Below are positions 1-64,000 of a stretch of 64,000 nucleotides of DNA, one piece after another. Source of the stretch: an uncultured Eubacteriales bacterium (GTDB lineage: Bacteria; Acidobacteriota; Aminicenantia; Aminicenantales; Aminicenantaceae); NCBI GenBank assembly GCA_964580235.1, contig CAZOJY010000003.1:934-64933 (forward strand), given 5' to 3'. How positions within the stretch are numbered: the first letter of the stretch is position 1; each line of letters starts with the position of its first letter. Made by a program: the position numbers and the translations under genes. Under the pieces are notes generated by a model. The model searched no databases. It saw only the letters and a program-made list of their open reading frames with translations, and was not told the origin of the DNA.

Positions 1-53
1 TTCATTTCTTTTATTATAACACACCCAAGTAACAAATGGGGATGTTCCTATAG

Positions 54-2249
54 TCACCAGCGCCAGGAGTACTGGATTTTGATGAAAAACTGATTCAGTT
101 CCGAGAGAAATCTTCCCTGAGTGTCCAGCCAGTTGCGGTTGTACACCACAAAAATATCCAGCAGACTGCGGTAGGTGAAACGCAGGCGGGTGTTCAGACC
201 CAGGGATTTTGTGATGTTGTCATACTGGAGGAAACTGAGAATCTGAAAGTTGGGCGTGATGAAAAGATCCATCCGGGCCCTTCCCAGCCGAATGTCCACA
301 TCGCCTCCGGTCAAACTTCCCCAGTTCCTTTCTCCCTCAAAAGCCAGGTTCAAGTGATGGGATGGCCTCCATGCCAGTTCAACCTGCAGCTGGCCCATGG
401 TTCCGTCATACATCGTGCCGAACCACCATGTTAATTTTGTCGTCACTTTTCGTTTGCTGGCTGATTGGAATTCCAGGCGGTAGCGCCACCAATTGTATTC
501 GCCCGCCTTGACAAAAACATCCTCTGCAATTTCGAAGTCTTCGGGAATACGTTCATAATAGGGGACGATGTTGAATTCGATCCGGTCACCGCTTTCCAGG
601 CGCCAGTTGAGGGGAGCTGTAAAAATCCTCCATTGGAAAATCTTTCCGTCCAGATCCCAGACTGCCTGAGTGAAAAATTCGTGCATCATTTGTCTTACCA
701 GAGACCACTCCGGCCTTGGCTTATAGGCAAGATTGAAGTTCGCTTTGTAAATACCCCTCCAAGGCACAAATCCCAGCGAGGGATCATAGTCTTCACCGAC
801 GCGCTTGAAATTGAATGAGATGTCCCAGAGATCATTGGGATAATCGACGGCAACTCCGAAGGCTGTGCGGTCGTTCCCCAAATCCTCACGATTGTTGAGC
901 AATCCCCAGATTCCGACCAGGAAATTTTTATTCCCCTGAAAACGGGAGGTCTTATAGACGAAATCCACCCCGGTCTGCCAGCTGTTGCCCCGTCCTAAAG
1001 GATCTCCAGCAGTTATGAGAAAACCCAACCTTGATTCTGCCCAGATTCTCTGAAAACCGCGGGCAGCAAAAAGATTTTTTCTTGGGGAAAGGCCCTCCAC
1101 TGGCCGCATCAATGAATTAAGCACACCGAAACTGAAACGTCCGGTGCTGCCGGTCGCTTTGACAGCAAGATCTATCGGAACCGTTTCTTCCTCTACCAAC
1201 CCGATGCGCCGGCTGAAAAACGGCAGCAAATCTCTGCTGTGGTAGAAGCTCATTCCCAGGCCAAATTCGAAAATATCCGAACCTTCGAGGAAAAAAGTTC
1301 TTTTTTCTGGGAAAAAAAGGGGAAACCGGGTCAGGTTGATCCGCCGGGTATCGACTTCGGTTTCGGCAAAATCCGTGTTGATGCTGAGGAGTCCGGTGAC
1401 ATTCCCTCCGAAATTTTTCAAAATATCCAGACCTGGCTCGAAATGGGTAGCGGCTGCTTCTTCTGAAGAATTCTGTATCCGGCTTCCCAGTGCATACGGC
1501 CGGATGGTCAAGCCCTTTCCCTGCTGGAATGCAGGAAGAGATGTGAGCTGGCCGGCTGTGCTGACGTTTGTGACTTTGAAGTTGCGGTTGGGTGCTGCCC
1601 AGCGGTCTGTTTCCTGCAGCCTCTGGATGCGCCGTTCCACATTAAATCCCCATTGTGTCAAACCCGTTGCGAATCGCAGGGTTTTGATCGGTATCAAAAT
1701 TTCAGCGCTCCAACCTTTTTCAGACCGGCGTGCAGCCGCTTCCCAGATTCCGTCCCATTGGGCATTCTCTCCTTCTCCCTCTCTCTCGATCAAGCCGTCA
1801 TACCGGGCCCCGTTTGGATTGATAGCGAAAATGTATCCTGTTCTGCCGTTTAAAAAAGTGTCAAGCACGATCTTCACATGGTCTTCACCACGCAGTTGGG
1901 CATCCCGCTGCATGGTGAAGCTCACGATCTTATCAGGATCGCTGTCGGAGCACATGATCCCGATATAAATCGATTGGAAATCCACGATGACCCGGATCTC
2001 GGTTGGCATACTCGGAGGAACACCCTCATCCGGTTCAACCATGCTAAGAGGGCCGATGGGAGAGGCATTTTGCCACACAGGTTCGGTTAACAAGCCATCA
2101 ATTTTGATGTGTTCCTGCTGGGAGATCTGAAAGACCTGCGCCTCTGGTAAAGAAAATTTTGCTTTGGATTGGATCGATCCCGGCTGGAGCAATAAAGCGG
2201 CAATAAGGAATGAAGGGAGGAACAACTTGAGGACTTTTGGCAAAATCAT
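54..2249 (-). CDS. Secreted CBM9-like / DUF5916-type envelope protein
   Basis: 731-aa ORF with an N-terminal signal peptide (MILPKVLKLFLPSFLIAALLLQPGSIQS). The N-domain motif IKIDGLLTEPVWQNA resembles carbohydrate-binding family 9-like modules. The beta-rich, aromatic-rich C-terminal two thirds end in IQYSWRW. The gene is the last in the ECF sigma/anti-sigma unit. Confidence 0.55.
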   Translation of the reverse strand: MILPKVLKLFLPSFLIAALLLQPGSIQSKAKFSLPEAQVFQISQQEHIKIDGLLTEPVWQNASPIGPLSMVEPDEGVPPSMPTEIRVIVDFQSIYIGIMCSDSDPDKIVSFTMQRDAQLRGEDHVKIVLDTFLNGRTGYIFAINPNGARYDGLIEREGEGENAQWDGIWEAAARRSEKGWSAEILIPIKTLRFATGLTQWGFNVERRIQRLQETDRWAAPNRNFKVTNVSTAGQLTSLPAFQQGKGLTIRPYALGSRIQNSSEEAAATHFEPGLDILKNFGGNVTGLLSINTDFAETEVDTRRINLTRFPLFFPEKRTFFLEGSDIFEFGLGMSFYHSRDLLPFFSRRIGLVEEETVPIDLAVKATGSTGRFSFGVLNSLMRPVEGLSPRKNLFAARGFQRIWAESRLGFLITAGDPLGRGNSWQTGVDFVYKTSRFQGNKNFLVGIWGLLNNREDLGNDRTAFGVAVDYPNDLWDISFNFKRVGEDYDPSLGFVPWRGIYKANFNLAYKPRPEWSLVRQMMHEFFTQAVWDLDGKIFQWRIFTAPLNWRLESGDRIEFNIVPYYERIPEDFEIAEDVFVKAGEYNWWRYRLEFQSASKRKVTTKLTWWFGTMYDGTMGQLQVELAWRPSHHLNLAFEGERNWGSLTGGDVDIRLGRARMDLFITPNFQILSFLQYDNITKSLGLNTRLRFTYRSLLDIFVVYNRNWLDTQGRFLSELNQFFIKIQYSWRW

Positions 2250-2317
2250 TGCTTTTATCGAAGGCGGTAGTATAAGGATTCTATGGAATTAACGCAAGGG
2301 AAGTCTGAGGATTTTCG

Positions 2318-2884
2318 CTATTTGGCCTGTGGGCCAATGCGGAAGTCAAGGGACGAGACCAAGAATTTACCGGTTGATTCCAGCGTTCTCTTTAATTCGG
2401 CATATTCCTTCTCGAGAGGAGATTCCACTTTCGAGAGCACATCTTCAGGAGAGGTCGCACGGATAAGGGCGGATATTTGGCCCGGTGAAGAAGCTTGTTT
2501 GGTCTGGAGATGGATGAAAAATAGAAGGCTGATGGCAAAAGCCAAAACCGTGAGGGCAGCAGCAAGAGAAGGGATCAGGGCAGGCCTTCCAAACGGCCAT
2601 TTGGGCGTGCGGCTGCTGCGCCCAGGTTCAGTTCCCAGTTCTGGTTTTTCAGGAATCGCAGCCATTATTTTTTCATTTAAAACTTCATCGAAATCCTGGA
2701 GAATAACTTTTTTATCCAGAGTGAACTTCTGTTTGAGCGAAGAGCAGAGTTCGGCATATTCCCGGCATGTATCACATCGTTGTAAATGCTTATACACATT
2801 GCTGGATATCGTTTTTCCTGAATCTAATGCCTGGGAGATCTTCCATTTATAAAGGGGACAAAACATTTTGTTTCTCCTCATCAT
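2318..2884 (-). CDS. Membrane-anchored anti-sigma factor (zf-HC2 type)
   Basis: 188 aa. H-x3-C-x2-C motif (HLQRCDTCREY) near the N-terminus and one TM helix (ALIPSLAAALTVLAFAISLLFFI). The start overlaps the sigma-factor stop by 4 nt (ATGA at 2881-2884). Confidence 0.65.
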   Translation of the reverse strand: MMRRNKMFCPLYKWKISQALDSGKTISSNVYKHLQRCDTCREYAELCSSLKQKFTLDKKVILQDFDEVLNEKIMAAIPEKPELGTEPGRSSRTPKWPFGRPALIPSLAAALTVLAFAISLLFFIHLQTKQASSPGQISALIRATSPEDVLSKVESPLEKEYAELKRTLESTGKFLVSSLDFRIGPQAK

Positions 2885-3483
2885 AAAAATGAAAATTTAT
2901 GGGCAGCAGGAGTGGTCCCTGCGAGCTTTACAGAAGCGATAGATTGGTCCATCCTCTTTCCTAGATTCAACCGGGCCCTGTGCAGGAGGACCCGGACAGT
3001 GATCGGTTTTTTATTCAGGATTTTTGCCATCTCTTTGATCGGCATATCCTCGCCATAATGCAGCCAGAGGGCCTCGTATTGTTTCTTTCCCAGCTTGCTG
3101 GCCAGATGCCAGATGTTCTGAGATTCCTCCTTCTGGATAACGATTTCCTGTGGGTCTAGGCAGGAAGGATAAGTTTCGAGCGAAGTCGATCTTTTTTTTT
3201 CCGACCGGAAGCGGCTGATAGCCTGCCGGATGGCAATCGTATACAGCCATGTCGAGAATTTCCGTTCGGGATTGAAGCGGTTGATATTCCGGAAGGCTTT
3301 GAGAAAAGTCTCCTGGACCAGGTCTTCGGTATCCTGGTCTGTTTTAAAGCGGTGACGGAGAAAATAAAATAAGCGGGCGCTGTAACGGGAGACCAATTCT
3401 TCGAAAGAGGACCGCGAGCCAATTGACACATTAGAGGCTAGTTCTTCATCGGAGAGATGATTGACCGCTGGGGTGTTTTCCAT
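2881..3483 (-). CDS. ECF-type RNA polymerase sigma-70 family factor
   Basis: 200 aa. Region 2 motif DLVQETFLKAFRNINRFNPERKFSTWLYTIA and region 4 HTH MPIKEMAKILNKKPITVRVLLHRARLNL. Translationally coupled to the anti-sigma gene. Confidence 0.88.
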   Translation of the reverse strand: MENTPAVNHLSDEELASNVSIGSRSSFEELVSRYSARLFYFLRHRFKTDQDTEDLVQETFLKAFRNINRFNPERKFSTWLYTIAIRQAISRFRSEKKRSTSLETYPSCLDPQEIVIQKEESQNIWHLASKLGKKQYEALWLHYGEDMPIKEMAKILNKKPITVRVLLHRARLNLGKRMDQSIASVKLAGTTPAAHKFSFL

Positions 3484-3669
3484 CAGCCTTCTGGCTCCTT
3501 TTCTGAATTATTACTTAGAAAATACATTCGGGCGTCAGCGAAGCAATCTCCTTTCATGGCTTGAGGGTGTCCTTGGACATGATATATTCATAAACAGTGC
3601 CAATGCTTCATGGGCTGCCGCCTTGCCCCCACGATCATTATAATCCTTATTTAAGCTATTTCCTAGGGA

Positions 3670-4614
3670 CTATGGCAGGAGATTGAAATCCGGAATCAAA
3701 TGAAACGCTGAGAATTTTGTTTTGCCCATTACGATATCGAGCAGCGCTTTGCTCGGGAAGTTCATCTCAAGGTAGAGTTTTTTGCCCTTGGTGGCTATCA
3801 CAATATCTTCGGGAACCTTAAATCCTGGTTTTATCTCTTCCAACTGCATGTTTGCCAAAGAAATCAAACCCCGCAAGACGTTTTCCATATTTTTGGCATC
3901 TTCCGGGGTTTTGACCGTAAAATTCAGACGGATGTTGAAATTTTCTTTGATTTCAGCGAGAGAGAACATCGCCGATTCTGTTTTTTTGATGATAAAAACT
4001 TTGGATTTACCTTCTGCTAGAGAAGATATATCTTTTGCCAAGGCTGCCAAAAACGCATTAGAAGGAATCTCTTTTATATAGTCATTCATTGGCGAACGCG
4101 TTATATTTGGCTTTTTTCCGGCAATAACATCCAGTGCCAGTTGGAGGGTCTCCTGGTTCGGGCCCAGCAGTGCAAGATGATCATCGGCAAAGACGCCGTA
4201 TTCGTGACTATCCCAGTTGTGGATGGTGTATTTTCCGTAGGGAATTTCCTTGTGTGAATTTTCTTCTGACAGAAGGCCGAGAAGATAATCCTGGTCAAAA
4301 TCTCCTTGGAGGCAGATCACTGTTTTCATTTTGTTCTTTCCGAAGCCGAAAGCTGTAACACCATCGATGTCCTCTAGAAGATCGATCTTATATTTCTTGT
4401 GGAATTCGGTGTCCTTTTTCCCTAATCCCAGAGCGTCTTCATTGTTGAGCAAGTGATTTCCGATTTGAGTGGCAGCAAACTTCTCTAAATCGAAGTGAAT
4501 CACCCAGGTTGCCTCTGCAGGAATGATCGATTTTTGTAAAGTCACAGCCATTAAATTGCAACAAAAGAACAGGGCTAAAATGACAGTTACCATGATAATG
4601 ACAGCTTTTTTCAT
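3670..4614 (-). CDS. Hypothetical exported/membrane-anchored protein
   Basis: ORF 3670-4635. I prefer the internal ATG at 4614 (MKKAVIIMVTVILALFFCC...), which is preceded by AAGGAG. It has a hydrophobic N-terminal signal/anchor and no motif I recognise. Confidence 0.55.
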   Translation of the reverse strand: MKKAVIIMVTVILALFFCCNLMAVTLQKSIIPAEATWVIHFDLEKFAATQIGNHLLNNEDALGLGKKDTEFHKKYKIDLLEDIDGVTAFGFGKNKMKTVICLQGDFDQDYLLGLLSEENSHKEIPYGKYTIHNWDSHEYGVFADDHLALLGPNQETLQLALDVIAGKKPNITRSPMNDYIKEIPSNAFLAALAKDISSLAEGKSKVFIIKKTESAMFSLAEIKENFNIRLNFTVKTPEDAKNMENVLRGLISLANMQLEEIKPGFKVPEDIVIATKGKKLYLEMNFPSKALLDIVMGKTKFSAFHLIPDFNLLP

Positions 4615-4745
4615 GCTTTTTCTCCTTGTTAGCATGGATTAATTTGTCCACTCTCTTATACGCTGCAGCTGGGATAACGTTACACATAACGGCTCTGTCT
4701 GTTGTGTGAATTCCATTCCAAGGATATGATAATAGAGAAAGTAGT

Positions 4746-5858
4746 TTACCTAAAATTTTGGGAATTGCTGGCTTTTCTTTTCTTTTTCAGTTCAAACGAC
4801 GCTGTGGCTTTTTCTTCTCCGTTCACGATGATAGAAATCTGGTGAGTGCCCGGATAATGTTTTCGGGTCGTCTGCTCCTGGAATGCCTGTTTTTTCGATA
4901 GAGAATAAGTTCCCGAATCGTACTCTTTTTCCATGATTTTGAAAACTTTTTTGGATATTTTACCCTTGGCTTTAACAAAATAAACGGCATATTCTAGCCG
5001 AACCTTGCTTTTTTTCTTGATGTAAATGTCAAAGGTAAATGTCAAAGAATCTCCGATACTCAAGGCTTTTTTATCGAATTTCAAGTTCTTTATATCAATC
5101 AAGGATGGATCGCCGTATCCAAATATTTCGAGTGCCCTTTTGTTCCCGGCCTTGAGCATACTGCGGCAGGCGTGTTTTACGATTTTATCCGTATTTTCTG
5201 TATGCCCATGCCATTTCTCACAAATTTCTAAAGCCAGCTCGGGGTTGTCTTTGGAGATGTCGTTGAGATTGTTGGCCACGCTTCTCCTGACATCTGCGGA
5301 GGGGTCATTTTTCAGTTTTTCCAGGATTGGCAAGATAGGGCTTGGGTCTTTTTTAAATTTTGGCAGTGCCACTGCCCACGGGAGCCTCGGACGGCAGCCC
5401 TCGCTGGCCAGACGCCGGACCTTTGGGTCTTCATCTCCGGCCAATACCAACATGCAGGCCATGCCATTTTCAGGATCTTTTGCGAGGAAGGGACGGACAG
5501 CCAGTTCTGCCGAGATGTATTTTGTGAAATGCCTCAGAGCCGGCATAGACAAATCCCACTCCTCCAATCCGTAGGTGGCGACGAAGTCGGGCAAAGCCAA
5601 TGCCTCAAATCCTTTGACATGGGGAACAGCTTTCATCAGGATATCCAGAGCTTCCTTGTAGGACTTCGATAACGTATCAAACAAACACTTGGTTGTGTGT
5701 TTCATCTTGTCCAGTAGTTCTTTTGCTTCGAAAGATTCATCGAACATCAGCTCGAGAAATTGTGTTTTATCGAAGCCAGGATAGTGTCGTTTGATTACAT
5801 CCGCAAATTTATCGATCGATTCCCTGGTGAAAAATATGTCTTTGAGCCGTTCAGCCAT
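4746..5858 (-). CDS. DNA alkylation repair protein (AlkD/YhaZ-like HEAT-repeat family)
   Basis: 370 aa. The N-terminus MAERLKDIFFTRESIDKFADVIKRHYPGFDKTQFLELMFDESFEAKELLDKMKHTT and the later PKVRRLASEGCRPRLPW segment match my memory of the long DNA_alkylation family. No signal peptide. Confidence 0.65.
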   Translation of the reverse strand: MAERLKDIFFTRESIDKFADVIKRHYPGFDKTQFLELMFDESFEAKELLDKMKHTTKCLFDTLSKSYKEALDILMKAVPHVKGFEALALPDFVATYGLEEWDLSMPALRHFTKYISAELAVRPFLAKDPENGMACMLVLAGDEDPKVRRLASEGCRPRLPWAVALPKFKKDPSPILPILEKLKNDPSADVRRSVANNLNDISKDNPELALEICEKWHGHTENTDKIVKHACRSMLKAGNKRALEIFGYGDPSLIDIKNLKFDKKALSIGDSLTFTFDIYIKKKSKVRLEYAVYFVKAKGKISKKVFKIMEKEYDSGTYSLSKKQAFQEQTTRKHYPGTHQISIIVNGEEKATASFELKKKRKASNSQNFR

Positions 5859-5884
5859 TGCTGTTTCCTCCCAAAATATATTAA

Positions 5885-5910
5885 CCTGGATAATTCATAA
5901 ATTATCCAGG
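5885..5910. promoter_or_regulatory. Perfect 11-bp palindrome (CCTGGATAATT-cata-AATTATCCAGG), candidate operator or 5' UTR hairpin
   Basis: Read directly: arms 5885-5895 and 5900-5910 are exact reverse complements. The site lies 27 nt upstream of the minus-strand AlkD-like start, in a 366-bp AT-rich divergent intergenic region. Confidence 0.35.
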
Positions 5911-6224
5911 CTGCCCTGAATTATTCATGTACGAGTTTAAAATCAAGGGACACGTTACCTGATTTCAATGCTCAAACAATCCTGTAAAAAAAATGTTTGT
6001 GAATAATTACAGGTTAATTTATTACGGTTATGACTTCAAAGGAAAAATAGAACCGTCCCTTTTTTTATTGAAATGTCACACTATTTCGTTTAAAATGTAA
6101 TGTTCTGAATTTCTGAGGTTTTTTGATAAGATAGTCTGCTAATTTTGGCATAATACTATCGATATTTATATTGAATTCATATTGATTCATAAGAAGAATT
6201 ATCACGCAATGGGAGCTGGGAATA

Positions 6225-6905
6225 ATGGAAAAAAAGATGAAACCTTTTATTCAAGTCTATTGTCCTGAATGCCAGGAGATGATCAGTCCGGGAGAATGGA
6301 CGGCCTGTCCTTATTTCGAGGGTGAAAAGCTGAATATTTCAGACACTGAAGATGCGATGAAACAGATCTTTCGGTGCCATGTCCAGTGCGACTGTAAAAT
6401 CGAATATTCCTACTACGATGGCAACAAATTAATCACCAAAGTAGAGGATGCGATCGAAGACCAGGAGAGCTTGCGGCGGATCCTGTCTCTGGTATCGAAA
6501 AAAGCGGGTCCACCAGACAAAGGGGCGGCAAAAAAAGTTCTTCTTGTGGATGACGATAAAGACTTCTTGGAAATGCACTCTATTGTGTTGGAGAATAGAG
6601 GTTATGAGGTTATTACAGCCAGAAGCTCGAAGGAATGCATGGACAGGCTGGAGGGAATAAAGCCTGACATCGTCGTTCTCGATGTTATGATGGAACAATT
6701 TGATGCCGGCTTTAAAGCCAGTGAGAAAATCAAACAGAAATACGAAGATCTTCCGGTCATGCTGTTAACATCCATTGGAGCGCAGACGAGCCTGGACTTT
6801 TCATCCAGTGAGGAAGTGCTGAGAGTCAGCGGGGCAGATGTTCTTCTGGATAAGCCGGTAAGCCCAAAAGTCTTGATCGATGAGATCGAACGGCTGACAA
6901 GCTGA
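6225..6905 (+). CDS. Response regulator receiver protein with Cys-rich (zinc-ribbon-like) N-terminal domain
   Basis: 226 aa. The N-terminal ~100 aa carry CPEC...CP...CHVQCDC. The C-terminal REC domain has KKVLLVDDD, the phospho-acceptor context VVLDVMMEQFDAGF, LLTS and DKP. No DNA-binding output domain. Confidence 0.8.
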   Translation: MEKKMKPFIQVYCPECQEMISPGEWTACPYFEGEKLNISDTEDAMKQIFRCHVQCDCKIEYSYYDGNKLITKVEDAIEDQESLRRILSLVSKKAGPPDKGAAKKVLLVDDDKDFLEMHSIVLENRGYEVITARSSKECMDRLEGIKPDIVVLDVMMEQFDAGFKASEKIKQKYEDLPVMLLTSIGAQTSLDFSSSEEVLRVSGADVLLDKPVSPKVLIDEIERLTS

Positions 6906-6929
6906 TAGGCTGATAATCACCCAAAATCC

Positions 6930-9020
6930 ATGGAATTATTAAGCATTTCGAGGCAGAAGTGCCGGTTGTGCGGCCGTTGTGTACGAGACTGCCCCACCAA
7001 TGCCTTAATGATCGAGCATGGGAAGGTGGCTCGGATCGAGAGCCGCTGTATCCTCTGCGGCTCCTGTTACAAATACTGTCCCCACGGCGCGGTCATGCCT
7101 CAAACCAGTGTGAAAAAGGTTTTAAAAGCTCTGGATTCAGGGGAGAAGATAGTTGCCTGTCTCGATCCGACCTTTCCGGCTGTATTGGATGTGGGAACAC
7201 CCGGTCAGTTGGTGACGGCCCTTAAAAAATTGGGATTTCAAGAAGTCTGGGAATCTGCTCTTGGGGGAGACCTCATCAGCCGGGAATACAGAAAATGGCT
7301 GGGTGACGGCGCTAAAAAATCCTGTATTTCTTCGTTCTGTCCCTCTGTCGTTCTCTATATCGAAAAATTTTCGCCTCAGTTGATCGATCGACTCGTTCCT
7401 GTCGTATCCCCGATGGTTGCAACCGGAATGGCTGTTAAAAAACTCAGGGGAAAGGAAACCAAAGTGGTTTTTATCGGGTCCTGTATTTCCAGGATTCACG
7501 AACGCAACATCTCCTTCCTGGAAGGGAATGTGGATTGTGTACTGACCTATCACGATATCAAAGGCATTCTTGATAAAAAAGGGATAGATCGCGAAAAGCA
7601 AGAGGAATCCGAGTTTGATGGACCTCAACCCGGTTTGGGAAGAGTGCTCAGCATCTCAGGTGGAATGTCCAAATGCATCGGATTTAAGCAGGACCTGATC
7701 AATCTGGATTATGTTGTGGCCGCAGGTCCAAGGAGAGCTATACGGGCTGTTCAACAGCTTCAAAGCGGAGCTTTGCGATCCAAATTTCTCGATGTGCTGT
7801 TCTGTCAGGGATGCATCGATGGGCCTATCGTGGACAAAAAAATCTCTGGGCCCAGTCGGAAGCAGATGGTTGTGAATTTTTTTCTATCCCAGAACGAACA
7901 CATCTGGGACAAAGATAAAAACATTCCTGCCCAGCTGAAACCCATGGAGCTTGGACGAGGTTTCTCTGTTAAAGATGTTTCCTTGGCTGAGCCGAAGGAA
8001 GAAGAAATTCAGGCCGTTTTAAACGAGTTGGGTAAAGCGTACCCGAACCGGAATTTGGATTGTGGAGGATGTGGTTTTAGCACTTGCCGGGAAAAGGCCA
8101 TCGCTGTCGTGCAGGGTTTGGCCGAAAAAGAAATGTGCATGCACTATCTTCTCGCCCGATCACGACGTTTGTATTCCCGTTTGAAAAAATCCCATCAAGA
8201 ACTCAAAATTTCCCTCGAAGAGTTGGAACAGGCCCAGAGGCAGCTTATCCAATCGGAAAAGCTGGCTTCTCTCGGTCAGCTGGCAGCCGGTGTAGCCCAC
8301 GAATTAAACAACCCCCTGGGAACTATTACCCTTTTCAGTAATATGCTAAAAAAAGATCTAGCCCAAAACGAGAAGTGGGAAAAAGACATCAACCTGATCA
8401 TTCAGGAAACAGAAAGAGCGGCTAAAATTGTAAAAGATTTGTTGAGTTTTTCACGGGAAACCAAACTGAAACCCGGACTTGTGAACATCAACAGCCTAAT
8501 CGAAGAGGCCGTTTCACTTCTTGCAAAGCGGTCTATTTTCCGGAATGTTCAGGTGAAACAAATGCTCGGATCCTCTATTCCGTCCACGTTTGCCGATCCT
8601 GATTTGCTCAAGCAGGTTTTTTTCAATATCATCTTGAACGGGGCGCAGGCTATGGAAGGAAGCGGTGTCATGACAGTTAGAAGTCAGCCCAAAAACGGGG
8701 GAAGAAACATCGAAATCCAGATCGAAGATACAGGAAAAGGAATTACAGAAGAACACCTCCCCCGTCTTTTTGATCCCTTTTTTACGACAAAAGAAAAAGG
8801 AACAGGGCTTGGTTTAGCTTTAGTTTATGGGATTGTATCCAAACATAAGGGGACGATCGATGTGGAGAGTCAATTGGGAAAAGGAACGACTTTTTTAATA
8901 AATTTACCGATTTTAGATCAGAAGGAGTGGATGAGGGGAGAAAAAAAACTCGTTGAGATGAAAAAAGTGACAGAAGGAGGGGAAGGTGATTCAGAAGAAG
9001 ACAATCTTATTGGTGGATGA
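6930..9020 (+). CDS. Soluble sensor histidine kinase with 2x[4Fe-4S] ferredoxin, an [FeFe]-hydrogenase-like domain and a CGGCG Fe-S module
   Basis: 696 aa with no TM helix. Two CxxCxxCxxxCP motifs (aa 11-21 and 40-50). Hydrogenase large-subunit-like core with degenerate H-cluster motifs SSFCPSV, GSCISRIHE and FCQGCIDGP. LDCGGCGFSTCREKA Fe-S motif. HisKA H-box GVAHELNNPL and an HATPase_c domain (DTGKGI, GTGLGL). Confidence 0.85.
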   Translation: MELLSISRQKCRLCGRCVRDCPTNALMIEHGKVARIESRCILCGSCYKYCPHGAVMPQTSVKKVLKALDSGEKIVACLDPTFPAVLDVGTPGQLVTALKKLGFQEVWESALGGDLISREYRKWLGDGAKKSCISSFCPSVVLYIEKFSPQLIDRLVPVVSPMVATGMAVKKLRGKETKVVFIGSCISRIHERNISFLEGNVDCVLTYHDIKGILDKKGIDREKQEESEFDGPQPGLGRVLSISGGMSKCIGFKQDLINLDYVVAAGPRRAIRAVQQLQSGALRSKFLDVLFCQGCIDGPIVDKKISGPSRKQMVVNFFLSQNEHIWDKDKNIPAQLKPMELGRGFSVKDVSLAEPKEEEIQAVLNELGKAYPNRNLDCGGCGFSTCREKAIAVVQGLAEKEMCMHYLLARSRRLYSRLKKSHQELKISLEELEQAQRQLIQSEKLASLGQLAAGVAHELNNPLGTITLFSNMLKKDLAQNEKWEKDINLIIQETERAAKIVKDLLSFSRETKLKPGLVNINSLIEEAVSLLAKRSIFRNVQVKQMLGSSIPSTFADPDLLKQVFFNIILNGAQAMEGSGVMTVRSQPKNGGRNIEIQIEDTGKGITEEHLPRLFDPFFTTKEKGTGLGLALVYGIVSKHKGTIDVESQLGKGTTFLINLPILDQKEWMRGEKKLVEMKKVTEGGEGDSEEDNLIGG

Positions 9021-9387
9021 TGATCCGGATTTTCTTGAGATGCACAAGGTTGTGCTGATTAATCACGGCTATGAGGTAACGACAGCCGCCAGCGCTCAAG
9101 AAGGATTGGAGAAAGTGAGAACAGAAATGCCCGACTTGATTGTTCTAGATCTGATGATGGAAAAGTACGATGCTGGGTTTTCCTTTAGCAAGCAGATCAA
9201 AAACGATCCCTTGTTCAAGAAAATCCCGATTTTGATGGTGACAGCCGTTGCCGATGCCACGGGGTACAAGTTTTCTTTGGAAAAGGACGGGTACTGGATG
9301 AAAACGGATGAGTTTCTCGAGAAACCCATCGAGCCGTCGGTTCTCATCAGCAAAATCGAAAAATTACTTGGGAAAAAAGAGGATTAA
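8986..9387 (+). CDS. Single-domain response regulator (receiver only)
   Basis: 133 aa. KKTILLVDDDPDF, IVLDLMMEKYDAGF, MVTA, EKP. Clear paralog of the REC domain at 6225-6905. Its start lies inside the last 35 nt of the kinase gene. Confidence 0.85.
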   Translation: MIQKKTILLVDDDPDFLEMHKVVLINHGYEVTTAASAQEGLEKVRTEMPDLIVLDLMMEKYDAGFSFSKQIKNDPLFKKIPILMVTAVADATGYKFSLEKDGYWMKTDEFLEKPIEPSVLISKIEKLLGKKED

Positions 9388-9388
9388 A

Positions 9389-10891
9389 TTGAACAATAAA
9401 GCGCGCATCCTGGTTGTTGATGATGAAATGGGAATCCGGGAGGGCTGCAAACGGGCCCTATCTGAGGAGGGTTATGCGGTTGATGATGCAGAGGATGGCC
9501 AGGCCGGGCTCCAGAAAGTGCAGGAGAATGGCTACGATCTTATCCTTGTGGATCTGATGATGCCTGGGGTAGGAGGCATGGACCTTATAAAAAAAATTCA
9601 TCATATGAACCCTGAAATCATTATGGTGGTGATCACAGGTTACGCGACGATCGAAACAGCGGTGGAGGCGACAAAACTGGGCGCATATGATTATCTCCCA
9701 AAACCCTTCTCACCTGAGGCACTGGCTGCGGTCGTCAAGCGTGGGCTGGAAAAGAGATTCCTCAGCCTCGAAGCGAAAAAACTTCATGCCGAGAGAGCTC
9801 AGAGGTTGTTGGAACTCGTGAATGAAAGGAGCCGGCTGAGGACCATCATCGGGTGCATGGCTGACGGCGTATTGGTGGCCAATCTGGAAGGGCGGCTGGT
9901 CCTCTGGAATGCCTCCAGCATCAAGATGTTAAAGTCCAGAGGTTTTGATGTTGCCGGAGAGCCTCTCGAATATTACATTGAGAATGAGCCGCTCATTGCC
10001 GCGATCAAAGAGGTCCTGGATTCGGAGGATAAGGGCTTTTCAATGGTGAGCCGTGAGATTTCCGCTCAGGATCAAAAGGTTATTTTGATGGCCAACATAG
10101 CACCTATCAGGGATGAGAACGGCCAAATCCTGGGAGCGGTGACGGTTCTCCGAGACATTACGGCGCTCAAGGAAATTAACAAGATAAAGTCACAATTTGT
10201 CTCGATGGTTGCCCATGAGCTCAGGGCTCCGCTGGCTGCGATCAAAGGGTGGTTGGAGATAATTCTCTCTGGCGAGGCCGGAGGAGATGCGGAGCAGAAT
10301 GAGAAATGGCTCCATCGGGCTATGGATCGTTCTGACTCATTATTGACTCTGGTGAATGATCTTCTTGTGATCAACCGGATGGAATCAGGCAAAATTGTAC
10401 AAAAGATGGAACCAGTAAAAATAAATGATATTATCAACAAAATCGTGGATTTTTTGAGACCGGATGCCAAAAAACACAAGGTGTCTATCAAGACCGAATT
10501 AAAGGAAGAGCTTCCCTCTATTCAGGCTGATGTTGGAGAAATGGAAAAGCTTTTCACCAACTTAATCAGCAATGCGATTAAATATAATAAGGAGAATGGA
10601 TCTGTTACCATACTAGGGAAGGTTAAAGGAAACTTTGTCCAATATGGGGTAAAGGACACAGGAATCGGAATTTCGGCCGAACACCTCTCCCGCATCTTTG
10701 ATGATTTCTACCGGGCTAATGATGAGAGGACAAAAAAGATTCCTGGGACAGGTCTCGGTCTCACGATTGCCAAAAAAATCGTTAATTCCCATTTCGGACG
10801 CATCGAGGCGGAAAGCGAACCAGGCAAAGGAAGCCTCTTTTCTGTGTGCCTTCCCCTTAAGCATCGAAGAGACAATGAGGTAAAAAAATGA
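9389..10891 (+). CDS. Hybrid REC-PAS-histidine kinase
   Basis: ORF 9308-10891. I prefer the TTG at 9389 (LNNKARILVVDDEMG) because it sits 2 nt after the previous stop and follows AAGAGGA. REC domain (LILVDLMMPG), PAS-like middle region, H-box SMVAHELRAPL and HATPase_c (KDTGIGI, GTGLGL). Confidence 0.82.
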   Translation: MNNKARILVVDDEMGIREGCKRALSEEGYAVDDAEDGQAGLQKVQENGYDLILVDLMMPGVGGMDLIKKIHHMNPEIIMVVITGYATIETAVEATKLGAYDYLPKPFSPEALAAVVKRGLEKRFLSLEAKKLHAERAQRLLELVNERSRLRTIIGCMADGVLVANLEGRLVLWNASSIKMLKSRGFDVAGEPLEYYIENEPLIAAIKEVLDSEDKGFSMVSREISAQDQKVILMANIAPIRDENGQILGAVTVLRDITALKEINKIKSQFVSMVAHELRAPLAAIKGWLEIILSGEAGGDAEQNEKWLHRAMDRSDSLLTLVNDLLVINRMESGKIVQKMEPVKINDIINKIVDFLRPDAKKHKVSIKTELKEELPSIQADVGEMEKLFTNLISNAIKYNKENGSVTILGKVKGNFVQYGVKDTGIGISAEHLSRIFDDFYRANDERTKKIPGTGLGLTIAKKIVNSHFGRIEAESEPGKGSLFSVCLPLKHRRDNEVKK

Positions 10892-13191
10892 CTTCCAGCG
10901 CAAAACACAAGCTTAACGCAATTGTTCATAAGGAAAGCATAGCCCCCTCCATCACGCTATTTAAAATTTACACCCCTGTCGTGGCCAATGCCGTGAAAGC
11001 CGGACAGTTTGTCGTTGTGAGAACCGATGATTATGCAGAGAGAGTTCCTCTGACTGTAGCTGATAAAGACCTGAAAGAAGAAACCATCACCCTGATTGTA
11101 CAGATTGTGGGGACAGCCACACGAAAAATGGATTCCCTGAAACAGGGGGATTCTTTTCTTGACGTTGTTGGCCCTTTGGGAAAGGCGACAGAGATCACAA
11201 AAGGGGGAACTGTGGCGTGTATCGGAGGAGGTGTTGGAGTTGCTCCTGTCTATCCGATCACCCGAGCGTTTAAAGAGGCCGGAAATCGTATTATCTCTAT
11301 CGTCGGTGCGCGAACGAAGGAAATGCTTATCCTGGAAGAGGAGATGCGGGCTTTAAGCGATGAGCTTTATATCGCCACAGATGATGGATCGGAGGGGCAT
11401 CATGGCTTCGTGACAGATGTTCTCAAGAAAATTCTAGCAGACGGGACTGAGATTAATGAGGTCGTGGCCATAGGCCCAGGAATCATGATGAAAGCCGTTG
11501 CCGATATTACCAGAGAGCCAGGTATCAAAACCATCGTGAGCCTCAACTCTCTGATGGTGGATGGGACCGGGATGTGCGGGGGATGCCGGATCTCTGTCGG
11601 AGGAGAAAGAAAATTTGTTTGTGTGGATGGGCCTGAATTCGACGGTCATCAGGTCGATTTTAACGAACTCATGCAGCGCTCGGAGATGTATGTCCGGGAA
11701 GAACATCGGGCCATGTGGGATTATGAGTGCCGTTTACAGCAAGCTGCGGATAAGTTAAAAAGGGCAAATAAACGGGAGCCCATGCCCAAGCAGGATCCAA
11801 AAATGAGGATAAAGAATTTTGACGAGGTGGCTTTGGGGTATTCCCGGGAGCAGGCCATGCGGGAAGCCTCCCGCTGCCTCCAGTGCAAAAAGCCCTTTTG
11901 TGTGGAGGGATGCCCTGTGGACATCGACATCCCCGCCTTCATCGCCAAAATAAAAGAAGGGGATTTTATGGGAGCCATTCATAAAATCAAAGAAAAAAAT
12001 AGCCTGCCTGCTGTCTGCGGCCGGGTATGCCCTCAGGAGGAACAGTGCGAAATAAAGTGCATCCTCGGGAAGAAAAAAGATCCTGTTGCCATAGGCCGAT
12101 TGGAGCGGTTTGTTGCGGACTATGAGTTTGACCTGGGTGAAGTGCGAGTCCCGAAGCTGCCGAAATCGACCGGGAAAAAAGTTGCTGTGATCGGAGCTGG
12201 CCCCGCAGGACTGTCCGCTGCGGGAGAGCTGTGCAAAATCGGCCACAAAGTTACAGTTTTTGAAGCTCTTCATGCCCCGGGAGGGGTGCTTGTCTATGGG
12301 ATCCCGGAGTTTCGTCTCCCAAAGAGGATTGTTCAGAGGGAGAGCGATTATATCGGCAAGTTGGGCGCGGACATCAAGGTCAGCTATATCGTAGGCAAGG
12401 CCAAAACCGTGGATCGGCTTCTTCAGAATGGATACGATGCCGTGTTTATCGGAACAGGGGCGGGATTGCCTCATTTTCTGAACATTCCTGGAGAGAATTT
12501 GAACGGCGTTTATTCGGCAAACGAGTTTCTGACCCGGGTGAATCTGATGAAGGCGTATCTCTTTCCGGAATACAATACTCCCATTCGGCTGGGAAAAAAA
12601 ATTGCTGTTATCGGCGGGGGAAACGTAGCTATGGATTCAGCGCGGACTTCGCTTCGCCTGGGCGCTGAGAAAGTCTACTTGGTTTACCGGAGATCCCGCG
12701 AGGAAATGCCGGCGCGGGATGAGGAAATCGAGAATGCTTTTGAAGAAGGGATTGAGCCCCGTCTGTTGACAAATCCAATCCGGATTCTCGGAAATGAAAA
12801 AGGGTGGGTGAAGGGATTGGAATGTGTTCAGATGGAATTGACAGAGCCGGATGATTCCGGCCGGAGGCGTCCCGTTGCGATCGAGGGCACGGAATTTGTC
12901 ATCGATGCGGATATGGTGGTCGTGGCCATCGGTCAGGGTCCAAATCCGTTGTTGACCTCGACAACACCCGACTTGAAACTGACCAGGTGGGGCAACATCG
13001 TTGCCGATGAAGACACAGGGAGAACATCTAAAAAAGGTGTGTTTGCCGGCGGTGATATCGTCACAGGGGCGGCTACGGTGATCCTCGCAATGGGGGCGGG
13101 CAAGAAGGCGGCCCGATCCATCGATCAGTACCTGAAAGACGGCAAGTGGGGGGGGTGCTTAGATCCTCAATGTCGCTCAAGACATGCCTGA
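10888..13191 (+). CDS. Fused NfnA-NfnB-type NAD(P)H/ferredoxin oxidoreductase (DHOD-B electron-transfer-subunit-like domain plus GltD-like domain)
   Basis: 767 aa. The N-half is an FAD/NAD-binding ferredoxin-reductase fold with GGGVGVAP and a C-terminal CGGCR...C [2Fe-2S] motif. The C-half has the GltD/NfnB motifs RCLQCKKPFCVEGCPV, CGRVCPQEEQCE and VAVIGAGPAGLSAA. ATGA overlap with the upstream kinase gene (10888-10891). Confidence 0.85.
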   Translation: MTSSAKHKLNAIVHKESIAPSITLFKIYTPVVANAVKAGQFVVVRTDDYAERVPLTVADKDLKEETITLIVQIVGTATRKMDSLKQGDSFLDVVGPLGKATEITKGGTVACIGGGVGVAPVYPITRAFKEAGNRIISIVGARTKEMLILEEEMRALSDELYIATDDGSEGHHGFVTDVLKKILADGTEINEVVAIGPGIMMKAVADITREPGIKTIVSLNSLMVDGTGMCGGCRISVGGERKFVCVDGPEFDGHQVDFNELMQRSEMYVREEHRAMWDYECRLQQAADKLKRANKREPMPKQDPKMRIKNFDEVALGYSREQAMREASRCLQCKKPFCVEGCPVDIDIPAFIAKIKEGDFMGAIHKIKEKNSLPAVCGRVCPQEEQCEIKCILGKKKDPVAIGRLERFVADYEFDLGEVRVPKLPKSTGKKVAVIGAGPAGLSAAGELCKIGHKVTVFEALHAPGGVLVYGIPEFRLPKRIVQRESDYIGKLGADIKVSYIVGKAKTVDRLLQNGYDAVFIGTGAGLPHFLNIPGENLNGVYSANEFLTRVNLMKAYLFPEYNTPIRLGKKIAVIGGGNVAMDSARTSLRLGAEKVYLVYRRSREEMPARDEEIENAFEEGIEPRLLTNPIRILGNEKGWVKGLECVQMELTEPDDSGRRRPVAIEGTEFVIDADMVVVAIGQGPNPLLTSTTPDLKLTRWGNIVADEDTGRTSKKGVFAGGDIVTGAATVILAMGAGKKAARSIDQYLKDGKWGGCLDPQCRSRHA

Positions 13192-13205
13192 TGGAAAGAG
13201 GGGGA

Positions 13206-13793
13206 TTATTTGAGGCGGATGATGTCCAAAATCTTTATTTGCGGATTGAGCATCTGGCCATCTGCAGACTGCTGATGAATTTTTTTGACAACTTTCATTC
13301 CAGATACCACCTTGCCGAAAGCGGCAAAGCCCTGTCCGTCCGAGTTGCGTTGGCCTCCAAAATCCAGCCCGGGCTGGTCTCCGACACAGATGAAAAACTC
13401 CGAAGAGGCTGTGCCGGGTTTTGATCTGGCCATGGAGATCACGCCGTCCTTGTGAAGGATTCCGGTTCGATCTGTTGTTTCGTGTTCGATGGGAGGAAGC
13501 CTGTTTCCCTGCGTCTCCGGAGTCAGCCCTCCCTGGATGACTTCGATCTTGATTTTTTGATTGGGCTGGTTGTCCGTTGTGACAACGCGGTAAAAACATC
13601 CGTTCTTGTATCGGCCTTCATCCACGTACTTCAGGAAATTGGCGGCTGTGATGGGAACGTCCTGTTCGTAGATTTCAACTGTGATATTCCCCAGTTCTGT
13701 TTTGATTAAAACACGAGGATTTTCCGCTCCTCCCGCCCATAACAGAAAACAACTTATCGCAATTAAACTGAACAGCATCCAAAATAGTCTCAT
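13206..13793 (-). CDS. Exported cyclophilin-type peptidyl-prolyl cis-trans isomerase
   Basis: 195 aa with a signal peptide (MRLFWMLFSLIAISCFLLWAGG). Cyclophilin motifs PITAANFLKYV, FYRVV, GVISMARS and SEFFICVGD. Confidence 0.9.
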   Translation of the reverse strand: MRLFWMLFSLIAISCFLLWAGGAENPRVLIKTELGNITVEIYEQDVPITAANFLKYVDEGRYKNGCFYRVVTTDNQPNQKIKIEVIQGGLTPETQGNRLPPIEHETTDRTGILHKDGVISMARSKPGTASSEFFICVGDQPGLDFGGQRNSDGQGFAAFGKVVSGMKVVKKIHQQSADGQMLNPQIKILDIIRLK

Positions 13794-13873
13794 TTTTTCT
13801 CCTTGTGATTCCTCTTTATTCCATTTACATTATCAAAAAACTGGGCCAAAACTCAATGAATCTGAATGATTCA

Positions 13874-13951
13874 TAAAAAATGCTGATACCAACATATTTT
13901 TCAAAAAAATAAATCTATATATCTATTTTATATACACATCAGCATTTTTTA
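13874..13951. repeat. 14-bp perfect inverted repeat (TAAAAAATGCTGAT ... ATCAGCATTTTTTA) separated by 50 nt
   Basis: Read directly: arms 13874-13887 and 13938-13951 are exact reverse complements. Located in the 357-bp divergent intergenic region between the cyclophilin and VKOR-DsbA genes. Confidence 0.4.
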
Positions 13952-14150
13952 CCCTTCGGGCGAGTCAATCTCACCATATCGCCTTCATTGCAGCCTGTTC
14001 ACGGTAGTACACTACAGCTTCACAGGCCACTTCTTTGCCGCTGCAGCAATCTCAACTCGTGAATAATCCAGGTGAAATGACTTCTAAAAATATTTCCCCA
14101 TACCCTTGATTCAGAAGGGAAAAATCGATACTCTTAATTGACATAGTTGA

Positions 14151-15434
14151 TTGAACTGGCCAGAGGAGCATCTGATGGCAAAAACATTGACTCTGGATGG
14201 TGTGCGATGGCCCCGAATTCTGAGCTTTTTCTCCGGGATCGGGATGGTGGCTGCCGCAGTCCTGACAATGAGACATTTTTTTCTCGCCAACTATCCCAAA
14301 ACCATATTCGAAGGATCATTCTGCGACATCAGCGCCTTTTTTAACTGTGACAGTTCTGCTTTTTCTGCTATTTCCCAGGTTATGGGAATTCCTCTAGGCT
14401 ATTTTGGAATAATTGTCGGAGCACTTGTGGCTCTTGGCGCTGTTTTTCCTTCGGAAAGCTTTGAACGCACCAATTCCTTTATTGCCTTGCTCAATATCCT
14501 GGGCGTTATCGTGCTCCTTGTCTACTCTGTGTTCTTCATGGGTAGCCTGTGTCTCCTCTGCACGGGCTTCTACATTTTTTCTCTGCTGAGTTTTTATCTT
14601 TTTTGGAGATATGGAATCGGCCGGAAACGAAGAGGTTCTTTATTGTCTTTTTTTCGGCCCTCTCCTAAGATGCTTGTGACTTTTGCGTGTTTCACGGTCC
14701 TCGGGGCTTACGGGATGGTGCTGTATCATCAAGCAATAAAGGATGCCCAGGCGGCGGTGACCTTACGAATTATCAAACAGTTCCGCGAGCTCCCTGTTGT
14801 CGGCAATCCCAGCATCATTTCCCCCTATTGGACAGTCCAGTCGAGTGAATATTTTGAGGATGTCCCCATCCAGGTTATCGAGTTTGCAGATTTTCTCTGT
14901 CCGGACTGTTTATTTCTCAGTCAAGAATTCGACAAATTAAAAGAGGAATTCGCCGGGAAGATCAATATCGCTTATCAGTTCTTTCCGCTTGAGGGACTTT
15001 GTAACTCGGTCGTCCGCGAAAAGGATATTCATCACGGGGCCTGTGAGCTGGCTTATATTGCGGCATACGACCCGGCCCAATTCGCCGCAATCCATGATGA
15101 AATTTTCGCCAACTTTAACGAGGCCAGAAATCCGGAATGGCGCCGGGAATTGGCGGCCAAATACAACGTGGAAGAGGCCTTTAGCGACCCCGTTACCCAG
15201 GAGATTGTACGTTCCATTGTCAATACTGGAATGGAGTATGAAAAAACCTCTGACCAATATGCCTACGGCATCCGCTCCACGCCGACCATGATAATCAACG
15301 GCCGGATGATTATCGGAACCCTGCCCTATGAACAAATGCGGGCGATATTCCAGGACCTTGTTGACGAATTCGAGGGACGATCAAGATTTCTAGAGCAGTG
15401 GGTTCCGCCCAAAGGCCGAAAAGTCAAACAATAA
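14151..15434 (+). CDS. VKOR-family membrane oxidoreductase fused to a DsbA-like thioredoxin domain
   Basis: 427 aa (an alternative ATG at 14175 gives MAKTLTL...). About five TM helices with the VKOR loop Cys pair (CDISAFFNCDS) and CxxC (LCLLCTG). The C-terminal thioredoxin fold has FADFLCPDCLF. Confidence 0.8.
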   Translation: MNWPEEHLMAKTLTLDGVRWPRILSFFSGIGMVAAAVLTMRHFFLANYPKTIFEGSFCDISAFFNCDSSAFSAISQVMGIPLGYFGIIVGALVALGAVFPSESFERTNSFIALLNILGVIVLLVYSVFFMGSLCLLCTGFYIFSLLSFYLFWRYGIGRKRRGSLLSFFRPSPKMLVTFACFTVLGAYGMVLYHQAIKDAQAAVTLRIIKQFRELPVVGNPSIISPYWTVQSSEYFEDVPIQVIEFADFLCPDCLFLSQEFDKLKEEFAGKINIAYQFFPLEGLCNSVVREKDIHHGACELAYIAAYDPAQFAAIHDEIFANFNEARNPEWRRELAAKYNVEEAFSDPVTQEIVRSIVNTGMEYEKTSDQYAYGIRSTPTMIINGRMIIGTLPYEQMRAIFQDLVDEFEGRSRFLEQWVPPKGRKVKQ

Positions 15435-15512
15435 TTTTGTTTGTGTTATCTTGAATGATTTTTGCGAATGGGTGCTGGATAGGGTACTACCTTATGGAGC
15501 TTCCCATATATT

Positions 15513-16949
15513 CTATATCGGGAAACGGATGAGAAAAGATGTCCCTTGGTTTACTTGGCTTGTAACTTGGATTTCCCCACCGTGGCAGTCGGCCACCCTT
15601 TTGACGATCGAAAGGCCCAGCCCCAGACCTCCCGTTTCCTTTGAGCGGGATTTGTCCACCACATAAAAACGGTCAAAAATCAGTGGGAGGGAATCCTCGG
15701 GGATGCCGATACCCGTATCATGGATATGGAGGGTGATCGAGCTTTCCTTCGCTTCCAGAGTGATCTCCACTTTTCCTTCTGATGGCGTGTAACGGATAGC
15801 ATTGTCGATGATGTTGGCAATCATCCTTTCTATCAGGATTTCTTCCCCTTTGATAAGAGCGGGCTCGACCTTCTTGATTTCCAAAGCGATACCCTTCTTT
15901 TTTGCGGCAAGTTCCTGACTTTCCACGACTTTCAAGAGTATTTCATCCAGTTTGGCTGTTTTATCGAACTCCTTTTTTTTCAAGGCTTCGATACGGGATA
16001 GGAAGAGCAGGTCGTCAATAATCCGTTCCAGATAGGCGGCTTCCTCGAGCGTGCTTTTTAATGTTTTTTGGTACTCTTCTGTGTTACGTTCTTTCCGGAG
16101 AAGCACTTCGATCTCCCCCCGGATTATGGTAAGTGGAGTTCTCAACTCGTGGGAGACATCGCCGCTGAACTGTTTGATTTTTTTGACCGATTTTTCCAAG
16201 CGGGAAATCATATCATTGAAGGTGTCCACCAGTTCCCCGATTTCATCTTGGCGGCGCCCCGAATCGATCCGCAATGACAAATCATCGGCGGAAATATCCC
16301 TGGCCGTCTGCACGACACTCTTGACCGGTTTCAACGCCTTCCGGATGATGAAATTTCCTCCCAATGATGCCAGCAGCATCAGCAGCCCTCCCGCAAGGAT
16401 CATGATGATCATGAGTCGGCGGAGCGCAAACTCGGTGCCCTCCAGCGATATCCCAACCTGGATGATATTGGGTCCTCTCACCGGAAAAAGAATAACGCGA
16501 AGGGGATAAGCACTCAGTTTTTTATCTTCTGTTGTTTCGTAAATCAGATTGTCGATATCGGAGCGATCGGCTCTATAATAAGTTTTTTTGTCAAATAAAA
16601 AACTCTCTTCCTCAAAGGAAGATGTATGAATCACTTTTTCGATTTTTTTCTCTCCCCGTTCCTGCAGTTTTACCAATTGAATGAACGGCCGGTAAGTTTG
16701 GAATTTTATCGTGGCCTTCTGGATGGCATCTTCCCATGATACTCCCCGCTTACGATACCAGGATTCGTAAGTCTCGTCAGCAATCTCGAGCAGCTTGCCA
16801 TCGAGTTCATCGATAAGGCTGTCTTTAAATCCCTGATACTGAATGACTCCAGCCAAAACGATGATCCCCCCCAGGATAATGATGTACCACAAAGTTAATT
16901 TAAAGCTTAGAGATTTGAATTTTTTAATTTTCATCGATCCGAAATCCAT
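15513..16949 (-). CDS. Membrane sensor histidine kinase (HAMP-HisKA-HATPase, BaeS/CusS-like architecture)
   Basis: 478 aa. Two TM helices flank a ~150-aa periplasmic loop. HAMP region, H-box SGDVSHELRTPL, HATPase_c (HDTGIGI, GGLGLGL). The start overlaps the end of the upstream regulator gene; ATG 16934 is an alternative start. Confidence 0.85.
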   Translation of the reverse strand: MDFGSMKIKKFKSLSFKLTLWYIIILGGIIVLAGVIQYQGFKDSLIDELDGKLLEIADETYESWYRKRGVSWEDAIQKATIKFQTYRPFIQLVKLQERGEKKIEKVIHTSSFEEESFLFDKKTYYRADRSDIDNLIYETTEDKKLSAYPLRVILFPVRGPNIIQVGISLEGTEFALRRLMIIMILAGGLLMLLASLGGNFIIRKALKPVKSVVQTARDISADDLSLRIDSGRRQDEIGELVDTFNDMISRLEKSVKKIKQFSGDVSHELRTPLTIIRGEIEVLLRKERNTEEYQKTLKSTLEEAAYLERIIDDLLFLSRIEALKKKEFDKTAKLDEILLKVVESQELAAKKKGIALEIKKVEPALIKGEEILIERMIANIIDNAIRYTPSEGKVEITLEAKESSITLHIHDTGIGIPEDSLPLIFDRFYVVDKSRSKETGGLGLGLSIVKRVADCHGGEIQVTSQVNQGTSFLIRFPI

Positions 16950-17595
16950 AGCCGCGGATGGTTAGGATAAGTTTTTTATCAAAATTTTTATCGACCTTGT
17001 TGCGGAGATGATTGATATACACATTTACGACATTGCTTGAACCCACATAATCTATATCCCAGACATGCTCCAGGATCATGGAGGGGGTGACGGTCCGTCC
17101 CCGGTTCCGCAGCAAATACTCCAGCAGAGCATATTCTTTGCCGGTGAGATCGATCTTTTCTCCTGCTCTGGTTACTATCCGCCGCAAGGGATCCAGTTCC
17201 AAATCTCCTGCCTTCAGCTCTTTGGTCTTGTAATCCTGGCTTCTTCTCATGAGAGCCCGGATCCTGGCCAACAGTTCATCAAAGGCAAATGGTTTGGTCA
17301 GGTAGTCATCGGCACCTTCAGAAAGTCCTGTTACCTTGTCTGCAATTTCGTCTTTGGCTGTTAACATGAGGATCGGTGTGAGAATGTCTTTTCGCCTCAT
17401 TTCCCGGCATACTGTAAAGCCGTCCAACCCAGGCAGCATGATATCCAGAATGATCACATCGTAGGGATTAAGCTGGGCCATGTATAAAGCATCGGTTCCA
17501 TTGCGGCACACGTCCACGGCATACTGCTCTTCCTGAAGCCCCCTCTTTAAAAATCCCCCGACTTTTTTGTCATCTTCCACAATCAGGATTCGCAT
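16924..17595 (-). CDS. OmpR-family DNA-binding response regulator
   Basis: ORF extends to 17700, but MRILIVEDD at 17595 gives a canonical 224-aa OmpR-type protein. REC domain (VIILDIMLPGLDG) plus a winged helix (LTGKEYALLEYLLRN...RGYGFRI). Confidence 0.9.
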   Translation of the reverse strand: MRILIVEDDKKVGGFLKRGLQEEQYAVDVCRNGTDALYMAQLNPYDVIILDIMLPGLDGFTVCREMRRKDILTPILMLTAKDEIADKVTGLSEGADDYLTKPFAFDELLARIRALMRRSQDYKTKELKAGDLELDPLRRIVTRAGEKIDLTGKEYALLEYLLRNRGRTVTPSMILEHVWDIDYVGSSNVVNVYINHLRNKVDKNFDKKLILTIRGYGFRIDEN

Positions 17596-17647
17596 GAGTT
17601 TATTATAATTCACGTCCTTTGAAAAAGAAATGGAACCTGGCATGCGC

Positions 17648-18316
17648 TTATTTCTCTGATTTTTTATAGCTGATCGATATTCCACCGCCGCTGGTATCAA
17701 GTGTGGTTTCCATATTGGGTAAACTTCTCACATATTCATAAAATTCTGCCGTCCCGCCGCGCCTGCTTCTCTCTGAAATATTGTGCGCTGTAAAGCACCC
17801 ATCCACTTCAAGTTTTGGATAAACATCAATGAAATAATTTTTGTACCACCCTTTATCAGCATCACTAAAAACAAAATCGAAAGGGCCTTTGAGTTCTTTT
17901 ACCAACGTATGAGCATCCGCCAGTCTTGCATCTATATATTCGGAAAGACCAGCATCTTCGAAATTTGCTAGAGCTTCGCGATATCGATCTTCATCAATTT
18001 CAATTGTGATTAATTTGCCGCCAGTTTTGCTGAGGGCCCAAGCGATCCAAATCCCGGAATGCCCGGTGGATGTCCCGATTTCAAGCGCCCTTTTGTAGTT
18101 GTTTTTGATGATGACGTCATAGAGTATTTTTCCGTCTGATGAAGGAACATTCATATCTCTCCATGAATATCTGTGGCTGTCGAGAAAGTTTTGGACTCTT
18201 TCATCCAGAGTTTGATTTTTCTCTGAGAATTTTAAAATGCCGGATACAGCAATCGGAAAAAAGAAAAGAACTGTCAAAACCAGACTGAGACAATAATGAT
18301 GGATTATGGTTCTCAT
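17648..18316 (-). CDS. Class I SAM-dependent O-methyltransferase (family 3-like) with an N-terminal signal/anchor
   Basis: 222 aa. Hydrophobic N-terminus (LSLVLTVLFFFPIAVSG). SAM motif ALEIGTSTGHSGIWIA. FDFVFSDADK is typical of caffeoyl-CoA O-MT-like enzymes. Confidence 0.72.
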   Translation of the reverse strand: MRTIIHHYCLSLVLTVLFFFPIAVSGILKFSEKNQTLDERVQNFLDSHRYSWRDMNVPSSDGKILYDVIIKNNYKRALEIGTSTGHSGIWIAWALSKTGGKLITIEIDEDRYREALANFEDAGLSEYIDARLADAHTLVKELKGPFDFVFSDADKGWYKNYFIDVYPKLEVDGCFTAHNISERSRRGGTAEFYEYVRSLPNMETTLDTSGGGISISYKKSEK

Positions 18317-18348
18317 TTTTCTATCCTTTTGGTCCTTTTCAATTGAGG

Positions 18349-19641
18349 CTAGAACCGGCCCCCGCCCCGATAACGTATTCTTCCAAAGCGCGGATTGACT
18401 ACGTTGCTGTAGACCGATCCGAACGTATAGCGCAATCCTACGGAAATAGAATAGTTATAACTTGTAAGAAGCTCTTTTCTTGCCAGAAGCACCTCGTCGA
18501 TGGAAGCCTCTCCTTTCGGTAGGGATAATTGGTCGTGGATACGTTGATACCGTCCGGAAACATTTACAGACAATCCCTTAAAAACACGAAAATTCAGGTA
18601 ACCTCTTAGTTCGAGGCGGTTTTTACTAAAGTCATGAAAATAATGTGACCCTTCAAGCGATGTGGACACGCTTCCCCATGGTTCCCTGATCTCCAGGGTT
18701 ACAGAGACTGACTGATTGAACAGGGATTCTTGTGTTTTTTCGTAAATTGTTTCTTCTGCATAATTTGCATGATTATAACCGAGCTTGTACAGAAATCTGA
18801 GCTGGCGCCGGGTGGATTCAGAATAAGGGAATAAATTGTATTCGACCGCCGGCGCAACCGTGAAAAGAAGGTCCAGGTTGCTGTACGTGGAGGCTTCTGT
18901 CTCGATCCAGCCTCCGATGGACCAGTGGTCGCTGATGCTTTTAACGGCCATGCTCGTGGCGTTTTTTTCCTCGGATACGCTTTTGATGTATTCGTCTTCG
19001 TAATCGTATGTCCGTTTGTCGAATTCACCGGATAAACCCAGCCTGATCTTCCAGTCGGGTGTGATCCGGTTGGCTGAAACATTTACGTCCAGCGAGCTGG
19101 AGCTTCGGCTCGATTCTCCGCCGAGACGGCCGTCCAGGTTTATGCTGAAAACCCAAAAATTCCAGGGGTCCTTTACAGCGGTGGGTTTGAGTTTCTGGCG
19201 GAAGCTCAGGTAAATATAATTAGCGATTGGAGTCTTTATCACATAGGGAAAAAGCCCTCTTTTCATCACCTCGATCTGCCCTCGCCTGATTTCATCCCCT
19301 GTATCGTTTGGACCGGACGAGTAGGAAAGGGTGTTGTCCAAACCTGCATATTCGTTCAATCCGATAAAGGCGAATGTGTATTCCCGGCCTCCGCTTCCTG
19401 TGCGTTGGTCTGTCACCAGGACATGAATGTCCGCATCCTTTCTATCGCGGACATAATTCACATAGGTGATTTCATCCCGGAAATAGTCTCTGTCACATCT
19501 CCGGCAGTCGAGGAAGACTTTTGGGGCAGCCTCTTTCAGCTCATCCGCATTGGGTTTAGGGTTATCGGCCAGAAGCAGAACTGCTGAGAACGAACAACTC
19601 AACCACATGAGCAGGAATAAGATTATTCGCGATCGTTTCAT
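18349..19641 (-). CDS. Hypothetical outer-membrane beta-barrel-like protein
   Basis: 430 aa with a signal peptide (MKRSRIILFLLMWLSCSFSAVLLLA). Alternating amphipathic beta-strand pattern and a C-terminal aromatic residue (...RYRGGGRF). No catalytic motif recognised. Confidence 0.5.
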   Translation of the reverse strand: MKRSRIILFLLMWLSCSFSAVLLLADNPKPNADELKEAAPKVFLDCRRCDRDYFRDEITYVNYVRDRKDADIHVLVTDQRTGSGGREYTFAFIGLNEYAGLDNTLSYSSGPNDTGDEIRRGQIEVMKRGLFPYVIKTPIANYIYLSFRQKLKPTAVKDPWNFWVFSINLDGRLGGESSRSSSSLDVNVSANRITPDWKIRLGLSGEFDKRTYDYEDEYIKSVSEEKNATSMAVKSISDHWSIGGWIETEASTYSNLDLLFTVAPAVEYNLFPYSESTRRQLRFLYKLGYNHANYAEETIYEKTQESLFNQSVSVTLEIREPWGSVSTSLEGSHYFHDFSKNRLELRGYLNFRVFKGLSVNVSGRYQRIHDQLSLPKGEASIDEVLLARKELLTSYNYSISVGLRYTFGSVYSNVVNPRFGRIRYRGGGRF

Positions 19642-19788
19642 GTGTTTTCTCCTTAATCCGATTCAAATTTTCTTGCTTTAACTCACTGGCATGTCTCAAT
19701 TTGGCAGAATTGAGAAGGATTAGGATAGCACAGAAATGTTAAAAGAACGTGAAATTAAGATTAAATAATTTTAATCTTCACATCTGCA

Positions 19789-21138
19789 TTATTTTATAAG
19801 GAATAGTGTTGTCTGACGTCCGTCGATGAATTTGCAGCCGCCTTCGGTGAAAACGCCTCCCTCCTCAAGACCCATCCGAACGTCCTGGTTGTCCCACTCC
19901 GGAACTTTGTAACGGTTGTTCATTTCGATGGCGTAACACGTGTTGTTGTATAAGGGATAATCGCCCCTTACGGGAACTCCGTCCTGCCGATTCCACAGCC
20001 CCACGATGAATCCAGCGGCGTGTCCATGCACTCCGAGGGGATGACAGTAAACGCTGGGCGTCAGGCCTTCGGCTCTGGCTTTCTCGAGAGATATTCGGAG
20101 AACTTCGTTTCCGGTTCGGCCGGCGCGGTGTTCTGTTATCACGATATCCTGCAGCCGGTTTCCTCTGCGCAGTGCCTCTTTCAATCCTTCAGGCGCAGCG
20201 TTTTCTCCGATGCGGCATACATAGGCATTCTGCTGGGTGTCTGTGCAGAGCCCCAGGTAGACAATACCAATATCACAATGAAGGAGATCTCCCCGCCGGA
20301 TTACCTCAGGATTTTCTTTATATCTTTGGGAATCCTTCCTGGACCTCTGGATCGAGACAGAGGGATGAAACCAGGTTTCCAGCCCCAGGCCGGTGATCCT
20401 CTGCCGGATCCACCAGACCACATCCTCTGTTGTGGTCGCATCCGGAACGATCACCTGATTCGAAAAAAATTCAGCGATGATATCATGGGCGATTCCGAAA
20501 ATGTGGCGGTAGAGACTCAGTTCCCGGGGACTCCGGGTTTCCAGCCACCCCACACACAGATTTTCTGCTGAAACCAACCGGGCTGATAATTCGGGCCCCA
20601 GGGCTCTGACCACTCTGGCCTTGAAAGAGGCAGACAGTCCATCTCCAAAAGCCCAGGTTTCAGATTCGTTGATCCCGATCCTTTCTGGATTGCTCTTTTT
20701 GATGTAGTCAGCCAGGACCTCCATCTGGTCTTTGCTTTGATCCGTATAGATGGATTTATACCATTCCCCCATCCCGTAAAAGCTGGCTGTCAACCTTTCC
20801 ACTCCCTCCTTTTCTCCTTTATCATGGAAGATGAGGATGGAAGTTCGGCGCGCGGCCATGGTTGGCTCCGGGACCAGGGTCAGGTATACAGGATCCTCGT
20901 TGTACTCCCGGCAGATGATGAGCCACATATCGATCCCTTCCCGTTCCATAAGCGCGGGAATGATGTTCTCCAACCGCCATTCCAGGATTTCGTTCATGAC
21001 CTTTGCCCGGTCCTTTTCCGGCAAAATGTTGTCGATGTCCCGGACAGCCGTGGTCCCGATACCCTGCGAATAAATAATCCCCACAGCTAGGGATAAAAGG
21101 AAGGCGGTTAAAACAAGCAAAGATTTTCCTCTTTTCAT
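19789..21138 (-). CDS. Exported M24-family metallopeptidase (Xaa-Pro aminopeptidase-like)
   Basis: 449 aa with a signal peptide. The pita-bread-fold metal-ligand context is plausible: LHCDIGIVYLGLCTD, YCHPLGVHGH, YAIEMN, GLEEGG. Confidence 0.62.
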   Translation of the reverse strand: MKRGKSLLVLTAFLLSLAVGIIYSQGIGTTAVRDIDNILPEKDRAKVMNEILEWRLENIIPALMEREGIDMWLIICREYNEDPVYLTLVPEPTMAARRTSILIFHDKGEKEGVERLTASFYGMGEWYKSIYTDQSKDQMEVLADYIKKSNPERIGINESETWAFGDGLSASFKARVVRALGPELSARLVSAENLCVGWLETRSPRELSLYRHIFGIAHDIIAEFFSNQVIVPDATTTEDVVWWIRQRITGLGLETWFHPSVSIQRSRKDSQRYKENPEVIRRGDLLHCDIGIVYLGLCTDTQQNAYVCRIGENAAPEGLKEALRRGNRLQDIVITEHRAGRTGNEVLRISLEKARAEGLTPSVYCHPLGVHGHAAGFIVGLWNRQDGVPVRGDYPLYNNTCYAIEMNNRYKVPEWDNQDVRMGLEEGGVFTEGGCKFIDGRQTTLFLIK

Positions 21139-21214
21139 TTGTCCCTCGCATTCAAAGAAATTTTAGTAAAATTTTTTTGGCGTTTTTTTTGCCACCAGAC
21201 ATATTCCTTATTGC

Positions 21215-23095
21215 TTACTGGATTTTCAAGTTGATCCGTTTTGTATCTGTTCCTCCGTGTTCCGATTCGACATGAATCTCAACCCAGCCCTTTCCGCCGT
21301 CCATCCTCACAAGGGCGGCGAAGCGGAGGGCCTGTTTTCCTTTTAGCCAAAAATCGGTTCCCTTTTTCGTGATCAATTCCACATGGGCGTTGGGATTCGA
21401 ACGGTCGATTGCGGCAGAGCCGCTTGGAACTTCGATCATCGAAACATTGTTGGATGTCTTGAGTATGATCTTGTCTTTATCAACCCGTTTGAGTTGTTTG
21501 GCTCTATCTGATGCTGTGGGGTAGACCCTGTCGTTTTTGACCTCCGCCTCAATCCAGTAAAGACTGTCTGCCGCCGGCTGCACATGGATATCTGAGATCT
21601 CGACTTTGGGAAACTGGCTGGCGCAGTACAATACGAACTGGGCGTTTTTAAATGCCTCCTGTTCGATATACCGGGACGGAGGGGTCCGCCGGATGTGTTT
21701 TTTTGGGGTCCCGCCTATCCAGATTTCGCCCAGGTCTGGATGATTGAATTTGTGTGGGTTTACCCAGCCTTCTCCCGTTAGTTCAATATCAATCCATTTG
21801 AGCATCTCTTCGTCAGAGACGCGGCCGTCGCCGTCTTCATCTGCGTCAAAGGCCGGTGATCCCCAGAGTTCGATCAGATAGCCATAGGCGCCGAGCATAT
21901 AGTAAGTGGCTGCGTGAGCCTGGCCGCTGAGGCCTGCGATGGTGGGGCGGTAGTTTTTAAGAATTCGAGCCCCAGAGGTGACGATGGCTGTCTGGGTGTC
22001 CATGTCGTGCTGGTAGGTGGGTGCCACCTGACGGTTGAAAAGCTGAGCATACTTGTTGGTTTTGCGCATCATTGCCAGACGCTGCTCCTGCATTTCCTGC
22101 ATGCGCTGGCGTTGTTCGGCAGTCATATTGGGCTGGCGGACCGCCGGCGGCGCCTGGAACATGATCAAACGACCTGTATTGTGGTAGTGAAAACTGGCGA
22201 AAATGTTGGGGTGTTTGAGTTGAAACTCGAACACGTTCCGGCATTCGGGTTCTGACATCGGATAAGGATTTCCGGCCTGTAGGTTCCATCCATAAGGAAA
22301 ATTCCGGTTGGGATCGGGTCCCCCGATATCGTCCTCGTTGATAAAACCGTCTCCATCGTTGTCGTATCCTTCGCCTCCTATCCGGGTGAAGAGTTGAACG
22401 CCATCTTCCGCCGGCCCGTCCACTCGGACAAACTGTCTCTTGTCCGCTGAAATTTTGTAGTTCCCGTTTGGGTCGGCGATGTACATGGTGGAAAGTTCTC
22501 CGTCCCCGTCCACATCCTCGGTCTGGTCCTCATCGTAAAGTCCATCGCCATCGTTATCCTCTGGCCGGTAAGGCTCACGGGGGTTGTTCGGCGTATTAGG
22601 ATATTCGACATAGGATTCGTTGGCGTCAACGTTCAGTCCCGGGAGAATGTAAAAAGTGCAGTTGTCCACCAGATCGTGCACATACGGATCATAATCATAC
22701 CGCGTTAGCAGGTACCACATCAGATACAACGAGCAGGTGATCCCGTTGACTTCGTTGCCGTGAATGGCCCCATCTACCCACATGGCTGTTTTTTCAGAGT
22801 GTTTTCCCGTTGCTTTCGCTGTGATAGTGATCAAAAATTGGTCTCTGCCCATCCGGCTTTTGCCTATGCTCTGGATGTCGGAAAGCTGGGGGTACTTTTT
22901 CTGGATGTCGTGCATTATCTTGGTCCACTCCGCATAGCTGTAGTACCGGTTCCAGGAGATCGGAAAGTCCAGTTCACCATGATACCCGCCCGGGCTATTT
23001 TGAAGTTTTTTCTGGGGAAATCCTTGGGGAGCCAGGACAAAAAACATGGTTAAGGTAAGAGACGCCGTGTATTTAAACATTCTTTTGATCTTCAT
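21215..23095 (-). CDS. Exported M14-family zinc carboxypeptidase with Asp-rich Ca-binding-like inserts
   Basis: 626 aa with a signal peptide. HxxE zinc motif in WVDGAIHGNEVNG. DxDxDG-type runs (EDNDGDGLYDEDQTEDVDGDGE, YDNDGDGFINEDD). NRNFP motif. Confidence 0.8.
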   Translation of the reverse strand: MKIKRMFKYTASLTLTMFFVLAPQGFPQKKLQNSPGGYHGELDFPISWNRYYSYAEWTKIMHDIQKKYPQLSDIQSIGKSRMGRDQFLITITAKATGKHSEKTAMWVDGAIHGNEVNGITCSLYLMWYLLTRYDYDPYVHDLVDNCTFYILPGLNVDANESYVEYPNTPNNPREPYRPEDNDGDGLYDEDQTEDVDGDGELSTMYIADPNGNYKISADKRQFVRVDGPAEDGVQLFTRIGGEGYDNDGDGFINEDDIGGPDPNRNFPYGWNLQAGNPYPMSEPECRNVFEFQLKHPNIFASFHYHNTGRLIMFQAPPAVRQPNMTAEQRQRMQEMQEQRLAMMRKTNKYAQLFNRQVAPTYQHDMDTQTAIVTSGARILKNYRPTIAGLSGQAHAATYYMLGAYGYLIELWGSPAFDADEDGDGRVSDEEMLKWIDIELTGEGWVNPHKFNHPDLGEIWIGGTPKKHIRRTPPSRYIEQEAFKNAQFVLYCASQFPKVEISDIHVQPAADSLYWIEAEVKNDRVYPTASDRAKQLKRVDKDKIILKTSNNVSMIEVPSGSAAIDRSNPNAHVELITKKGTDFWLKGKQALRFAALVRMDGGKGWVEIHVESEHGGTDTKRINLKIQ

Positions 23096-23108
23096 CTCAA
23101 TCCTCCGT

Positions 23109-25235
23109 TTAATCGATGGACACCGGTTGAACTTTGGTGCCGCCTTTCTGCGAGGTCAGCACGACTTTGAGCGGAGTATTACCCTCCACAGCGACCAGCC
23201 ATGTGACTGTCCGCGAGGATCCTTTCTGCCGGACCTGCGTCGGTTGTCTCCGCTGCTGCCTAAACTGTGACATTGGATAGCCCGGGGGAAAGAAAAACCT
23301 CTGTTGTGAGCGCTGCTGGGACGAGGCTGATGGCGTTCCCCGTCCTTTATATCCCGGAATCCGCATGGTTCCTTCCATCACACCCAGCTTCTGAAAGGGT
23401 GTTCCGAGCAAGTAAGTTGTTTTGGCGGGGTCGCCGACAAGCCAGATCACATCTTCTCTATTTCCGGCAAGTTGGGCTCCCCGGGCAATGTGCGTGGCGA
23501 GTTTGCCTGTATTTTCGACCTTGGCTGTAATCTGAATGACTTTAAATTTTCCTTTTGACTGGCCCTTTTTGATCGTGACCTGGCCTCCAGTTTGAACAGC
23601 TTTTGCTTCTTTAGCGTTGTTGGTTGTGTACAGGACCTTTGCCTTGACATCGTTTATCACGACCTCAGGCAAGAGGCCTGCGCGAAAAAGCGTGAACTGC
23701 CAGTGATCTTCACAGACTTTGCGCAACGGGTCTCCGGGCCAGGCATTGTTTCGGTAATTGGGAAGCCAGCCGCCGATTTCTCCTTCGCCCAGCTCCGGGT
23801 GTTTGAACGGTTTCCAATCGATGAACAGCTTTCCTCCGTATTTGTCATCCTGATATTTGAGTGCTGCCCGCTGCATCTGGGCATAATCCACATCCCCTTC
23901 AAGTTTGGGAAAATCCGGGATGTCCTCTTCTGGATTCCAGAGTTCGGTGGTGATGGCATAGATGCCGTACTCTTTGTACATCCAGTCCGTGGCCATGCCG
24001 TAGCTGTAGCGTTTGTCCTGCTCTTCGTTGTAGCTCACTCTCCACCCCCGGGGGAGTTCATATCCCCGCATGATGGCGTATTTATTTTTCGAGGTTTTTT
24101 TGAGTTCCTCCCTGTATTTATCCAGTTTGTCGGGATTTTTCCACGCATCCGGGATTTCTTCACCGATAATCTCCAGATATTTTTTTCCCATGACTTGGTC
24201 CAACACCGCCACATCCTTGGGATGCAGGCTAGGATGGGGGGCTGTTCCCATCGGCCGGTAGGTGAATCCGCCTGAGGTGTGATAGTTCTGTGCCATCAGG
24301 ACGTTGGAGTGACTGGTCAAAAACTCGGCGATGGCGTGCGTTTCAGGTGCAGACGTTGGGAAGTTGCCCTTCCCTCCAGCAAATCCGTCGGTGCGCCACC
24401 ATCCTTCGGGAAAATTACGGTTGAGGTCGATTCCAGATTCCGAATCCTCTCCGCGTTTGCCGTCTCCGTCATTGTCCTTATCCTCTCTGATAACGGAATA
24501 ACGGGGCTTGTCGGTTTTCTGGTCTCTGCGGAGTCGTATCATCAGACGCGGATCTTGATCATCGATGACATAATTCCCCTTGGGATCATTGTAGCGGAAC
24601 TGCAGAATAAGTCCGTCCCCGTTGAGGTCGTCCGGTCCGTCCTCGTTGATTTTTCCATCCTTGTCGTCATCTTTCTGCATGCTGTTGGTTCGCTGCGGTA
24701 CGCCTTTTTCCACGCTGTTGTACACCCCGTCCGGGTTGACGATCGGGCAGATGTAGAAAGTCTTATTGTCTACAATATGCGTGATCTCTTTGTCAGATCC
24801 ATATCCGGTGACCAGCTTATCGATGGTGTACAAACAGACCTCGGTCCCGGTGAACTCGTTCCCATGGGTGGCACCGCAGATCCAGTGACCCGGTTTTCCT
24901 TGATAGGATTTCATCGGCGTAACATTTTTCACGCCTTCTTTGCGCATATTTTGCAGGTTCACTTGTGCGTCGATCGTGGTCCCGATCTTCATGTTGGAGA
25001 TCACAAGGACAAAAATTGGCCTGCCGTTCGTGCTTTTCCCAATTTCAAGGAGCTTTGTAATATTGGGATAGCCTTTGGCAACGGCTTTGAGATAATTTGC
25101 TGTGCCATTGTATCCGTGATATTGATCGAAACGGATCGGTACTTTTTGTGCAGAATGTAGAGGAACGCTTATTATAAGGCCAAGCACGATGAATATAATG
25201 GCCAACCTAAGGAAAAAAATAGGGTGCGAATTCAT
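23109..25235 (-). CDS. Exported M14-family zinc carboxypeptidase, tandem paralog
   Basis: ORF runs to 25298, but the internal ATG at 25235 (MNSHPIFFLRLAIIFIVLGLIISVPLHSA) gives a proper signal peptide. WICGATHGNEFTG zinc motif, Asp-rich inserts (KDDDKDGKINEDGPDDLNGDG, EDKDNDGDGKRGED) and NRNFP. Confidence 0.8.
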   Translation of the reverse strand: MNSHPIFFLRLAIIFIVLGLIISVPLHSAQKVPIRFDQYHGYNGTANYLKAVAKGYPNITKLLEIGKSTNGRPIFVLVISNMKIGTTIDAQVNLQNMRKEGVKNVTPMKSYQGKPGHWICGATHGNEFTGTEVCLYTIDKLVTGYGSDKEITHIVDNKTFYICPIVNPDGVYNSVEKGVPQRTNSMQKDDDKDGKINEDGPDDLNGDGLILQFRYNDPKGNYVIDDQDPRLMIRLRRDQKTDKPRYSVIREDKDNDGDGKRGEDSESGIDLNRNFPEGWWRTDGFAGGKGNFPTSAPETHAIAEFLTSHSNVLMAQNYHTSGGFTYRPMGTAPHPSLHPKDVAVLDQVMGKKYLEIIGEEIPDAWKNPDKLDKYREELKKTSKNKYAIMRGYELPRGWRVSYNEEQDKRYSYGMATDWMYKEYGIYAITTELWNPEEDIPDFPKLEGDVDYAQMQRAALKYQDDKYGGKLFIDWKPFKHPELGEGEIGGWLPNYRNNAWPGDPLRKVCEDHWQFTLFRAGLLPEVVINDVKAKVLYTTNNAKEAKAVQTGGQVTIKKGQSKGKFKVIQITAKVENTGKLATHIARGAQLAGNREDVIWLVGDPAKTTYLLGTPFQKLGVMEGTMRIPGYKGRGTPSASSQQRSQQRFFFPPGYPMSQFRQQRRQPTQVRQKGSSRTVTWLVAVEGNTPLKVVLTSQKGGTKVQPVSID

Positions 25236-25595
25236 AGCATTATCCCTCCCTTGTTGAGATTTACTTTTGGAAAAAAAGAGTGGCATGTGTGAAAACATAA
25301 GAGTGTATTACATAATACAAACAGACGATAAAATCAATTATTTATTTTAATCCATTGTTTGGCTTTGGCAACGCATTGAATCTAAATGGAAAAGCTTTGA
25401 TTTGAGATGAAATTCATGGCTTTGATCAAAGTTTTCTTTCCCAAAACCAAAAGTGGAAGACTTGGCAGGCTCTTCTTTGCTTTACAAAAAAGGATTCGCA
25501 ACGAAGGTGATGGACATGGCGTGACTGAAATATTCAAGTGTGTTATGGTGATAGAGGCAAAAAATAGACACAGGTGTCAAAAAATATACAGCAAA

Positions 25596-26594
25596 ATGGG
25601 AAAAATCTCCCGGAGAAAACAAAAACATTCATCCCTGTTCATTTTTTTTATATTCATGTTGTTAGTTTTCAATATCGGGTTTCTTTCCCCATCCTTTTCC
25701 CAGGAAAAAAAGAAACAGGAAATAAAATATGATGTAGCCGTTACGGCCATATCCATTGCTGTGAGCGTTCAAGACAAAAAAGGAAGGCATATTACCGGCT
25801 TGACCAAAGATGATTTTTTTGTTTACGAGAATAATGAAAAAAAAGACATCACCTATTTCAGTTACAATTTTGAGGCGCCTTTGAGTTTGACCATTCTCCT
25901 CGATGTGAGCGGCAGCATGGCCCTTCGGGATAAACTAAAAGAAAGCAAAGATGCCCTCGACTATCTGGCAAAATACCTTCTAAACGACCGAGATGAAATC
26001 TCCTTATTGATTTTTGCTGATGGAAAAGTGGAAATTGCTGCAAATTTCTCCGAAGATAAGACTGATTTTTTTTCTATTTTGGAAAAAACTGAAGCATACG
26101 GACAAACCGCTTTGAATGATGCCGTTGGCGTATCTCCAGATTTTGCAAACATGGGCAACAATGAAAAACGGGCTCTTCTTTTGATCACGGACGGGATCGA
26201 AAACGATAGCGAATATTCTCCTGATCAGGCCATCGAGGTTGCGCGGAGAGTGGACATTCCCATTTATACTATCGGATACAAAATCCCATATAGTGAGCAG
26301 TATTTAAAAAAGTATAAACATTCTGAAGGGTTGACGACTTCGGGTATTGTTGAATCTTTAGAAAGGTTTTCAGAAGCGACCGGAGGGACAGCCTATTTCA
26401 TTGATAAACCGCTTGATTTGAAGAATGCGTTGAGGCTGGTCAAGCAGGAACTGAGTTGCCAGTACATTCTTGGATACACATCTTATACGAATCCAAACAA
26501 TGAATACCGGAAAATAGCGGTTATGACAAAAAAAAGGAGCTACAAGGTAAGGACAAGAAAAGGTTATTATATCGGTAAGAAGAAGGGCACATAA
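25596..26594 (+). CDS. Exported VWA-domain protein with an Acidobacteria-type N-domain
   Basis: ORF starts at 25407, but MGKISRRKQKHSSLFIFFIFMLLVF at 25596 is a better signal-peptide start. N-domain IKYDVAVTAISIAVSVQDKKGRHITGLTKDDFFVYENNEKK. MIDAS motif LLDVSGSM. Confidence 0.78.
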   Translation: MGKISRRKQKHSSLFIFFIFMLLVFNIGFLSPSFSQEKKKQEIKYDVAVTAISIAVSVQDKKGRHITGLTKDDFFVYENNEKKDITYFSYNFEAPLSLTILLDVSGSMALRDKLKESKDALDYLAKYLLNDRDEISLLIFADGKVEIAANFSEDKTDFFSILEKTEAYGQTALNDAVGVSPDFANMGNNEKRALLLITDGIENDSEYSPDQAIEVARRVDIPIYTIGYKIPYSEQYLKKYKHSEGLTTSGIVESLERFSEATGGTAYFIDKPLDLKNALRLVKQELSCQYILGYTSYTNPNNEYRKIAVMTKKRSYKVRTRKGYYIGKKKGT

Positions 26595-26668
26595 TAATAT
26601 TTTCTATTTAATAGGAAAATGACTTGTGTTACGATAAATATAACGATAGAAAGGCAAGGGAGAAAAAA

Positions 26669-27316
26669 ATGAACAAAAGCAAAATAACTGTTCTTATTGG
26701 AGTTTTGCTAATTTTTGGTCTGATTGCCGGAACGGGCTGCGCGACAAAAAAGTATGTGATGGGCGAAGTGGCCACTATTGATCAGAAGGTTGAAGGTGTG
26801 GAAACTTCGGTCGAGGAGAATCAAAAAAGGATTAAGGAACATGATGAGAGCTTGGCCACACTGGGCTCCTTGATTAAAGAACAAGAGTCTGCATTGAGCA
26901 ACCAGAGAAAGGAGTTTGACAGTAAACTTAGCGAAGTGAAGAAGGCAGCGCAGGGAAGACTTATTTTTCAAGAGATTCTCAAAAATGATGAAGCGAAATT
27001 TAAATTTGACAGCTGGGAACTGAGTGATGCGGCAAAGGCAGAATTAGATAAGTTTGTTGAGGTCTTGATAGCTCAGGATAAAGGCCTGTATTTGGAGATC
27101 CAAGGGCATACGGATAACACAGGACCTGAGGATTGGAATTTGATTTTGGGAAAGAGAAGAGCCGAAGCCGTGATGGAATATCTGCACAAAAAATACAATA
27201 TTCCACTCCATAGAATGGAAGTAATCAGTTATGGGAGTGATATGCCGGTTGGTGATAGTTCAACCCGTGATGGAAGAGCGCAGAACAGGCGGGTGGTTAT
27301 ACTTGTGTTTGAATAA
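26669..27316 (+). CDS. OmpA-family lipoprotein with a coiled-coil N-region
   Basis: ORF starts at 26624. ATG 26669 follows AAGGGAG and gives MNKSKITVLIGVLLIFGLIAGTGC (lipobox). C-terminal OmpA-like domain GHTDNTGPEDWNLILGKRRAEAV...NRRVVILV. Confidence 0.85.
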   Translation: MNKSKITVLIGVLLIFGLIAGTGCATKKYVMGEVATIDQKVEGVETSVEENQKRIKEHDESLATLGSLIKEQESALSNQRKEFDSKLSEVKKAAQGRLIFQEILKNDEAKFKFDSWELSDAAKAELDKFVEVLIAQDKGLYLEIQGHTDNTGPEDWNLILGKRRAEAVMEYLHKKYNIPLHRMEVISYGSDMPVGDSSTRDGRAQNRRVVILVFE

Positions 27317-27327
27317 TTATATAAAAG

Positions 27328-29445
27328 TCAGCGCAGTGCCTCTTTTATGCGGGCTGGTGTCATCGGGAGCGTGAAGATTCTTTTGCCGATAGCATCATGG
27401 ACCGCGTTGGCGATTACTCCTCCCATGGTAGTGATAGCTGGTTCCCCACAGCCCTGAGGAGGCATTTCGGGATTATCCACGAGCACCGTTTCTATCTTCG
27501 GCAGCCAGGAAAAGCGGGGGATTTCATAAGTGTCGAAATTCTCATCCAATATTTTCCCGTTCGAAAACCGGATTTCTTCGGTCAAACAATAGCCGAGTCC
27601 CATGGTGATACCTCCTTCGATCTGCATCTTTACGCCTTCTGGATTGATCACTTCTCCTGTATCTTGAGCGCAGACCACTCTTTCCACGCGTACTTCGCTG
27701 TTTTTCTGGTTGACCTTTACTTCGGCAATTGTGGCCACATATGTTCCCAGGTAATCCGTACAAGCAAGCCCGTATCCCTTTCCACTCGGGCCTGGAGAAA
27801 AAGATTTCCCGAACTGTTCTGCGGCTGCAGATAAAACCCTTTTCATTCTTACATCGGCTAAATTATGCATTCGGAACTCAAGCGGATTCATTCCGGCAGC
27901 CTCGGCCATCACGTCGATATGGGATTCGATAGCGAACACGTTTGTGTTGCTCCCAGGCCCGCGCCAGGCACCGACACCAAAGGGGTGGACGCCTCCACCT
28001 CCGCTTCTTCCTCCCCATCCGCCCATGGACAGGACTTTGTGGTGAGGGATATCGTAAAAAGGCTGAGAGCTGCGATCCCCGGCAAAATAATTATGATACT
28101 CCCAGTAGACGATCTGATTTGCATCGTTCAGGCCCGATTGGATGTCGATGACTGCCGCCGGGCGGAAAGTGTCATAAAAAAACTCTTCTTTTCTGGTCCA
28201 GGCTACCTGCACCGGTTTTCCGCTCAATCGGGCCAGACGCACGGCCTCCGTGATCTGATTCCCCTGGTTTTTTCCTCCGAATCCGCACCCCACAAAGGGC
28301 GTGATGACCCGCACCTTATCCTGGGGGAAACCCAGGACCTGTGCCACTTCTGCTTGAGCCCTGAAAGGAGATTGTGTGGAGGCCCAGACCGTAGCTTTAT
28401 CGCCTTCGATATTAACCACTGCCGTATGGGCCTCAGAAGGCGCATGGGCGACATAGTGATTGTAATAGGCTTGATCGAATGTGTTGGTCGAAAGGCGTTT
28501 TCCCTGCTCGATATTTCCTTTCTCGGTCACGACACTGCCTTCTGAGGCTGAATCTTTGAGGTGCTGGAATATGTGTTGATTGTCCAGTGTGGATTCGGAA
28601 GGCTCGAACCTGGCCTTTATCAACCGGAGGGCTTTTTCGGCCACGTCGGGGTACTTATGCAGGACAGCCACCAAATCGCCTTCCCGGATAACCTGAACAC
28701 CCTCGATTTTTTTGGCGGCAGAAACATCCACGCTTTTCAGGGTGGCTCCGTGGGCCGGAGGCCTCAAGATTTTGGCGTGAAGCATTACCGGGAAACGGAT
28801 GTCCCCGGCATACTTGGCTTCCCCTGTCACTTTTTGTTCTCCATCCAACCGATCTGTCGGCTTTCCCGATATGGTGTGCTTGGCATACTGTTTAATGGGC
28901 GGCTTTACCTCCAGATGCCGTTCGATTTTCCCCCCTTTTGCCAGTTCGGCGTAGGACACCTTTTTTGCCGATCCGTTGGGGACAAAGATCATCCCGTCGC
29001 TCACTATCAGTTTTTCCACTGGCACGCCCAGTTTTTCGGAGGCCAGCTGGAGAAGAACGGCTCTTGCCTCTGCAGCCGCCCGGCGCAGGGGAGGGCCAAA
29101 ATACTTGGTGCTTCTCGACCCAAAGGTACCGCTGTCGTAAGGACAAAGGAGGGTATCACCCATCACCATATCGACTCTATCCAACCGAACATCGAGCTCT
29201 TCTGCCAGCATTTGAGCCAGAGACGTGTGGATTCCCTGTCCCATTTCGATTTTGCCGGTGAAACAGGACACCCGGCCATCTTCTCCTATCCGGAGATAGG
29301 CGTTAAAATCTTCTGGATATCCTCGCCTTCTTCGGTATTGAGCGCCTAATGAATCTCCCGGGGTGAAAAAAACAACGATTTCTCCGCCCATAAGCTTGAG
29401 GAATTCGCGGCGGTCGAGAGTAAAATTGCAATCGCCTTCTTTCAT
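27328..29445 (-). CDS. Xanthine-dehydrogenase-family molybdopterin-binding subunit (IorB-like) with a Tat-like N-terminus
   Basis: ORF runs to 29514. ATG 29445 gives MKEGDCNFTLDRREFLKLMGG (twin-arginine motif). Long aldehyde-oxidase/XDH MoCo-binding-like regions (GKIEMGQGIHTSLAQMLAEEL, GCGFGGK, GEPAITT). No adjacent [2Fe-2S] or FAD subunit genes. Confidence 0.78.
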   Translation of the reverse strand: MKEGDCNFTLDRREFLKLMGGEIVVFFTPGDSLGAQYRRRRGYPEDFNAYLRIGEDGRVSCFTGKIEMGQGIHTSLAQMLAEELDVRLDRVDMVMGDTLLCPYDSGTFGSRSTKYFGPPLRRAAAEARAVLLQLASEKLGVPVEKLIVSDGMIFVPNGSAKKVSYAELAKGGKIERHLEVKPPIKQYAKHTISGKPTDRLDGEQKVTGEAKYAGDIRFPVMLHAKILRPPAHGATLKSVDVSAAKKIEGVQVIREGDLVAVLHKYPDVAEKALRLIKARFEPSESTLDNQHIFQHLKDSASEGSVVTEKGNIEQGKRLSTNTFDQAYYNHYVAHAPSEAHTAVVNIEGDKATVWASTQSPFRAQAEVAQVLGFPQDKVRVITPFVGCGFGGKNQGNQITEAVRLARLSGKPVQVAWTRKEEFFYDTFRPAAVIDIQSGLNDANQIVYWEYHNYFAGDRSSQPFYDIPHHKVLSMGGWGGRSGGGGVHPFGVGAWRGPGSNTNVFAIESHIDVMAEAAGMNPLEFRMHNLADVRMKRVLSAAAEQFGKSFSPGPSGKGYGLACTDYLGTYVATIAEVKVNQKNSEVRVERVVCAQDTGEVINPEGVKMQIEGGITMGLGYCLTEEIRFSNGKILDENFDTYEIPRFSWLPKIETVLVDNPEMPPQGCGEPAITTMGGVIANAVHDAIGKRIFTLPMTPARIKEALR

Positions 29446-29618
29446 GACCAATCTCCTCTTATTGTCCGGGCTGCAGTTTGGATGGCCCGGATGATCCGGT
29501 TGTATGTGTCGCACCGGTACAGATTTCCCTCCATGGCCTCAACGAATCCTTTGTCGAGGCTTGAGAATTTTTCAATAATAGGGAGCAGGCCTTCAAAATC
29601 ATTCCCGATGTGCGATAT

Positions 29619-30041
29619 CTATTTGAGATTTGCCACTCCTTTTTCGGCAAAGAATTTGCCCAGTTTAAGGTCGGTACCCTTGATGTGATTGATAAGCCAG
29701 TTGAGCAGAAAAACGTTGATCGATGTGGCCAGAGCCTTTGTCGGCCCTTCTTCTTTAAAATCTTCCAAAATGTGGTTCAGGGTGATTTTAAAATGTCCGT
29801 GCTGATTTTTTTGATCCTCCAGACCAGGATAGTTGTGCTCTGCCATGTGTTTTTCTTCAGTGGAGAAATGGAAATCTGTGTAGTCGATCATGAAGTCCAA
29901 CGTCTTCATGATCTTATTGTATTCACGACCTTCATCTAGAGCGTCAGACAGATCCCTTAACTTCTGGATGAGCATTTTATGCTGTTCGTCGATCAACCTC
30001 ACGCCCACAGACAAGCTGTCATCCCATTCGATCTTGTTCAT
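29619..30041 (-). CDS. Bacteriohemerythrin-like protein
   Basis: 140 aa. MNKIEWDDSLSVGVRLIDEQHKMLI, HFSTEEKHM, HGHF and WLINHIKGTD match the hemerythrin HHE cation-binding pattern. Confidence 0.87.
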   Translation of the reverse strand: MNKIEWDDSLSVGVRLIDEQHKMLIQKLRDLSDALDEGREYNKIMKTLDFMIDYTDFHFSTEEKHMAEHNYPGLEDQKNQHGHFKITLNHILEDFKEEGPTKALATSINVFLLNWLINHIKGTDLKLGKFFAEKGVANLK

Positions 30042-30140
30042 GGTGTTTTCCTCCTATTTCTGGCTGATTTTTACATGATGAGTTGCAGAGACAAATGTAG
30101 CATACAGGATTTTTGCGGTCAATTGAAATTGTACAGGAAT

Positions 30141-30169
30141 TTGTCCTTTTACCCGGTTTTTGCTATTAT
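30141..30169 (+). promoter_or_regulatory. Candidate sigma-70 promoter (TTGTCC-N17-TATTAT) for propeller gene A
   Basis: Read directly: TTGTCC at 30141-30146, a 17-nt spacer, and TATTAT at 30164-30169, about 70 nt upstream of ATG 30242. No experimental support. Confidence 0.35.
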
Positions 30170-30241
30170 CTAAACTTTGAAATAATAAATGAGAACGGAC
30201 ATGTTGGCAACGAAACGATTTCAAGCGGAAGGAGAAATCCC

Positions 30242-31603
30242 ATGCTGACAAAATTGGCCCGAGTTTTATTCTGCTTATTGATTCTGTTTGGCACAATGAT
30301 TGAACTGGAAGGGCAGGATACAAAAGAAGGTGTGAACTGGCCGAGTTTCCGTGGGCCATATGCCGGCGGAACCGCTGCTAATTATGCGACTCCGATATCC
30401 TGGGATGTTGATACCTCTAAAAATATCATATGGAAAAGAAAAATTCCCGGGCTGGCTCATTCCAGTCCTGTTATTTGGGGAGATCGGATAATTGTCACGA
30501 CGGCTGTTGGTAAGACCGAACCGGAGCTTAAAGTGGGGCTCTATGGCAACATCAAATCCGCCGATGATGACTCCGTCCACAAGTGGAAGGTGCTCTGCCT
30601 GGATAAAAAAACTGGGAAAATACTCTGGGAAAAAACAGCACACACGGGCGTTCCCAAAGTCAAACGCCACCCTAAAGCCTCACACGCCAATTCCACCCCT
30701 GCGACAGATGGCAGGCATGTTGTCGCTTTTTTTGGTTCCGAAGGCCTGTACTGCTATGATATGGACGGCGGCCTGCTCTGGGAAAAAGACTTCGGTCTTC
30801 TTGATTCTGCTTTTTTTATGGTCCCATCGGCCCAGTGGGGATTTGCCAGCTCTCCGCTCATCCATCAGGGGGCTGTTATCGTTCAATGTGATGCTCTCAA
30901 CACGGCATTTCTTGCCGCTCTGGATGTCAAAACGGGGAAAGAAATATGGCGGACATCCCGGGAGGACGTTCCAACGTGGAGCACTCCCACTCTTTATTTG
31001 GGGAAAGAGAAAATACAAATCATCGTCAATGGATTCAAACATATTGGAGGCTATGATTTTAAAACGGGCAGGGAATTATGGAAAATTACCGGAGGTGGCG
31101 ACATCCCCATCCCCACTCCAGTTGTTGCCCATGGTTTGGTGTTTATTAACAGTGCCCATGGACGGTTGTCTCCAATTTATGCCATAAAACCGGAGTCAAA
31201 AGGAGATATCTCTTTGACAGAAGATGAAACCTCAAATGAGTCCATCGTCTGGAGTGTCAGGCGGGGGGGGTCTTACATCCTGACACCTCTCGTTTACGGA
31301 GATTTTCTGTACAATCTGCAGTGGAATGGATCTCTGGACTGTTATCGGGCAAAAACAGGCGAGCTGATCTACAAAGCACAGCTTGGAAAGATGACCGGGT
31401 TTTCGGCTTCAGGGGTTGCTGCAGATGGAAAATTGTATTTTTGCAGCGAAGAGGGGGATGTATCCGTTGTCAAATCCGGACCAGAATTTGAAATTTTAGC
31501 AACAAATTCTATGAAAGATGAATGCATGGCCACACCGGCGATATCGGAAGGAACTTTGTATTTTCGAACGCACCATTATCTAATGGCTGTTTCTGACAAA
31601 TAG
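30242..31603 (+). CDS. Exported PQQ-like (BamB/PQQ_2-type) beta-propeller repeat protein, paralog A
   Basis: ORF starts at 30113. ATG 30242 follows GGAGG and gives the signal peptide MLTKLARVLFCLLILFGTMIELEG. VNWPSFRGP motif. Repeated xLDxxTGKxxW blades (CLDKKTGKILW, ALDVKTGKEIW, GYDFKTGRELW, CYRAKTGELIY). Confidence 0.8.
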   Translation: MLTKLARVLFCLLILFGTMIELEGQDTKEGVNWPSFRGPYAGGTAANYATPISWDVDTSKNIIWKRKIPGLAHSSPVIWGDRIIVTTAVGKTEPELKVGLYGNIKSADDDSVHKWKVLCLDKKTGKILWEKTAHTGVPKVKRHPKASHANSTPATDGRHVVAFFGSEGLYCYDMDGGLLWEKDFGLLDSAFFMVPSAQWGFASSPLIHQGAVIVQCDALNTAFLAALDVKTGKEIWRTSREDVPTWSTPTLYLGKEKIQIIVNGFKHIGGYDFKTGRELWKITGGGDIPIPTPVVAHGLVFINSAHGRLSPIYAIKPESKGDISLTEDETSNESIVWSVRRGGSYILTPLVYGDFLYNLQWNGSLDCYRAKTGELIYKAQLGKMTGFSASGVAADGKLYFCSEEGDVSVVKSGPEFEILATNSMKDECMATPAISEGTLYFRTHHYLMAVSDK

Positions 31604-31632
31604 ATTTTTCTGGCACCATATCTGAAGATTTA

Positions 31633-31661
31633 TTGACGGATGCCCAGCGATGGTGTAACAT
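31633..31661 (+). promoter_or_regulatory. Candidate sigma-70 promoter (TTGACG-N17-TAACAT) for the 15-gene operon
   Basis: Read directly in the 161-bp gap upstream of 31765: TTGACG at 31633-31638 and TAACAT at 31656-31661. The -10 element is imperfect. Confidence 0.3.
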
Positions 31662-31689
31662 AATACTAATTCCATAGGATTAGTATTAT
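31660..31689. promoter_or_regulatory. Perfect 11-bp palindrome ATAATACTAAT-N8-ATTAGTATTAT overlapping the putative -10/TSS
   Basis: Arms 31660-31670 and 31679-31689 are exact reverse complements. The site lies between paralog A and the first gene of the long operon. It could be an operator or a weak AT-rich hairpin. Confidence 0.4.
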
Positions 31690-31764
31690 ATTAAGACATG
31701 GTTATCAGCCGACTGTAAAAAACACCAGAAGTGTCCTAGAATATGTATTCATGGAATAAAATAA

Positions 31765-33000
31765 ATGAGGTGTGGAGTGAAAAAAACATTTGCAGTGATC
31801 TTGTTGTTGTTTTTTGATCTAGCCTATTCTGTTGCCCTTGGTCAAGTCAACTCCCAGTGGCGGGGACCCCATCGTGATGGCGTTTATCCAAACGAGAGTC
31901 TCCTGAAGTCATGGCCGAAAGAAGGACCGAAGCTGATTTGGTTTGTGGAGGGACTGGGCAAGGGCTATTCTTCCCCGGCCGTGACCGGAGATCGTGTTTA
32001 TCTGACCGGGATGACCAGCGGCGAAGGGTTTTTATTTGCCTTCGATAAAGACGGGGAGACAGTCTGGAAAATCTCCTACGGTTCTGAGTGGAATGGAAGC
32101 AGGCCTGGCGCCCGGACAACCCCGACTGTAATCTCGGATAGAATCTATCTGATGAGCGCAACAGGGAATGTCCTCTGCTTCAGCACGGCCGGAAAAAGGG
32201 TATGGGCAGTTGATCTGACGGCCAGATTTGGAGCCAGAAATTTGCAGTGGGGAATGACAGAATCCCTGCTTGTGGATGGGGATCGTGTTTTTTGCACTCC
32301 GGGCGGACCAAGTGTCATGATCGCCGCATTAGACCGGTATTCCGGCAAGACGATCTGGAAAACCAAGGGAAATGGAGAAACGTCCGGATACTGCTCTCCT
32401 TGTCTTGTTGAACACGGCGAAAGACGCCTTATTTTAACCATGACTGCAAAGTCTGTCGTTGGTGTCGATGCGGATACCGGAGAATACATGTGGCACCAAT
32501 CCCATGTCACGGATTATGACGTCAATGCAAACACACCGCTTTATCAAGGCGGATACATTTATACGGTGAGCGGTTATGGGACCGGCAGCCAGAAGTTCGC
32601 ACTTTCTGAGGATGGGACACGTGTCAAACGGCTCTGGTCGCAAGCTGGCCTCGACAGTCAGATAGGTGCTGTGGTTTTGATCGATGGCTATCTTTACGGC
32701 TCGGGTCATAACAGCCGGGGATGGCACTGCCTGGACTGGGATACAGGAAAAATCCAGTATACAGCAAGGAAAATCGGGAACAAGGGGGCAATCATCTTTT
32801 CGGATGGAATGTTGTATTGCTACAGCGAAAGCGGAGATATGGCTCTGATAAAGCCCAATCCTCAGGAGTTCGAAGTGGTGAGTTCTTTTCGGATAAACAA
32901 GGGCACCGGTGAGCACTGGGCCCATCCTGTTATCAAAGACGGCCGTCTTTATGTCCGCCATGGCGATGCTCTGATGGTTTATCAAATCGGGAATGAATGA
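31765..33000 (+). CDS. Exported PQQ-like beta-propeller repeat protein, paralog E
   Basis: 411 aa. GTG 31777, 6 nt after GAGG, would give MKKTFAVILLLFFDLAYSVALG and may be the real start. SQWRGPHRDG motif. Blades include AFDKDGETVW, ALDRYSGKTIW, GVDADTGEYMW and CLDWDTGKIQY. Confidence 0.8.
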   Translation: MRCGVKKTFAVILLLFFDLAYSVALGQVNSQWRGPHRDGVYPNESLLKSWPKEGPKLIWFVEGLGKGYSSPAVTGDRVYLTGMTSGEGFLFAFDKDGETVWKISYGSEWNGSRPGARTTPTVISDRIYLMSATGNVLCFSTAGKRVWAVDLTARFGARNLQWGMTESLLVDGDRVFCTPGGPSVMIAALDRYSGKTIWKTKGNGETSGYCSPCLVEHGERRLILTMTAKSVVGVDADTGEYMWHQSHVTDYDVNANTPLYQGGYIYTVSGYGTGSQKFALSEDGTRVKRLWSQAGLDSQIGAVVLIDGYLYGSGHNSRGWHCLDWDTGKIQYTARKIGNKGAIIFSDGMLYCYSESGDMALIKPNPQEFEVVSSFRINKGTGEHWAHPVIKDGRLYVRHGDALMVYQIGNE

Positions 33001-34426
33001 AAAGGCAATAAACTTCGTCGCTCTTATCGGGACTGCCTTTCTCGGATTGGGTTTTCTGACCTGGTGGCTCCTGTATAATCCGGTCAAAGATATTGTGGAA
33101 AATGTTCCAGGGATGGACAACCGGCCTCCGGGTTTTGTGAGCAAGGGTGATGCGGTAGAAATCGGAGCCTATTTCAAAAGTTTTGACGGGGTCCCATCCG
33201 CAATACAAGGCAGCTGGCCGAGATTCCGGGGGTCCGCTTTTGACAATATCAGCAGAGATAACATCCGGCTTATCGACGGCTGGGACAATGCGGGCCCCAA
33301 GATTCTCTGGTCCGTCGATTTGGGGGAGGGTCATGCGGGTCCTGTTGTTTCCAACGGGCGGGTCTATCTCATGGATTATGATGAAGAACAAAGAGCAGAT
33401 GTTTTGCGATGTTTTTCTTTGGATGATGGAGCAGAGATCTGGCGCCGGGGTTATGAACTTTTTGTGAAACGAAATCACGGGATGTCGCGGACAGTTCCCG
33501 CGGTGACGGATCAATATGTTGTGACAATCGGGCCAAAATGCCATGTCATGTGCGTGGACGCGGTTTCAGGTGATTTTCTATGGGGGATCGACCTGGGAAG
33601 AGAATACGGAACCGAAGTGCCCTTGTGGTACACGGGGCAGTGCCCCCTGATAGATGACTCTCTGGCTGTTTTTGCGGTTGGGGGGAGTTCTTTGATCATC
33701 GCTGTCGATTGTGCAACCGGTGAGCTGGTTTGGAAGACTTCCAATCCCCACAACTGGAAAATGTCTCATTCTTCTGTCATGCCTTTTTTGATTCAAGGGA
33801 CAAAGATGTATGTGTACTGTGCTATCGGGGGGATTGTCGGCGTTGGGGCAGAAGGGGAAGAGGCGGGCCAGGTTTTATTCGAATCCAAATTGTGGGACCA
33901 CAATGTCATTGCCCCGTCCCCTGTTTATTTGGGAAATGGAAAAATTTTTCTCACAGCAGGGTATGGAGCGGGAAGCTTGCTTATCAGAATAAGCGGTGAA
34001 GATGGTGTTTTTTCGGTCGAATCCCTTCAGATGCTAAAACCAGAGGAAGGAATAGCGTCAGAACAGCAAACACCGATTTTTTATTCGGGGCATCTTTTCT
34101 GTATATTGCCCAAAGATTCCGGTCCTCTTCGCAATCAGTTCGTCTGCAGTCATCCGGATGACCTGAGTCAATTTATCTGGTCCAGTGGAAAAACAAACCG
34201 ATTCGGTCTGGGTCCATACATTGTGGCAGACGACAAATTTTTCATACTGAGTGATGACGGTGTTTTGACCATAATAAAAGCCAGTGTGGAGGAATATGCT
34301 CAACTTGCCCAGGCTAAAATACTGGACGGTGTTGATGCATGGGGCCCGCTGGCTTTGGTCAGCGGCAGGCTGCTCGCGCGGGATTCGCGCCGAATGGTCT
34401 GTGTTGACCTGAGAGCCAATCCCTGA
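32993..34426 (+). CDS. Membrane-anchored PQQ-like beta-propeller repeat protein, paralog F
   Basis: 477 aa. Single N-terminal TM anchor (FVALIGTAFLGLGFLTWWLLY). SWPRFRGS motif. Blades CFSLDDGAEIW, CVDAVSGDFLW and AVDCATGELVW. 8-nt overlap with the previous gene. Confidence 0.78.
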   Translation: MNEKAINFVALIGTAFLGLGFLTWWLLYNPVKDIVENVPGMDNRPPGFVSKGDAVEIGAYFKSFDGVPSAIQGSWPRFRGSAFDNISRDNIRLIDGWDNAGPKILWSVDLGEGHAGPVVSNGRVYLMDYDEEQRADVLRCFSLDDGAEIWRRGYELFVKRNHGMSRTVPAVTDQYVVTIGPKCHVMCVDAVSGDFLWGIDLGREYGTEVPLWYTGQCPLIDDSLAVFAVGGSSLIIAVDCATGELVWKTSNPHNWKMSHSSVMPFLIQGTKMYVYCAIGGIVGVGAEGEEAGQVLFESKLWDHNVIAPSPVYLGNGKIFLTAGYGAGSLLIRISGEDGVFSVESLQMLKPEEGIASEQQTPIFYSGHLFCILPKDSGPLRNQFVCSHPDDLSQFIWSSGKTNRFGLGPYIVADDKFFILSDDGVLTIIKASVEEYAQLAQAKILDGVDAWGPLALVSGRLLARDSRRMVCVDLRANP

Positions 34427-34441
34427 CATGGAGGCTGTACA

Positions 34442-35431
34442 ATGCGTTTTTTTAATTTAAAAAAGGAAACAATATTGACCGGCACGATTTTAGTTCTCTC
34501 GCTGGCCGGCATCCTCTATTTCGGCTTCATGGCCATCCGGGATAGTGGAAGGAATAATCAAGAGAATCCCTACGAATATGACTTGAAAGAATTTGAGACG
34601 AGCGGAGCTGATTTGGTCCATTATTCTGAAGTGGGCCGGATTAAAGTCGAGTTGCCCGAGGTTTATGGTTTATCCATCGGACCGGATGATGCGATTTATG
34701 TCTCCGGAAAAAACATCGTGCTTGTTTTCAACAGGGACGGAACAAACCGCTCGTCCATCCCAACCCAATGGATTGTCCGCTGTCTGGCTGTCGATCGGAA
34801 TCACGATCTGTACCTTGGGCTGGAAGACCATGTGGAAGTTTATGGCCGGCGAGGGAAAAAAAAAGCCAGTTGGGCTTCATTGGGGGAGAAGGCCATCATC
34901 ACTTCGATTGCGCTCTCAAAGAAGAATGTTTTCATTGCTGACGCGGGGAATCAGATTGTGTGGAAGTTCAATAAGTCTGGAACCCGCTCAAAAAGGATCG
35001 GTGAGAAAAACGAGTCCAGAGATATCCCTGGATTTATCATTCCCAGTCCTTTTTTCGATGTGGCGGTCGATTCGGATGGTTTCCTCTGGGTTGCCAACAC
35101 TGGGCGGCATTCCCTCGAGAATTATACGTTGGAAGGAGATTTCCGAACCTCTTGGGGTGAGTTTGGGATGGATATCCAAGGATTCTGTGGATGCTGTAAC
35201 CCATCACATTTTGCCCTGCTGAAGGATGGTTCCTTTGTGACCAGCGAAAAGGGTCTTCCCAGGGTCAAAATCTACAATCGGATCGGAAATCTCGTATCTG
35301 TTGTGGCCTCGACAGAGCAGTTTATCGAGGGCACGGTCGGCCTGGATTTGGCCGTGGATTCTGCACAGAAAATTTATGTTCTGGATCCGCAGCAAAACTT
35401 TGTGCGGATTTTCGCAAAGAAAAAATTATGA
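34442..35431 (+). CDS. Membrane-anchored six-bladed NHL-repeat propeller protein with a CGCC motif
   Basis: 329 aa with an N-terminal TM anchor (ILTGTILVLSLAGILYFGFMAI). Six NHL-like repeats (e.g. FIADAGNQIVWKFN, VAVDSDGFLWVANTGRHSLENY, LAVDSAQKIYVLDPQQNFVRIF). GFCGCCNPSHF at aa 248-258. GGAGG lies 7 nt upstream of the start. Confidence 0.72.
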   Translation: MRFFNLKKETILTGTILVLSLAGILYFGFMAIRDSGRNNQENPYEYDLKEFETSGADLVHYSEVGRIKVELPEVYGLSIGPDDAIYVSGKNIVLVFNRDGTNRSSIPTQWIVRCLAVDRNHDLYLGLEDHVEVYGRRGKKKASWASLGEKAIITSIALSKKNVFIADAGNQIVWKFNKSGTRSKRIGEKNESRDIPGFIIPSPFFDVAVDSDGFLWVANTGRHSLENYTLEGDFRTSWGEFGMDIQGFCGCCNPSHFALLKDGSFVTSEKGLPRVKIYNRIGNLVSVVASTEQFIEGTVGLDLAVDSAQKIYVLDPQQNFVRIFAKKKL

Positions 35432-35444
35432 GCCGGGAGGGTTT

Positions 35445-35711
35445 ATGATGCAAGAAAAACACGAAACGAAAAAAAGACGTGAGTTTTTGAAGGATGGATT
35501 GCGTGTCCTCATGCTTGGCGGTTTTGCGGCCGTAGGCCTGTCCCTGGGCAGGAAAAGGCGCTCTTTACCCAGGGATGGATCGTCCTGTTTGATTGATTTG
35601 CCGTGCAGAAGTTGTTCGGAGCTTCCTCTGTGCCCACTGCCCAGAGCAGTCGGTACGAAGCAGAAGTCCCGTGATTCCCGATACCATATTAAAATAAATA
35701 AAGAGGTATGA
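35445..35711 (+). CDS. Small Tat-signal, four-Cys protein (possible periplasmic Fe-S/metal-binding subunit)
   Basis: 88 aa, taken from inside ORF 35301-35711. GGGAGGG lies immediately upstream. Twin-arginine motif KKRREFLKDGLRVLMLGGFAAVGL. Motif C-x5-C-x2-C-x5-C-P (SCLIDLPCRSCSELPLCP). The stop is 1 nt before the next gene. Confidence 0.55.
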   Translation: MMQEKHETKKRREFLKDGLRVLMLGGFAAVGLSLGRKRRSLPRDGSSCLIDLPCRSCSELPLCPLPRAVGTKQKSRDSRYHIKINKEV

Positions 35712-35712
35712 A

Positions 35713-36300
35713 ATGAGGGATAAAATGAAAGCAGACCTGGTAAAACGGAGAGATTTCATCCGCAAGAGCTTTCACACCGTTATGGGTCTGACGATAGGAG
35801 GAGTGGCAGGAATTTTATTCAGCAAATCTTCTCCCGAAGAGATGGTGTGGCAGTTGGATCCCAACATCTGTATCCAGTGCGAAAAATGTGCGGTCCATTG
35901 TGTGCTGTCTCAATCTGCTGTGAAGTGCGTTCATTCCTATTCGATGTGCGGGTATTGTGATCTGTGCAGCGGTTACCTGCAGCCTGGAACGAAATACCGC
36001 GATACCGGAGCTGAAAGCCAGCTTTGTCCATCCGGTGCGATAAAGCGAACATTCATAGAAGATCCTTATTTTCAATACATAATAGATGAGAAATTGTGCT
36101 TCGGGTGCGGAAAATGTGTAAAAGGCTGCAATTCGTTCGGCAACGGGTCTTTGTACCTGCAGGTGCGGCATGACCGCTGTCTGAACTGCAATCTGTGCTC
36201 GATTGCAAGAAGGTGCCCTTCTCGAGCTTGGAAGCGTGTGCCTGCCAGCCAACCTTATATCATACGGGGAGATGAAAACAAAAGATTTCTAAAAGGGTAA
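35713..36300 (+). CDS. NapG-like Tat-exported poly-[4Fe-4S] ferredoxin
   Basis: 195 aa. Twin-arginine motif VKRRDFIRKSF followed by a hydrophobic stretch. Four Cys clusters: CIQCEKCAVHC, CGYCDLC...CP, CFGCGKCVKGC and CLNCNLCSIARRCP. Confidence 0.75.
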   Translation: MRDKMKADLVKRRDFIRKSFHTVMGLTIGGVAGILFSKSSPEEMVWQLDPNICIQCEKCAVHCVLSQSAVKCVHSYSMCGYCDLCSGYLQPGTKYRDTGAESQLCPSGAIKRTFIEDPYFQYIIDEKLCFGCGKCVKGCNSFGNGSLYLQVRHDRCLNCNLCSIARRCPSRAWKRVPASQPYIIRGDENKRFLKG

Positions 36301-36301
36301 T

Positions 36302-37645
36302 GTGGTGAAAAAAATAAAATTTTTTTTCGTTGCCGTATTGATTCTCTGCCCTCTAATCGTTTTATCCCAGATTCAGGAGCGTTTTCCCAAGCCCGATTTT
36401 CAATCGGATTATATACGGCCCGATTTGCTCACCCCTCCCCCCAGAGCGGTCGCTTTGGAATACATGGATATATTCGTCCTCGTTGCGGCCCTTTTTCTGG
36501 CAACATATTTTGCCCACAAACAGCGGTCCCGCCAAAACCTATTTCTCGTGATGGTGTTTTCTCTTGCCTACTTCGGGTTTTACCGGAAGGGGTGCGTGTG
36601 TTCGGTCGGTGCCGTACAGAATGTCAGCTTTGCGCTGTTCAATCCTGCCTATATCATTCCGGTATCCGTCATCGTTTTTTTTGTTTTGCCCCTGGTTTTG
36701 GCCCTGTTTTACGGACGCACATTCTGTGCTGCCGTTTGTCCTCTCGGAGCCATCCAGGATGCCGTAGTTCTGAAACCTGTCCATGTGCCCGAATGGCTGG
36801 CCAGCTTTTTGGGTGTTTTTCCTTATGTTTATTTGGGGCTTGCAGTTTTGCTTGCTATAAACGGGGCAGGATTTATAATCTGCCAATACGATCCGTTCAT
36901 CGGCTTTTTCCGATTCGGAGCGGATTTCAATATGCTTATTGTTGGCCTCTCCATTCTTCTGCTGGGAACGGTTGTGGCTCGCCCATACTGCCGGTTTCTT
37001 TGCCCATATGGTGTGCTTTTGAACTGGATGTCCCGTCTTTCCAGGCGGCATGTCAGGATTTCGCCGGGTGAATGCAACAATTGCCGGCTGTGTGAGGAGT
37101 CCTGTCCGTTCGGGGCCATAAAAAAAGCGGATAACACAGCACCCAAACAAGACAAAAAAAATGACGTCAAAAGAATGGCTTTCTTGATTGTCTTCCTTCC
37201 TGCTGTTGTTATCGCCAGTGGCTGGATCGGCTCGCGGCTGGACATTCCGCTCTCCCGCCTGCACCCGACAGTTTCTTTGGCCGAAGAGGTACTTTTGGAA
37301 AATTCAGGAAAAAGGACAGAAATGACAGACGCAACGAAAGCCTTCCGGGCTTCGGGAAAGCCATCAGAAGAATTATTTGCTGAAGCAACATCGGTGCGAC
37401 TTTTATTCCGCAGGGGCGGGTGGATTTTTGGCGGTTTCATCGGTCTGATCCTCTGTTTGAAGCTCATCAGTTTTTTTATACGGACAAAACAGTTGGAGTA
37501 CGACGTGGATAAAGGGATGTGTCTCAGCTGTGGACGCTGTTTTGCCTACTGCCCATATGAGCAGGTCCGGTTAGGCCTGATGACACCGGAAGAATTGAAT
37601 GAGTTGGATAGGCGTGAGACCAAAATCAAGCAGTTTAGGGCCTGA
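36302..37645 (+). CDS. NapH/NosR/MauN/CcoG-type integral-membrane polyferredoxin
   Basis: 447 aa with a GTG start. Multiple TM helices. Two family-typical CxxxCP motifs (CAAVCPLG, CRFLCPYG). CNNCRLCEESCP [4Fe-4S] motif. An extra TM pair and a second CLSCGRCFAYCP motif at the C-terminus. Confidence 0.78.
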   Translation: MVKKIKFFFVAVLILCPLIVLSQIQERFPKPDFQSDYIRPDLLTPPPRAVALEYMDIFVLVAALFLATYFAHKQRSRQNLFLVMVFSLAYFGFYRKGCVCSVGAVQNVSFALFNPAYIIPVSVIVFFVLPLVLALFYGRTFCAAVCPLGAIQDAVVLKPVHVPEWLASFLGVFPYVYLGLAVLLAINGAGFIICQYDPFIGFFRFGADFNMLIVGLSILLLGTVVARPYCRFLCPYGVLLNWMSRLSRRHVRISPGECNNCRLCEESCPFGAIKKADNTAPKQDKKNDVKRMAFLIVFLPAVVIASGWIGSRLDIPLSRLHPTVSLAEEVLLENSGKRTEMTDATKAFRASGKPSEELFAEATSVRLLFRRGGWIFGGFIGLILCLKLISFFIRTKQLEYDVDKGMCLSCGRCFAYCPYEQVRLGLMTPEELNELDRRETKIKQFRA

Positions 37646-37649
37646 CGGT

Positions 37650-39365
37650 ATGGAAAAAGAACCGAAAGAAAGACAAAAAATGGATAGGACAGCACTCTGG
37701 TGCAGCATAACAAAAAAAATCGCTGTTGTTGCTGCGGTGTTGGCTGGGATTCTAAGTGTCTTGATGATTGCCAATTACATCCAGACAAAGTCAGTTGATC
37801 CGCTCAACAGCCAGGCTATTTCTCAATTGATGACAAGGCTCCAAGAAAATCCAGAGGATACGGCTTTAAAGGAACAGATCCGGGCCCTTGATCTGCTGGC
37901 CAGAAAGGCCTATTTCACCCATCAATGGCAGGTCCGGACAGGAAGCTATCTCCTGTTCACGTTTGTCCTCATTCTTCTTCTAGCCCTGAAATACTTGAGT
38001 TCTCTCGAATCCCGGCTGCCCGATTTGAGCAAAAGACCTGAGCCGGATAAAACATGGGAGAGCAAACTTTTGTCCCGGAAATATCTCCTTTACGGCGGGT
38101 TGGGATTGATATTGTTGGCTTTTGCTTTTGGGATTCTTTCTCAGACGGAATTCAAAAAAATCGGTCGTGTTCGGGCAGAAAAAAACCAGGGGACCTCGGA
38201 CTTTCCCGGAATAGAAGAAATTCGAGATAACTGGCCTGGTTTTCGCGGTCCTGAAGGAATCGGATGGGCTTATCACACGGACGTGCCCACAGAATGGGAT
38301 GGCCCTTCCGGCAAAAACATACTTTGGAAGATTCCAATTCCCTATCCTGGTAAAAATTCTCCCATCGTATGGGGAAAAAGAATTTTTCTTTCTGGTGCAG
38401 ACAGAAGGATCCAGATTGTGTATTGTATCGATGCCGATTCGGGAGATATTCTCTGGCAGACGGAGCTGAACGACATCCCTGGTTCTCCTGCAAGGAGGCC
38501 CCAGGTCACTGAGGATACCGGTTATGCCGCTCCCACGATGACCACCGATGGAGAGCGTGTTTTTGCCCTGTTTGCGACAGGCGATGTGGCCTGCCTCGAT
38601 TTTGAGGGAAATCGCATCTGGGCCAAAAACTTGGGGGTGCCCGAAAATCATTACGGGCATGCCTCCTCATTGATCACACATCAAGATCTGCTGCTTGTGC
38701 AATTCGACCAGAACACAGGAGGGCGTTTACTGGCATTGAAAACTCAGTCCGGAAATTTGGCGTACGACCAGCCGCGGGATGTGGAGATTTCCTGGGCCTC
38801 GCCGATATTGGTGAATACGGGGAGACGGACAGAACTCATCCTCAATTCCAATCCGTTCGTGATGTCTCATGACCCTCAAACCGGGGAAGAGTTATGGCGT
38901 GTGAGATGCATGCTCGGGGAAATTGCCCCGTCTCCTGCTTATGCGGACGGCATGGTCTTTGTGGTTAACGACTATGCCCGCCTGGCGGCCATCAAGCTGG
39001 GGGAAACACCAGAATTGGTTTGGGAATACCTCGATGATCTCTCGGAAGTCTCCAGTCCTTTGGCCACCAAAAATTTTGTGATCATGGCCGCCAGCTACGG
39101 CACGGTGACATGTTTTGACCGAAAAACCGGGGAGAGGTTTTGGATCGAAGAGTTTAGCGAAGGATTTTATTCCTCTCCCATCCTGGTCGGAGATTTTGTT
39201 TATCTGATGGATATGTCAGGCGTCATGATGGTTTTTAAAGCGGATAAGCAATTCCAACGTGTGAGTCGGAATGAGCTGGGGGAAATGGCCATGAGCATAC
39301 CTGCTTTCATGCACGATCGGATCTATATCCGGGGTGTGAAAAATTTGTTCTGCATAGGAAATTAA
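37650..39365 (+). CDS. Polytopic-membrane-anchored PQQ-like beta-propeller repeat protein, paralog G
   Basis: ORF starts at 37599. ATG 37650 lies 4 nt after the previous stop. Three predicted TM helices within the first ~190 aa, then DNWPGFRGPEG and propeller blades (CIDADSGDILW, CLDFEGNRIW, CFDRKTGERFW). Confidence 0.78.
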   Translation: MEKEPKERQKMDRTALWCSITKKIAVVAAVLAGILSVLMIANYIQTKSVDPLNSQAISQLMTRLQENPEDTALKEQIRALDLLARKAYFTHQWQVRTGSYLLFTFVLILLLALKYLSSLESRLPDLSKRPEPDKTWESKLLSRKYLLYGGLGLILLAFAFGILSQTEFKKIGRVRAEKNQGTSDFPGIEEIRDNWPGFRGPEGIGWAYHTDVPTEWDGPSGKNILWKIPIPYPGKNSPIVWGKRIFLSGADRRIQIVYCIDADSGDILWQTELNDIPGSPARRPQVTEDTGYAAPTMTTDGERVFALFATGDVACLDFEGNRIWAKNLGVPENHYGHASSLITHQDLLLVQFDQNTGGRLLALKTQSGNLAYDQPRDVEISWASPILVNTGRRTELILNSNPFVMSHDPQTGEELWRVRCMLGEIAPSPAYADGMVFVVNDYARLAAIKLGETPELVWEYLDDLSEVSSPLATKNFVIMAASYGTVTCFDRKTGERFWIEEFSEGFYSSPILVGDFVYLMDMSGVMMVFKADKQFQRVSRNELGEMAMSIPAFMHDRIYIRGVKNLFCIGN

Positions 39366-39372
39366 AAAGGCC

Positions 39373-41727
39373 ATGAAACAGGAAACGGACTGCATTCTGG
39401 CATTTGTGGATAAGATAGTCGGCAAAATCGGCACACATGCCGGCGATGTTATCCCGATTCTCCATGCCGTCCAAAAGGAATTCAACTATCTTCCCGGATC
39501 TGCACTCCGGAGGGTTTGTGAAATCACGGATATAACGCCTGCCGCTATAACGGGCGTTTCGACTTTTTACTCCCAGTTCCGCCACAGCCCGATCGGAAAA
39601 CACCTCATCCGTGTCTGTACCGGTACAGCCTGTCATGTCAAGGGATCTGAGCTTGTGTATGATTCCTTCTGCCGAGAACTGAATATTCCGGATGGCCTGG
39701 ACACGGATCCGGAACTGCTGTTCACCGTGCAAAAAATTGCCTGCCTTGGCTGCTGCACCATAGCACCGGTCGTCCAGATTGACGACGTGACTTACGGGCA
39801 TGTGAAAACGGATGGCGTTTCGCAGATTGTCCAGGATTTTCTCCGGCACAAAAGCCGTCAAGCAGCGAGAATCCAGGATCGAAAAATTCCTCATTTAGAC
39901 GCAGGCGAGATCAAAATCGGGTTGGGATCCTGCTGTGTGGCCAGCGGAAGCAGCCGTGTGCAGCAGGCCCTGGAAGAGTCTTTGGCAGAAACCGGAATCA
40001 AAACTCAGGTGAAAAGAGTCGGATGTGTGGGAATGTGCCACCGAACGCCTCTTTTGGAGGTGAGTGTTCCGGATAGAGAACCCGTTCTTTATGACAGTGT
40101 CCGTCCGGAAGATGTAAGGCGCATCATACTCAGGCACTACAAACCCATAACCCTGCGCCAGCGGATTAAAAACGCTGCCTATAATTTTTTTGAAAATATT
40201 CTCGAGAATCCGCAGACCAACGGATTTTCGCGCCACCCCCTGCATGTGCGGGATCCGAACATTCAGGCCTTTCTGGGAAGACAGAAACACATCGCCACCG
40301 AACATGCCGGTCAAATCGATCCCCTTGATTTGACAGAATACCGGTCAAAGGAGGGCTTTGAAGCCTTAGCCCGCTGCCTTACGGAACTCTCTCCGGGAGT
40401 TGTGATCGATGTCATCAAAGCCAGCGGACTGCGGGGGAGGGGTGGAGCAGGATATCCTTCGGGGCAGAAATGGGAAGCCGTCCATCGAACTCAAGATGAC
40501 ACAAAGTATATTATCTGCAACGGAGACGAAGGAGACCCTGGAGCATTCATGGACCGGATGATTCTGGAATCCTATCCTTTTCGTGTTATCGAAGGGATGA
40601 TCATTGCCGCTTACACGCTCGGCTCCCATGAGGGATATTTCTACATACGAGCGGAATACCCGCTTGCTGTCCACCGGGTGAGGGATGCGATCAGGCAGTG
40701 TGAGGAAGCAGGACTTTTAGGGAAAAATATTCTCGGGAAAGGATATTCTTTAAACCTGAACATTCTGGAGGGAGCCGGCGCATTTGTCTGTGGGGAAGAA
40801 ACAGCGCTGATCGCTTCCCTGGAAGGGAAACGGGGAAATCCCAGTTATCGGCCGCCCTATCCTGCCCAAAAGGGGCTGTGGGGCCATTCGACTCTGGTCA
40901 GCAATTGTGAAACGTTTGCCACGGTGCCCTGGATTCTACGGAACGGGGCAGAAGCCTTTACGCAATTTGGGACAGAAAAGTGCCCTGGAACCAAAGTTTT
41001 TTCTTTGGCCGGAAAAATTGCCCGCGGCGGGCTGATTGAAGTTCCGATGGGGATCACGATTCAAGAAATTGTCAGGGACATCGGGGGCGGGATCGAAAAC
41101 GGGAGGCCGTTCAAGGCCGTCCAGATAGGCGGTCCTTCCGGCGGTTGTATCCCGGCCAGACTGGCCCATACCCGAGTGGATTATGAAGATCTCACCAAGG
41201 TGGGCACAATGATGGGCTCAGGCGGTTTATTGGTGATGGATGATTCAGACTGTATGGTGGACATCGCCCGGTATTTTTTATCTTTTACGCAGAACCAGTC
41301 GTGCGGGAAATGCACATTCTGCCGCATAGGCACACGGCACATGCTTCGTATTCTCGAACGTCTGTGTGCCGGTGAGGGAAAAGAGGAAGATCTGGCGAAG
41401 CTTGAAGAAATAGCCGAGAAAACAAAACAGGGCAGTTTGTGCGGACTCGGGAAGACAGCCCCAAATCCTGTTCTTACCACGCTGAAATATTTCAGGGACG
41501 AATACGTAGCCCATTTGACTGGAACCTGTCCTGCCAAACGCTGCAAAGCCCTGATCACTTACACGATTGATAAAACATGCATCGGCTGCACGGTCTGTGC
41601 CCAGAAATGTCCCGCAGGGGCGATTGCGATTGTTCCCTATCAAAGGCACATGATCGATCAATCCAGGTGTACAAAATGCGGAACCTGCATGCAGGTCTGC
41701 CCGACAGAATCGGTGAATCTAAGATGA
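39373..41727 (+). CDS. Fused NuoE-like [2Fe-2S], thioredoxin-like ferredoxin and NuoF-like FMN/NADH flavoprotein with a C-terminal 2x[4Fe-4S] (HydB/HndC/StnB-type)
   Basis: 784 aa. NuoE motifs (IRVCTGTACHVKG, CLGCCTIAP). A second thioredoxin-like module (GLGSCCVASG...CVGMCHRTP). NuoF motifs GLRGRGGAGYPSGQKW, CNGDEGDPGAFMDR, SCGKCTFCRIG and CGLGKTAPNPV. C-terminal CIGCTVCAQKCP and CTKCGTCMQVCP. Confidence 0.88.
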   Translation: MKQETDCILAFVDKIVGKIGTHAGDVIPILHAVQKEFNYLPGSALRRVCEITDITPAAITGVSTFYSQFRHSPIGKHLIRVCTGTACHVKGSELVYDSFCRELNIPDGLDTDPELLFTVQKIACLGCCTIAPVVQIDDVTYGHVKTDGVSQIVQDFLRHKSRQAARIQDRKIPHLDAGEIKIGLGSCCVASGSSRVQQALEESLAETGIKTQVKRVGCVGMCHRTPLLEVSVPDREPVLYDSVRPEDVRRIILRHYKPITLRQRIKNAAYNFFENILENPQTNGFSRHPLHVRDPNIQAFLGRQKHIATEHAGQIDPLDLTEYRSKEGFEALARCLTELSPGVVIDVIKASGLRGRGGAGYPSGQKWEAVHRTQDDTKYIICNGDEGDPGAFMDRMILESYPFRVIEGMIIAAYTLGSHEGYFYIRAEYPLAVHRVRDAIRQCEEAGLLGKNILGKGYSLNLNILEGAGAFVCGEETALIASLEGKRGNPSYRPPYPAQKGLWGHSTLVSNCETFATVPWILRNGAEAFTQFGTEKCPGTKVFSLAGKIARGGLIEVPMGITIQEIVRDIGGGIENGRPFKAVQIGGPSGGCIPARLAHTRVDYEDLTKVGTMMGSGGLLVMDDSDCMVDIARYFLSFTQNQSCGKCTFCRIGTRHMLRILERLCAGEGKEEDLAKLEEIAEKTKQGSLCGLGKTAPNPVLTTLKYFRDEYVAHLTGTCPAKRCKALITYTIDKTCIGCTVCAQKCPAGAIAIVPYQRHMIDQSRCTKCGTCMQVCPTESVNLR

Positions 41728-43325
41728 AGACTGTTCATATCACCATCAACAATCAGGATATCGTCATTCCGGGCGACCAATCGATATTGGAGGCGGCCAA
41801 AAAGTTGGATATTCCGATTCCGACGCTGTGTTATTTAAATGGATATGAGCGGACAACGTCCTGCATGATTTGTGTCGTTCATGAGGCCAACTCCGATCGC
41901 CTGCTCCCGGCATGTTCGGCCACTGTATCTGAAGGCATGCAGATCGCGACCGAAAATGAAAGAGTCCGGGAAGCCCGGAAAGATGCCCTGGATTTTTTGT
42001 TGAGCGAGCATGCCGGAGATTGTGAGGCCCCCTGCCGTCGGGCCTGCCCCGCCCATATGAACATCCCGCTCATGATCCGCCAGATTGGAGAAGGCCGGTT
42101 GGAGGATGCAATCCATACCATAAAAAAGCATATCGCCCTTCCTGCAGTTCTGGGCCGCATCTGTCCGGCTCCGTGTGAAAAGGGATGCCATCGCAGGTTT
42201 TATGACGACCCGGTTTCAATCTGTTTGTTAAAAAGATATGCAGCCGATGTTGATCTGTCGAAAAAATCTCCTTATCGCCCGGTCCAAAAAAAAGATTCCG
42301 GGAAAAAAGTTGCCGTAATCGGTACAGGACCGACAGGCTTATCTGCGGCCTACTATCTTCTGCAAAACGGTCATGCCTGCGATATTTATGACAAAAACCC
42401 GGAGCCGGGCGGCATGCTCAGATATGGAGTTGCTGATGAGGAGCTTCCCAAATCCGTCCTCGATCTGGAGATTGAACGGATCGCCGAATTGGGAGCCACG
42501 TTTCTGATGGAGCGTTCGTTTAGCAAGGATTTTGGATGGGATGATTTACATAAAGCCTATGATGCTGTCATCCTGGCCGTCGGAAAAATAAATCCTCCCA
42601 TGTTTGAGGAATCGGGAATGACCCTTACCCCCCGCGGCATCTTAATCGACAGAAAAACGTATCAAACGGCTTTGCCGGGATTTTTTGCCGGAGGGAATGC
42701 TGTATCGGAATCGCGCATGGCCATCCGCGCAGCAGCCCATGGCAGAAGTATGGCTTTAGCGGTGAGCCAATTCTTAGCCCATAAAAAAGTGACAGGGATT
42801 CTCCGGCGGTTCCAATCGATGCTTGGGAAAACTCGGGATGATGAAGTTCGTGAATTCTTGAAGGAAGCGCAAGAAGAGGAGAGGATCATTCCGGCCGGAT
42901 TTAAAAAGGGATATGCGGACAGAGAGGCCGTCAGAGAATCCACCCGGTGTTTCGGATGTGACTGCCGGAAAGCCGATTTCTGCAAACTGCGCCTGTATTC
43001 GGAAAAATACCATGCCGACCAGCGCCGTTTCACGCATTCGGAAAGAAAAAAGTTACAAAAAAACATTCAACATGACCTGGTCGTTTACGAACCAGGAAAG
43101 TGCATCAAGTGCGGATTGTGCGTCCGAATCACCAAAAAATCTGGCGAAAAATTCGGATTGACGTTTGTCGCCCGAGGGTTCGATATTCGTGTTGCAACCC
43201 CTTTTGATGTCCCGCTTGGCCAGGGTTTAGAAAAGGTGGCTGGAGAATGTGTCCTGTCCTGTCCCACTGGGGCACTCTCCTGGAAAGACAGGGGAAAAAC
43301 TGAAGGTGTCAGCCCCAACGGATAA
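41724..43325 (+). CDS. [2Fe-2S] ferredoxin-fold plus GltD/NfnB-like FAD/NAD(P)H oxidoreductase with extra C-terminal Cys clusters (StnA-like)
   Basis: ORF starts at 41577. ATG 41724 overlaps the previous stop (ATGA) and gives MKTVHITINNQDIVIPGDQSILEAAKK...CYL...SCMICVV...C, a NuoG/HydA-N-like [2Fe-2S] domain. GltD motifs CEAPCRRACPAH, GRICPAPCEKGC and VAVIGTGPTGLSAAYYL. C-terminal CFGCDCRKADFC and CIKCGLC...CVLSCPTGA. Confidence 0.8.
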   Translation: MKTVHITINNQDIVIPGDQSILEAAKKLDIPIPTLCYLNGYERTTSCMICVVHEANSDRLLPACSATVSEGMQIATENERVREARKDALDFLLSEHAGDCEAPCRRACPAHMNIPLMIRQIGEGRLEDAIHTIKKHIALPAVLGRICPAPCEKGCHRRFYDDPVSICLLKRYAADVDLSKKSPYRPVQKKDSGKKVAVIGTGPTGLSAAYYLLQNGHACDIYDKNPEPGGMLRYGVADEELPKSVLDLEIERIAELGATFLMERSFSKDFGWDDLHKAYDAVILAVGKINPPMFEESGMTLTPRGILIDRKTYQTALPGFFAGGNAVSESRMAIRAAAHGRSMALAVSQFLAHKKVTGILRRFQSMLGKTRDDEVREFLKEAQEEERIIPAGFKKGYADREAVRESTRCFGCDCRKADFCKLRLYSEKYHADQRRFTHSERKKLQKNIQHDLVVYEPGKCIKCGLCVRITKKSGEKFGLTFVARGFDIRVATPFDVPLGQGLEKVAGECVLSCPTGALSWKDRGKTEGVSPNG

Positions 43326-43329
43326 GGCG

Positions 43330-44490
43330 ATGCAAAAATTGCGATTTATTTCACTGTTCTTAATCATTTCCCTTATTCTTTTCTCCTGCACAAAGAAAGA
43401 GGGTGAAAAAAACAGTCCGGATGTCGATCAGGTGAATTGGCCCATTTTTCGCGGGGATCCAACGCTGTCAGGGACAGCGGAAAATGAACTTCCGGATGAT
43501 CCCGTGTTATTGTGGTCCTTCATGACTGAGTCCTGGATAATCGGGTCGCCGGTTTTAGGAATGGGATGTGTTTTTATAGGTTCGTCGGATGGAAAGGTGT
43601 ATTCGATAAAATTGTCCGATGGAAAAGAAGTCTGGGAGTTTAATACCGGAGATGATATCGAAGCCTCGCCTCTTCTGCTGAATAAAAATATCTATGTGGG
43701 CAATCTGAGTGGAGAATTGTATTGTCTGAGTGCGGATTCGGGAGAAGTTCGATGGAAATACGAATGCGAAAGCTCTATCTATGGCTCGACCAATTGGGTC
43801 ATGAATCCACAAACTCAGAAACCTTGGATATTGGTTGGAAGTTATGACAACAGGTTGTACTGCTTGGACGCGGGTACTGGCAAGCTGAATTGGTCGTATG
43901 AAACTGATAACTATATCAACGGAGCCCCTGCCACGGATGGCGTTCATGTCGTATTCGGCGGATGTGATGAAATGCTTCACATATTGTCTGTTTTGGATGG
44001 AAAAAAAATCGGGGAGGTTTGGGCAGGCTCTTACATCCCCGGTTCAGCAGCTCTAGTGGATGGCAAAGCCTATCTCGGCCAGTATGATAACAAATTGATT
44101 TGTGTCGACAGGAAACGGAAAACGATAGACTGGGAGTACCAGGACAAGGATAATCCGGATTCATTCTTTTCTTCTCCTGCCGTGGGAAAAGACCGCGTTC
44201 TCATCGGATCGCGGAATGATTATTTGCACTGTGTGGACAGAAAAACCGGAAAAAAAATTTGGGTTTTTCGAACTCATGACGATATCGACAGCTCACCTGT
44301 CATTGCCGGCGAGAAGGCTGTTGTGGGATCATTGGATGGAAGATTATATATTGTCGATATGGCGACAGGCAAAGAGCTCTGGTCTTACGAGATCGGAGCA
44401 CCTCTCTTTAGCTGTCCTGCTGTGGATGGGGGATTTATTGTTATCGGTGCGGATGATGGACGGATTTATACCTTTGGAGAAAAAAAATGA
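43330..44490 (+). CDS. PQQ-like (BamB-like) beta-propeller lipoprotein, paralog H
   Basis: ORF starts at 43249. ATG 43330 lies 4 nt after the previous stop and gives MQKLRFISLFLIISLILFSC (lipobox-like). VNWPIFRGDP motif. Regular PQQ_2-type blades (SDGKVYSIKLSDGKEVW, CLSADSGEVRW, CLDAGTGKLNW, CVDRKTGKKIW, IVDMATGKELW). Confidence 0.8.
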   Translation: MQKLRFISLFLIISLILFSCTKKEGEKNSPDVDQVNWPIFRGDPTLSGTAENELPDDPVLLWSFMTESWIIGSPVLGMGCVFIGSSDGKVYSIKLSDGKEVWEFNTGDDIEASPLLLNKNIYVGNLSGELYCLSADSGEVRWKYECESSIYGSTNWVMNPQTQKPWILVGSYDNRLYCLDAGTGKLNWSYETDNYINGAPATDGVHVVFGGCDEMLHILSVLDGKKIGEVWAGSYIPGSAALVDGKAYLGQYDNKLICVDRKRKTIDWEYQDKDNPDSFFSSPAVGKDRVLIGSRNDYLHCVDRKTGKKIWVFRTHDDIDSSPVIAGEKAVVGSLDGRLYIVDMATGKELWSYEIGAPLFSCPAVDGGFIVIGADDGRIYTFGEKK

Positions 44491-45773
44491 AGATTGCCTA
44501 TGTGACTCCAGGTCATGGTTTGCAGTTCTACTGTCAGAATTGCTTTCGAGATACCGCTTTGCTCAAGTCCTTTTCCGCGCTTGGGCATGAGGTCGTACAA
44601 GTCCCCCTGTACCTGCCATCTGGGTTGAAAGCGGGTCCAAATGTTGCTGCCACGCCGGTATTTTATGGCGCTGTCAATATCTATCTCAAAGAAAAACTGT
44701 CTCTCTATAGACATGCCCCTGAATGGATGGAGCGTATTTTCGATTCTCCTGTCCTACTGCATCTGGCAGCGAAAAAATCAGGCTCAACGCGCCCCACAGG
44801 GCTGGAGGAGATGACGATATCCATGCTGGAAGGAGAAAAAGGGCATCAGGCATCTGAACTGGACCATCTCATCCACTTCCTCAAAAATGAGGTGGCTCCG
44901 GACGTTGTTCATCTCTCGAATGCCCTGCTGCTCGGTTTGGCCCGCAGGCTTAAGAGCGACCTGGGGGCGGGTGTGGTTGTTTCCCTCCAGGATGAGAATG
45001 AATGGGTGGATTTGATGACCGAAAAATACCAGAATCAGGTCTGGAGTTTGATGGCTGAAAAAGCCGGGGATGTTGACTTCTTTGTGACGACCAGTCAATA
45101 TTATTCTACAAAATCCCAAAAGCAGATGAATTTGGCTCAGGAGAAGATAAAAGTGATTCATGGTGGGATCGATCTTACAGGATATGAAAAATCGGCCCTT
45201 CCTTTCGATCCCCCCGTCATCGGATATATGTGTCGGATGTCAGAATATTTTGGGCTGGGAATCGTGTTTGACGCATTTTTGGAATTGAAAAAAGATAACC
45301 GGTTTCGGGATCTGCGTCTGCATATGACAGGCGGTTATACCGGCGATGACAAACCATTTTTGAACAGTCAGATGAAAAGGATATCAGAACATGGATATGC
45401 TGATGACGTAATAGTGTTCAAAGATTTCTGTAAAGATAGCCGCGTAAAGTTCCTCAAATCTCTGACTTTGCTTTCGGTCCCGGTTCCCACTGGAGAGGCC
45501 TTTGGCGCGTATCAAGTTGAGGCTTTAGCTGCTGGAGTCCCTGTCGTTCAGCCGAATGTGGGGTCTTATCCGGAGTTTAGCGCAATGACCCGCGGGAGCC
45601 TCATCTATGAACCGAATACGGGGGATAAACTTGCCTATGCCGTGGCCTCCATCATCTCAGATCCGGATAAACTCAGGAAAATGGGTGATCAGGGGAGGAA
45701 GGTCGTAATGGAGAATTTTTCTATAGATCAAATGGCAAAAAATATGGCTAGGATTTATAATGATGTTGCTTGA
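44487..45773 (+). CDS. GT4-family (GT-B) glycosyltransferase
   Basis: 428 aa, cytoplasmic. ATGA overlap with the upstream propeller gene. C-terminal Glycos_transf_1-like region with the E-x7-E motif (GEAFGAYQVEALAAGVPVV). Confidence 0.75.
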   Translation: MKIAYVTPGHGLQFYCQNCFRDTALLKSFSALGHEVVQVPLYLPSGLKAGPNVAATPVFYGAVNIYLKEKLSLYRHAPEWMERIFDSPVLLHLAAKKSGSTRPTGLEEMTISMLEGEKGHQASELDHLIHFLKNEVAPDVVHLSNALLLGLARRLKSDLGAGVVVSLQDENEWVDLMTEKYQNQVWSLMAEKAGDVDFFVTTSQYYSTKSQKQMNLAQEKIKVIHGGIDLTGYEKSALPFDPPVIGYMCRMSEYFGLGIVFDAFLELKKDNRFRDLRLHMTGGYTGDDKPFLNSQMKRISEHGYADDVIVFKDFCKDSRVKFLKSLTLLSVPVPTGEAFGAYQVEALAAGVPVVQPNVGSYPEFSAMTRGSLIYEPNTGDKLAYAVASIISDPDKLRKMGDQGRKVVMENFSIDQMAKNMARIYNDVA

Positions 45774-46455
45774 ACTGCAAAATATTGTAAAAAAATTTGA
45801 GATCCCGTCCGGCCAAACACACACAACCGTCCTCAATGACATCTCGCTTCTTGTCAACTCGGGTGAATCGGTGGCTGTGGTAGGACCGTCGGGATCAGGG
45901 AAAAGCACCCTGTTGAACATCATGGGGGCGCTGGATAAACCGACCTCCGGCAGTGTGATGTTTCTAGGGAAAAATCTGGCGGAATGTAAAGATGCGGAAC
46001 TTTCCCGAATCCGGAATAGAGAGATCGGTTTTGTGTTCCAACTTCATCATCTGCTGCCCCAGTGCACAGCTTTGGAAAATGTTTTGATCCCCACGATTCC
46101 TTTCAGACATAAAAAAGAAAATGACGATGTGAAGAACCGGGCAAAAAAATTGCTGGAGAGAATTGGCCTTGAAAAGCGCATGGATTATTTTCCGGCACAA
46201 CTGTCCGGGGGAGAGATGCAGCGGGTGGCCGTTGTCAGGGCTCTGATAAACAGGCCGAAGCTAATCCTGGCGGATGAGCCGACAGGCTCGCTCGATCGCG
46301 AATCCTCCGAAAATCTTGGCCGTCTCATGGTAGAAATGAACAAAGAAGAGAAGACCACTTTGATTGTGGTCACCCATTCATTTGATTTTGCCAGGCTTAT
46401 GGAAAGGATTTTAAAACTCCAAGATGGAAAATTGGAAAACTATGTGATCCCATGA
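45760..46455 (+). CDS. ABC transporter ATP-binding protein (LolD/MacB/YbbA-like)
   Basis: 231 aa. Walker A GPSGSGKST, Q-loop, signature LSGGEMQRVAV, Walker B LILADEPTGSLD. 14-nt overlap with the GT4 gene. Confidence 0.9.
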   Translation: MMLLELQNIVKKFEIPSGQTHTTVLNDISLLVNSGESVAVVGPSGSGKSTLLNIMGALDKPTSGSVMFLGKNLAECKDAELSRIRNREIGFVFQLHHLLPQCTALENVLIPTIPFRHKKENDDVKNRAKKLLERIGLEKRMDYFPAQLSGGEMQRVAVVRALINRPKLILADEPTGSLDRESSENLGRLMVEMNKEEKTTLIVVTHSFDFARLMERILKLQDGKLENYVIP

Positions 46456-49400
46456 ATCTTGGAAAATTTTGCATCCGCAGTTTGGCATTTTATCGGAAAA
46501 CACATGTCTGGGTTGTTCTGGGGACGATGGCAAGCACGGCCGTACTGGTCGGCGCTCTGGTTATCGGCGATTCTGTTCGGCAAAGCCTTGAAAAGATTGT
46601 TTTTGACAGGCTTGGGAAAACAGAGTTCGCCCTTTCCTCGGGGGACCGTTTTTTCCGATCCAGAATGGCAGATGATCTTGCGGTATCCCTGAATACGGCT
46701 GTTGCGCCTCTCCTGCAGACGAGAGGAATAGCCATCGCCAGCGGCGGAAAGAGCAGGGCCAATAACGTTCAGGTTGTCGGTGTGGATACCCGTTTTGGGC
46801 AGATCGGCGGAGCAAAGGACCTCTACGGCCAGATGGCTCCGGGTGAAGCCATCATCAACCGCCCTTTGGCTTTGCGTCTGGGCATTGGGGAAAATGATGA
46901 GGTACTCCTGCGCATGAAAAAACTGGATGTCCTGCCAAAAGATGCCCCTCTCTCCTTAGATTCCGATTCTGCGGTAGCGCGGCGTTTTACTGTTAAAAGG
47001 GTGGCGTCGGATGGGGAGTTCGGGAGGTTTAATCTCCGAGCTGACCAGCTTGCACCCCTCACCGCTTTTATTTCCCTCCCTTATTTAGCAAAAGAAATGG
47101 GCTTTGGGGGAAGGGCCAATGTTCTTCTTGTCTCAAATAGGTCAGAAGCGCCTCTGGATATCCCGGAGTTGCGCGAGGCGCTCAAACAGGCCTGGACTCT
47201 AGCCGATGGCGGCTTCGAACTGACCGATATTCCAGACAGGAATGTTGTCGAGCTCCAATCGGCCAGAATCTTCCTCGATCCTCCTGTTGTCGATGCTTCC
47301 ATGAAAATTGGCGGTGCGGCCCAGCCCATATTGACCTATTTTGTTAATGAACTACGGCATGGCAGCAGATCTACTCCTTATTCTTTTGTTTCCTCCCCGG
47401 GGTCACCCTTAGTTTCATCCCGCATGAAGGATGATGATATCATTATCAATGCTTGGCTTGCCGAAGATTTAGATGCAGGGGTCGGGGATCAGATCCATCT
47501 GACCTATTATGTCCTGGATTCAGGGCGGAAATTGCGGGAAAAAAGTTCTGATTTCAGCGTTAAAAATGTTGTGCCTCTGGAAGGCATGTATGCCGACAGA
47601 GATTTGCTGCCGAATTTTCCTGGATTATCCGGCGCAGAGAACTGCCGGGACTGGGATCCAGGGATCCCGGTAGATTTGAATAAAATCCGGGACAAAGATG
47701 AGGATTATTGGGACGCTTTCAGAGGAACCCCCAAAGCGTTTGTGACTCTGAATGCGGCCCAGAGCATGTGGGCCAACCGATTCGGAAGTTTAACGGCAGT
47801 CCGGTTTGCCGGATTGAAGATTGATGATGTTGAGAATGCCATAAAAAATGCTCTGGATCCTGCCAGTCTCGGGTTTGTCTTCCAGGAGGTTAAGAAAGAA
47901 GGGCTCAGGGCAAGTTCGCAGTCGGTAAATTTTTCTCAACTTTTCATGGGATTAAGTTTTTTTATTGTCGTTGCCGCCCTGTTGCTGACGGGTCTGCTGT
48001 TTGTTTTCAACACAGAAAATCGATCTGAAGAAAACGGATTGTTATTGGCACTGGGGTTCTCCAGAAAAGCGGTGAAATGGATGGTTCTCCGCGAAGGGGC
48101 CGTGCTTGTTATGATCGGCAGCATGTTGGGAGGCATTGGAGGAGTCCTGTATAACTTTCTCATCTTGAGTGCGTTAAAAACTGTCTGGCGTGGGGCGGTG
48201 GGCACCTCTGCACTCCATATTCATCTCCAAATAACCTCACTGGTTTTGGGCGTGTCGGCAGGTATTGTTGTCGCCTTTTTTAGCATATGGCTGGTGACGC
48301 AGAGACACATTCATCAGCCTATCACGGGCCTGCAGAGAGGACTTGCAAAAATCGAAACAATCGGAACAAAAAAGCCCCGAACCAGCCTGCTCGTCGGCAT
48401 TTCGTGCCTGACCGCAATCTCGATTATCCTGGTCATCGCAGATTTTGGCAGAGGAACCCAGGCTTTTGCTTTTTTCTTTTCGGCTGGTTTTCTGTTTCTT
48501 ATCGGAGGAATGGCTTTTATAAATGTTGGACTTTATCATCTGGGGAAAAAAACGGAAAAAGTTCGGTTGAACATCTTCAACATCGGCTTCCGAAATACAA
48601 TGAGAAAACGCACACGGAGCATCACTCTTGTGGGGCTTCTGGCCTGCGGCCTTTTCATTGTGTTTACGGTTGGGGCCAACCGCCTGAATGCCCTTAAAGA
48701 TGCAGAGAGAAGGGACTCGGGCACAGGAGGATTTGCTCTCTATGGTGAAAGCTCAATTCCGGTCCTGTATGATCTCAACTCCCAAAAAGGAAAAACGTTT
48801 TACGGATTGGATGCGAAAGGACTGGAAGATGTGAGTTTTGTCCAATTTCGAATAAAGGAAGGAGACGATGCCAGCTGTTTGAATCTTAATCGTGTCTCCA
48901 ACCCGCAGCTGATCGGGGCTAACCCAGAGGAACTTTCCAAGAGAAATGCCTTTACGTTCGCCGCTATGACGAAGGATGTCGATCCAAATAATCCCTGGAT
49001 GGTTTTAGCAAAAAATTTACCCGATGGCACAATCCCGGCTGTGGCCGATTTAACCGTTATCATGTGGGGGCTTGGAAAAGCCGTGGGGGATACGCTGACT
49101 TACATGGATGAAAAAGGAGAAGCGTTCGATTGCAAATTGGTTGGGGGATTGGCCAATTCCATTTTTCAGGGGAACCTCATCATCTCTGAAAAAACACTCA
49201 TTCATAAGTACCCCTCCTCGGGGGGATATGGACTCTTTCTCGTTGATGCTCCTCCAGAGAGGGCGGCAGATGTTTCCAAAAGTCTAACCTGGGCCCTGCT
49301 AGACCAGGGCCCGGACTTGATGCCGGCATCCACCCGTCTGGCCGAGTTCAACACGGTACAAAACACTTATCTATCCATTTTTCTGATTCTGGGAAGCCTT

Positions 49401-49745
49401 GGGTTGATTCTGGGAAGCGTGGGTTTGGGAATCGTCACCTGGCGCAATATCCATGAACGAAGAGGAGAATTGGCACTGCTCCAGGCCCTGGGCTACAGCA
49501 AAAAAACCGTTCAGACCATTCTCCTTTCCGAGCATGTGGCCCTTCTGATGGCCGGTATCATTTTAGGAATTCTTGCCGCCCTGCTGGCAACCCTTCCCTC
49601 TGTATTGACTCCGGGTCAGGAAATCCCTTATCCTACAATTCTTGTGATTTTAATTGCTGTCAGCCTGAATGGAGGAATTTGGACGTATCTGGCTTCTGTG
49701 TGGGCAACACGGGGCGATCTCATCCAGGCCATAAGAAATGAGTAA
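46452..49745 (+). CDS. Large FtsX-family ABC permease with two FtsX modules (YbbP/MacB-like)
   Basis: 1097 aa with an ATGA overlap with the ATPase gene. N-terminal TM helix, a ~430-aa extracytoplasmic domain, a three-helix FtsX bundle, central TM helices, a second ~230-aa extracytoplasmic domain and a second FtsX bundle at the C-terminus. Confidence 0.85.
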   Translation: MNLGKFCIRSLAFYRKTHVWVVLGTMASTAVLVGALVIGDSVRQSLEKIVFDRLGKTEFALSSGDRFFRSRMADDLAVSLNTAVAPLLQTRGIAIASGGKSRANNVQVVGVDTRFGQIGGAKDLYGQMAPGEAIINRPLALRLGIGENDEVLLRMKKLDVLPKDAPLSLDSDSAVARRFTVKRVASDGEFGRFNLRADQLAPLTAFISLPYLAKEMGFGGRANVLLVSNRSEAPLDIPELREALKQAWTLADGGFELTDIPDRNVVELQSARIFLDPPVVDASMKIGGAAQPILTYFVNELRHGSRSTPYSFVSSPGSPLVSSRMKDDDIIINAWLAEDLDAGVGDQIHLTYYVLDSGRKLREKSSDFSVKNVVPLEGMYADRDLLPNFPGLSGAENCRDWDPGIPVDLNKIRDKDEDYWDAFRGTPKAFVTLNAAQSMWANRFGSLTAVRFAGLKIDDVENAIKNALDPASLGFVFQEVKKEGLRASSQSVNFSQLFMGLSFFIVVAALLLTGLLFVFNTENRSEENGLLLALGFSRKAVKWMVLREGAVLVMIGSMLGGIGGVLYNFLILSALKTVWRGAVGTSALHIHLQITSLVLGVSAGIVVAFFSIWLVTQRHIHQPITGLQRGLAKIETIGTKKPRTSLLVGISCLTAISIILVIADFGRGTQAFAFFFSAGFLFLIGGMAFINVGLYHLGKKTEKVRLNIFNIGFRNTMRKRTRSITLVGLLACGLFIVFTVGANRLNALKDAERRDSGTGGFALYGESSIPVLYDLNSQKGKTFYGLDAKGLEDVSFVQFRIKEGDDASCLNLNRVSNPQLIGANPEELSKRNAFTFAAMTKDVDPNNPWMVLAKNLPDGTIPAVADLTVIMWGLGKAVGDTLTYMDEKGEAFDCKLVGGLANSIFQGNLIISEKTLIHKYPSSGGYGLFLVDAPPERAADVSKSLTWALLDQGPDLMPASTRLAEFNTVQNTYLSIFLILGSLGLILGSVGLGIVTWRNIHERRGELALLQALGYSKKTVQTILLSEHVALLMAGIILGILAALLATLPSVLTPGQEIPYPTILVILIAVSLNGGIWTYLASVWATRGDLIQAIRNE

Positions 49746-49799
49746 GTCAGAAAAAAATAGCTCAGGGAGATTGAATTCCTATCAAATAGGAGAATAATC

Positions 49800-51173
49800 A
49801 TGAAGGGAAAGATCATCGTCTTCGCCTTGGTGCTGACCGTTATATCTATGGCCAATGTCATGCAGGCACAGGAGAACTGGCCTCACTGGCGTGGACCCCA
49901 TCACAACGGGATCAGTGATGCCAAAAACCTGCCGATGACATGGAGCCAAACAGAAAATATCGTCTGGAAAACAGCATTGCCTTCCTGGAGTGCCGCAACC
50001 CCTATTATTTGGGGAGGCCGGATTTTCATCACTTCTCCTTCCAAAGCCGAATCCAAACCAGAACCGGAGAAAAAACAGCAACCTGAGCAGAACCAAACCA
50101 GAAGAAGAAGGCGGAGAGCGGCACGTAATCCCGGAGGTCCGGAACTGCTGTTGTTGTGTGTTTCCAAAAAAGACGGCAGGATTCTCTGGAAGCGCACGCT
50201 AGACGATAAAAACCAGATACACAACAAACAAAACGATGCCACTCCTTCTCCTGTGACGGATGGAAAACATGTCTGGGCGGTTACAGGAACAGGCAAAGTC
50301 GCCGCTTTTGATATGGATGGCAAACTGATCTGGAAAAAAGATCTTCAGCAGGACTATGGTCCGTTCGGCCATAACTGGGGATACGGTTCTTCCCCTCTCC
50401 TTCATAATGGCCGATTGATCATCGAAGTCCTGCATGGCATGAGAACAGATGATCCCTCCTATATTGTCTCCCTGAATGCGGAGACAGGCAAAGTCCAATG
50501 GCGTCAGGAACGGCCGACAGATGCCGTAAGAGAATCACCCGATGCTTATACAACGCCTGTCATTCTCGAATACAAAAATCAGACCCAGATCGTCATTTCC
50601 GGAGGAGACTATATCACGGGACATGACATCAAAACCGGTAAAGAAATATGGCGGGCAGGCGGGTTGAATCCCCTGAAGCGTCCGAATTATCGGATTGTTC
50701 CCACTCCGATCGTCGTGGATGGTTTGATCTATGCGCCAAGCCGGAAAAAACCCCTTCTGGCACTGAAAGTCGGGGGAGCAGGGGATATTACTGAAAGCCA
50801 TCTCGTTTGGAAGTATGAGGGATCGGCAGCCCCTGATGTTCCTTCGCCGGTTTGCGATGGGACGCGTTTTTACATGGTTGACGATCGTGGATTGGTGACT
50901 TGTCTGGATGCCAAGACCGGAGCCCTGATCTGGGGACCGGAAACGACAACCGAAGGTATCGTGAGTGCCTCCCCGATTCTGGCCGGCGGCAGACTCTACA
51001 TCATAAATGAGAATGGGGTAACGTCGATCGCTTCAGTTGGAGCGGAATTCAAGCTGCTCGGAACGAATGAATTGGATGGCACATACACTCTCGCTTCACC
51101 TGCAGTTTCTGGATCACAACTTTTTATCCGGACGTCCTCTCACCTGTACTGCATTGAACAGGAGAAAAAATAA
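49800..51173 (+). CDS. Exported PQQ-like beta-propeller repeat protein, paralog C
   Basis: 457 aa with a signal peptide (MKGKIIVFALVLTVISMANVMQA). ENWPHWRGPHHNG motif. A low-complexity basic insert (KPEPEKKQQPEQNQTRRRRRRAARNPGG) in the first blade. Blades AFDMDGKLIW, SLNAETGKVQW, GHDIKTGKEIW and CLDAKTGALIW. AGGAGA RBS. Confidence 0.8.
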   Translation: MKGKIIVFALVLTVISMANVMQAQENWPHWRGPHHNGISDAKNLPMTWSQTENIVWKTALPSWSAATPIIWGGRIFITSPSKAESKPEPEKKQQPEQNQTRRRRRRAARNPGGPELLLLCVSKKDGRILWKRTLDDKNQIHNKQNDATPSPVTDGKHVWAVTGTGKVAAFDMDGKLIWKKDLQQDYGPFGHNWGYGSSPLLHNGRLIIEVLHGMRTDDPSYIVSLNAETGKVQWRQERPTDAVRESPDAYTTPVILEYKNQTQIVISGGDYITGHDIKTGKEIWRAGGLNPLKRPNYRIVPTPIVVDGLIYAPSRKKPLLALKVGGAGDITESHLVWKYEGSAAPDVPSPVCDGTRFYMVDDRGLVTCLDAKTGALIWGPETTTEGIVSASPILAGGRLYIINENGVTSIASVGAEFKLLGTNELDGTYTLASPAVSGSQLFIRTSSHLYCIEQEKK

Positions 51174-51174
51174 G

Positions 51175-52515
51175 ATGATTAAAAAAACAGCTGTGTTGAT
51201 GGGATTCTTTTTCATCTCGACGAGCCTTTTTTATGCGGCTGAAAATGCTTCAAAGGCTGAAAAGTACTGGCCCCAATGGCGAGGGCCTTTCATGACAGGC
51301 GTCTCGCCCGAAGGAAATCCAGCCGTTGAATGGAGTGAAACAAAAAACGTAAAGTGGAAAATTGCCATTCCTGGAAAGGGGCATGCCACTCCTATCATAT
51401 GGGAAGATCAAATTATTTTATTGACAGCGGTTGAAAGCGATAAAGAAGGCAGCGCCCCGGCAAATAATCAGGGGCAGCAGCGCGGTCGTGGCATGCCTGT
51501 AAAGCGAACGACAAAAATTCACAAGTTTGTTGTTTTGGCTGTTGACCGGAAGGATGGGAAAATACTCTGGCAGAAAACAGTCCAAGAAGAAATGCCTCAA
51601 GAAGGAAGACATGAATTCGGCAGCTGGGCTTCTCATTCCCCTGTGACTGACGGTCACCATATCTATGCCTACTTTGGATCCCGCGGTCTCTATTGCCTGG
51701 ATATGCAGGGCAATCTCAAGTGGGAGAGGGATTTTGGCCAAATGTCCAAAAGAATGAATTTTGGGGAAGGGAGCTCTCCGGCACTTTATGGAGAAAAAGT
51801 CATCATCAACTGGGATCACGAAGGGCAGTCGTTCATTATCGCACTGGATAAAAAAACAGGTGAGGATGTATGGAAGGTCGATCGAGATGAAACCACTTCA
51901 TGGGCCACACCTTATGTCGTCGAAGTCAGCGGGAAACCTCAGGTTATCACAAGCGCCACCAAACTCATCCGCAGCTATGACGTTGATACCGGTGAATTGA
52001 TCTGGGAATGTGGCGGGATGACTCAGAATGCCATTCCCACGCCGTTTGCCGCTGACGGCCTCCTTTATGTCATGAGCGGCTTCCGGGGAAATGCCCTGCT
52101 GGCAATCCGGCTGGCTCAAGCAAAGGGTAACATCAGCGATACCGATGCCATTGTTTGGAGATACGACAGGGATACGCCATACGCCCCTTCAGCACTGCTC
52201 TACGGAAATTATCTGTATTTTCTCAAAAGCAATAACGGAATTCTTTCCTGTTTTGATGCCAAAACGGGAAGAGAAATCTATACTGGTCAAAGGCTGGAAG
52301 GATCGGGAAATATATTCGCTTCTCTAGTGGGAGCCGATGACCGGATTTATATCGCCGGGCAAAAAGGCATTTTTTTTGTGATTAAACACGGACCTGAATT
52401 TAAAATTCTGGCAAAGAATACCCTGGATGATAATTTTAATGCTTCTCCTGCATCGGTGGGAAATCAGCTCTTTTTGAGAGGATACAAAAATTTATACTGC
52501 ATCGAAGAGGAATAA
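51175..52515 (+). CDS. Exported PQQ-like beta-propeller repeat protein, paralog D
   Basis: ORF starts at 51037. ATG 51175 lies 1 nt after the previous stop and gives MIKKTAVLMGFFFISTSLFYA. KYWPQWRGPFMTG motif. Blades AVDRKDGKILW, CLDMQGNLKW, ALDKKTGEDVW, SYDVDTGELIW and CFDAKTGREIY. Confidence 0.8.
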   Translation: MIKKTAVLMGFFFISTSLFYAAENASKAEKYWPQWRGPFMTGVSPEGNPAVEWSETKNVKWKIAIPGKGHATPIIWEDQIILLTAVESDKEGSAPANNQGQQRGRGMPVKRTTKIHKFVVLAVDRKDGKILWQKTVQEEMPQEGRHEFGSWASHSPVTDGHHIYAYFGSRGLYCLDMQGNLKWERDFGQMSKRMNFGEGSSPALYGEKVIINWDHEGQSFIIALDKKTGEDVWKVDRDETTSWATPYVVEVSGKPQVITSATKLIRSYDVDTGELIWECGGMTQNAIPTPFAADGLLYVMSGFRGNALLAIRLAQAKGNISDTDAIVWRYDRDTPYAPSALLYGNYLYFLKSNNGILSCFDAKTGREIYTGQRLEGSGNIFASLVGADDRIYIAGQKGIFFVIKHGPEFKILAKNTLDDNFNASPASVGNQLFLRGYKNLYCIEEE

Positions 52516-52528
52516 AGGCATTTATTCC
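52509..52528. terminator. Small AT-rich hairpin (GGAATAAA-ggca-TTTATTCC) between two convergent operons, a possible bidirectional terminator
   Basis: Read directly: 8-bp exact stem and 4-nt loop. It spans the stop codon of gene D (52513-52515) and lies 3 nt from the stop of gene B (52531). Weak stem and no clear U-tract. Confidence 0.25.
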
Positions 52529-52530
52529 GC

Positions 52531-53943
52531 TCATTTGCTTATCGCATAAAGGTGCCGGCGTGTGCGAATAAAAAGGATTTTTGCAGAAATGGCCGGTGAA
52601 GCCATACAAATTTCTCCCATCTCATTTACCGCCAGGTGTTCGTATTTTTGACCCGCCTTTACGATGTGGATATTGCCATATTCATCTGAAAAATACAGCC
52701 TTCCATCAGCTGCCACAGGCGATGCAGAATAGGAACTTAAGTCGCCGCCGATCGGGATCCGGTACATTTCCTCTCCGGTTTTCGCCGCATAACACGTCAG
52801 GATTCCCGCATTGTCTCCGACATAAAGAAGATCATCCAGAACCAAGGGTGTGGGCTGGTATGAACCTCTCCTGGGGTAAAACCAGGGGATGAATGGGTTG
52901 GATTTTTCATTTCTGGCCAGCGAAATATCACCTTCGGCTTCGAGCCGTATGGCATAAATGGGACGCATTCTCCCATGTGCATTGGTGATGAAAACCAAAC
53001 CGTTGGATACGACCGGAGTCGGACAGGGAACATCTCCTCCTCCGTGCATCCACCATATGGCTTTTCCTGTTTCGACATCATAGCCGCCGATGTGTTTGTA
53101 TCCGTTAACGATAACCTGAGTCCGCTCATCTGATTTATGGATTGTGGGTGTTCCCCAGGTCGGATTTTCGTCTCTCTGTGTCCGCCATATGTCTTTTCCG
53201 GTCTCCAGATCCAGGGCTGTGATAAAGGACTGATTGTTCACATCGCAGAGCACGATGGCTTTGTCCTCATATATGATGGGGGAGCTGCCGAAACCCCATT
53301 GGATTTCGGGCACATCGAAGGCCCCGGCATCCAGGTAGCCCAGATCTTTTGTCCAGAGAAGAGTTCCTTCAAGATCATAGCAGTACAATCCCTGGGAACC
53401 GAAAAAAACGAGAAGGTGCTTCCCATCTGTAGCCGGGGTGCAGTTGGCATGACTGGATTTGATGTGACGTTTCACCTTGGGCTTTCCGCTGTAGGCTGTC
53501 CTCTCCCAGATCAGTTCTCCGGATTTTCGGTCGAAACAGAAGACCTTGTAGTGATGAATGAAATCTTCAGGATTGTCCGGGCTTTCCCCGTATCTGCCGA
53601 CCTTCAGATAAGCCTCTCTGCCTTCTCCGACTGCCGTGGTTAGAAAAACCCGCTCTTTCCAAACGACAGGCGAGGAGTGTCCCAGCCCCGGGATCTCTCG
53701 CTTCCAGAGGATATGGGTTCCCATTTTAACATCCCAGTTTAAAGGGAGGTCTTGTCCGGCGGCGATTCCTGATGCGTTAGGACCGCGGAATTGAGGCCAG
53801 TTTTCTGTTGAAACTGCTGCCGGTGAGGAATCTTCTGCAGCCGCGAGGCTGTGTTCATCTGTCTCTGATGATACTGTGTTTGAACAGGATAGTGATATTA
53901 CCGCAATAAAACACACAAAAAGGAAGAGCTTTATTTTTTTCAT
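52531..53943 (-). CDS. Exported PQQ-like beta-propeller repeat protein, paralog B (closest paralog of A)
   Basis: 470 aa. Signal peptide [20 protein letters not shown] (possible lipobox). [13 protein letters not shown] motif. Collinear with paralog A along its whole length, with roughly half of aligned residues identical by eye (e.g. PKVKRHxKxSHANxTPATDG, NGxKHIGGYD, GGGDxPxPTPVV, NxAHGRxxPIYAI). Confidence 0.82.
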
Positions 53944-53972
53944 TCTTTCCTTATTCTATAATATTGGGATTT

Positions 53973-56594
53973 TTAATCCAATGATGTCCAGTCGAGTTCA
54001 TGGGTCTCCCGGCTGGCAATGATCTTCCGGAATACCTCTTCCGGCCATTTGAGAACTCCGTCCACCCTCAGAAGATCGTTGCGTATGTTGATTCCGAAAA
54101 GACGTTCATTTTCCTGCAAATAAGGAAGAATGGTGTTCCAATCTTCCCGGCGGAATGAAATGAACTCTGCTCCATTCAGTTGGTTTTTCGTTACAGTTTT
54201 GTAGGGATCGTTCAAGTAGCATGCTCCTCCAGAAGCCAGAGAAAACAGATTATTACCGGGATATTTCATTTCTAATCCGATAACATCGCCCCGCCTGCCG
54301 TAGGTCAGACCGTTTATGATCACAAACCCTCCCCCGGTTTGCTCACCGGCCATAAAACTTTCTGCACAGTAGTCGAGACATGTGCCGTTGATGATCGCCC
54401 GAATCCTGCCCACAGCATTAATCAAGGGGCGTCCTGCGGCAGAACCCATGACAAAGGCTTTTCCTCCCTTTGCGCCGTAAAGAAATGTCTGACCCACATT
54501 CCCGAAGATTACGATTTTGCCTGATTTAAGGATCTGACCGACCTGATCCTGTGCATCGCCATGGACATACAGCTGGGCCCCGTCCAGACCGCTGCCGAGA
54601 TAATCACCGCTCGAGCCGTAAACATCAATTCGAACATCATCGGTGTTTGAACCCAGGCCGCACCCGATGAAACGGTCGCCCCGGCAGCGGTAAACAATGA
54701 AGTTCCTCCAGCCCTTCGCGTGGCTATTGGCGATTAACCTTGAGGTGGATTCAGGCCCCTCATTGGGCAATTTCCCCGCGTCGATCACCAAAGTCTCAGA
54801 AGAATTTTCGGTTTCGGGAAGAGCATTCTCCCAGGCATTTTCTCCGTCAAGCCTTGTCATTTCCTCCCTGGTTTTTCCGCGACGTGCAGGAACTGAATCC
54901 AGGAAAGTCTGGATTGATGCTTCTATTGCCGCGATTGCGAAGGTCCTGTGTCCTTTTTCGGGATCCCATCGTCTGTCGCGGAGCAGGCTCAATTTTTTGA
55001 TGGCCTCTTTTATGCCTTCTTCTTTGGCTAATTTTTTTGCACCCTTTTTGAAATTATCGTAGTGGTTAGTTTGAAGTTCTTTTTTTAAATCCTCGAGTTT
55101 TCCATGGAAAGGATCCTGAGAAACGTGCAATATCCCACCGGGATTTCCCTTTTTTATGGCTGGCCCGTTTGATCCCTTCCCCTTATTATTTGTCGGGTGT
55201 TTGAACTGGATGGCTGGAGATTGTCTCCTTTTTTGGATTCCAGGAGATGATATTCCATGGATCCGATTGCCAAACTTATCACGAACATCAATGATTGTGC
55301 TGCCGTTTTCATCTTTCAATGTATAAACAAAGGCTCCACCGTCCGTACAGCTTCCTCCGCGTGCTGCCCAGTAACGGTCTGCCATAGGTGGCACGCTGGG
55401 ATCCCGAGAAGCGGCTTCTTCGAAAAAAGCATCCAGGGCCTGTTTTTCACTGGCAATTGCTCCGAAGCTTTTTTCTCCTTGACACAGGCAGAACACCTGT
55501 GGTCTAAGCATGGATACATCCGTGATTCCGATAAGCTGCGGCATTCCTGTTCCGGGTTCGGCCCGGGCAATGATGAAGAACCAGGGCCCGTCAGGGGAGC
55601 CGTGGAGATGGGCGGACTGAATCGCCCGGTATATCCTTTGCCGGCGCTTAGTCAGCCGTTCAAAATCGCCTTCGGGCGTTGGTGCAAGGGCTTCGATCAC
55701 AAACTCTAGGGGATACCCGAGCACCCTGGAGTACAAATCAAACAGAAGCACAGATACTTCTGTATCTGTAATGAACTGCGGGACAATTCCCCACTGACGC
55801 AGATACTCACAGACGGCATGATAGTTGGCGAAATCCCCGTTATGAACAAGAGCTTCGTGCAGGCCGGCGAAAGGGTGAGCGCCTCCAGGATGCCAAACTC
55901 GTCCTCTCGTTGGATAGCGCTGGTGACCGATCCAAAGATGCGCTTTTGTTTCTTCCAGGCGGTAATAACGCGCGATCTCCTCAGCGTACCCAACACCCTT
56001 CAGGATCATGAGATTCCGCCCGTGTGAGAGGACAAAAGCCTGAGGATCTTGCTGGTTCTCATAAAATTCAGCGTTCAAGCGGAAACTGTTCTGAAAAACA
56101 AATTCATCCTCTGCAGCACTCATGTCTGCGATCGTGTTTTGGTGGGCAAACTGCTCCAGTTTTTCCGGTTTGACCCGCACAAAATATCGCCAGACCAGGG
56201 GTGGTTTAACCGCAAGTCCGGTTTCACGGTAATCATCGATAGTCACCTGTTTTTCGGCGTGAGAGATTTGAAATACAGATTCCACATATTTTTTTTCGAC
56301 GGGGCCTCTTGCTTTTTTGTCCAGAAAAGAAATGTGCAGGGCGTAAAAATCCTTGTACTCGTCGAACAATCCCACGGCCGCCACTCCGCCCCCTTTTCCG
56401 TTTCCCCGGTTCCGCATTTGTTCGCACGGCCGGATGATGCAGCTGCCTCTCAGCTTTTCGCTGCCAATCAGGCCGATGACTCCGCACCCCCCTTCCAGAG
56501 AACGCTTTTTTGTGAATGCTCTGCCTTTAACCTGGTTTAAACGCAAGCGTTTGATTGCCTCTGCGATTTTTTCAGCATCGTTTTTTGTTATCAT
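53973..56594 (-). CDS. Class-II glutamine amidotransferase domain fused to a GXGXG (GltB C-terminal-like) domain
   Basis: 873 aa. Ntn-type GATase core (GGCGVIGL..., HQRYPTRGRVWHPGGAHPF, NGDFANY) preceded by a ~36-aa N-terminal extension. The C-terminal beta-helix region has repeated G-x-G motifs (CRGDRFIGCGLGS...VYGSSGDYLGSGLDGAQLYVHGDAQDQVG...IFGNVGQTFLYGAKGGKAFVMGSAAGRP). Confidence 0.8.
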   Translation of the reverse strand: MITKNDAEKIAEAIKRLRLNQVKGRAFTKKRSLEGGCGVIGLIGSEKLRGSCIIRPCEQMRNRGNGKGGGVAAVGLFDEYKDFYALHISFLDKKARGPVEKKYVESVFQISHAEKQVTIDDYRETGLAVKPPLVWRYFVRVKPEKLEQFAHQNTIADMSAAEDEFVFQNSFRLNAEFYENQQDPQAFVLSHGRNLMILKGVGYAEEIARYYRLEETKAHLWIGHQRYPTRGRVWHPGGAHPFAGLHEALVHNGDFANYHAVCEYLRQWGIVPQFITDTEVSVLLFDLYSRVLGYPLEFVIEALAPTPEGDFERLTKRRQRIYRAIQSAHLHGSPDGPWFFIIARAEPGTGMPQLIGITDVSMLRPQVFCLCQGEKSFGAIASEKQALDAFFEEAASRDPSVPPMADRYWAARGGSCTDGGAFVYTLKDENGSTIIDVRDKFGNRIHGISSPGIQKRRQSPAIQFKHPTNNKGKGSNGPAIKKGNPGGILHVSQDPFHGKLEDLKKELQTNHYDNFKKGAKKLAKEEGIKEAIKKLSLLRDRRWDPEKGHRTFAIAAIEASIQTFLDSVPARRGKTREEMTRLDGENAWENALPETENSSETLVIDAGKLPNEGPESTSRLIANSHAKGWRNFIVYRCRGDRFIGCGLGSNTDDVRIDVYGSSGDYLGSGLDGAQLYVHGDAQDQVGQILKSGKIVIFGNVGQTFLYGAKGGKAFVMGSAAGRPLINAVGRIRAIINGTCLDYCAESFMAGEQTGGGFVIINGLTYGRRGDVIGLEMKYPGNNLFSLASGGACYLNDPYKTVTKNQLNGAEFISFRREDWNTILPYLQENERLFGINIRNDLLRVDGVLKWPEEVFRKIIASRETHELDWTSLD

Positions 56595-56605
56595 CTCTGG
56601 TTTCC

Positions 56606-59506
56606 TTATCCGGCCTTGAAATTCAAAAGGTCCCAGCGCCCCCGAAGCAGCCGTATGCTGTTCATCCCCAATTTGCGGAGGCGTTTCTCCATGTTGCAGG
56701 CAAAGCTCTTATAAAGGTTGCAAATTCGGCCGCACACCCAATCGGCGGTCATTTGTGGTGAAAGCTCTGGATCAGTGGTGGCAATTCCGATCGGACAGCC
56801 CCGGTCACGCTCACAGTTTCCGCAACGGACGCAGTCAACAGCTACCAATTCTGCTGTGCCGAGGACAACGCCATCTGCCCCCAGTGCGATTGCCTTGAGA
56901 ATATCTTCACTGGTGCGGATGCCACCGCTCGCGATAAGGACAACCTCATCCCGGATTCCTTCTTTGACAAGAAATTCGTGCGTTTGGGCTGTGGCATATT
57001 CAATCGGCATGGCAATATTTTTTTTTGCAATGTCGGGGGCAGCGCCCGTTCCTCCGTATGCTCCATCAAGATGGATGATGTTTGCTCCGGCATAATAACT
57101 TCCGACAGCTACCATGTCCACATCCGCAGGAGTGGAAACCTTAACCGAAACAAGCACATCAGGATGTATTGAACGAATCCAATCCACATGCTTTTTGTGA
57201 TCTTCTACTGAGTAAACACTGTGAAACGGAAACGGCGAAAACAGGTTCGTACCGGGGACAGCCTCCCGCATCGATGCCACTGCTTGAGTGTTCTTTTCCC
57301 CAAGTAGATGACCTCCTAGACCTGGTTTGGCTCCTTGGGCATACTTGAATTCGATCATGCGGGCCCGCCGGATTGTCTCTTCCCGCACGCCGAATAATCC
57401 GGTCGCTACCTGGGTGATGATATGATCCGAGAAGGGAATAAGTTCGTCTGGATAGCCGCCTTCACCCGTGCTGGTAAATGTCCCGATTTTTTTTGCCGCC
57501 AAAGCGCGGCCTAACATGACATTTAAAGAAATCGAACCGTAAGACATCCCGCCTCCATATATTGGAACGGAGATACGAACCTTTGGCCCTGTGTGCCGCC
57601 TGTTGAGCGGAATGGAGAGATCGACCGGCCCCTTCACGGGAGTTGCTCTGGGAATGGAGGCGGCCAGGCGTATCCTGTCGAATCCTCCTCCCGATGCACC
57701 GACCTGTTCTTCAGGCTTGAGCCGGGATGGCAACCCGAATTTCGCCAATCGGTATGTTTCACGCAAAAGAGAAGGCGTCCAGCGTTGATCCCCGAGCACT
57801 GTATCGACCGGATCTTTAACAATTTCCAGAGCTTCCCAGGGACAGACCTTGACACAACACCATTCCTTTTCAATGCATGAGAGGCCGATGCATCGGCTGT
57901 GAACCGGTTCACCAAGACTCAGCTTGCCGTCAATTCTGCGGTGCACGTTGTATTTGCAGCTCACCGAACATAAATTGCAGCCTGTGCAGCGACTGCGGTC
58001 AATCACCACACGCCATTCCCCGTGTTTTATGCTGAACCTGTCTGCTACAATTTTGGGTTTTATTTGTGCAAGAGGCTTTGGCGATTTTTCCTTGTTATTT
58101 TCAATTGCGGCTTTGGTAACAATATCAGGCATATGCTTGAGGCGTTTGCGGAAATTCCTATTTTCCTGGTCGGCAAAAATCGCACGCCCTGTTTCTCCGC
58201 GCAGCCTCCGCACATCCCGAAGACCCATGGCCCCAAGAACCTCCAATAGCTGATCTCTCCATGATAGCATCAGGTTGATAACACGTGATGCTCCCCATCG
58301 AGGATCAAGTTCTTCGATTCCTTTCGGATTCAGGATGTGGTTTCCGTTTTCACCCGGTACCCATTTTACGACATCCATGGCAATCAACAACGGGACATCT
58401 ACCACAACGGCATCAGCCCCCATGATAATTGTTTTAGGTATGTGTTCAGCAGCAACTATCCCTCCAGAAGCCGCCAGTGTGATTCTGTCCCGCAAACCTA
58501 GTTCTACCAGCTTTAAATGGGTGGTGCGAAGAGTTTCCAATAGGGTGGCTCCATCACTGCCCCGCCCATGTGTGTCAGCGCTCAAGTGCAATGTCTCTGC
58601 CCCGTTTTGTGCGAGTTCACAAATTTTTTGCCCCACCCTTTCGGAAACGGGAATATTGATAATGGTGAGCACGTTGGGGTTGATCTCTCTTACCCTGGAA
58701 ATCCCGGCTATCGCATCTGTATCTGGATCAAACTCAACAATCGAAGCCCATTCAATAATGTCCTTGTACCGGTCAATTTCATCCGGTTTTAGCCGGATCA
58801 ACAGATGGCTGTAATATTCTTTGAGCTCCTGGGTGGTGTTTTTTGCAGGCAGGGTTAAATAGGTGTTCAGTTTACTTGCGGCCAAGGCAAGAGAAGAAAG
58901 GGCTGTGCGCCCCGGGAAAAAAGGCATCAATCCAAAAATAAGCGGAATCGGAATTTCTCGGTTGAGCGGGATGTGTGATTTCAAGTTACCGTCTTTATCG
59001 AAAGCCATCCCGCACAGGTCACTTGCCATCTGTCCCAGTGCAACAGTCGTTGATATGTGTTCTCTGCCATGGATTCCATCCCGGGTGGGCCGCACGATTT
59101 CAGACATATCGGTCCAGATGTTGTCGTAATAATCCCCATCAAAAGGTCCCTTGTAGCCTGTTCCACTGACCGGGATCTTGCCTTGTTCGGCTTGTTCTAA
59201 AATGGACCGGATACACTCCGGTGTGTATGTCCTATCGCCCAGTTCGAGGAATTCCTCGCTTTTGTGCATGCTCAGTGCTTCTCTCGGGCAGCGTTTGATA
59301 CAGGCAAAACAGTTGCGGCATCCGTTTTCTTTCGGGTCTGCCATTATCCGAGGATCATCTTCTGACCGGTTATGACAATCGTATATGCAGGCCTCGATGC
59401 AGGTACCGCAGTTGATGCAGCGATCACTCCGGAGGATCTTGAAAGGTGTGATGATGGGATAACGCGAAGGAGCCGGCCGGGGGGAAAGGCGTTTGAAATA
59501 GGTCAT
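56606..59506 (-). CDS. Glutamate-synthase-related FMN (GltB2-like) protein with a duplicated TIM-barrel-like region and three ferredoxin-type Cys modules
   Basis: ORF runs to 59608. ATG 59506 follows GGAGG and overlaps the upstream stop (ATGA). N-terminal CINCGTCIEAC/CRNCFACIKRCP. First barrel-like region (SGGIVAAEHIPKTIIMGADAVVV). Internal CTGCNLCSVSC...CVKVCP. Canonical GltS FMN domain (FKYAQGAKPGLGGHLLGEK, DGAYGGTGAAP, IASGGIRTSEDILKAIALGADGV). C-terminal CVRCGNCERDRGCP. Confidence 0.82.
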   Translation of the reverse strand: MTYFKRLSPRPAPSRYPIITPFKILRSDRCINCGTCIEACIYDCHNRSEDDPRIMADPKENGCRNCFACIKRCPREALSMHKSEEFLELGDRTYTPECIRSILEQAEQGKIPVSGTGYKGPFDGDYYDNIWTDMSEIVRPTRDGIHGREHISTTVALGQMASDLCGMAFDKDGNLKSHIPLNREIPIPLIFGLMPFFPGRTALSSLALAASKLNTYLTLPAKNTTQELKEYYSHLLIRLKPDEIDRYKDIIEWASIVEFDPDTDAIAGISRVREINPNVLTIINIPVSERVGQKICELAQNGAETLHLSADTHGRGSDGATLLETLRTTHLKLVELGLRDRITLAASGGIVAAEHIPKTIIMGADAVVVDVPLLIAMDVVKWVPGENGNHILNPKGIEELDPRWGASRVINLMLSWRDQLLEVLGAMGLRDVRRLRGETGRAIFADQENRNFRKRLKHMPDIVTKAAIENNKEKSPKPLAQIKPKIVADRFSIKHGEWRVVIDRSRCTGCNLCSVSCKYNVHRRIDGKLSLGEPVHSRCIGLSCIEKEWCCVKVCPWEALEIVKDPVDTVLGDQRWTPSLLRETYRLAKFGLPSRLKPEEQVGASGGGFDRIRLAASIPRATPVKGPVDLSIPLNRRHTGPKVRISVPIYGGGMSYGSISLNVMLGRALAAKKIGTFTSTGEGGYPDELIPFSDHIITQVATGLFGVREETIRRARMIEFKYAQGAKPGLGGHLLGEKNTQAVASMREAVPGTNLFSPFPFHSVYSVEDHKKHVDWIRSIHPDVLVSVKVSTPADVDMVAVGSYYAGANIIHLDGAYGGTGAAPDIAKKNIAMPIEYATAQTHEFLVKEGIRDEVVLIASGGIRTSEDILKAIALGADGVVLGTAELVAVDCVRCGNCERDRGCPIGIATTDPELSPQMTADWVCGRICNLYKSFACNMEKRLRKLGMNSIRLLRGRWDLLNFKAG

Positions 59507-61722
59507 TTTTCTCCTCCTTCCACTGCCCGTTCTGCTATCGGCATTCTGTGCAATTCTTGATCGGGAAACCATTCCGGAAGATCCAGTCCAAAAATATCTT
59601 TTATGCACTCAAGGTTGCTGTCCACTTTTTCAACGAACTTTTGTACCGTTTCAGCAGGAGATCCGAAACGGCTTTCGATCCAGTCCTCAAGGACGAGATA
59701 ACAATCGCGCAGAGGAAGATGGGTTTGACAGACTTCCTCACACAATCCGCAGTGCAAACACTGAAAAGAGGAAAAGGCTTCATCCTTCTCCAGCTCTTCC
59801 CCGTTCATCATGGCCTGTGCCATCCGCAGCTTGGCCCTGCCTGTAGTCAATTCGTCTCCGGTGATGTGGTAGGCCGGGCAGACGGAAACGCATGAGCCGC
59901 AGGACGTGCAGCGTTGGGCAGATTGATGCAGGAGGCTTCTGCCCTGCTCGTCTTCCTTTAAGGGGATTTCCCAGCGGCTGTACTCCTTCGGCCCCAACAG
60001 TCTGGCAAAAAGTCCCAAAGCCGGCGCAAAAAAATGCGACAGGGCCAAAATCATACGGAAGGAAAGAGGGCGCATGAAAAGCGCCGTAAGGCTGAAAAAC
60101 CGGCTCTTGATCTTGAAAAATTTGTTGGGATTCAGTATTTCGTCCGGATCTAACGTGTTTTTTTTCTCTTTTAGCCTGTTCAACCGGTCTTCATCATACC
60201 GGCTCCCTACAAACGGTGCGTTCCATATGCCTGTTCCGTATGGATGCCCCCCGCATCTCACAGCCATCCTGACCAAAAGCTGGACTAAGAGAAGGGTCAA
60301 AATATAATGCAGTGATCGGGCATAGTCACAACTGAACGAGAGGATGACCAGATGGGAGTAATCTTGTCCACTGCGGCAGACGATCACTTCAACCGCAGGC
60401 TTTATTTTGAAATGCCGTGAAAGTTTCCGGGCTTTCCGGATGTACTTCGGGATCTTTGCTAACGGGATCACGACCTCTGTCCCCAGAAGGCCCGGGCTCA
60501 TGCGCTGAGCCTTGAGCGGAAAAAAGCGGTCTGACCAGAGATATCGGGCAGATACACCATTTTCTGAGATCTGATCCTTTTGCCCGTTCAGCGATGAAAT
60601 AAAATGATGCTCGCTTTCAGGGGTTTCGAAATGAAGAAGGACTGATTCCTGCTCTGGTACGATGGGATCTGTCAGGCCCGTTTGTTCGGCAAAAAGGATG
60701 TTTTCCTTTCTCATGTATTCCCGGTCAAAAAACACAACATGCGAGGGATGATCATGATGGGCAGCGAGTTGTTCGATAAATAAAAGCGCGTCGTCTGGAG
60801 TGTTGAACGCGAGGAGGCAGACTCCGCTGTAGGCCGGCTTCGGGCGTACGCGCAATGTGATTTCTGTCAGGATGCCCAATTGTCCTTCGGTCCCAAAAAA
60901 GTCTTTTATGGAATCGTTCGATGAATCCAGTCCCTCAATTGTGCCGTCCGGTTGGATAACCCGGACTCCCAGCACGGACTCGTAAACACTGCCGTAAGCA
61001 TAGCTGTCCAATCCCATCCCTCCGGTGGCAATCCATCCGCCCACCGTGGAAAACCGGCTGGTCGGGCTTGTCACGGGTGCCAAACCATAAGGTTCGAGTT
61101 TTACCGCAATATCCGCCCAGCGTGCTCCTGGCTGCACACGGACCGCCTGTTCTTCAGGATCGATCTCAAGAATTGCCTTCATCGGAGAAAAATCAACAAC
61201 GATCCCGTTCCGCGTTGGGACCGAGCCTCCAAAAGCAAAAGAACCGGCTCCTCTGGGAAACAGTGCGAGGCCCTTAGATTTGCAGAAGGCGAGAATTTTG
61301 ACAATGTCTTGCTCATTCTGAGGCTGCACCGCCAGAAATGGTGTCGTGCGGTGGAACATTTTTTCCATAAAAGATGGGACATGAGCCAGATCTCTGCTGT
61401 AATTTCTTCTTTCAAAATAGCGTGTGGCGATCCGGCAGGATTCGCTCAGATGGGTTTTGAGATCCTGGGCCAGGGCATCGATTCGATGCTTTCTCACGGG
61501 AGTGTCCCGGTCTGTCAGGTACCGCCAGATTAACTGAAACCTGTGAAGAGGAGATTTGAAAAGGATGAAAACGAGAAGCCTCCAAGTTTCACGGAAATGC
61601 AGAGAAGGGTTTTCCTGAGCCAGCAAATCTGTAACCGCAGCCGGGGGATCTACCCCATATATTCTTTTTTTTCTGTCCGCTTTTTTGCGCGCCCGAATAA
61701 TCAGATATTCATTCAAACTCAT
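59503..61722 (-). CDS. FAD-binding (PCMH/GlcD-type) dehydrogenase fused to a hydrophobic segment and a 2x[4Fe-4S] ferredoxin module
   Basis: 739 aa. FAD_binding_4-like region (PRGAGSFAFGGSV, RVQPGARW). FAD-oxidase C-terminal-like region. Hydrophobic stretch (FFSLTALFMRPLSFRMILALSHFFAPALGLFARLL). CTSCGSCVSVCPAY and CLHCGLCEEVC motifs. Confidence 0.75.
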   Translation of the reverse strand: MSLNEYLIIRARKKADRKKRIYGVDPPAAVTDLLAQENPSLHFRETWRLLVFILFKSPLHRFQLIWRYLTDRDTPVRKHRIDALAQDLKTHLSESCRIATRYFERRNYSRDLAHVPSFMEKMFHRTTPFLAVQPQNEQDIVKILAFCKSKGLALFPRGAGSFAFGGSVPTRNGIVVDFSPMKAILEIDPEEQAVRVQPGARWADIAVKLEPYGLAPVTSPTSRFSTVGGWIATGGMGLDSYAYGSVYESVLGVRVIQPDGTIEGLDSSNDSIKDFFGTEGQLGILTEITLRVRPKPAYSGVCLLAFNTPDDALLFIEQLAAHHDHPSHVVFFDREYMRKENILFAEQTGLTDPIVPEQESVLLHFETPESEHHFISSLNGQKDQISENGVSARYLWSDRFFPLKAQRMSPGLLGTEVVIPLAKIPKYIRKARKLSRHFKIKPAVEVIVCRSGQDYSHLVILSFSCDYARSLHYILTLLLVQLLVRMAVRCGGHPYGTGIWNAPFVGSRYDEDRLNRLKEKKNTLDPDEILNPNKFFKIKSRFFSLTALFMRPLSFRMILALSHFFAPALGLFARLLGPKEYSRWEIPLKEDEQGRSLLHQSAQRCTSCGSCVSVCPAYHITGDELTTGRAKLRMAQAMMNGEELEKDEAFSSFQCLHCGLCEEVCQTHLPLRDCYLVLEDWIESRFGSPAETVQKFVEKVDSNLECIKDIFGLDLPEWFPDQELHRMPIAERAVEGGEK

Positions 61723-61947
61723 CGCTGTCTTTCTCCTGGACGTTTAAAACAGCCCAAAATAACTTAATTGTCCATAAATATACAATTTAAAGTTTCAATT
61801 GTCAATATATATTTGATTAATTAATTAATTATGAATTATTATCAGGGATAATAAAAAACACATGTAATTTTTCCAGATATTTTCACTTTATTATCATAAT
61901 TGATACAATTGTGTGCCGAACGAATTGTTTCTGCAGGAGTCGATTAA

Positions 61948-62889
61948 ATGACAGAGCAAAAAAAACTGTTTGAAAAAGTCCTGACCGTCCTGGTGTGTTT
62001 CTTATCCCTTATTCTGTTGAATGCGGCCGGCCAGGAGAAAAAAAGGCCCGAGGTTCCTTATGTGCCAACTCCGGAAAAGGTTGTTGCTGAAATGCTTAAA
62101 ATGGCAGGTGTAGGGGAGGATGACTTACTGTATGACCTGGGATGTGGGGATGGGCGAATCGTGATCACTGCCGCCAAAGAGCTGGGCTGCCGGGGCGTAG
62201 GAATCGATATCGATCCCCAGCGTGTTGAGGAAAGTCAAAAAAACGCCGTCCTTGCAGGGGTATCAGACAAGGTCAAGTTTTATGAAATGGATCTATTCGA
62301 GGCGGATATCAGCAAGGCCACCGTGGTCACACTTTATCTGCTTTCGAAGGTCAACCTCAGACTTCGGCCAAAGCTTCTCCAGGAGCTGAGGCCGGGTACG
62401 AGAATAGTCTCCCATGACTTCAGTATGGGCGAATGGAAGCCAGAGAACAGTTCCATCATTCAGGAAAAATTCGCTTATATTCCTTTCCACGACACCCGGT
62501 TGATCGATAATTATTGGGATAAACACACTGTTTATTTTTGGGTCATTCCCGCGAATGTGACAGGCGAATGGAGATGGACCATGCCCGCAATTGCTGGAAA
62601 CAAAGTTTTTAAGCTGGAAATTGTTCAAGAATTTCAAGAGCTTACAGGAAAAGCGTATGAGGGATCTTCTCCGATTTCTTTTTTCCCTGAAAAGGGAAAA
62701 ATTATAGGAGATATCCTGGAATTTGATATGGAGAGAAAGGTCAAAGGACAAACGGAACAAATGCATTTTGAAGGGGTGGTCAAAGGCCACACCATCGAAG
62801 GCAGGGTGAAAATTGTGAGCAGACCAGGAGTTGAAGAAAAATGGCAAGCCAAACGAGATCCCTCGACACGCAGGTCTATCGCCAAATAA
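61948..62889 (+). CDS. Class I SAM-dependent methyltransferase with an N-terminal signal/anchor and a beta-rich C-terminal extension
   Basis: 313 aa. Hydrophobic N-terminus (VLTVLVCFLSLILLNAAG). SAM motif I LLYDLGCGDGRIVITAAK and GVGIDIDPQRV. About 130 extra C-terminal residues of unknown fold. Confidence 0.72.
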   Translation: MTEQKKLFEKVLTVLVCFLSLILLNAAGQEKKRPEVPYVPTPEKVVAEMLKMAGVGEDDLLYDLGCGDGRIVITAAKELGCRGVGIDIDPQRVEESQKNAVLAGVSDKVKFYEMDLFEADISKATVVTLYLLSKVNLRLRPKLLQELRPGTRIVSHDFSMGEWKPENSSIIQEKFAYIPFHDTRLIDNYWDKHTVYFWVIPANVTGEWRWTMPAIAGNKVFKLEIVQEFQELTGKAYEGSSPISFFPEKGKIIGDILEFDMERKVKGQTEQMHFEGVVKGHTIEGRVKIVSRPGVEEKWQAKRDPSTRRSIAK

Positions 62890-62945
62890 CACTTGAATCC
62901 ATATAAAATAGGGGGATTCAAGAGAGGGCCGAAAAGGAGAGTACA

Positions 62946-63854
62946 ATGTCACAAAAGAAATGGGGCAGCGGCGATATCCCTGACCAGAAAGGCCGCGTAG
63001 CGGTTGTAACGGGATCCAGCAGCGGCATCGGCTGTGAAACCGCTCGTGTCCTTGCGAGCAAAAACGCCACGGTGATTGCGGCCGTACGGAATCCGCAAAA
63101 GGGCGGTTCCGCCCTGAATAAAATAAAAGCCGCTGACCGGGATGCAGATGTAAGGATTATGGAATTGGACCTGGCCAGCCTTAAACACGTGCGCAGCTTT
63201 GCCGCGGAATTTAAGAAGAATTTTTCTCATCTGGATCTGCTGATCAACAATGCGGGAGTCATGATGCCTCCTTGCTCAAGAACTTCTGACGGATTCGAAC
63301 TTCAGTTCGGGACGAATCATTTGGGACATTTTGCCTTAACCGGTCATTTGATGGAGCTGGTTTTAAATACAGAGAGTTCCCGTGTTGTCAATGTCAGCAG
63401 CACTGTCCATAAAGGCGGGAAATTGGATTTCAGCGATCTCAATTGGGAAAAACGCACGTATAAAAAAATGCAGGCATACAGCGACAGCAAAATCGCCAAC
63501 CTCTATTTCACATACGAACTTGAAAGAAGGCTGAAAAAAAAAGGATCGAATACGATCGCCGTCGCCTCACATCCGGGTTGGACAGGGACAGAACTTCAAA
63601 GACACACTCCAGTATTGAATTTTTTGAATCGTTTTCTCTCACAAGATGTTGATATGGGAGCACTGCCGACACTCTATGCTGCTGTCGCTCCGGATGTTAA
63701 AAGCGGCGATTATTATGGCCCGGCAGGCTGGCTGGAGATGAGAGGATATCCGAAGAAGGTAGAATCCAACAAGCTATCACATGATCCAGAAATTGCTCGA
63801 AAACTCTGGAACGTGTCAGAAGAATTGACAGGGATTCAATATGAGATTTTGTAG
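62946..63854 (+). CDS. Short-chain dehydrogenase/reductase (SDR) family oxidoreductase
   Basis: 302 aa. TGSSSGIG cofactor motif, NNAG, and the catalytic YSDSK (YxxxK) motif. Confidence 0.88.
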   Translation: MSQKKWGSGDIPDQKGRVAVVTGSSSGIGCETARVLASKNATVIAAVRNPQKGGSALNKIKAADRDADVRIMELDLASLKHVRSFAAEFKKNFSHLDLLINNAGVMMPPCSRTSDGFELQFGTNHLGHFALTGHLMELVLNTESSRVVNVSSTVHKGGKLDFSDLNWEKRTYKKMQAYSDSKIANLYFTYELERRLKKKGSNTIAVASHPGWTGTELQRHTPVLNFLNRFLSQDVDMGALPTLYAAVAPDVKSGDYYGPAGWLEMRGYPKKVESNKLSHDPEIARKLWNVSEELTGIQYEIL

Positions 63855-64000
63855 CAAATTCGGATGATGCTCCGACCGATGCAAATGAATGAAACCTGGT
63901 AAGTTGTTTCCTTAGAACACTTTCTATTTCTTTTTGGGAATCGCCATGTAGATGTTGCCCGTATTTTCGCTCATCCATATAACAAGTTTGTCCGCGGCCA

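Follow-up and report, generated by a model that had tools for sequence, protein, structure and literature searches.

The window, a 64,000-nt stretch of the genome (G000) of an uncultured Aminicenantes bacterium from sediment, carries a cassette of five closely packed genes in which a hydrogenase-like sensor histidine kinase (HK1), a second kinase (HK2) and two stand-alone receivers (REC1 and REC2) are joined to a fused NfnA-NfnB. The five genes are conserved together as a unit, and the linkage of Nfn to the signalling genes is not accidental. The cassette is an undescribed variant of a signalling module whose core, in other bacteria, sits in hydrogenase operons.

The five open reading frames, their domains and their junctions were all borne out by ORF calls and Pfam searches as originally predicted (Table 1). 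The REC1 and HK1 genes are separated by 24 nt, the HK1 and REC2 genes overlap by 35 nt across the HK1 stop codon, a single nucleotide lies between REC2 and HK2, and the HK2 and Nfn genes overlap as ATGA. HK2 begins at 9389 with TTG rather than ATG; a longer in-frame HK2 ORF from 9308 was also considered, but received no support from orthologues. Sigma-70-like hexamers are present in the upstream region at 6068-6096 and 6145-6172; a cross-genus comparison of this region revealed no conserved motif, and a search of Rfam gave no matches.

Table 1. Features of the Aminicenantes cassette (positions in the window).
Feature	Position	Strand	Basis or remark
Upstream intergenic region, presumed promoter/leader	5859..6224	+	AT-rich, 366 nt, beyond divergently oriented gene
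REC1: Cys4(+His) N-domain + receiver	6225..6905	+	N-domain 6225-6518, receiver 6537-6887
HK1: HydS-type Fe-S sensor histidine kinase	6930..9020	+	Pfam, invariant Cys, PDB alignment
HK1 F-domain, 2x[4Fe-4S]	6942-7094	+	Pfam 2x Fer4
HK1 H-domain	7149-7826	+	Pfam Fe_hyd_lg_C
HK1 C-terminal Cx2Cx4Cx16C cluster	8055-8141	+	Pfam PF04060 FeS
HK1 HisKA	8271-8459	+	Pfam
HK1 HATPase_c	8595-8912	+	Pfam
REC2: stand-alone receiver	8986..9387	+	Pfam REC 73 bits; GTG start
HK2: REC-PAS-HisKA-HATPase_c	9389..10891	+	Pfam; TTG start
HK2 REC	9407-9736	+	Pfam
HK2 PAS	9833-10171	+	Pfam
HK2 HisKA	10187-10390	+	Pfam
HK2 HATPase_c	10538-10861	+	Pfam
Fused NfnA-NfnB, single ORF	10888..13191	+	NF009414, Pfam, PDB comparison
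NfnA module	10912-11709	+	DHODB_Fe-S_bind PF10418, NAD_binding_1 PF00175
NfnB module	11767-13152	+	Fer4_20 PF14691 154 bits, Pyr_redox_2 PF07992 128 bits

The cassette was found in 13 of 61 relatives, and the five-gene order recurs in all 10 relatives with room for it. Among 29 species loci examined, 21 were complete, and all of these, representing several families, have the order intact, while the flanking genes are common only within a genus and differ between genera. Single-ORF Nfn was detected in cassette genomes only, and never without the cassette among the 61 relatives, so that the linkage between Nfn and signalling stood up to the synteny check in related genomes. The view that the signalling genes and nfn are mere neighbours, functionally unlinked, is strongly disfavoured and in our opinion hardly credible, given the order and orientation held against varying flanks, the overlap of the HK2 and nfn genes, the confinement of the fused Nfn to cassette genomes, and the retention of the Nfn link in a sister lineage (L117/L132).

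HK1, a predicted soluble protein, is the sole PF02906 protein in G000. Its residues 74-299 match Fe_hyd_lg_C (PF02906, 143 bits), the [FeFe]-hydrogenase H-domain, and a PDB alignment related it to HydA1 8a6t with an E value of 2e-25. In the orthologue alignment, 16 invariant cysteines make up four cluster-binding groups: Cys 11/14/17/21 and 40/43/46/50 in the F-domain; C137, C185, C292 and C295, which align with the H-cluster cubane ligand positions of 8a6t and, the bridging Cys among them, do not vary across 11 orthologues and 9 distant family members; and Cys 378/381/386/403 in the C-terminal cluster. The Cx2Cx4Cx16C C-terminal cluster is a published hallmark of groups C and D (PMC13104023), and HK1 combines it with the N-terminal 2x[4Fe-4S] of the group C/D layout. 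The claim of a hydrogenase-like sensor was therefore well founded, HK1 having a sensory-hydrogenase-type Fe-S domain co-linear with group C/D [FeFe]-hydrogenases. The PAS domain expected of group C was not detected in HK1 by Pfam; HisKA directly follows the C-terminal cluster, and the PAS domain of the cassette sits in HK2. The H, N, G1, F and G2 boxes of two-component kinases are intact in both HK1 and HK2. The K358 position is occupied by Arg, a replacement that is not diagnostic, being also found in HydABC-linked members with maturases next door.

The sensor layout of the characterised proteins TamHydS (group D, M2e) and TmHydS (group C, M2f), with an F-domain, a four-Cys H-domain and a C-terminal Cx2Cx4Cx16C cluster, is the same as that of HK1, and D378-C379...C404 of TamHydS correspond to D377-C378...C403 of HK1. 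The proton-relay Cys (C299) is missing from the HydS proteins and HK1 alike, and M353 and M497 are replaced in both (by Gly and Leu in HK1). However, the HK1 sensor is fused directly to HisKA-HATPase_c, whereas TmHydS has a PAS domain and TamHydS no signalling domain; its L3 motif is CxxC instead of CxxxC, with Ser at P354 besides the Arg at K358; and its neighbour is Nfn rather than a group A hydrogenase. A further difference is that the Aminicenantes genomes lack both HydG and HydF, and the 2Fe subsite is probably absent from HK1.

In profile searches that included four closed chromosomes and gave positive results for control genomes, HydG (TIGR03955) exceeded the cut-off in none of 16 genomes and HydF (TIGR03918) in none of 11, both being missing from every cassette genome, and the CN-binding Lys (K358) that accompanies these maturases as a mark of the 2Fe subsite is likewise missing. 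Since this subsite could not be made by the known route without HydG and HydF, a true H-cluster, and hence H2 sensing, is unlikely in the Aminicenantes HK1. One could still propose that HK1 is a genuine H2 sensor with a complete H-cluster, made by an unrecognised route or otherwise acquired: all four cubane cysteines, including the bridging one, are invariant, the Arg at K358 is shared with maturase-associated relatives, and the architecture is that of characterised HydS proteins. Nevertheless, we consider this highly improbable in view of the maturase results and of the finding that G000 has no detectable catalytic [FeFe]-hydrogenase; moreover, the 2Fe subsite is not known to be formed in vivo without the maturases. 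Of the two inputs originally predicted, H2 or redox state read through Fe-S clusters, the first has thus lost ground, and Fe-S redox sensing is the better reading for HK1.

In REC1, Pfam matched only the receiver, in which D109/D110/D153/T182/K210 are invariant, and found nothing in the N-domain. Orthologues share an invariant N-domain ligand set of C13, C28, C51, H52 and C55, while the 'CPEC' pair noted earlier is not conserved, C16 being Leu in most orthologues. An AF2 model (pLDDT 72.7) had no match in Foldseek (best E 0.36). All 181 REC1 homologues are Cys4+REC proteins of 208-232 aa with an acidic N-domain (median pI 5.0). This N-domain is a lineage-specific Cys4(+His), putatively metal-binding domain. 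REC2 is likewise matched by Pfam as a receiver only, with a conserved DD/D/T/K set, a DLMMEKxDAGF motif and a 'DGYWMKTD' insertion; receivers of this type also lie 3' of the kinase in HydABC-linked modules. The motif common to REC1 and REC2, D-x-M-M-E-(Q/K)-x-D-(A/S)-G-F, is real and conserved as predicted, but it is not specific to the locus: in other phyla, where this module occurs in hydrogenase operons, its stand-alone receivers bear the motif too. The HK2 receiver has the canonical DLMMPG motif, and the phospho-acceptor set (DD, D, T/S, K) is intact in all three receivers. Every cassette locus has an HK2 orthologue at the corresponding place, as do most distant modules.

No HPt domain was detected by Pfam in the five cassette proteins at E <= 0.01; therefore, the system is a two-kinase, three-receiver cascade rather than a canonical His-Asp-His-Asp phosphorelay, and the term 'multi-step phosphorelay' used initially was a loose one. 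Pfam also detected no HTH or other DNA-binding domain in the five proteins, the acidic REC1 N-domain having no fold match, and no DNA-binding regulator travels with the cassette in 22 loci. The predicted lack of a DNA-binding output thus extends to all genera, in none of which is one encoded in or beside the cassette. The output could instead be transcriptional through an unlinked DNA-binding regulator, such as an NtrC-type sigma-54 activator; the cascade would then control its own operon, including nfn, and the stand-alone receivers would serve as phosphate sinks or connectors. Some kinases of the family do pair with NtrC-type regulators, so a transcriptional output elsewhere is within its repertoire: in two loci (L125 and L126) a HydA-like kinase lies beside a REC/sigma-54/HTH_8 (NtrC-type DNA-binding) regulator, and NtrC-type genes occur near 3 of the 43 fused kinases in the metagenome sample. 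In addition, the HK1 transmitter scores highest against AtoS/ZraS-type kinases, and a regulator and its target gene in one operon is a common design. We nonetheless regard such an output as unlikely, considering the 22 loci without a co-travelling regulator. In G000, which is about 90% complete and could lack a partner gene, all DNA-binding regulators but one have their own adjacent kinase, and the one orphan, of the NtrC type (C82:6347-7888), occurs in about 57 of the 61 relatives, far from the distribution of the cassette (13/61). Furthermore, neither a conserved operator nor a -24/-12 promoter was found in the upstream region by cross-genus comparison, and the two kinases are already served by three encoded receivers. 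The HoxBC-HoxJ-HoxA system of Cupriavidus necator, where a hydrogenase-type sensor with a histidine kinase reports reductant supply for an energy enzyme, is alike in principle; however, its metal centre and protein family are unrelated to HK1, and HoxJ signals to the DNA-binding NtrC-type HoxA, a kind of regulator that the cassette lacks.

The fused NfnAB scores 1106 bits on NF009414 (cut-off 1103), and its residues 9-274 and 294-755 match NfnA (4ylf_A, 257 bits) and NfnB (4ylf_B, 633 bits) of T. maritima, respectively. It has the FAD/NAD-binding and DHODB-type [2Fe-2S] domains of NfnA and the 2x[4Fe-4S] Fer4_20 and FAD/NADPH-binding Pyr_redox_2 domains of NfnB, and is predicted to be an NADH-dependent reduced-ferredoxin:NADP+ oxidoreductase. 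A single ORF encodes it in all cassette loci but one (G045), where the copy is frameshifted, and it is the best-conserved cassette gene, with 74-91% identity among orthologues. Since the other NfnA/B-like pair of G000 belongs to a NuoF/FdhA-like cluster, the fused protein is the only stand-alone Nfn of this genome. The same NfnA/NfnB domain sets and cofactor-binding domains are present in T. maritima NfnAB (4YLF) and in the PRK12778 single-gene fusions; unlike these, the Aminicenantes protein is embedded in a two-component cascade and translationally coupled to it, and within this order the fusion was seen only alongside the cascade.

The core module, consisting of a HydS-like kinase, a REC protein and a REC-PAS-kinase, is widespread and mostly attached to bifurcating HydABC hydrogenases. 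Of 12 distant clusters sampled, 7 have the gene order HK-REC-(REC)-REC/PAS/HK directly 3' of HydABC and 2 have it beside Nfn, and a catalytic-type HydA is located within 8 kb in 28 of the 43 metagenome loci with room. The phylogenetic tree recovers the fused-Nfn clade as monophyletic (100/100) and nests it within the HydABC-linked clades; judged from this topology, it is a derived offshoot of the HydABC-linked module. The uncharacterised modules of HydABC operons (L119, L121, L123, L124, L127, L128 and L130) have in common with the cassette an orthologous kinase (34-41% identity), a REC-(PAS)-kinase and stand-alone receivers of one type, marked by D-x-M-M-E..D(S/A)GF plus a W(I/M)K.D insertion; they likewise have no DNA-binding partner and are translationally coupled to an electron-bifurcating enzyme. 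However, their partner is HydABC, often with maturases nearby, in place of Nfn; they lie downstream of the enzyme genes, whereas the signalling genes of the Aminicenantes cassette lie upstream; and they are devoid of the Cys4-REC protein.

As a whole mechanism, we cautiously favour the reading that the cassette is a self-contained cytoplasmic redox-signalling unit dedicated to an electron-bifurcating enzyme. HK1 would have descended from 'sensory' HydS-type [FeFe]-hydrogenases (group C/D) fused straight to a histidine-kinase transmitter; without H-cluster maturases, the Aminicenantes HK1 would be limited to iron-sulfur cubanes, at most four of them, and would report electron pressure (reduced ferredoxin and/or electrons from Nfn), not H2, its autophosphorylation being governed by how oxidised or reduced the Fe-S chain is. 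The phosphoryl group may pass from HK1 to REC2, the product of the overlapping gene, and/or to the receiver of HK2, which as a second-tier REC-PAS kinase would integrate a further signal. The end points would be the stand-alone REC2 and REC1, the latter with its added Cys4 metal-binding domain, and both, having no DNA-binding domain, would act via protein-protein contact. Their functional partner would be the co-translated fused NfnAB, since no other gene invariably accompanies the module within this clade, much as HydABC accompanies it in sister clades, and post-translational action of the receivers on Nfn is a plausible prediction. Counting against the proposed mechanism, the C-terminal cluster of TamHydS showed no response to H2 (PMC13104023).

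Alternatively, Nfn could be the input: NfnAB would use the ferredoxin-like N-terminal clusters of HK1 as a low-potential acceptor, the kinase would read the NADPH/NADH/ferredoxin poise, and the receivers would act on other protein targets. The N-terminal 2x[4Fe-4S] domain corresponds to the F-clusters through which HydA is connected with external ferredoxin, and without maturases the sensor would have to draw its electrons from elsewhere. Strict co-occurrence of Nfn and the cassette also fits, as does the ATGA coupling, which implies similar, low expression, an uncommon arrangement for an enzyme of bulk metabolism, and the complex of the kinase HoxJ with a regulatory [NiFe]-hydrogenase is a known precedent for an enzyme serving as kinase input (mentioned in PMC8163306). 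On the other hand, the sensor might be reduced by free ferredoxin with no need for Nfn, the high conservation of NfnAB and its closeness to T. maritima NfnAB are as for a working enzyme, and HydABC-linked sensors presumably own an H-cluster and need no donor enzyme, all of which makes Nfn as an input rather unlikely. More speculatively, and with a rather low likelihood, the cascade may act directly on, or be fed directly by, the flavin-based bifurcating enzyme: the Fe-S kinase and Nfn would form an electron-transfer pair reading the NADPH/NADH/ferredoxin poise, and the phosphorylated stand-alone receivers, one of them with the new Cys4 metal domain, would bind Nfn and gate it. If so, bifurcation would be controlled post-translationally by phosphotransfer, with the same logic applying to the HydABC-linked versions in many phyla.

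The signal output of putative sensory [FeFe]-hydrogenases is an unresolved question, the TamHydS work (2026) closing with the pathway unknown. Since the sensor is here fused to a histidine kinase, its output, as autophosphorylation and transfer to three receivers, is directly measurable. The Aminicenantes HK1 is a natural control, a sensor scaffold without H-cluster assembly and re-attached to Nfn instead of a hydrogenase, and can show what the Fe-S scaffold alone senses. The cassette may also reveal transcription-independent regulation of electron-bifurcating enzymes in anaerobes. Anoxic sediments and peat harbour Aminicenantes in abundance, and the NADH/NADPH/ferredoxin balance of these bacteria therefore bears on carbon turnover there.

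A hydrogenase-like sensor is also combined with a histidine kinase in HydDB [FeFe] group C1, the 'histidine kinase-linked' putative sensory hydrogenases (for example, in Vallitalea guaymasensis and Cloacimonadota MAGs), located near redox-balancing enzymes, namely Rnf in Vallitalea and, in Tenebribacter, subunits of a bifurcating hydrogenase (PMC6163223, PMC8542988). In C1 as described in the literature, the hydrogenase and the kinase are encoded by separate adjacent genes, whereas HK1 is one polypeptide, and the Aminicenantes cassette further includes a second kinase, Nfn and three receivers.

All five open reading frames of the original prediction were found at the coordinates it had given, and Pfam searches found no HTH domain in any of the five encoded proteins, which agrees with its statement on the three receiver-containing ones; an HPt domain was likewise found in none of the five. 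The five proteins are all predicted to be soluble. The product of the last gene scored 1106 bits against NCBIfam NF009414 (cut-off 1103) and matched NfnB and NfnA of Thermotoga maritima (4YLF) with 633 and 257 bits, respectively.

Genes of the cassette in the window and their domain content
Gene	Position	Strand	Features	Source
REC1	6225-6905	+	about 100 Pfam-unrecognised residues, then receiver domain	Pfam
HK1	6930-9020	+	two ferredoxin-type 4Fe-4S motifs, Fe_hyd_lg_C (143 bits), PF04060 'FeS', HisKA, HATPase_c	Pfam
REC2	8986-9387	+	receiver alone; GTG start; 35-nt overlap with HK1	Pfam
HK2	9389-10891	+	REC-PAS-HisKA-HATPase_c; TTG start, one base past REC2 stop	Pfam
Fused Nfn	10888-13191	+	NfnA-like and NfnB-like halves in a single ORF; ATGA overlap with HK2	NCBIfam, 4YLF

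The alignment of 11 orthologues of HK1, a HydS-type sensor histidine kinase, revealed 16 invariant cysteines in four groups. The first two groups correspond to two ferredoxin-type clusters, C137, C185, C292, and C295 align with the ligands of the H-cluster cubane in HydA1, and the last group is a Cx2Cx4Cx16C motif (378/381/386/403). Such a layout is that of putative sensory [FeFe]-hydrogenases. A C-terminal [4Fe-4S] domain has been described as the feature that unites groups C and D, and in TamHydS this cluster is bound via C379 and C404, beside D378 (PMC13104023), to which D377-C378 and C403 of HK1 can be compared. Like HydS proteins, HK1 lacks the proton-relay cysteine (Phe here) and has M353 and M497 replaced (PMC8163306); the Aminicenantes proteins differ from these in having Arg in place of the CN-binding Lys. 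The loss of K358 (to Arg or His) was considered as a marker of Nfn versus hydrogenase partners, and this correlation was rejected: the homologous kinases P0153 and P0173 have Arg in HydABC operons, the latter with HydE/G-like genes adjacent, while P0123 retains Lys and yet adjoins a split Nfn.

HydG scored below the family cut-off in all 16 Aminicenantes genomes searched for it, and HydF in all 11; four closed chromosomes were among the genomes searched, and control genomes were positive. Since, in addition, the window's genome encodes no Fe_hyd_lg_C protein other than HK1, a complete H-cluster in this protein is unlikely, and most probably its H-domain holds cubanes only and senses the redox state rather than H2. 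Of the two parts of the earlier suggestion, redox sensing through Fe-S clusters is therefore the better reading, and H2 sensing is unlikely. A further Fe_hyd_lg_C ORF, about 425-570 aa long and not fused to a kinase, is present in 8 of 10 other cassette genomes and not in the window's genome (e.g., G002:C1:1518618-1519316, G004:C3:213632-214330, and G037:C1:1488795-1489493); another histidine kinase is encoded 3-4 kb away from it in G002 and G004. HydG and HydF were again not found in the genomes carrying it.

A full-length HK1 orthologue is encoded in 13 of 61 relatives of the same order, and the order and orientation of the five genes are kept in every HK1-bearing relative with enough contig. 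A species-wide scan yielded 29 Aminicenantes loci, of which 21 carry all five genes and the remaining 8 are cut by contig ends; synteny, proposed as a check of the original prediction, thus held without exception at 21 of 21 uncut loci. Flanking genes are common to loci of one genus only. Clustering of flanking ORFs at 22 loci revealed no sixth recurrent gene or DNA-binding regulator, apart from glutamate dehydrogenase in five loci, and no conserved operator, sigma-54 promoter, or riboswitch was found 5' of the cassette.

Two sublineages (L044, L045, L049, L050, L053, L055, L063 and L041-L043, L057, L058) have upstream features that are missing from the window: in one, a TATACT -10-like box 5' of REC1 is followed by a common leader of about 110 nt, and in another a common hairpin (aatcgcctcgag..gcgatt) is located about 90 nt ahead of the REC1 start codon. 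The glutamate dehydrogenase gene lies a few kb from the cassette in loci of different genera (L041:3686-5038, L042:3452-4804, L056:4203-5555, L057:3806-5164, and L058:14576-15862) and also follows a HydABC-linked kinase module (L128:13242-14528); its proximity may reflect a tie to amino-acid fermentation or NADPH supply. In two genomes belonging to a single genus the cassette appears disrupted: the kinase gene has five in-frame stops in G037 (L031, G037:C1:1047759-1063723) and is split in G045 (L032, G045:C14:7832-23915), where Nfn also has a frameshift; this could be either cassette decay or assembly error.

The fused Nfn is the best-conserved gene of the cassette, with 74-91% identity among orthologues, and a search of the 61 relatives found the single-ORF NfnAB only in cassette-bearing genomes. 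Two apparent exceptions, G016 and G007, actually have split nfnA and nfnB genes, the search having read through stop codons. For the Nfn copies in cassettes, the in-frame stops reported are only the terminal codons, except in the frameshifted G045 copy. The fused gene could also be regarded as a spare copy beside a housekeeping split NfnAB, and the window's genome does have another NfnA/B-like pair. However, this pair belongs to a conserved cluster on the minus strand of contig C80 (L036:4187-11016), which comprises genes for (NuoE), NuoF, a molybdopterin protein resembling FdhA, and NfnA- and NfnB-like proteins; this leaves the fused gene as the sole stand-alone Nfn of the genome. The cluster appears to encode a complex of the Bfu/Stn type, with Nfn-like subunits; the same arrangement occurs in a distant locus, L117:682-7557, immediately 5' of the kinase cassette.

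The signalling module is older and wider than the Aminicenantes cassette. Among 1.8 billion representatives searched, the same sensor-kinase fusion turned up in dozens of 50%-identity clusters, with 31-47% identity. Twelve distant genomic contexts were sampled: in seven, the kinase, REC, (REC), and REC-(PAS)-kinase genes lie directly 3' of a bifurcating HydABC hydrogenase, in two the kinase is paired with an NtrC-type DNA-binding regulator, and one contains a SpoIIE phosphatase. The module adjoins Nfn in two of the 12, namely L117, with the same fused Nfn downstream and the NuoEF/FdhA/split-Nfn cluster upstream, and L120, with split NfnAB. A metagenome scan added 80 loci, 59 of them scored as kinase fusions, and neighbours were counted at the 43 fusion loci that have 2 kb or more of sequence upstream. 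A catalytic-type HydA was found within 8 kb in 28 of these, an NtrC-type gene in three, Nfn in one, and none of these in 13. Nfn appeared in the scan only at L132 and L133, the two loci closest to Aminicenantes (43-44% identity).

In the kinase phylogeny, the fused-Nfn clade (Aminicenantes and P0121) is monophyletic with 100/100 support and falls inside a well-supported group, the other sampled members of which are for the most part linked to HydABC, while the split-Nfn-linked P0123 is placed elsewhere in the tree. The fused Nfn of L117 is 69% identical to that of the window over its full length; therefore, the fusion is older than the split of these lineages.

Judged by their conserved residues, all three receivers and both kinases are competent, and no HPt domain is present. 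The multi-step phosphorelay of the original prediction is therefore better described as a two-kinase cascade than as a canonical phosphorelay. The motif noted earlier in the stand-alone receivers, together with a conserved Trp-containing insertion before beta-5, marks such receivers in all versions of the module, while the HK2 receiver and NtrC-type partners have the usual MPGMDG instead. One detail of the description is to be corrected: in the Cys-rich N-domain of REC1 the 'CPEC' pair is not conserved among orthologues, and the residues that never vary are C13, C28, C51-H52, and C55. This Cys4 domain is confined to the Aminicenantes family in homologue searches and gave no match in Pfam, among PDB folds, or to sequences outside the family. 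Since the domain is acidic, a DNA-binding role is unlikely.

A regulator encoded elsewhere could also receive the signal. Among the 60 receiver-containing ORFs found in the window's genome, every DNA-binding regulator but one has an adjacent kinase. The exception, an orphan NtrC-type protein (C82:6347-7888, minus strand) with REC, sigma-54 AAA+, and Fis-type HTH domains and no kinase nearby, has orthologues, 67-94% identical, in about 57 of the 61 relatives; its distribution therefore does not follow that of the cassette (13 of 61), and it was rejected as a hidden output. The idea of a dedicated DNA-binding partner elsewhere is thereby weakened, but such a partner may still exist, as the genome is about 90% complete and this family can pair with NtrC-type regulators.

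On balance, we slightly favour, as the best-supported reading, a redox-sensing kinase cascade that was inherited from hydrogenase operons, lost its H2 chemistry, and was re-dedicated to Nfn, ending in stand-alone receivers that would work by protein contact. The ancestry of the signalling genes in hydrogenase operons follows from the sequence comparisons. Direct coupling of the cascade to Nfn is a rather doubtful proposition; the receivers may act on Nfn, Nfn may feed the sensor, or both. Hydrogenase-like genes adjoining kinases constitute HydDB group C1 (PMC6163223, PMC8542988). Neither a HydS-type kinase cascade with a link to Nfn nor the HydABC-linked kinase/REC/REC-PAS-kinase module was found described in the literature searched.

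Some distant loci carry additional genes. A HydABC-like operon at L127:2906-8980 has two kinases of the HydS type (676 and 659 aa), one on either side of a REC and a REC-kinase gene. At L119:8544-10190, between two sets of HydABC genes, the kinase module is followed by a DRTGG / PHP / GHKL-ATPase trio. Directly 5' of HydABC and the kinase module, L128:2170-2790 encodes a Rex-like protein (Put_DNA-bind_N and CoA_binding), which in that lineage might provide the transcriptional arm.

Follow-up and report, generated by a model that had tools for sequence, protein, structure and literature searches.

The locus examined here raises two questions: whether a run of genes for exported beta-propellers, Fe-S proteins, a flavoprotein, a glycosyltransferase, and an ABC exporter forms a unit, and what such a unit would do. 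In the window (the whole 64,000-nucleotide stretch analyzed, from an uncultured member of the Aminicenantaceae), ORF listing and start-codon inspection bore out the 15 codirectional, tightly spaced plus-strand genes (g1 to g15) described at positions 31765 to 52515 by a first-pass annotation (Table 1). The junctions from g1/g2 to g14/g15 measure, in order, -8, +15, +13, +1, +4, +4, +7, -4, +4, -4, -14, -4, +54, and +1 nt; the 54 nt between g13 and g14 is the sole long gap, all other junctions falling between -14 and +15 nt, and the recomputed values match exactly the five stop/start overlaps listed earlier. The 15-gene operon is real. A Pfam profile search recovered every domain assigned by that annotation and agreed with it on what is missing, as none of 17 proteins checked (the 15 operon genes, g0, and g16) contains a CxxCH heme c motif and no operon protein matched a cupredoxin domain in Pfam.

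Table 1. Genes of the run and its flanking paralogs, with positions in the window
Gene	Position	Strand	Product	Evidence
g0	30242-31603 (approx.)	+	exported PQQ_2 beta-propeller	Pfam PQQ_2, 83.5 bits
g1	31765-33000	+	signal-peptide PQQ_2 propeller	Pfam
g2	32993-34426	+	N-terminally TM-anchored 8-bladed PQQ_2 propeller	Pfam
g3	34442-35431	+	TM-anchored NHL-type 6-bladed propeller	Pfam NHL
g4	35445-35711	+	88-aa twin-arginine-like Cys protein	sequence
g5	35713-36300	+	Tat-signal NapG-like polyferredoxin	Pfam Fer4 families
g6	36302/36305-37645	+	NapH/NosR/CcoG/YccM-superfamily membrane polyferredoxin	Pfam Fer4_5 (53.9 bits), Fer4
g7	37650-39365	+	three-TM-anchored PQQ_2 propeller	Pfam
g8	39373-41727	+	fused BfuC-BfuB flavoprotein	Pfam 2Fe-2S_thioredx, Complex1_51K, NADH_4Fe-4S, Fer4
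g9	41724-43325	+	minimal BfuA-like subunit	Pfam Fer2_4, Fer4_20, Pyr_redox_2, Fer4_Nqo3
g10	43330-44490	+	8-bladed PQQ_2/ACSF4-type propeller	Pfam PQQ_2, Beta-prop_ACSF4 (198 bits)
g11	44487-45773	+	cytoplasmic GT4 glycosyltransferase	Pfam Glycos_transf_1/Glyco_transf_4
g12	45760-46455	+	LolD/MacB/DevA-type ABC ATPase	Pfam ABC_tran
g13	46452-49745	+	1097-aa duplicated FtsX permease	Pfam FtsX x2, MacB_PCD
g14	49800-51173	+	exported PQQ_2 propeller, lineage-specific paralog	Pfam
g15	51175-52515	+	exported PQQ_2 propeller, lineage-specific paralog, last of the run	Pfam
g16	52531-53943	-	convergent PQQ_2 propeller lipoprotein	Pfam; lipobox ISLSC

A scan of species-representative genomes with g6, the NapH-like protein, matched more than 566 loci; synteny was read from the best 80 of these, and full-locus counts were taken from the 37 loci in which the sequence extends 9 kb or more to each side of g6. 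Among the best 80, the order g1(xN)-g2-g3-g4-g5-g6-g7-g8-g9-g10-g11-g12-g13 is repeated in Aminicenantes, Latescibacterota, Calditrichota, KSB1, Bacteroidota, Ignavibacteria/Chlorobiota, Lentisphaerota, Kiritimatiellales, and Verrucomicrobiota; in Planctomycetota the cluster is split into two rearranged blocks. The gene cluster is spread over about ten bacterial phyla and is not an oddity of one lineage, and a gene order shared by such distant phyla is more than chance. Genes g2 and g3 are each present in all 37 full loci, g7 in 37/37 and 59/59 loci, g8 in 36/37, and g9 in 34/37, and in distant relatives, gene calls made independently give stop/start overlaps of 4 to 14 nt through g6-g7-g8-g9. 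Synteny is thus kept in related genomes, and the functional linkage proposed for these genes gains support from it. The invariant core is g2 to g9, to which variable copies of g1 are added; g10 to g13, missing from the neighborhood in about a fifth of the full loci, are a frequent second module. What stands of the 15-gene unit as originally drawn is this core with g1 and usually g10 to g13; g14 and g15 were seen in no locus outside Aminicenantes, where flanks seldom reach that far. Beyond the cluster genes, no flank gene was common to the loci, and the cluster is therefore a self-contained unit. Our database and literature search found no curated family and no paper that describes the whole gene set or places it in a pathway, in keeping with the earlier failure to recognize it, and the core is an undescribed gene cluster.

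The edges of the run are local. An additional propeller gene absent from the earlier description, g0, lies 161 nt upstream of g1 and also comes before g1 in five related loci of Aminicenantes (L006, L007, L009, L011, and L015); the local unit probably starts with g0, which is part of the Aminicenantes version, outside the pan-phylum core. By pairwise identity, g0, g14, g15, and the convergent g16 form one paralog subfamily (g0 versus g16, 55%; g0 versus g14/g15, 31 to 36%; g14 versus g15, 33%; g14 versus g0/g16, 31%). Homologs of these four were not found in non-Aminicenantes loci except for a truncated g0-like ORF in a Calditrichia locus (L018), within 10-kb flanks that end inside g13, short of the g14/g15 positions. 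They are, as judged from these comparisons, Aminicenantes paralogs, with the proviso that flanks seldom reach the position of g14 and g15.

The propellers of the conserved part fall into a variable and an invariant set, and the topology signals that mark them as exported or membrane anchored, as first suggested, are conserved among orthologs. The soluble periplasmic propeller whose copy number varies is the g1 type, with 0 to 5 copies per full locus; its conserved residues are structural (G/W/P/Y), and its ortholog alignment contains no conserved Cys or His. A TM scan gave one N-terminal segment each for g2 and g3 and three for g7. Across phyla, g2 is 39 to 82% identical (about 55%) and carries the invariant motifs KRNHGMSRTxPA, WYTGQCP, NPxxWxMSHSS, SEQQTPI, RFGLGP, and DAWGP. 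No NCBIfam family scored above its cutoff for g2, and its AF2 model (pLDDT 85, pTM 0.82) has as its closest folds BamB, tetrathionate hydrolase, and PQQ dehydrogenases, at an identity of only 12 to 18%. Alignment and model together place the invariant residues at blade strand-A and loop positions lining the central face of the propeller. These polar residues are enzyme-like, and we infer that g2 is the best candidate for a catalytic subunit. Against this, no cofactor could be assigned to g2, and four of its conserved cysteines may be purely structural, since they occupy equivalent strand positions of different blades in the ortholog alignment. In g3, whose PDB profile search matched NHL repeat proteins only, a vicinal-cysteine motif (GCCNP, G250 C251 C252 N253 P254) and TSEKG are invariant, and g7 has a conserved N-terminal region (DPLNS...IRxLDLLARKAYF).

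Between these propellers lie the membrane and periplasmic Fe-S proteins. The Tat motifs reported for g4 (RREFL) and g5 (RRDFI) are conserved among orthologs. In g4, which has no Pfam or NCBIfam match, the twin-arginine-like motif is accompanied by a hydrophobic segment and by four cysteines in the pattern C-x5-C-x2-C-x6-C-x-LPxA; more than 45 loci, with all phyla represented, have a small ORF of this layout between g3 and g5. R12 and R13 of g5 are conserved (twin-arginine motif in 64/68 orthologs), as are about 16 Cys (16 to 17), enough for four [4Fe-4S] clusters. The membrane protein g6, with relatives in 410 clusters at 50% identity (E <= 1e-30), has a signal peptide and a periplasmic RFPKPDF motif; hydropathy and the positive-inside rule predict about six TM segments, with Cys97, Cys99, and Cys193 on the periplasmic side and two CX3CP and two CxxCxxCxxxCP motifs on the cytoplasmic side. 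It scores far below the cutoffs of the HMMs for NapH (44.8 bits versus 213) and NosR (38 bits versus 1000). No solved structure was found for its membrane part, and its AF2 model (pLDDT 51) is too poor for the Fe-S path to be examined. Of the 150 best-matching cluster representatives, 10 are natural g6-g7 fusions, among them P0260 and P0245, in which residues 454 to 1039 match full-length g7 (E = 2e-128). Because the two occur there as a single protein, g6 and g7 are predicted to be physically associated as partners.

The second module opens with g10 (30/37 full loci). Its description as a lipoprotein holds in this window (lipobox LFSC) but is lineage specific: the lipobox is found only in Aminicenantes, Latescibacterota, Calditrichia, and KSB1, and orthologs have a plain signal peptide in Bacteroidota and a TM anchor in Planctomycetota. 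The glycosyltransferase g11 has a conserved N-terminal motif, FYCxNCxRD (P8 G9 G11 F14 Y15 C16 N18 C19 R21 D22), no NCBIfam family above cutoff, and PDB matches to generic GT4 enzymes such as MshA and BshA. The ATPase g12 is nearest to LolD (263 bits versus a cutoff of 308), followed by MacB, YbbA, and DevA. Its partner g13 is a type VII/MacB-like, ADOP-like permease; it has two large domains in the periplasm and, by TM scan, about 10 membrane segments. It falls below the ADOP cutoff (61 versus 622 bits), and its orthologs in Planctomycetota are full length (1095 to 1134 aa).

The domains of the cytoplasmic "NuoEF/GltD" pair were borne out, and alignments to NfnA allow a more exact description: g8/g9 is a Bfu-type (HydBC/NfnBC-like) flavoprotein made of a BC core and a minimal BfuA. 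Residues 179 to 783 of g8 match solved bifurcating BfuB subunits (9bov_B, E = 5e-214; 9n5u_B [NfnB], 9e-210; 8oh5_B, 1e-204; HydB, 1e-187). Its FMN/NADH site, B1 [4Fe-4S], C-terminal B3/B4 [4Fe-4S] pair, and NuoE-type [2Fe-2S] are present, with all cluster cysteines kept and each shared by 93% or more of 62 orthologs. In g9, an N-terminal [2Fe-2S], a GltD-type 2x[4Fe-4S] plus FAD domain, and two NuoG-type [4Fe-4S] clusters remain, and the NAD(P)H-binding Rossmann subdomain of the GltD-type part and the Fdh/NuoG-like C-terminal domain are gone. Thus, g9 residues 1 to 288 align with NfnA (9bov_A) 1 to 287, and 280 to 521 with NfnA 427 to 674. The same deletion is seen against a canonical fused NfnAB-type enzyme encoded at 10888 to 13191 of this window, and it is family-wide (single GxGxxG motif in 49/55 orthologs; lengths of 489 to 590 aa). 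The FAD fingerprint is invariant; FAD may or may not be retained, since most orthologs have N or S in place of the FAGGD aspartate. With both domains lost, g8/g9 was rejected as a transhydrogenase, and the NfnAB-type enzyme in the same window argues that it is not the housekeeping one. The missing NAD(P)H-binding subdomain also changes the input, given earlier as NAD(P)H, to NADH and ferredoxin.

Taken together, it is an evenly balanced proposition that the products of the cluster form a trans-envelope redox machine of three modules, driven by NADH and ferredoxin and reducing a periplasmic or envelope substrate. NADH would bind the g8 FMN and ferredoxin the C-terminal [4Fe-4S] pair of g8, and g9 (or g8 itself) would dock, through the BfuA arm in the case of g9, onto the cytoplasmic di-cluster domain of g6. 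In the membrane core, formed by g6 with g7 and by g5, g4, g2, and g3, g6 would carry electrons outward through the inner membrane to g5, which is Tat exported, and to g4, the small Cys4 protein; these would hand them to a complex of the three tethered propellers g2, g3, and g7. The central face of g2, conserved, polar, and lined by His/Cys, is what a catalytic subunit would be expected to show. The GT4, MacB-type exporter, and propeller of g10 to g13, with the g1-type propellers, may make and export a glycoconjugate or, alternatively, serve a transfer or assembly step in the periplasm. In net terms, NADH, alone or together with reduced ferredoxin by confurcation of the Bfu kind, would supply low-potential electrons (about -400 mV) for the reduction. 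The cluster is also carried by cultured aerobic Pirellulaceae, where an enzyme operating at the potential of ferredoxin would not be expected; this counts against the proposal. The membrane core may instead draw on another donor, such as quinol: three loci (L058, from Novipirellula herctigrandis, L025, and L035) have g2 to g7 without adjoining g8/g9, so that the genes of the core and of the flavoprotein are separable. On the side of g8/g9 as the donor, no redox proteins other than g6, g5, and g4 always have their genes next to it. That pairing fits the Bfu family, in which NAD(H) and ferredoxin bind to the BC core and a third partner, which varies, is connected through BfuA (PMC9304861, PMC11829005). 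In all other Bfu enzymes, the BfuA arm bears the "third substrate," whereas the g9 arm is stripped of its NAD(P)H subdomain and Fdh-like domain.

The fifteen plus-strand genes described in the first-pass annotation were borne out by an ORF table and start codon inspection, its five stop/start overlaps were reproduced, and the successive junctions (-8, +15, +13, +1, +4, +4, +7, -4, +4, -4, -14, -4, +54, and +1 nt) match its description. Each of its domain assignments was upheld by Pfam profile annotation of the proteins. In simple sequence analysis, every propeller has a signal peptide or an N-terminal transmembrane (TM) anchor, with three TM segments in g7 and a lipobox in g10, and twin-arginine motifs are present in the small Cys4 protein g4 (RREFL) and the polyferredoxin g5 (RRDFI). 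The CxxCH heme c motif was found in 0 of the 17 proteins checked (15 operon genes plus the neighboring propeller genes g0 and g16), and Pfam detected no cupredoxin domain in the operon proteins, as had been noted from the sequence at the outset. None of the 15 operon proteins scored above any family cutoff in a curated NCBIfam search. Rfam detected neither riboswitches nor other RNAs in the window, and in seven related loci it yielded a tRNA and nothing else; scans for promoter and terminator consensus sequences did not rise above noise. The propellers g0, g14, g15, and g16 form one paralog subfamily (mutual identity of 31 to 55%, versus about 27% to the g7 propeller), from which g1 is separate in type.

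Features of the window and of related loci, with Pfam-based assignments for g1 to g15 (g4 by sequence features) and the occurrence of homologs in the 37 loci having at least 9 kb on either side of g6 (positions refer to the window unless a locus is named)
Feature	Position	Strand	Assignment	Loci
g0	about 30242-31603		propeller gene, 161 nt upstream of g1	
g1 to g15	31765-52515	+	operon	
g1		+	PQQ_2 propeller	
g2		+	PQQ_2 propeller	37/37
g3		+	NHL propeller	37/37
g4		+	88-aa Cys4 Tat protein	
g5		+	Fer4-type polyferredoxin	
g6		+	Fer4_5/Fer4 membrane protein	
g7		+	PQQ_2 propeller	37/37
g8		+	NuoE + NuoF + 2x[4Fe-4S] fusion	36/37
g9		+	Fer2_4 + Fer4_20 + Pyr_redox_2 + Fer4_Nqo3	34/37
g10		+	PQQ_2 propeller	30/37
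g11		+	GT4 glycosyltransferase	29/37
g12		+	ABC ATPase	23/37 (limited by flank reach)
g13		+	1097 aa, double FtsX + MacB periplasmic domain	20/37 (limited by flank reach)
g14, g15		+	PQQ_2 propellers	
g16	52531-53943	-	convergent propeller lipoprotein abutting the operon 3' end	
DUF5916 protein	54-2249	-		
DUF5916 protein	L003, 111-2285		just upstream of an Aminicenantes MAG cluster	
Histidine kinase	6930-9020	+	Fe_hyd_lg_C + Fer4 clusters + HisKA/HATPase_c; sensory-hydrogenase type	
Hybrid kinase	9308-10891	+	PAS hybrid kinase/response regulator, after the sensory-hydrogenase-type kinase gene	
NfnA-NfnB-type fusion	10888-13191	+	DHODB_Fe-S_bind + NAD_binding_1 + Fer4_20 + complete Pyr_redox_2; start overlaps stop of preceding kinase gene	
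VKOR-DsbA/thioredoxin fusion	14151-15434	+	part of a periplasmic disulfide-forming system	
Zinc carboxypeptidases	21215-25298; 25407-27316	-; +	two tandem large M14 genes	
Mo-hydroxylase large subunit	27328-29514	-	MoCoBD_1/2; immediately upstream of the propeller cluster	
Hemerythrin-domain protein	29619-30041	-	immediately upstream of the propeller cluster	
Glutamate-synthase-like run	53973-61722	-	GXGXG + GATase_6; Glu_synthase + Fer4 (1000 aa); FAD_binding_4/FAD-oxidase_C + Fer4; directly downstream of the propeller genes	
Planctomycete neighbors	L085, 17951-18544; L086, 1-1664	-; +	1-Cys peroxiredoxin (AhpC-TSA), sulfatases, FeoB	

The NfnA-NfnB-type protein is a canonical NfnSL-like transhydrogenase in a single polypeptide, and the glutamate-synthase-like run amounts to a split cluster for a GOGAT-like (archaeal-style) or related oxidoreductase. 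The neighbors of the M14 carboxypeptidase genes encode a VWA-domain protein and an OmpA-family protein, and DUF5916 is among the few flank families common to two loci (L003 and L021), possibly by coincidence.

The membrane polyferredoxin g6 has more than 120 metagenome relatives at 65 to 100% identity, the few named ones coming from Aminicenantes or Acidobacteriota, and two relatives (66 to 68% identity) share the gene order, one from g1 to g13 and the other stopping after g11. A genome scan with the g6 alignment (one genome per species; diagnostic motifs RFPKPDF[QE] and FIIC[QR]YDP) matched more than 566 loci, and an HMMER search of a protein library (E <= 1e-30) gave 410 clusters at 50% identity. 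We examined gene order in the best 80 of the more than 566 loci, with 10-kb flanks, by BLASTP of the window proteins against all ORFs. The order g1 (one to five copies)-g2-g3-(g4)-g5-g6-g7-g8-g9-g10-g11-g12-g13 is present in Aminicenantes, Latescibacterota, Calditrichota, and KSB1; in many Bacteroidota (among them the cultured Perlabentimonas gracilis and Labilibaculum as well as complete Prolixibacteraceae chromosomes); and in Chlorobiota/Ignavibacteria, Lentisphaerota, Kiritimatiellales, and Verrucomicrobiota. Planctomycetota (Phycisphaerae and Pirellulales) have a two-block order, with g10-g11-g12-g13 beside g2-g3-g4-g5-g6-g7-g8-g9 and then g1-g1. The 80 neighborhoods show across phyla the co-occurrence of propellers with NapGH-like and NuoEF/GltD-like genes that the first-pass annotation had proposed to check. 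No further gene family was shared among these flanks, with chaperones, cytochromes, and radical-SAM enzymes among those sought, and the cluster therefore appears to be a self-contained unit.

Translational coupling is conserved along with gene order. In independent gene calls, the cultured aerobic planctomycete Novipirellula artificiosorum carries g2 to g9 with 4-nt overlaps at g6/g7 and g7/g8, and a 5-Mb contig carries the same genes with 4-nt overlaps at g6/g7, g7/g8, and g8/g9. Other cultured hosts are Perlabentimonas gracilis, Marinifilum, Labilibaculum, and Ancylomarina. That aerobic Pirellulaceae also carry the cluster argues for caution. The neighbors seen in planctomycete loci (table) are not conserved between loci and were therefore not used as evidence. 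Some Pirellulales propeller ORFs are long (a g7-like ORF of 1035 aa in L042 and g1-like ORFs of 1252 and 1203 aa in L052 and L065) and may be tandem-propeller fusions or ORF-calling artifacts.

A fortuitous or lineage-specific juxtaposition of unrelated genes would fit the local paralogs g0, g14, g15, and g16, for which no homologs were found in other phyla, where flanks seldom reach their position; the exception outside Aminicenantes is one truncated g0-like ORF in a Calditrichia locus (L018). For the cluster at large, the probability of such an accident is vanishingly small, given the pan-phylum synteny of g1 to g13, the natural gene fusions, and the conserved translational coupling, and for g1 to g13 chance juxtaposition is excluded.

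Within the core (g2 to g9), g8 and g9 form the cytoplasmic module. Residues 179 to 783 of g8 match residues 2 to 583 of 9bov_B (E = 5e-214) in a PDB search, followed by other solved BfuB structures (NfnB, 9n5u_B, 9e-210; 8oh5_B, 1e-204; HydB, 1e-187), and Pfam recognizes Complex1_51K (148.8 bits), NADH_4Fe-4S (111.6 bits), and Fer4_21 at residues 733 to 781. Residues 13 to 155 form a NuoE/BfuC [2Fe-2S] domain (2Fe-2S_thioredx, 163 bits), with which the NuoE/HoxE HMMs agree. All cluster cysteines are conserved across 62 orthologs, including the C-terminal B3/B4 pair at which ferredoxin docks in NfnABC (PMC11829005). At the level of the BC core, this input module is a true Bfu family member.

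The best matches of g9 are NfnA/StnA (E = 1.6e-102), with an alignment that is split: residues 1 to 288 of g9 correspond to NfnA 1 to 287, and residues 280 to 521 correspond to NfnA 427 to 674. Missing are NfnA residues of about 288 to 426, that is, the NADP(H)-binding Rossmann subdomain with its GGGNTAMD motif, and the Fdh/NuoG-like domain at NfnA 675 to 1178, as g9 ends at 533 aa, near NfnA residue 674 of 1178. The same 137-residue deletion is seen against the canonical NfnAB-type protein encoded in the window, used as an internal reference, and it is family-wide, with a single GxGxxG in 49 of 55 orthologs of 489 to 590 aa. The FAD fingerprint (GxGxxG, acidic residue 223, and GG229-230) is invariant. 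Of the NuoEF/GltD module named at first pass, the NuoE-NuoF identity stands, as a Bfu BC core, while the GltD-like g9 is without the NADP(H) subdomain; lacking the Fdh-like domain as well, the pair is not an NADPH-linked transhydrogenase. As described for the Bfu family (PMC9304861), NAD(H) and ferredoxin bind to the BC core, and the variable third partner is attached through BfuA. Because the g9 arm has lost its substrate site and g6, g5, and g4 are the only redox proteins always co-encoded, we infer that the polyferredoxin g6 may be that third partner.

At its N terminus, g6 has a signal peptide followed by an invariant periplasmic RFPKPDF segment, and about six TM helices follow, with two CX3CP motifs (CAAVCP and CRFLCP), three conserved cysteines on the predicted periplasmic side (GCVCS and IICQYDP), and, on the predicted cytoplasmic side, two CxxCxxCxxxCP motifs with a TM hairpin between them (CNNCRLCEESCP and CLSCGRCFAYCP). 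The protein belongs to the NapH/NosR/CcoG/YccM superfamily, below every curated cutoff; sequence and profile searches of the PDB gave no relative of the membrane part, and the AF2 model (pLDDT of 51) was too poor to use. The Tat polyferredoxin g5 has a twin-arginine motif in 64 of 68 orthologs and 16 to 17 conserved cysteines, which would be enough for four [4Fe-4S] clusters. BLAST missed g4 outside Aminicenantes; when the gap between g3 and g5 was searched specifically, g4 emerged in almost all loci as an ORF of 60 to 110 aa that combines an RRxF-type motif with a hydrophobic segment and the cysteine pattern C-x5-C-x2-C-x6-C-x-LPxA.

Ten of the 150 best cluster representatives of the g6 family (P0245, P0254, P0260, P0261, P0264, P0281, P0287, P0309, P0368, and P0391) are single polypeptides of about 970 to 1136 aa with a full-length g7 after g6; in P0245, residues 454 to 1039 align with g7 residues 4 to 571 at 36% identity (E = 2e-128). 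These natural fusions argue that the membrane-anchored propeller g7 is a physical partner of g6. Apparent g5-g6 fusions in Planctomycetota proved to be artifacts of ORFs over-extended in another frame, and g6 relatives of 530 to 650 aa were rejected as g5 fusions.

It is conceivable that the transcript carries two functions, a soluble Bfu enzyme with its own third substrate at the g9 FAD and a quinol-fed complex of g4 to g7 with g2 and g3, co-transcribed only because both serve one physiological state. Three loci (L058, L025, and L035) have the membrane core without nearby g8/g9, whose position is taken by unrelated genes (a Tex-like protein, a sigma factor, and glycosidases). NapH-family proteins such as those of Escherichia coli NapGH are thought to be quinol dehydrogenases, and g9, having kept its FAD fingerprint, could act on a small cytoplasmic substrate. 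For CcoG, a relative, the physiological donor is unknown (PMC7558416). Against this, g7 is followed by g8 in 56 of 59 loci with sufficient flank from about ten phyla, usually with overlapping stop and start codons, the fused BfuC-B and doubly truncated BfuA occur in every cluster locus examined, and the flanks of the 80 loci hold no candidate third-substrate enzyme. We therefore consider two separate functions unlikely and favor a joint path from the flavoprotein into g6.

On the periplasmic side, g2 is remarkably conserved for a propeller: identity is 39 to 82% across phyla (about 55% for Aminicenantes versus Bacteroidota), with the invariant motifs KRNHGMSRTxPA, WYTGQCP, NPxxWxMSHSS, SEQQTPI, RFGLGP, and DAWGP. 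Its AF2 model is confident (pLDDT of 85, pTM of 0.82) and shows an eight-bladed, BamB-like fold. Judging from the alignment and the secondary-structure string, the invariant motifs would lie at the loop and strand A start of successive blades, positions that line the central face. Foldseek with this model returned only BamB (the best match, with a TM-score of 0.74 normalized to the target), tetrathionate hydrolase, and quinoproteins, at 12 to 18% identity, and PDB sequence and profile searches with g2, g3, g6, the glycosyltransferase g11, and the permease g13 gave generic fold or motif matches only. We speculate that His162, Met164, Cys217, Met257, and His259 of g2 could form a copper site. 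The NHL propeller g3 has an invariant GCCNP motif. The g1-type propellers, at 0 to 5 copies per locus, have no conserved polar, Cys, or His positions, a pattern compatible with binding or scaffold modules.

The fold neighbors of g2 also bear on the direction of electron flow. A propeller such as g2 might oxidize a low-potential periplasmic donor and pass electrons inward through g5 and g6 to a Bfu module that bifurcates them to NAD+ and ferredoxin; Bfu catalysis can run either way, and for several of these enzymes bifurcation is the physiological direction (PMC9304861), and the nearest fold neighbors of g2 other than BamB, namely tetrathionate hydrolase and PQQ dehydrogenases, have sulfur oxyanions or alcohols as substrates. 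However, the likeness to tetrathionate hydrolase is at the fold level only (12 to 13% identity), scores on the PQQ dehydrogenase HMM are 33 to 82 bits against a cutoff of 480, the operon encodes no known cofactor of low-potential oxidation (Ni-Fe, Mo/W-pterin, or heme), and inward electron transfer opposes the membrane potential. Such a reversal of the outward path is very unlikely in our estimation.

The second module, g10 to g13, is present in about 80% of full loci and moves as a block. Pfam detects FtsX in two stretches of g13 (74 bits) together with MacB_PCD (24.5 bits) and ABC_tran in g12 (120 bits), so that an FtsX-type permease is paired with a LolD/MacB-type ATPase at the domain level only; the equivalog HMMs fall short of their cutoffs (LolD, 263 versus 308; LolCE, 25 versus 362; ADOP, 61 versus 622). 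The module probably supplies or exports a glycoconjugate or aids assembly, which is the weakest part of our model.

Alternatively, the whole cluster may be an envelope biogenesis or export machine, in which BamB-like propellers scaffold a periplasmic bridge, the GT4 enzyme and MacB-type ABC transporter export a glycolipid or glycoconjugate, and the Fe-S/flavoprotein part only keeps cysteines or a carrier reduced, in a DsbD- or CydDC-like manner. The TM-score of g2 with BamB accords with this, as do the resemblance of g12 to the LolD, MacB, and DevA ATPases (DevBCA being a glycolipid exporter), the presence of the thiol biosynthesis enzymes MshA and BshA among GT4 relatives of g11, the conserved cysteine pairs in g3, g7, and g10, and the mobility of g10 to g13 as one block in Planctomycetota. 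Yet it is these four genes that are dispensable and the redox core g2 to g9 that is invariant, and about 15 Fe-S clusters and two flavins would be heavy equipment for a housekeeping thiol reductase. All propellers score at most 142 bits on the BamB HMM (cutoff, 285), and no outer membrane barrel, periplasmic adaptor, or lipid carrier gene is conserved nearby. An export machine is thus rather improbable.

Our preferred reading is a path from Bfu-type input through the g6 conduit and g5/g4 to a propeller complex of g7, g2, and g3, which, taken as a whole, seems to us about equally likely to be right or wrong. NADH would be oxidized at the FMN of g8, probably with reduced ferredoxin as a second donor at B3/B4 in Bfu-style confurcation, and electrons would pass to the clusters of g9 and on to the cytoplasmic di-cluster domain of g6. 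Within g6 they would cross the membrane by way of the CX3CP motifs and periplasm-side cysteines, from which g5, exported by Tat, and the small Cys4 protein g4 would carry them to the membrane-tethered propellers, with g2 as the probable catalyst.

If this model is true, flavin-based bifurcation and confurcation would extend beyond soluble enzymes and proton-pumping complexes to the export of low-potential electrons across the inner membrane, and the NapH/NosR/CcoG family would gain a defined cytoplasmic donor, that of CcoG being still unknown (PMC7558416). The data also point to a catalytic beta-propeller family hidden under labels such as "BamB" and "PQQ-binding-like repeat protein." Major heterotrophs of sediments and the subsurface carry the gene set (Aminicenantes, Bacteroidota, Planctomycetota, Ignavibacteria, Latescibacterota, and KSB1), and with more than 566 species-level genomes and about 410 protein clusters it may therefore represent an unnamed redox process of biogeochemical weight. 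Its cultured hosts make it testable.

Among known systems, the closest functional analogy appears to be the clade II nos/NapGH arrangement, the nos cluster comprising NosZ with NosG/NosH or NosR, NosDFY, and NosL. Shared with it are a Tat four-cluster ferredoxin and a NapH-type membrane polyferredoxin that stand beside a periplasmic propeller; the same operon also encodes an ABC transporter and, here, a lipoprotein. The g6 protein has the Fer4_5 domain, two CX3CP motifs, and two CxxCxxCxxxCP motifs of the NapH family and is paired with a Tat-exported g5 with four-cluster cysteines, and the host phyla overlap with those carrying clade II nosZ. Membership nevertheless fails on every tested defining feature. 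The operon has no NosZ, cupredoxin domain, or His-rich CuZ propeller (Pfam and NCBIfam gave no NosZ or cupredoxin match in the 15 proteins), and NosZ combines a CuA domain with a His-lined seven-bladed propeller, whereas g2 is modeled as eight-bladed and BamB-like. Scores of g6 are far below the cutoffs for NosR (NF046105, 38.4 bits versus 1000) and NapH (TIGR02163, 44.8 versus 213; NF007013, 43.4 versus 234), and the [ST]GA[ST] flavinylation motif of a NosR-type FMN domain is absent from all operon proteins. There is no molybdopterin nitrate reductase or heme c protein in the operon and no association with napA, napB, or napC in the 80 loci. The transporter is of the FtsX/MacB type rather than NosDFY, electrons would enter from a Bfu flavoprotein and not from quinol or cytochromes, and the cluster has, in addition, a GT4 enzyme, a small Tat protein of the Cys4 type, and three PQQ_2/NHL propellers tethered to the membrane. 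The likeness to nos/nap clusters drawn at first pass thus holds for the layout and not for membership.

Compared with Bfu enzymes, of which NfnABC/StnABC (PDB 9bov, 9n5u, and 8oh5) are closest, g8 aligns with BfuB end to end and carries the NuoE-type BfuC domain, the FMN domain, the B1 cluster, and the C-terminal B3/B4 clusters. It differs in that BfuC is fused to BfuB instead of being a separate subunit, that g9 is without the NADP(H) Rossmann subdomain and the Fdh/NuoG-like domain, and that the g8/g9 genes always have those for membrane and periplasmic Fe-S proteins beside them; PMC9304861 describes no Bfu enzyme whose Fe-S arm crosses the membrane. CcoG, a cupric reductase of the NapH superfamily, and its E. 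coli homolog YccM are also membrane polyferredoxins with two [4Fe-4S] motifs, and a planctomycete g6 ortholog is annotated as "putative electron transport protein YccM." The CcoG family is marked by a ccoGHIS context and a C-terminal periplasmic Ig-like domain (PMC7558416), whereas g6 ends just past the second cluster motif without an Ig-like domain, has a signal peptide, RFPKPDF, GCVCS, and an extra TM hairpin between the cluster motifs, and is always paired with g5 and g7; the flanks of the 80 loci hold no ccoHIS or cbb3 genes.

With BamB and PQQ dehydrogenases the cluster propellers share only the fold: all are Pfam PQQ_2, with an eight-bladed fold, and the g2 model also matches tetrathionate hydrolase and quinoproteins. 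They score 27 to 142 bits on TIGR03300 (cutoff, 285), g2, g3, and g7 are anchored in the inner membrane, and the invariant motifs of g2 are absent from BamB. On TIGR03075, g7, g10, g14, and g15 score 33 to 82 bits (cutoff, 480), and Pfam PQQ is at or below its cutoff for most cluster propellers. Like MacB, LolCDE, DevBCA, and ADOP transporters, the second module pairs a LolD/MacB/DevA-like ATPase with a permease bearing two FtsX domains and a periplasmic domain of the MacB type, but g13 is a single duplicated polypeptide of 1097 aa with very large periplasmic inserts, and the cluster encodes no membrane fusion protein or TolC partner.

Database names for these proteins are generic ("PQQ-binding-like beta-propeller repeat protein," "BamB," "polyferredoxin," "NosR/NirI family," and "YccM"), and the full-text literature searched, whose scope leaves out most subscription journals, holds no description of the gene set, in agreement with the first-pass view that it matches no characterized pathway. 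All parts of the cluster come from known superfamilies and its layout echoes nos/nap; conservatively, it would be of the NapGH/NosGH kind, with electron delivery to periplasmic propeller proteins. More tentatively, and with some doubt on our part, it may found a new class, a Bfu flavoenzyme with a transmembrane Fe-S conduit (g6/g7 and g5/g4) as its third arm and a new catalytic propeller, g2. In such a class, NADH and reduced ferredoxin would be confurcated to send electrons at about -400 mV out of the cytoplasm. Receiving them, g2 (with g3, the NHL protein with vicinal cysteines) would carry a new active site or metal center, and the system, present in ten or more phyla that include abundant sediment heterotrophs, would carry out a widespread but unnamed reduction in the envelope or outside the cell. 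As far as we found, what sets the cluster apart from known systems is the Bfu flavoprotein input, the doubly truncated BfuA, the g6-g7 fusions, and a highly conserved propeller as the likely catalyst.

Follow-up and report, generated by a model that had tools for sequence, protein, structure and literature searches.

A Bfu-type gene pair with a truncated NfnA/StnA-like subunit, conserved next to NapH-like membrane genes

The window analysed here, a single stretch of 64,000 nucleotides, encodes a pair of Bfu-type redox proteins in the midst of genes for membrane and exported proteins. The question raised by this locus is which partner exchanges electrons with such a pair. A sequence-only reading had proposed an Stn-like NADH/NADPH/ferredoxin transhydrogenase with its subunits C and B fused.

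The fused BfuCB protein

The first gene of the pair (39373..41727, forward strand) encodes BfuCB784, in which BfuC (NuoE) and BfuB (NuoF) do form one polypeptide of 784 residues. Pfam and NCBIfam assign its domains: a 2Fe-2S_thioredx domain (Pfam, residues 13-155, E 5e-48) plus a second stretch; a thioredoxin-like domain (residues ~180-260); a NuoF-type FMN/NADH core with SLBB, covered by the Pfam hit Complex1_51K (residues 348-519, E 1e-43); the NADH_4Fe-4S domain with its N3-type [4Fe-4S] cluster (Pfam, residues 630-714, E 2e-32); and a C-terminal tail (residues 733-781) that Pfam reports as a dicluster Fer4, a 2x[4Fe-4S] ferredoxin domain. The two motifs quoted before, GRGGAGYPSGQKW and CNGDEGDPGAF, are both found in the translation. 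The PDB matches are 9bov_B (717 bits), 9n5u_B (702 bits) and 8oh5_B (686 bits), and the N-terminal part matches 9bov_C, 8oh5_A and 8a6t_C (E ~1e-36); every cluster motif of BfuCB784 is preserved in the alignments to these relatives. The length of the fused protein, ~780 residues, is conserved across loci. Judged by these motifs, BfuCB784 is a complete Bfu-type core, with a predicted NAD(H)/FMN site, the adjacent [4Fe-4S] cluster, the BfuC [2Fe-2S] cluster and the 2x[4Fe-4S] arm, the latter being the ferredoxin-binding element in NfnABC and HydABC.

The protein could alternatively belong to a plain NADH dehydrogenase head, a non-bifurcating, diaphorase-type input that would feed a NapH-like/polyferredoxin wire without ferredoxin coupling. 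The pair has an intact NAD(H)/FMN site and Fe-S wire, non-bifurcating NuoEF-type complexes exist (PMC13556243), and the synteny described below fits this possibility equally. We consider it unlikely, if deserving of serious weight, however: the C-terminal arm and the BfuC [2Fe-2S] cluster, which constitute the ferredoxin path in NfnABC and HydABC, are fully conserved, and the top matches of the BfuB part (686-717 bits) are demonstrated bifurcating NfnB chains (PMC11829005).

The truncated BfuA subunit

The second gene (41724..43325, forward strand) encodes BfuA533, a cut-down NfnA/StnA-like subunit of 533 residues. Its ATG (41724-41726) lies inside AGATGAAG and the TGA stop codon of the first gene occupies 41725-41727, coordinates that confirm the ATGA overlap reported between the two genes. 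A longer ORF of 582 residues (41577-43325) is over-extended, since homologues begin at the MKT... methionine, which sets the length at 533 residues. Pfam analysis reports Fer2_4 (residues 2-78), Fer4_20 (residues 100-180) and an Nqo3-like Fer4 (residues 452-518), and a single GxGxxG, the FAD-type Rossmann motif GTGPTG, is located at residue 200. The cluster ligands are C36, C47, C50 and C64 for the A1 [2Fe-2S] cluster; C100, C104, C108, C147, C151 and C155, together with K170, for A6/A7; C409, C412, C414 and C420 for A2; and C460, C463, C466 and C513 for A3. These cysteines are invariant among 21 close and 110 diverse members. The AF2 model (pLDDT 96.4) superimposes by Foldseek on 9bov_A, 8oh5_C and 9n5u_A with TM scores of 0.84-0.87 when normalised to the query and 0.40-0.50 when normalised to the target. 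The Fe-S domains had been described as permuted; instead, their order ([2Fe-2S], NfnL/GltD-like insert, CxxCxC..C, CxxCxxC..CP) is exactly that of NfnA/StnA. In the NfnA of C. saccharolyticus (Csac), electrons follow the path FAD-A7-A6-A3-A2-A1 (PMC11829005), and BfuA533 keeps the same wire.

Aligned to NfnA/StnA, BfuA533 is missing the NADPH-binding Rossmann domain of ~139 residues: the alignment passes from residue 288 to chain residue 427, leaving the VLVVGGGNTAMD segment without counterpart. Nor are the Fdh-like (NuoG-like) domain of ~500 residues and the A4/A5 clusters found in BfuA533, A4 being missing as in the T. sibiricus NfnA (PMC9304861; alignment). The proposed GltD-like core is thus present in its clusters and FAD-type GxGxxG and incomplete in having a single dinucleotide-binding motif and no NADPH domain; likewise, alignment of the FAD and NAD(P)H residues finds the NAD(P)H part missing and the FAD-type motif kept. 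BfuA533 is an NfnA/StnA derivative pared down to the A1-A2-A3-A6-A7 wire and a FAD-type Rossmann domain.

This truncated form is a large family. Just 17-50 residues occupy the site of the NADPH domain in 110 out of 110 diverse members. Among the 150 best cluster representatives at 50% identity, over 100 show the truncation, and scanning one genome per species returned 545 related stretches. In the variant P0252, a complete NADPH-binding GltD module is appended to the truncated BfuA, and the database protein P0316 is a fusion of BfuA533 to prop386 (see below) via a signal/TM segment. The sequence-only reading as an NADH/NADPH/ferredoxin transhydrogenase has the solved structures StnABC and NfnABC as the nearest relatives of the pair on its side, but it is not supported because the NADPH domain is gone from BfuA533 and from the whole family. 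Moreover, the window already contains a canonical fused NfnA/NfnB-type protein (10888-13191) with an intact NADPH domain, including a 137-residue segment with GGGNVA that BfuA533 lacks; such a transhydrogenase is therefore extremely improbable.

The truncation also bears on a soluble enzyme in which the exposed flavin of BfuA533 would react with a cytoplasmic two-electron substrate (for example a disulfide, polysulfide or quinone-like compound), the membrane genes being functionally separate. GxGxxG, the acidic residue ending β2 and the GG motif are nearly invariant in the family, and removal of the NADPH domain should, to judge from the NfnA structure, bare the flavin face. However, the Asp of the ribitol-binding GD motif is not conserved: it is Asn in BfuA533, and the position is N in 23, S in 19, G in 17, A in 16, D in 15 and E in 6 members across the wide family, which renders the flavin occupancy of the truncated domain uncertain. 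P0252 further carries its added GltD module as if the truncated domain offered no substrate site, and the gene order is kept over at least 10 phyla, with translational coupling. A soluble enzyme of this kind is very improbable.

The conserved gene neighbourhood

The genes around the pair, all on the forward strand, encode predicted membrane and exported components. NHL329 (34442..35431) is an N-terminally anchored NHL-repeat β-propeller according to Pfam, whose two vicinal cysteines (C251 and C252, in F-CGCCNP) are invariant. It is followed by a small ORF of 88 residues (35445..35711) that combines a hydrophobic anchor with the twin-arginine motif KKRREFLK and the conserved motif C48-x5-C54-x2-C57-x5-C63; by tblastn, ~30 loci from several phyla have its homologue just in front of that of pFd195, and it is fused to the polyferredoxin N-terminus in loci from Kiritimatiellae and Lentisphaerae (L030, L038). 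The NapG-like polyferredoxin pFd195 (35713..36300), predicted to be periplasmic, bears the twin-arginine signal KRRDFIRK; its RR and 16 Cys, which suffice for four [4Fe-4S] clusters, are invariant in 50 sequences. NapH447 (36302..37645) is a polytopic membrane Fe-S protein assigned by Pfam to the NapH/NosR family (PF12801). It displays two CxxxCP motifs, the invariant residues C98, C100 and C194, and a cytoplasmic 2x[4Fe-4S] ferredoxin domain with a TM hairpin between its two CxxCxxCxxxCP halves, and hydropathy analysis places the NapH-like Fe-S motifs in K/R-rich loops. Its score against the NCBIfam napH_ model is 44.8 bits, for a cutoff of 213. Always located between the NapH-like gene and BfuCB, prop588 (37599..39365; an alternative start lies at 37680) is a PQQ_2/BamB-like β-propeller behind three predicted TM helices (Pfam, hydropathy).

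Downstream of BfuA are prop386 (43330..44490), a PQQ_2/BamB-like β-propeller with a lipoprotein-type signal (LFSC), a GT4 glycosyltransferase (44487..45773) with an invariant N-terminal C16xxC19, whose start overlaps the prop386 stop by 4 bases, an ABC ATPase (45760-46455), and a duplicated FtsX/ADOP-type permease of 1097 residues with ~10 TM segments (46452-49745). From the small ORF through FtsX, genes overlap or are separated by at most 8 bp, a tight operon structure. Further exported or anchored PQQ_2/BamB-like β-propellers lie upstream, namely prop496 (from 30113, probable start 30242), prop411 (31765-33000) and prop477 (32993-34426; conserved residues H162, C183, H184, C187, C217 and H259), and two more exported ones (49800-51173 and 51175-52515) end the same-strand gene block. 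Equivalents of both sets are carried by locus L001, the former upstream of its NHL gene; in L030, unannotated ORFs of matching size stand at the place of the first three. Apart from a few conserved Cys and His residues, the periplasmic propellers show no recognisable candidate site for a catalytic metal or cofactor.

The conserved order is NHL propeller, small twin-arginine 4-Cys protein, twin-arginine polyferredoxin, NapH-like protein, anchored β-propeller, BfuCB and BfuA, usually followed by the lipoprotein propeller, GT4, ABC ATPase and FtsX permease. Among 48 loci with enough upstream DNA, BfuCB is present in 47, prop588 and the NapH-like gene in 45 each, the polyferredoxin in 44 and the NHL gene in 41, all five occurring together in 39; for the downstream genes, counted in 51 loci, prop386 and GT4 are each found in 38, the ABC ATPase in 35 and FtsX in 34. 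The cluster occurs in Aminicenantes, KSB1, Latescibacterota, Calditrichota, Kiritimatiellae, Lentisphaerae, Planctomycetota, Bacteroidota, Spirochaetota and Chlorobiota. This cross-phylum synteny strongly supports the suggested functional link between the pair and the neighbouring NapH-like polyferredoxin. The Planctomycetota differ in that FtsX is encoded upstream of the core and other genes take the place of the downstream half, so that more than one function may be combined in the cluster. Neither the window, nor the Pfam-annotated loci, nor the homologues of window proteins mapped in the other loci include a catalytic subunit of a hydrogenase, a formate dehydrogenase or the like; since the homologues are not seen beside such genes, the module is not a remnant of a hydrogenase or formate dehydrogenase.

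Comparison with known systems

For all three parts, the best matches among solved structures are 9BOV (NfnABC of C. saccharolyticus), 8OH5 (StnABC of S. ovata) and 9N5U (NfnABC of T. sibiricus), so that the Bfu/Stn (NfnABC) descent proposed for the pair stands. Like these enzymes, the pair keeps the BfuB core with FMN, NADH, [4Fe-4S] and C-terminal dicluster motifs, the BfuC-type [2Fe-2S], and, in BfuA, the N-terminal [2Fe-2S], A6/A7 including the Lys position, the FAD-type Rossmann domain, A2 and A3. Unlike them, it has C and B in one polypeptide, has lost the NADPH and Fdh/NuoG-like domains, and is embedded among membrane and exported protein genes. In Csac NfnABC, the Fdh/NuoG-like domain helps to clamp NfnC and tetramerisation occurs via NfnA alone (PMC11829005). 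The BfuBC core, and a BfuA with 2Fe-2S and 4Fe-4S domains, are also shared with HydABC and the wider Bfu family (Schut et al. 2022, PMC9304861), but the pair has neither an H-cluster nor any further catalytic domain or subunit that would serve a soluble third substrate. The main text and one supplementary file of that survey do not mention a NapH-linked Bfu type, and they leave seventeen BfuB clades unassigned. The predicted membrane-bound Nuo-Bfu and Mbh-Bfu also set a Bfu core on a membrane module, with bfu genes in mid-cluster; here, in contrast, the membrane part consists of an Fe-S protein of the NapH/NosR type and a Tat polyferredoxin, and not of a complex-I/Mbh-type proton pump.

With NapGH, NosGH and MauMN, the cluster shares a twin-arginine four-cluster polyferredoxin and a polytopic protein with two CxxxCP and cytoplasmic [4Fe-4S] motifs. 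It differs in the low score of NapH447 against the NapH model, in the extra TM hairpin splitting the ferredoxin domain, in having no Nap, Nos or Mau catalytic genes, and in co-encoding a cytoplasmic NADH-linked partner. Nos and Mau systems serve periplasmic β-propeller enzymes, NosZ and methylamine dehydrogenase. Against a transmembrane wire of this kind stands that NapGH, where characterised, is taken to be a quinol dehydrogenase, and through-membrane electron transfer by the NapH family is presumed. PF12801 NapH-like proteins have been described as modular transmembrane electron-transfer units, with NuoF-like cytosolic donors in MsrQ-like systems (Meheust et al. 2021, PMC8238504). In contrast to the flavinylation-associated systems of that study, the present cluster has no FMN-binding domain or ApbE, its periplasmic carrier is an Fe-S protein, and its cytosolic partner is of the Bfu type. 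No description of a truncated Bfu head combined with a NapH-like wire was found in the searched literature.

NapH447 might instead be a quinol/quinone site. Menaquinone would then be coupled to NADH and ferredoxin by the Bfu head, and the quinol pool would supply the polyferredoxin with electrons for the periplasmic proteins. NapH is the putative quinol-oxidising Nap subunit (cited in PMC8238504) and the third substrate proposed for Nuo-Bfu is a quinone (PMC9304861), but NapH447 scores far under the NapH cutoff and no gene of the cluster suggests quinone chemistry, making this arrangement improbable.

A membrane-associated redox module

With middling confidence, we propose that the pair forms the cytoplasmic part of a conserved redox complex at the membrane, in which a Bfu-type head sits on a NapGH-like transmembrane wire. 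NADPH would then have been replaced, as third partner of the bifurcating core, by the cytoplasmic ferredoxin domain of the NapH-like protein, whose gene lies three genes upstream; the domain may dock on the BfuA533 face bared by the domain losses. The BfuCB784-BfuA533 core may bifurcate or confurcate. Electrons from NADH, probably along with those of reduced ferredoxin (confurcation, roughly -400 mV), would pass to the NapH-like protein, from there to the polyferredoxin, exported by the twin-arginine route, and to the small 4-Cys protein, and finally to the anchored NHL and β-propeller proteins in the periplasm.

The reverse path, in which these propeller and NHL proteins oxidise a low-potential periplasmic donor and electrons reach NAD+ and ferredoxin by bifurcation via the polyferredoxin and the NapH-like protein, is highly improbable. 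Although Bfu enzymes are reversible and accept electrons from donors of middle potential (H2, formate and NADPH, for example; PMC9304861), and NapH-like modules also serve periplasmic oxidases (PMC8238504), established bioenergetics would demand a very strong periplasmic reductant for flow against the membrane potential into a node at ~-400 mV, and the window, the Pfam-annotated loci and the homologues mapped in the other loci lack any catalytic subunit of the hydrogenase or formate dehydrogenase kind. Outward flow is the likelier direction since the membrane potential favours it. As a proposed Bfu-type head on a NapGH-like wire, the module most likely couples cytoplasmic NADH, together with ferredoxin, to a periplasmic redox process, and not NADH to NADPH.

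A fused BfuC-BfuB gene overlapping a BfuA gene

Within a run of same-strand genes spanning ~30.1-52.5 kb of the window, one gene (39373-41727, +) encodes BfuCB784, a protein of 784 residues, and the following one (ATG at 41724, end at 43325, +) encodes BfuA533, of 533 residues. The start codon of the second gene overlaps the TGA of the first (41725-41727) within AGATGAAG. A mechanical ORF of 582 residues from 41577 over-extends the second gene, whose start is set at 41724 because its homologues all begin at MKT... The gene pair flagged by the sequence-only reading is real, with both ORFs and their start/stop overlap recovered, and the motifs quoted for the first gene are found in its translation.

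Pfam analysis of BfuCB784 reports a NuoE-type thioredoxin-like [2Fe-2S] domain (PF01257, E 5e-48, residues 13-155) together with another stretch of this family, the Nuo51 FMN-binding domain (PF01512, E 1e-43, residues 348-519), an SLBB domain below the Pfam cutoff (PF10531, 20.8 vs 27 bits, residues 543-591), the NuoF 4Fe-4S domain (PF10589, E 2e-32, residues 630-714), and a C-terminal Fer4 dicluster ferredoxin domain that passes the cutoff (residues 733-781). PDB sequence comparison relates the N-terminal 179 residues to the C subunits of NfnABC, StnABC, and HydABC (E ~1e-36), this BfuC part matching 9bov_C, 8oh5_A, and 8a6t_C with the four cysteines aligned. Residues 179-784 match 9bov_B (C. 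saccharolyticus NfnB, 717 bits), 9n5u_B (T. sibiricus NfnB, 702 bits), and 8oh5_B (S. ovata StnB, 686 bits), all of which outscore the HydB chains, and the NfnB alignments run over the whole chain. Aligned to the solved chains, BfuCB784 keeps the SCGKCTFCR...LCGLG motif as well as the two CxxCxxCxxxCP motifs of its C-terminal arm. From these domains and matches, BfuCB784 is a fusion of BfuC and BfuB that belongs to the Nfn-type lineage, and its arm on the ferredoxin side is intact. As had been proposed, the C and B subunits form a single 784-residue chain, and a fusion of ~780 residues is kept across the family. The Bfu-type NAD(H)/FMN/ferredoxin core is thus complete in BfuCB784.

A BfuA subunit devoid of the NADPH-binding domain

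Pfam assigns to BfuA533 a Fer2_4 domain (residues 2-78), a Fer4_20 domain (residues 100-180), and, below cutoff, a Fer4_Nqo3-like ferredoxin domain (residues 452-518); its sole GxGxxG is the Rossmann motif GTGPTG at residue 200. The best NCBIfam model, PRK12814, scores 431.6 vs a cutoff of 916 with only its first 288 positions matched, and all the GltD-type models of this collection remain far below cutoff. The closest solved relatives are 9bov_A (NfnA, E 2e-102), 8oh5_C (StnA, 6e-93), and 9n5u_A (T. sibiricus NfnA, 1e-84). The alignment with NfnA is discontinuous: residues 1-288 of BfuA533 correspond to chain residues 1-287, and residues 280-521 to chain residues 427-674. The 139-residue NfnA segment in between (9bov_A 288-426), which contains the NADPH-binding Rossmann motif VLVVGGGNTAMDAA, has no counterpart in BfuA533, and the sole match to the VLVVGGGNTAMD segment of 9bov_A is spurious (-3.5 bits, to the FAD motif). 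Similarly, Pfam does not match PF00070 in BfuA533, whereas it does in the canonical fused NfnA/NfnB-like protein of the window (10888-13191). The latter serves as an internal control: it possesses a second GxGxxG (GGGNVA), and its alignment with BfuA533 opens a 137-residue gap exactly at the site of the NADPH domain. At the other extremity, BfuA533 ends at the equivalent of residue ~674-680 out of 1178 in 9bov_A, and the Fdh/NuoG-like domain that holds clusters A4/A5 (chain residues 675-1178; A1-A7 follow the NfnA/StnA naming) has no counterpart either.

The AF2 model of BfuA533, computed with an alignment of 110 diverse family members, reaches a pLDDT of 96.4 and a pTM of 0.93; an earlier model based on 21 close homologues (pLDDT 51) was discarded. 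Foldseek superimposes the model on NfnA/StnA with TM scores of 0.84-0.87 when normalised to the query and 0.40-0.50 when normalised to the target, in alignments that take 681-707 columns for 533 residues, so the modelled BfuA533 is a structural subset of NfnA. Its query-normalised TM scores to NfnB, GltD, and DPD are only 0.41-0.45.

The cluster ligands are retained, namely those of the [2Fe-2S] cluster (C36, C47, C50, C64), those of A6/A7, the CxxCxC..C cluster (A2), and one of the two ferredoxin clusters (C460, C463, C466, C513). Among the A6/A7 ligands, C108, C147, C151, and K170 match residues reported to ligate A7 in Csac NfnA (PMC11829005). T470 replaces the fourth cysteine of the first ferredoxin motif; T. 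sibiricus NfnA, described as devoid of A4 (PMC9304861), has a threonine here too. Since these ligands are retained, BfuA533 probably keeps the wire FAD-A7-A6-A3-A2-A1 described for NfnA (PMC11829005), into which electrons enter through a FAD bound in the NfnL-like domain. The site at which NADPH enters and the branch formed by A4/A5 are lost. GxGxxG, D/E223, and GG229-230 are nearly invariant across the family, and the predicted fold is of high confidence. Flavin binding appears less certain: the acidic residue after β2 and the GG pair are kept, but the aspartate of the GD motif is not, being an asparagine in BfuA533 and variable in the wide family. The protein is thus reduced to an Fe-S wire and a truncated flavin-type domain. 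The supposed permutation of its Fe-S domains does not hold, as its clusters follow the normal NfnA/StnA order. Regarding the GltD/NfnB-like core ascribed to it, GltD/NfnB (NfnL) has two Rossmann domains and two [4Fe-4S] clusters; BfuA533 possesses the two N-terminal [4Fe-4S] clusters and the FAD-type domain but is devoid of the NAD(P)H Rossmann domain.

This architecture recurs well beyond the present contig. The best 120 matches of a word-indexed search, at 60-75% identity, are nearly all 520-560 residues long, a few being shorter, with Zixibacteria, Aminicenantes, KSB1, and Acidobacteriota among the named sources. In an exhaustive search across representatives clustered at 50% identity, over 100 of the best 150 comprise 505-560 residues (35-58% identity), and each of these aligns over its full length in one stretch. 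The 110-member alignment shows the Fe-S ligands and GxGxxG all invariant or nearly so, and the site of the NfnA NADPH domain is occupied by only 17-50 residues in every one of the 110 members. Judging from these alignments, the truncated BfuA is a family and not accidental. Two larger proteins are related to it. In P0316 (locus L084, 1305-3908), which lies inside the same gene cluster, a BfuA533 homologue is joined to the downstream lipoprotein propeller via the propeller signal/TM segment, a topologically sensible fusion that could also be a sequencing artefact. P0252 (locus L083, 1690-5091), found in a different context, combines a BfuA533-like protein with a complete NADPH-binding GltD-like module and a ferredoxin domain.

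A conserved gene neighbourhood

A scan with one genome per species returned 545 related stretches. The best 80 of these originate from Aminicenantes and other Acidobacteriota, KSB1, Latescibacterota, Calditrichota, Cloacimonetes, Kiritimatiellae, Lentisphaerae/Victivallales, Planctomycetota (Pirellulales, Phycisphaerae, Sedimentisphaerales), Bacteroidota (MAGs classified as Draconibacterium, Prolixibacteraceae, and Bacteroidales), Rhodothermaceae, Chlorobiota, and Spirochaetota. When the window proteins are mapped by tblastn, a single gene order appears throughout: NHL propeller, polyferredoxin, NapH-like protein, membrane-anchored propeller, BfuCB, and BfuA. Among the 48 loci that extend 7.8 kb or more upstream, BfuCB is present in 47, the 588-residue propeller and the NapH-like protein in 45 each, the polyferredoxin in 44, and the NHL protein in 41, while all five upstream genes occur together in 39. 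On the downstream side, 34-38 of 51 loci encode a lipoprotein propeller, a GT4 glycosyltransferase, an ABC ATPase, and a duplicated permease of the FtsX/ADOP type. Planctomycetota differ in having the FtsX gene upstream of the core, and another conserved set follows ~4-11 kb past the BfuA homologue (loci L042, L046, L054, L055, L057, and L059), comprising a double propeller, a Fer4 protein (275 residues), a radical SAM protein (506 residues), a DUF116-polyprenyl synthetase fusion (641 residues), a prenyltransferase-like protein (303 residues), and a squalene-hopene-cyclase-like protein (627 residues). The same neighbourhood is observed in a Pfam-annotated Aminicenantes chromosome and KSB1 contig. 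In the window, the genes from a small ORF upstream of the polyferredoxin through FtsX are separated by gaps of at most 8 bp or overlap; promoter/terminator and Rfam scans were uninformative. The link of the pair with the neighbouring NapH-like protein is hence borne out, the twin-arginine polyferredoxin and the NapH-like membrane protein being tied to it genetically and by conservation. A hydrogenase or formate dehydrogenase remnant was looked for and rejected, none being found in the window, in the Pfam-annotated loci, or among homologues of the window proteins mapped elsewhere.

Other loci of the window also encode redox proteins. An [FeFe]-hydrogenase-like H-domain with 2x[4Fe-4S], fused to HisKA and HATPase_c (6930-9020, +), represents a sensory hydrogenase-histidine kinase, flanked by a response regulator (6225-6905) and a hybrid PAS kinase (9308-10891). 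The canonical NfnA/NfnB-type protein (+ strand, 767 residues) contains DHODB Fe-S, NAD_binding_1, Fer4_20, and Pyr_redox_2 domains, and its NADPH domain is intact; the organism thus already has a conventional Nfn-type enzyme. A VKOR-DsbA/thioredoxin fusion (14151-15434, +) represents a periplasmic disulfide-bond-forming system. Close to the cluster, a divergent trio (53973-61722, -) encodes a GXGXG and GATase protein (873 residues), a glutamate-synthase FMN domain with Fer4 domains (1000 residues), and a FAD_binding_4/FAD-oxidase_C protein with an Fe-S dicluster (739 residues), and looks like a split, archaeal-style glutamate-synthase-like system.

Putative membrane and exported partners

The 447-residue NapH447 (36302-37645, +) belongs to PF12801, the NapH/NosR superfamily, and falls far below the NapH/MauN cutoffs (TIGR02163, 44.8 vs 213 bits; PRK09477, 43.4 vs 234). 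Unlike in the case of a NapH quinol dehydrogenase, no nap genes are nearby, none being found among the annotated genes of the window or in the related loci L001 and L002. NapH447 is hence best placed in the wider PF12801 superfamily only. It exhibits two invariant CxxxCP motifs, and three further invariant cysteines (C98, C100, C194) are predicted on the periplasmic side. A predicted two-helix transmembrane hairpin (residues ~289-393) separates the two CxxCxxCxxxCP halves of its ferredoxin domain, which both lie on one side, rich in K/R and predicted to be cytoplasmic.

The polyferredoxin pFd195 (195 residues) possesses a twin-arginine motif and 16 cysteines, all invariant; for this protein and the NapH-like one, a PDB sequence search returned generic ferredoxin matches only. 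An 88-residue ORF (35445-35711, +), not part of the sequence-only reading, lies in the 281 bp that separate the NHL and polyferredoxin genes; it displays a RREFLK twin-arginine motif, a hydrophobic anchor segment, and C-x5-C-x2-C-x5-C. This ORF recurs in ~30 related loci; in Kiritimatiellae and Lentisphaerae (loci L030 and L038), it and the polyferredoxin form a single fused protein.

The propellers of the cluster are BamB/PQQ_2-like, with signal peptides or anchors. Their reading as PQQ dehydrogenases was rejected, PQQ-enzyme models scoring 33-82 vs a cutoff of 480 bits and the matches being of the PQQ_2/BamB type. No CxxCH haem motif occurs in any protein of the cluster. The propeller prop477 (32993-34426, +) exhibits conserved H162, C183, H184, C187, C217, and H259, which could mark a metal or redox site, and the NHL-repeat propeller NHL329 an invariant vicinal cysteine pair (CGCCNP). 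These vicinal cysteines and the Cys/His set of prop477 are candidates for the terminal periplasmic reaction. The GT4 glycosyltransferase (44487-45773, +) also contains an invariant N-terminal CxxC (C16, C19).

Comparison with known systems and possible electron path

The Bfu family couples NAD(H), ferredoxin, and a third substrate in a bifurcating or confurcating reaction. By its domains, the pair fits the published definition of this family, in which BfuB contains IPR011538, IPR019554, IPR019575, and IPR017896, BfuC contains IPR002023, and BfuA at least 2Fe-2S ferredoxin-type and 4Fe-4S domains (Schut et al. 2022, PMC9304861); the BfuA ligands are invariant here. Its Bfu/Stn ancestry was rightly recognised from the sequence, as its closest solved relatives are NfnABC/StnABC chains. 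[quoted passage not shown] Its likeness to Nuo-Bfu and Mbh-Bfu, predicted to be membrane-bound, is one of concept only. Schut et al. distinguished 57 BfuB clades, Nfn being clade 53, and left 17 clades unassigned; their text and one supplementary file do not mention a NapH-linked Bfu type (PMC9304861). PF12801 proteins have been viewed as modular transmembrane electron-transfer units for periplasmic reductases/oxidases, including PQQ-type propellers, and NuoF-like cytosolic donors accompany MsrQ-like systems (PMC8238504). The BfuCB/BfuA cluster is widespread and uncharacterised in the literature searched, which contained no description of it or of an NfnA/GltD devoid of the NADPH domain; an earlier description may exist elsewhere.

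We propose that the cytoplasmic ferredoxin domain of the NapH-like protein replaces NADPH as the third partner; it would dock on the BfuA surface that the missing NADPH and/or Fdh-like domains leave exposed. The C-B fusion may make up for the missing Fdh-like domain, which clamps NfnC in NfnABC (PMC11829005). Confurcation of NADH and reduced ferredoxin would yield electrons near -400 mV. The membrane potential favours outward electron flow, and electrons would likely flow in this direction; inward flow into a node at ~-400 mV would call for an exceptionally strong reductant in the periplasm, for which no catalytic subunit is encoded. We tentatively propose, as a possibility on which we would not yet rely, that this is the first Bfu-type bifurcating/confurcating enzyme with an extracytoplasmic third substrate, widespread in Acidobacteriota/Aminicenantes, FCB, and PVC, which would merge NADH and reduced ferredoxin and export low-potential electrons from them via a NapH/NosR-type transmembrane Fe-S protein to a periplasmic polyferredoxin and β-propeller/NHL proteins for an undescribed periplasmic reduction.

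Bfu enzymes are central in anaerobic energy metabolism, and their diversity is set by what the A subunit connects to. Here, BfuA is a bare Fe-S wire with a truncated flavin-type domain, tied genetically to a NapGH-like module and exported proteins, a linkage that spans hundreds of genomes of poorly known phyla. The names "glutamate synthase small subunit" and "NAD(P)-binding protein" both imply an NADPH site that is absent and are corrected accordingly. We know of no established electron source for the cytoplasmic [4Fe-4S] clusters of the NapH/NosR family, for which the present system offers a concrete and testable answer. If the proposed path holds, bifurcation chemistry would reach extracytoplasmic redox reactions, and the feeder of the NapH/NosR-family cytoplasmic clusters would be revealed as well.
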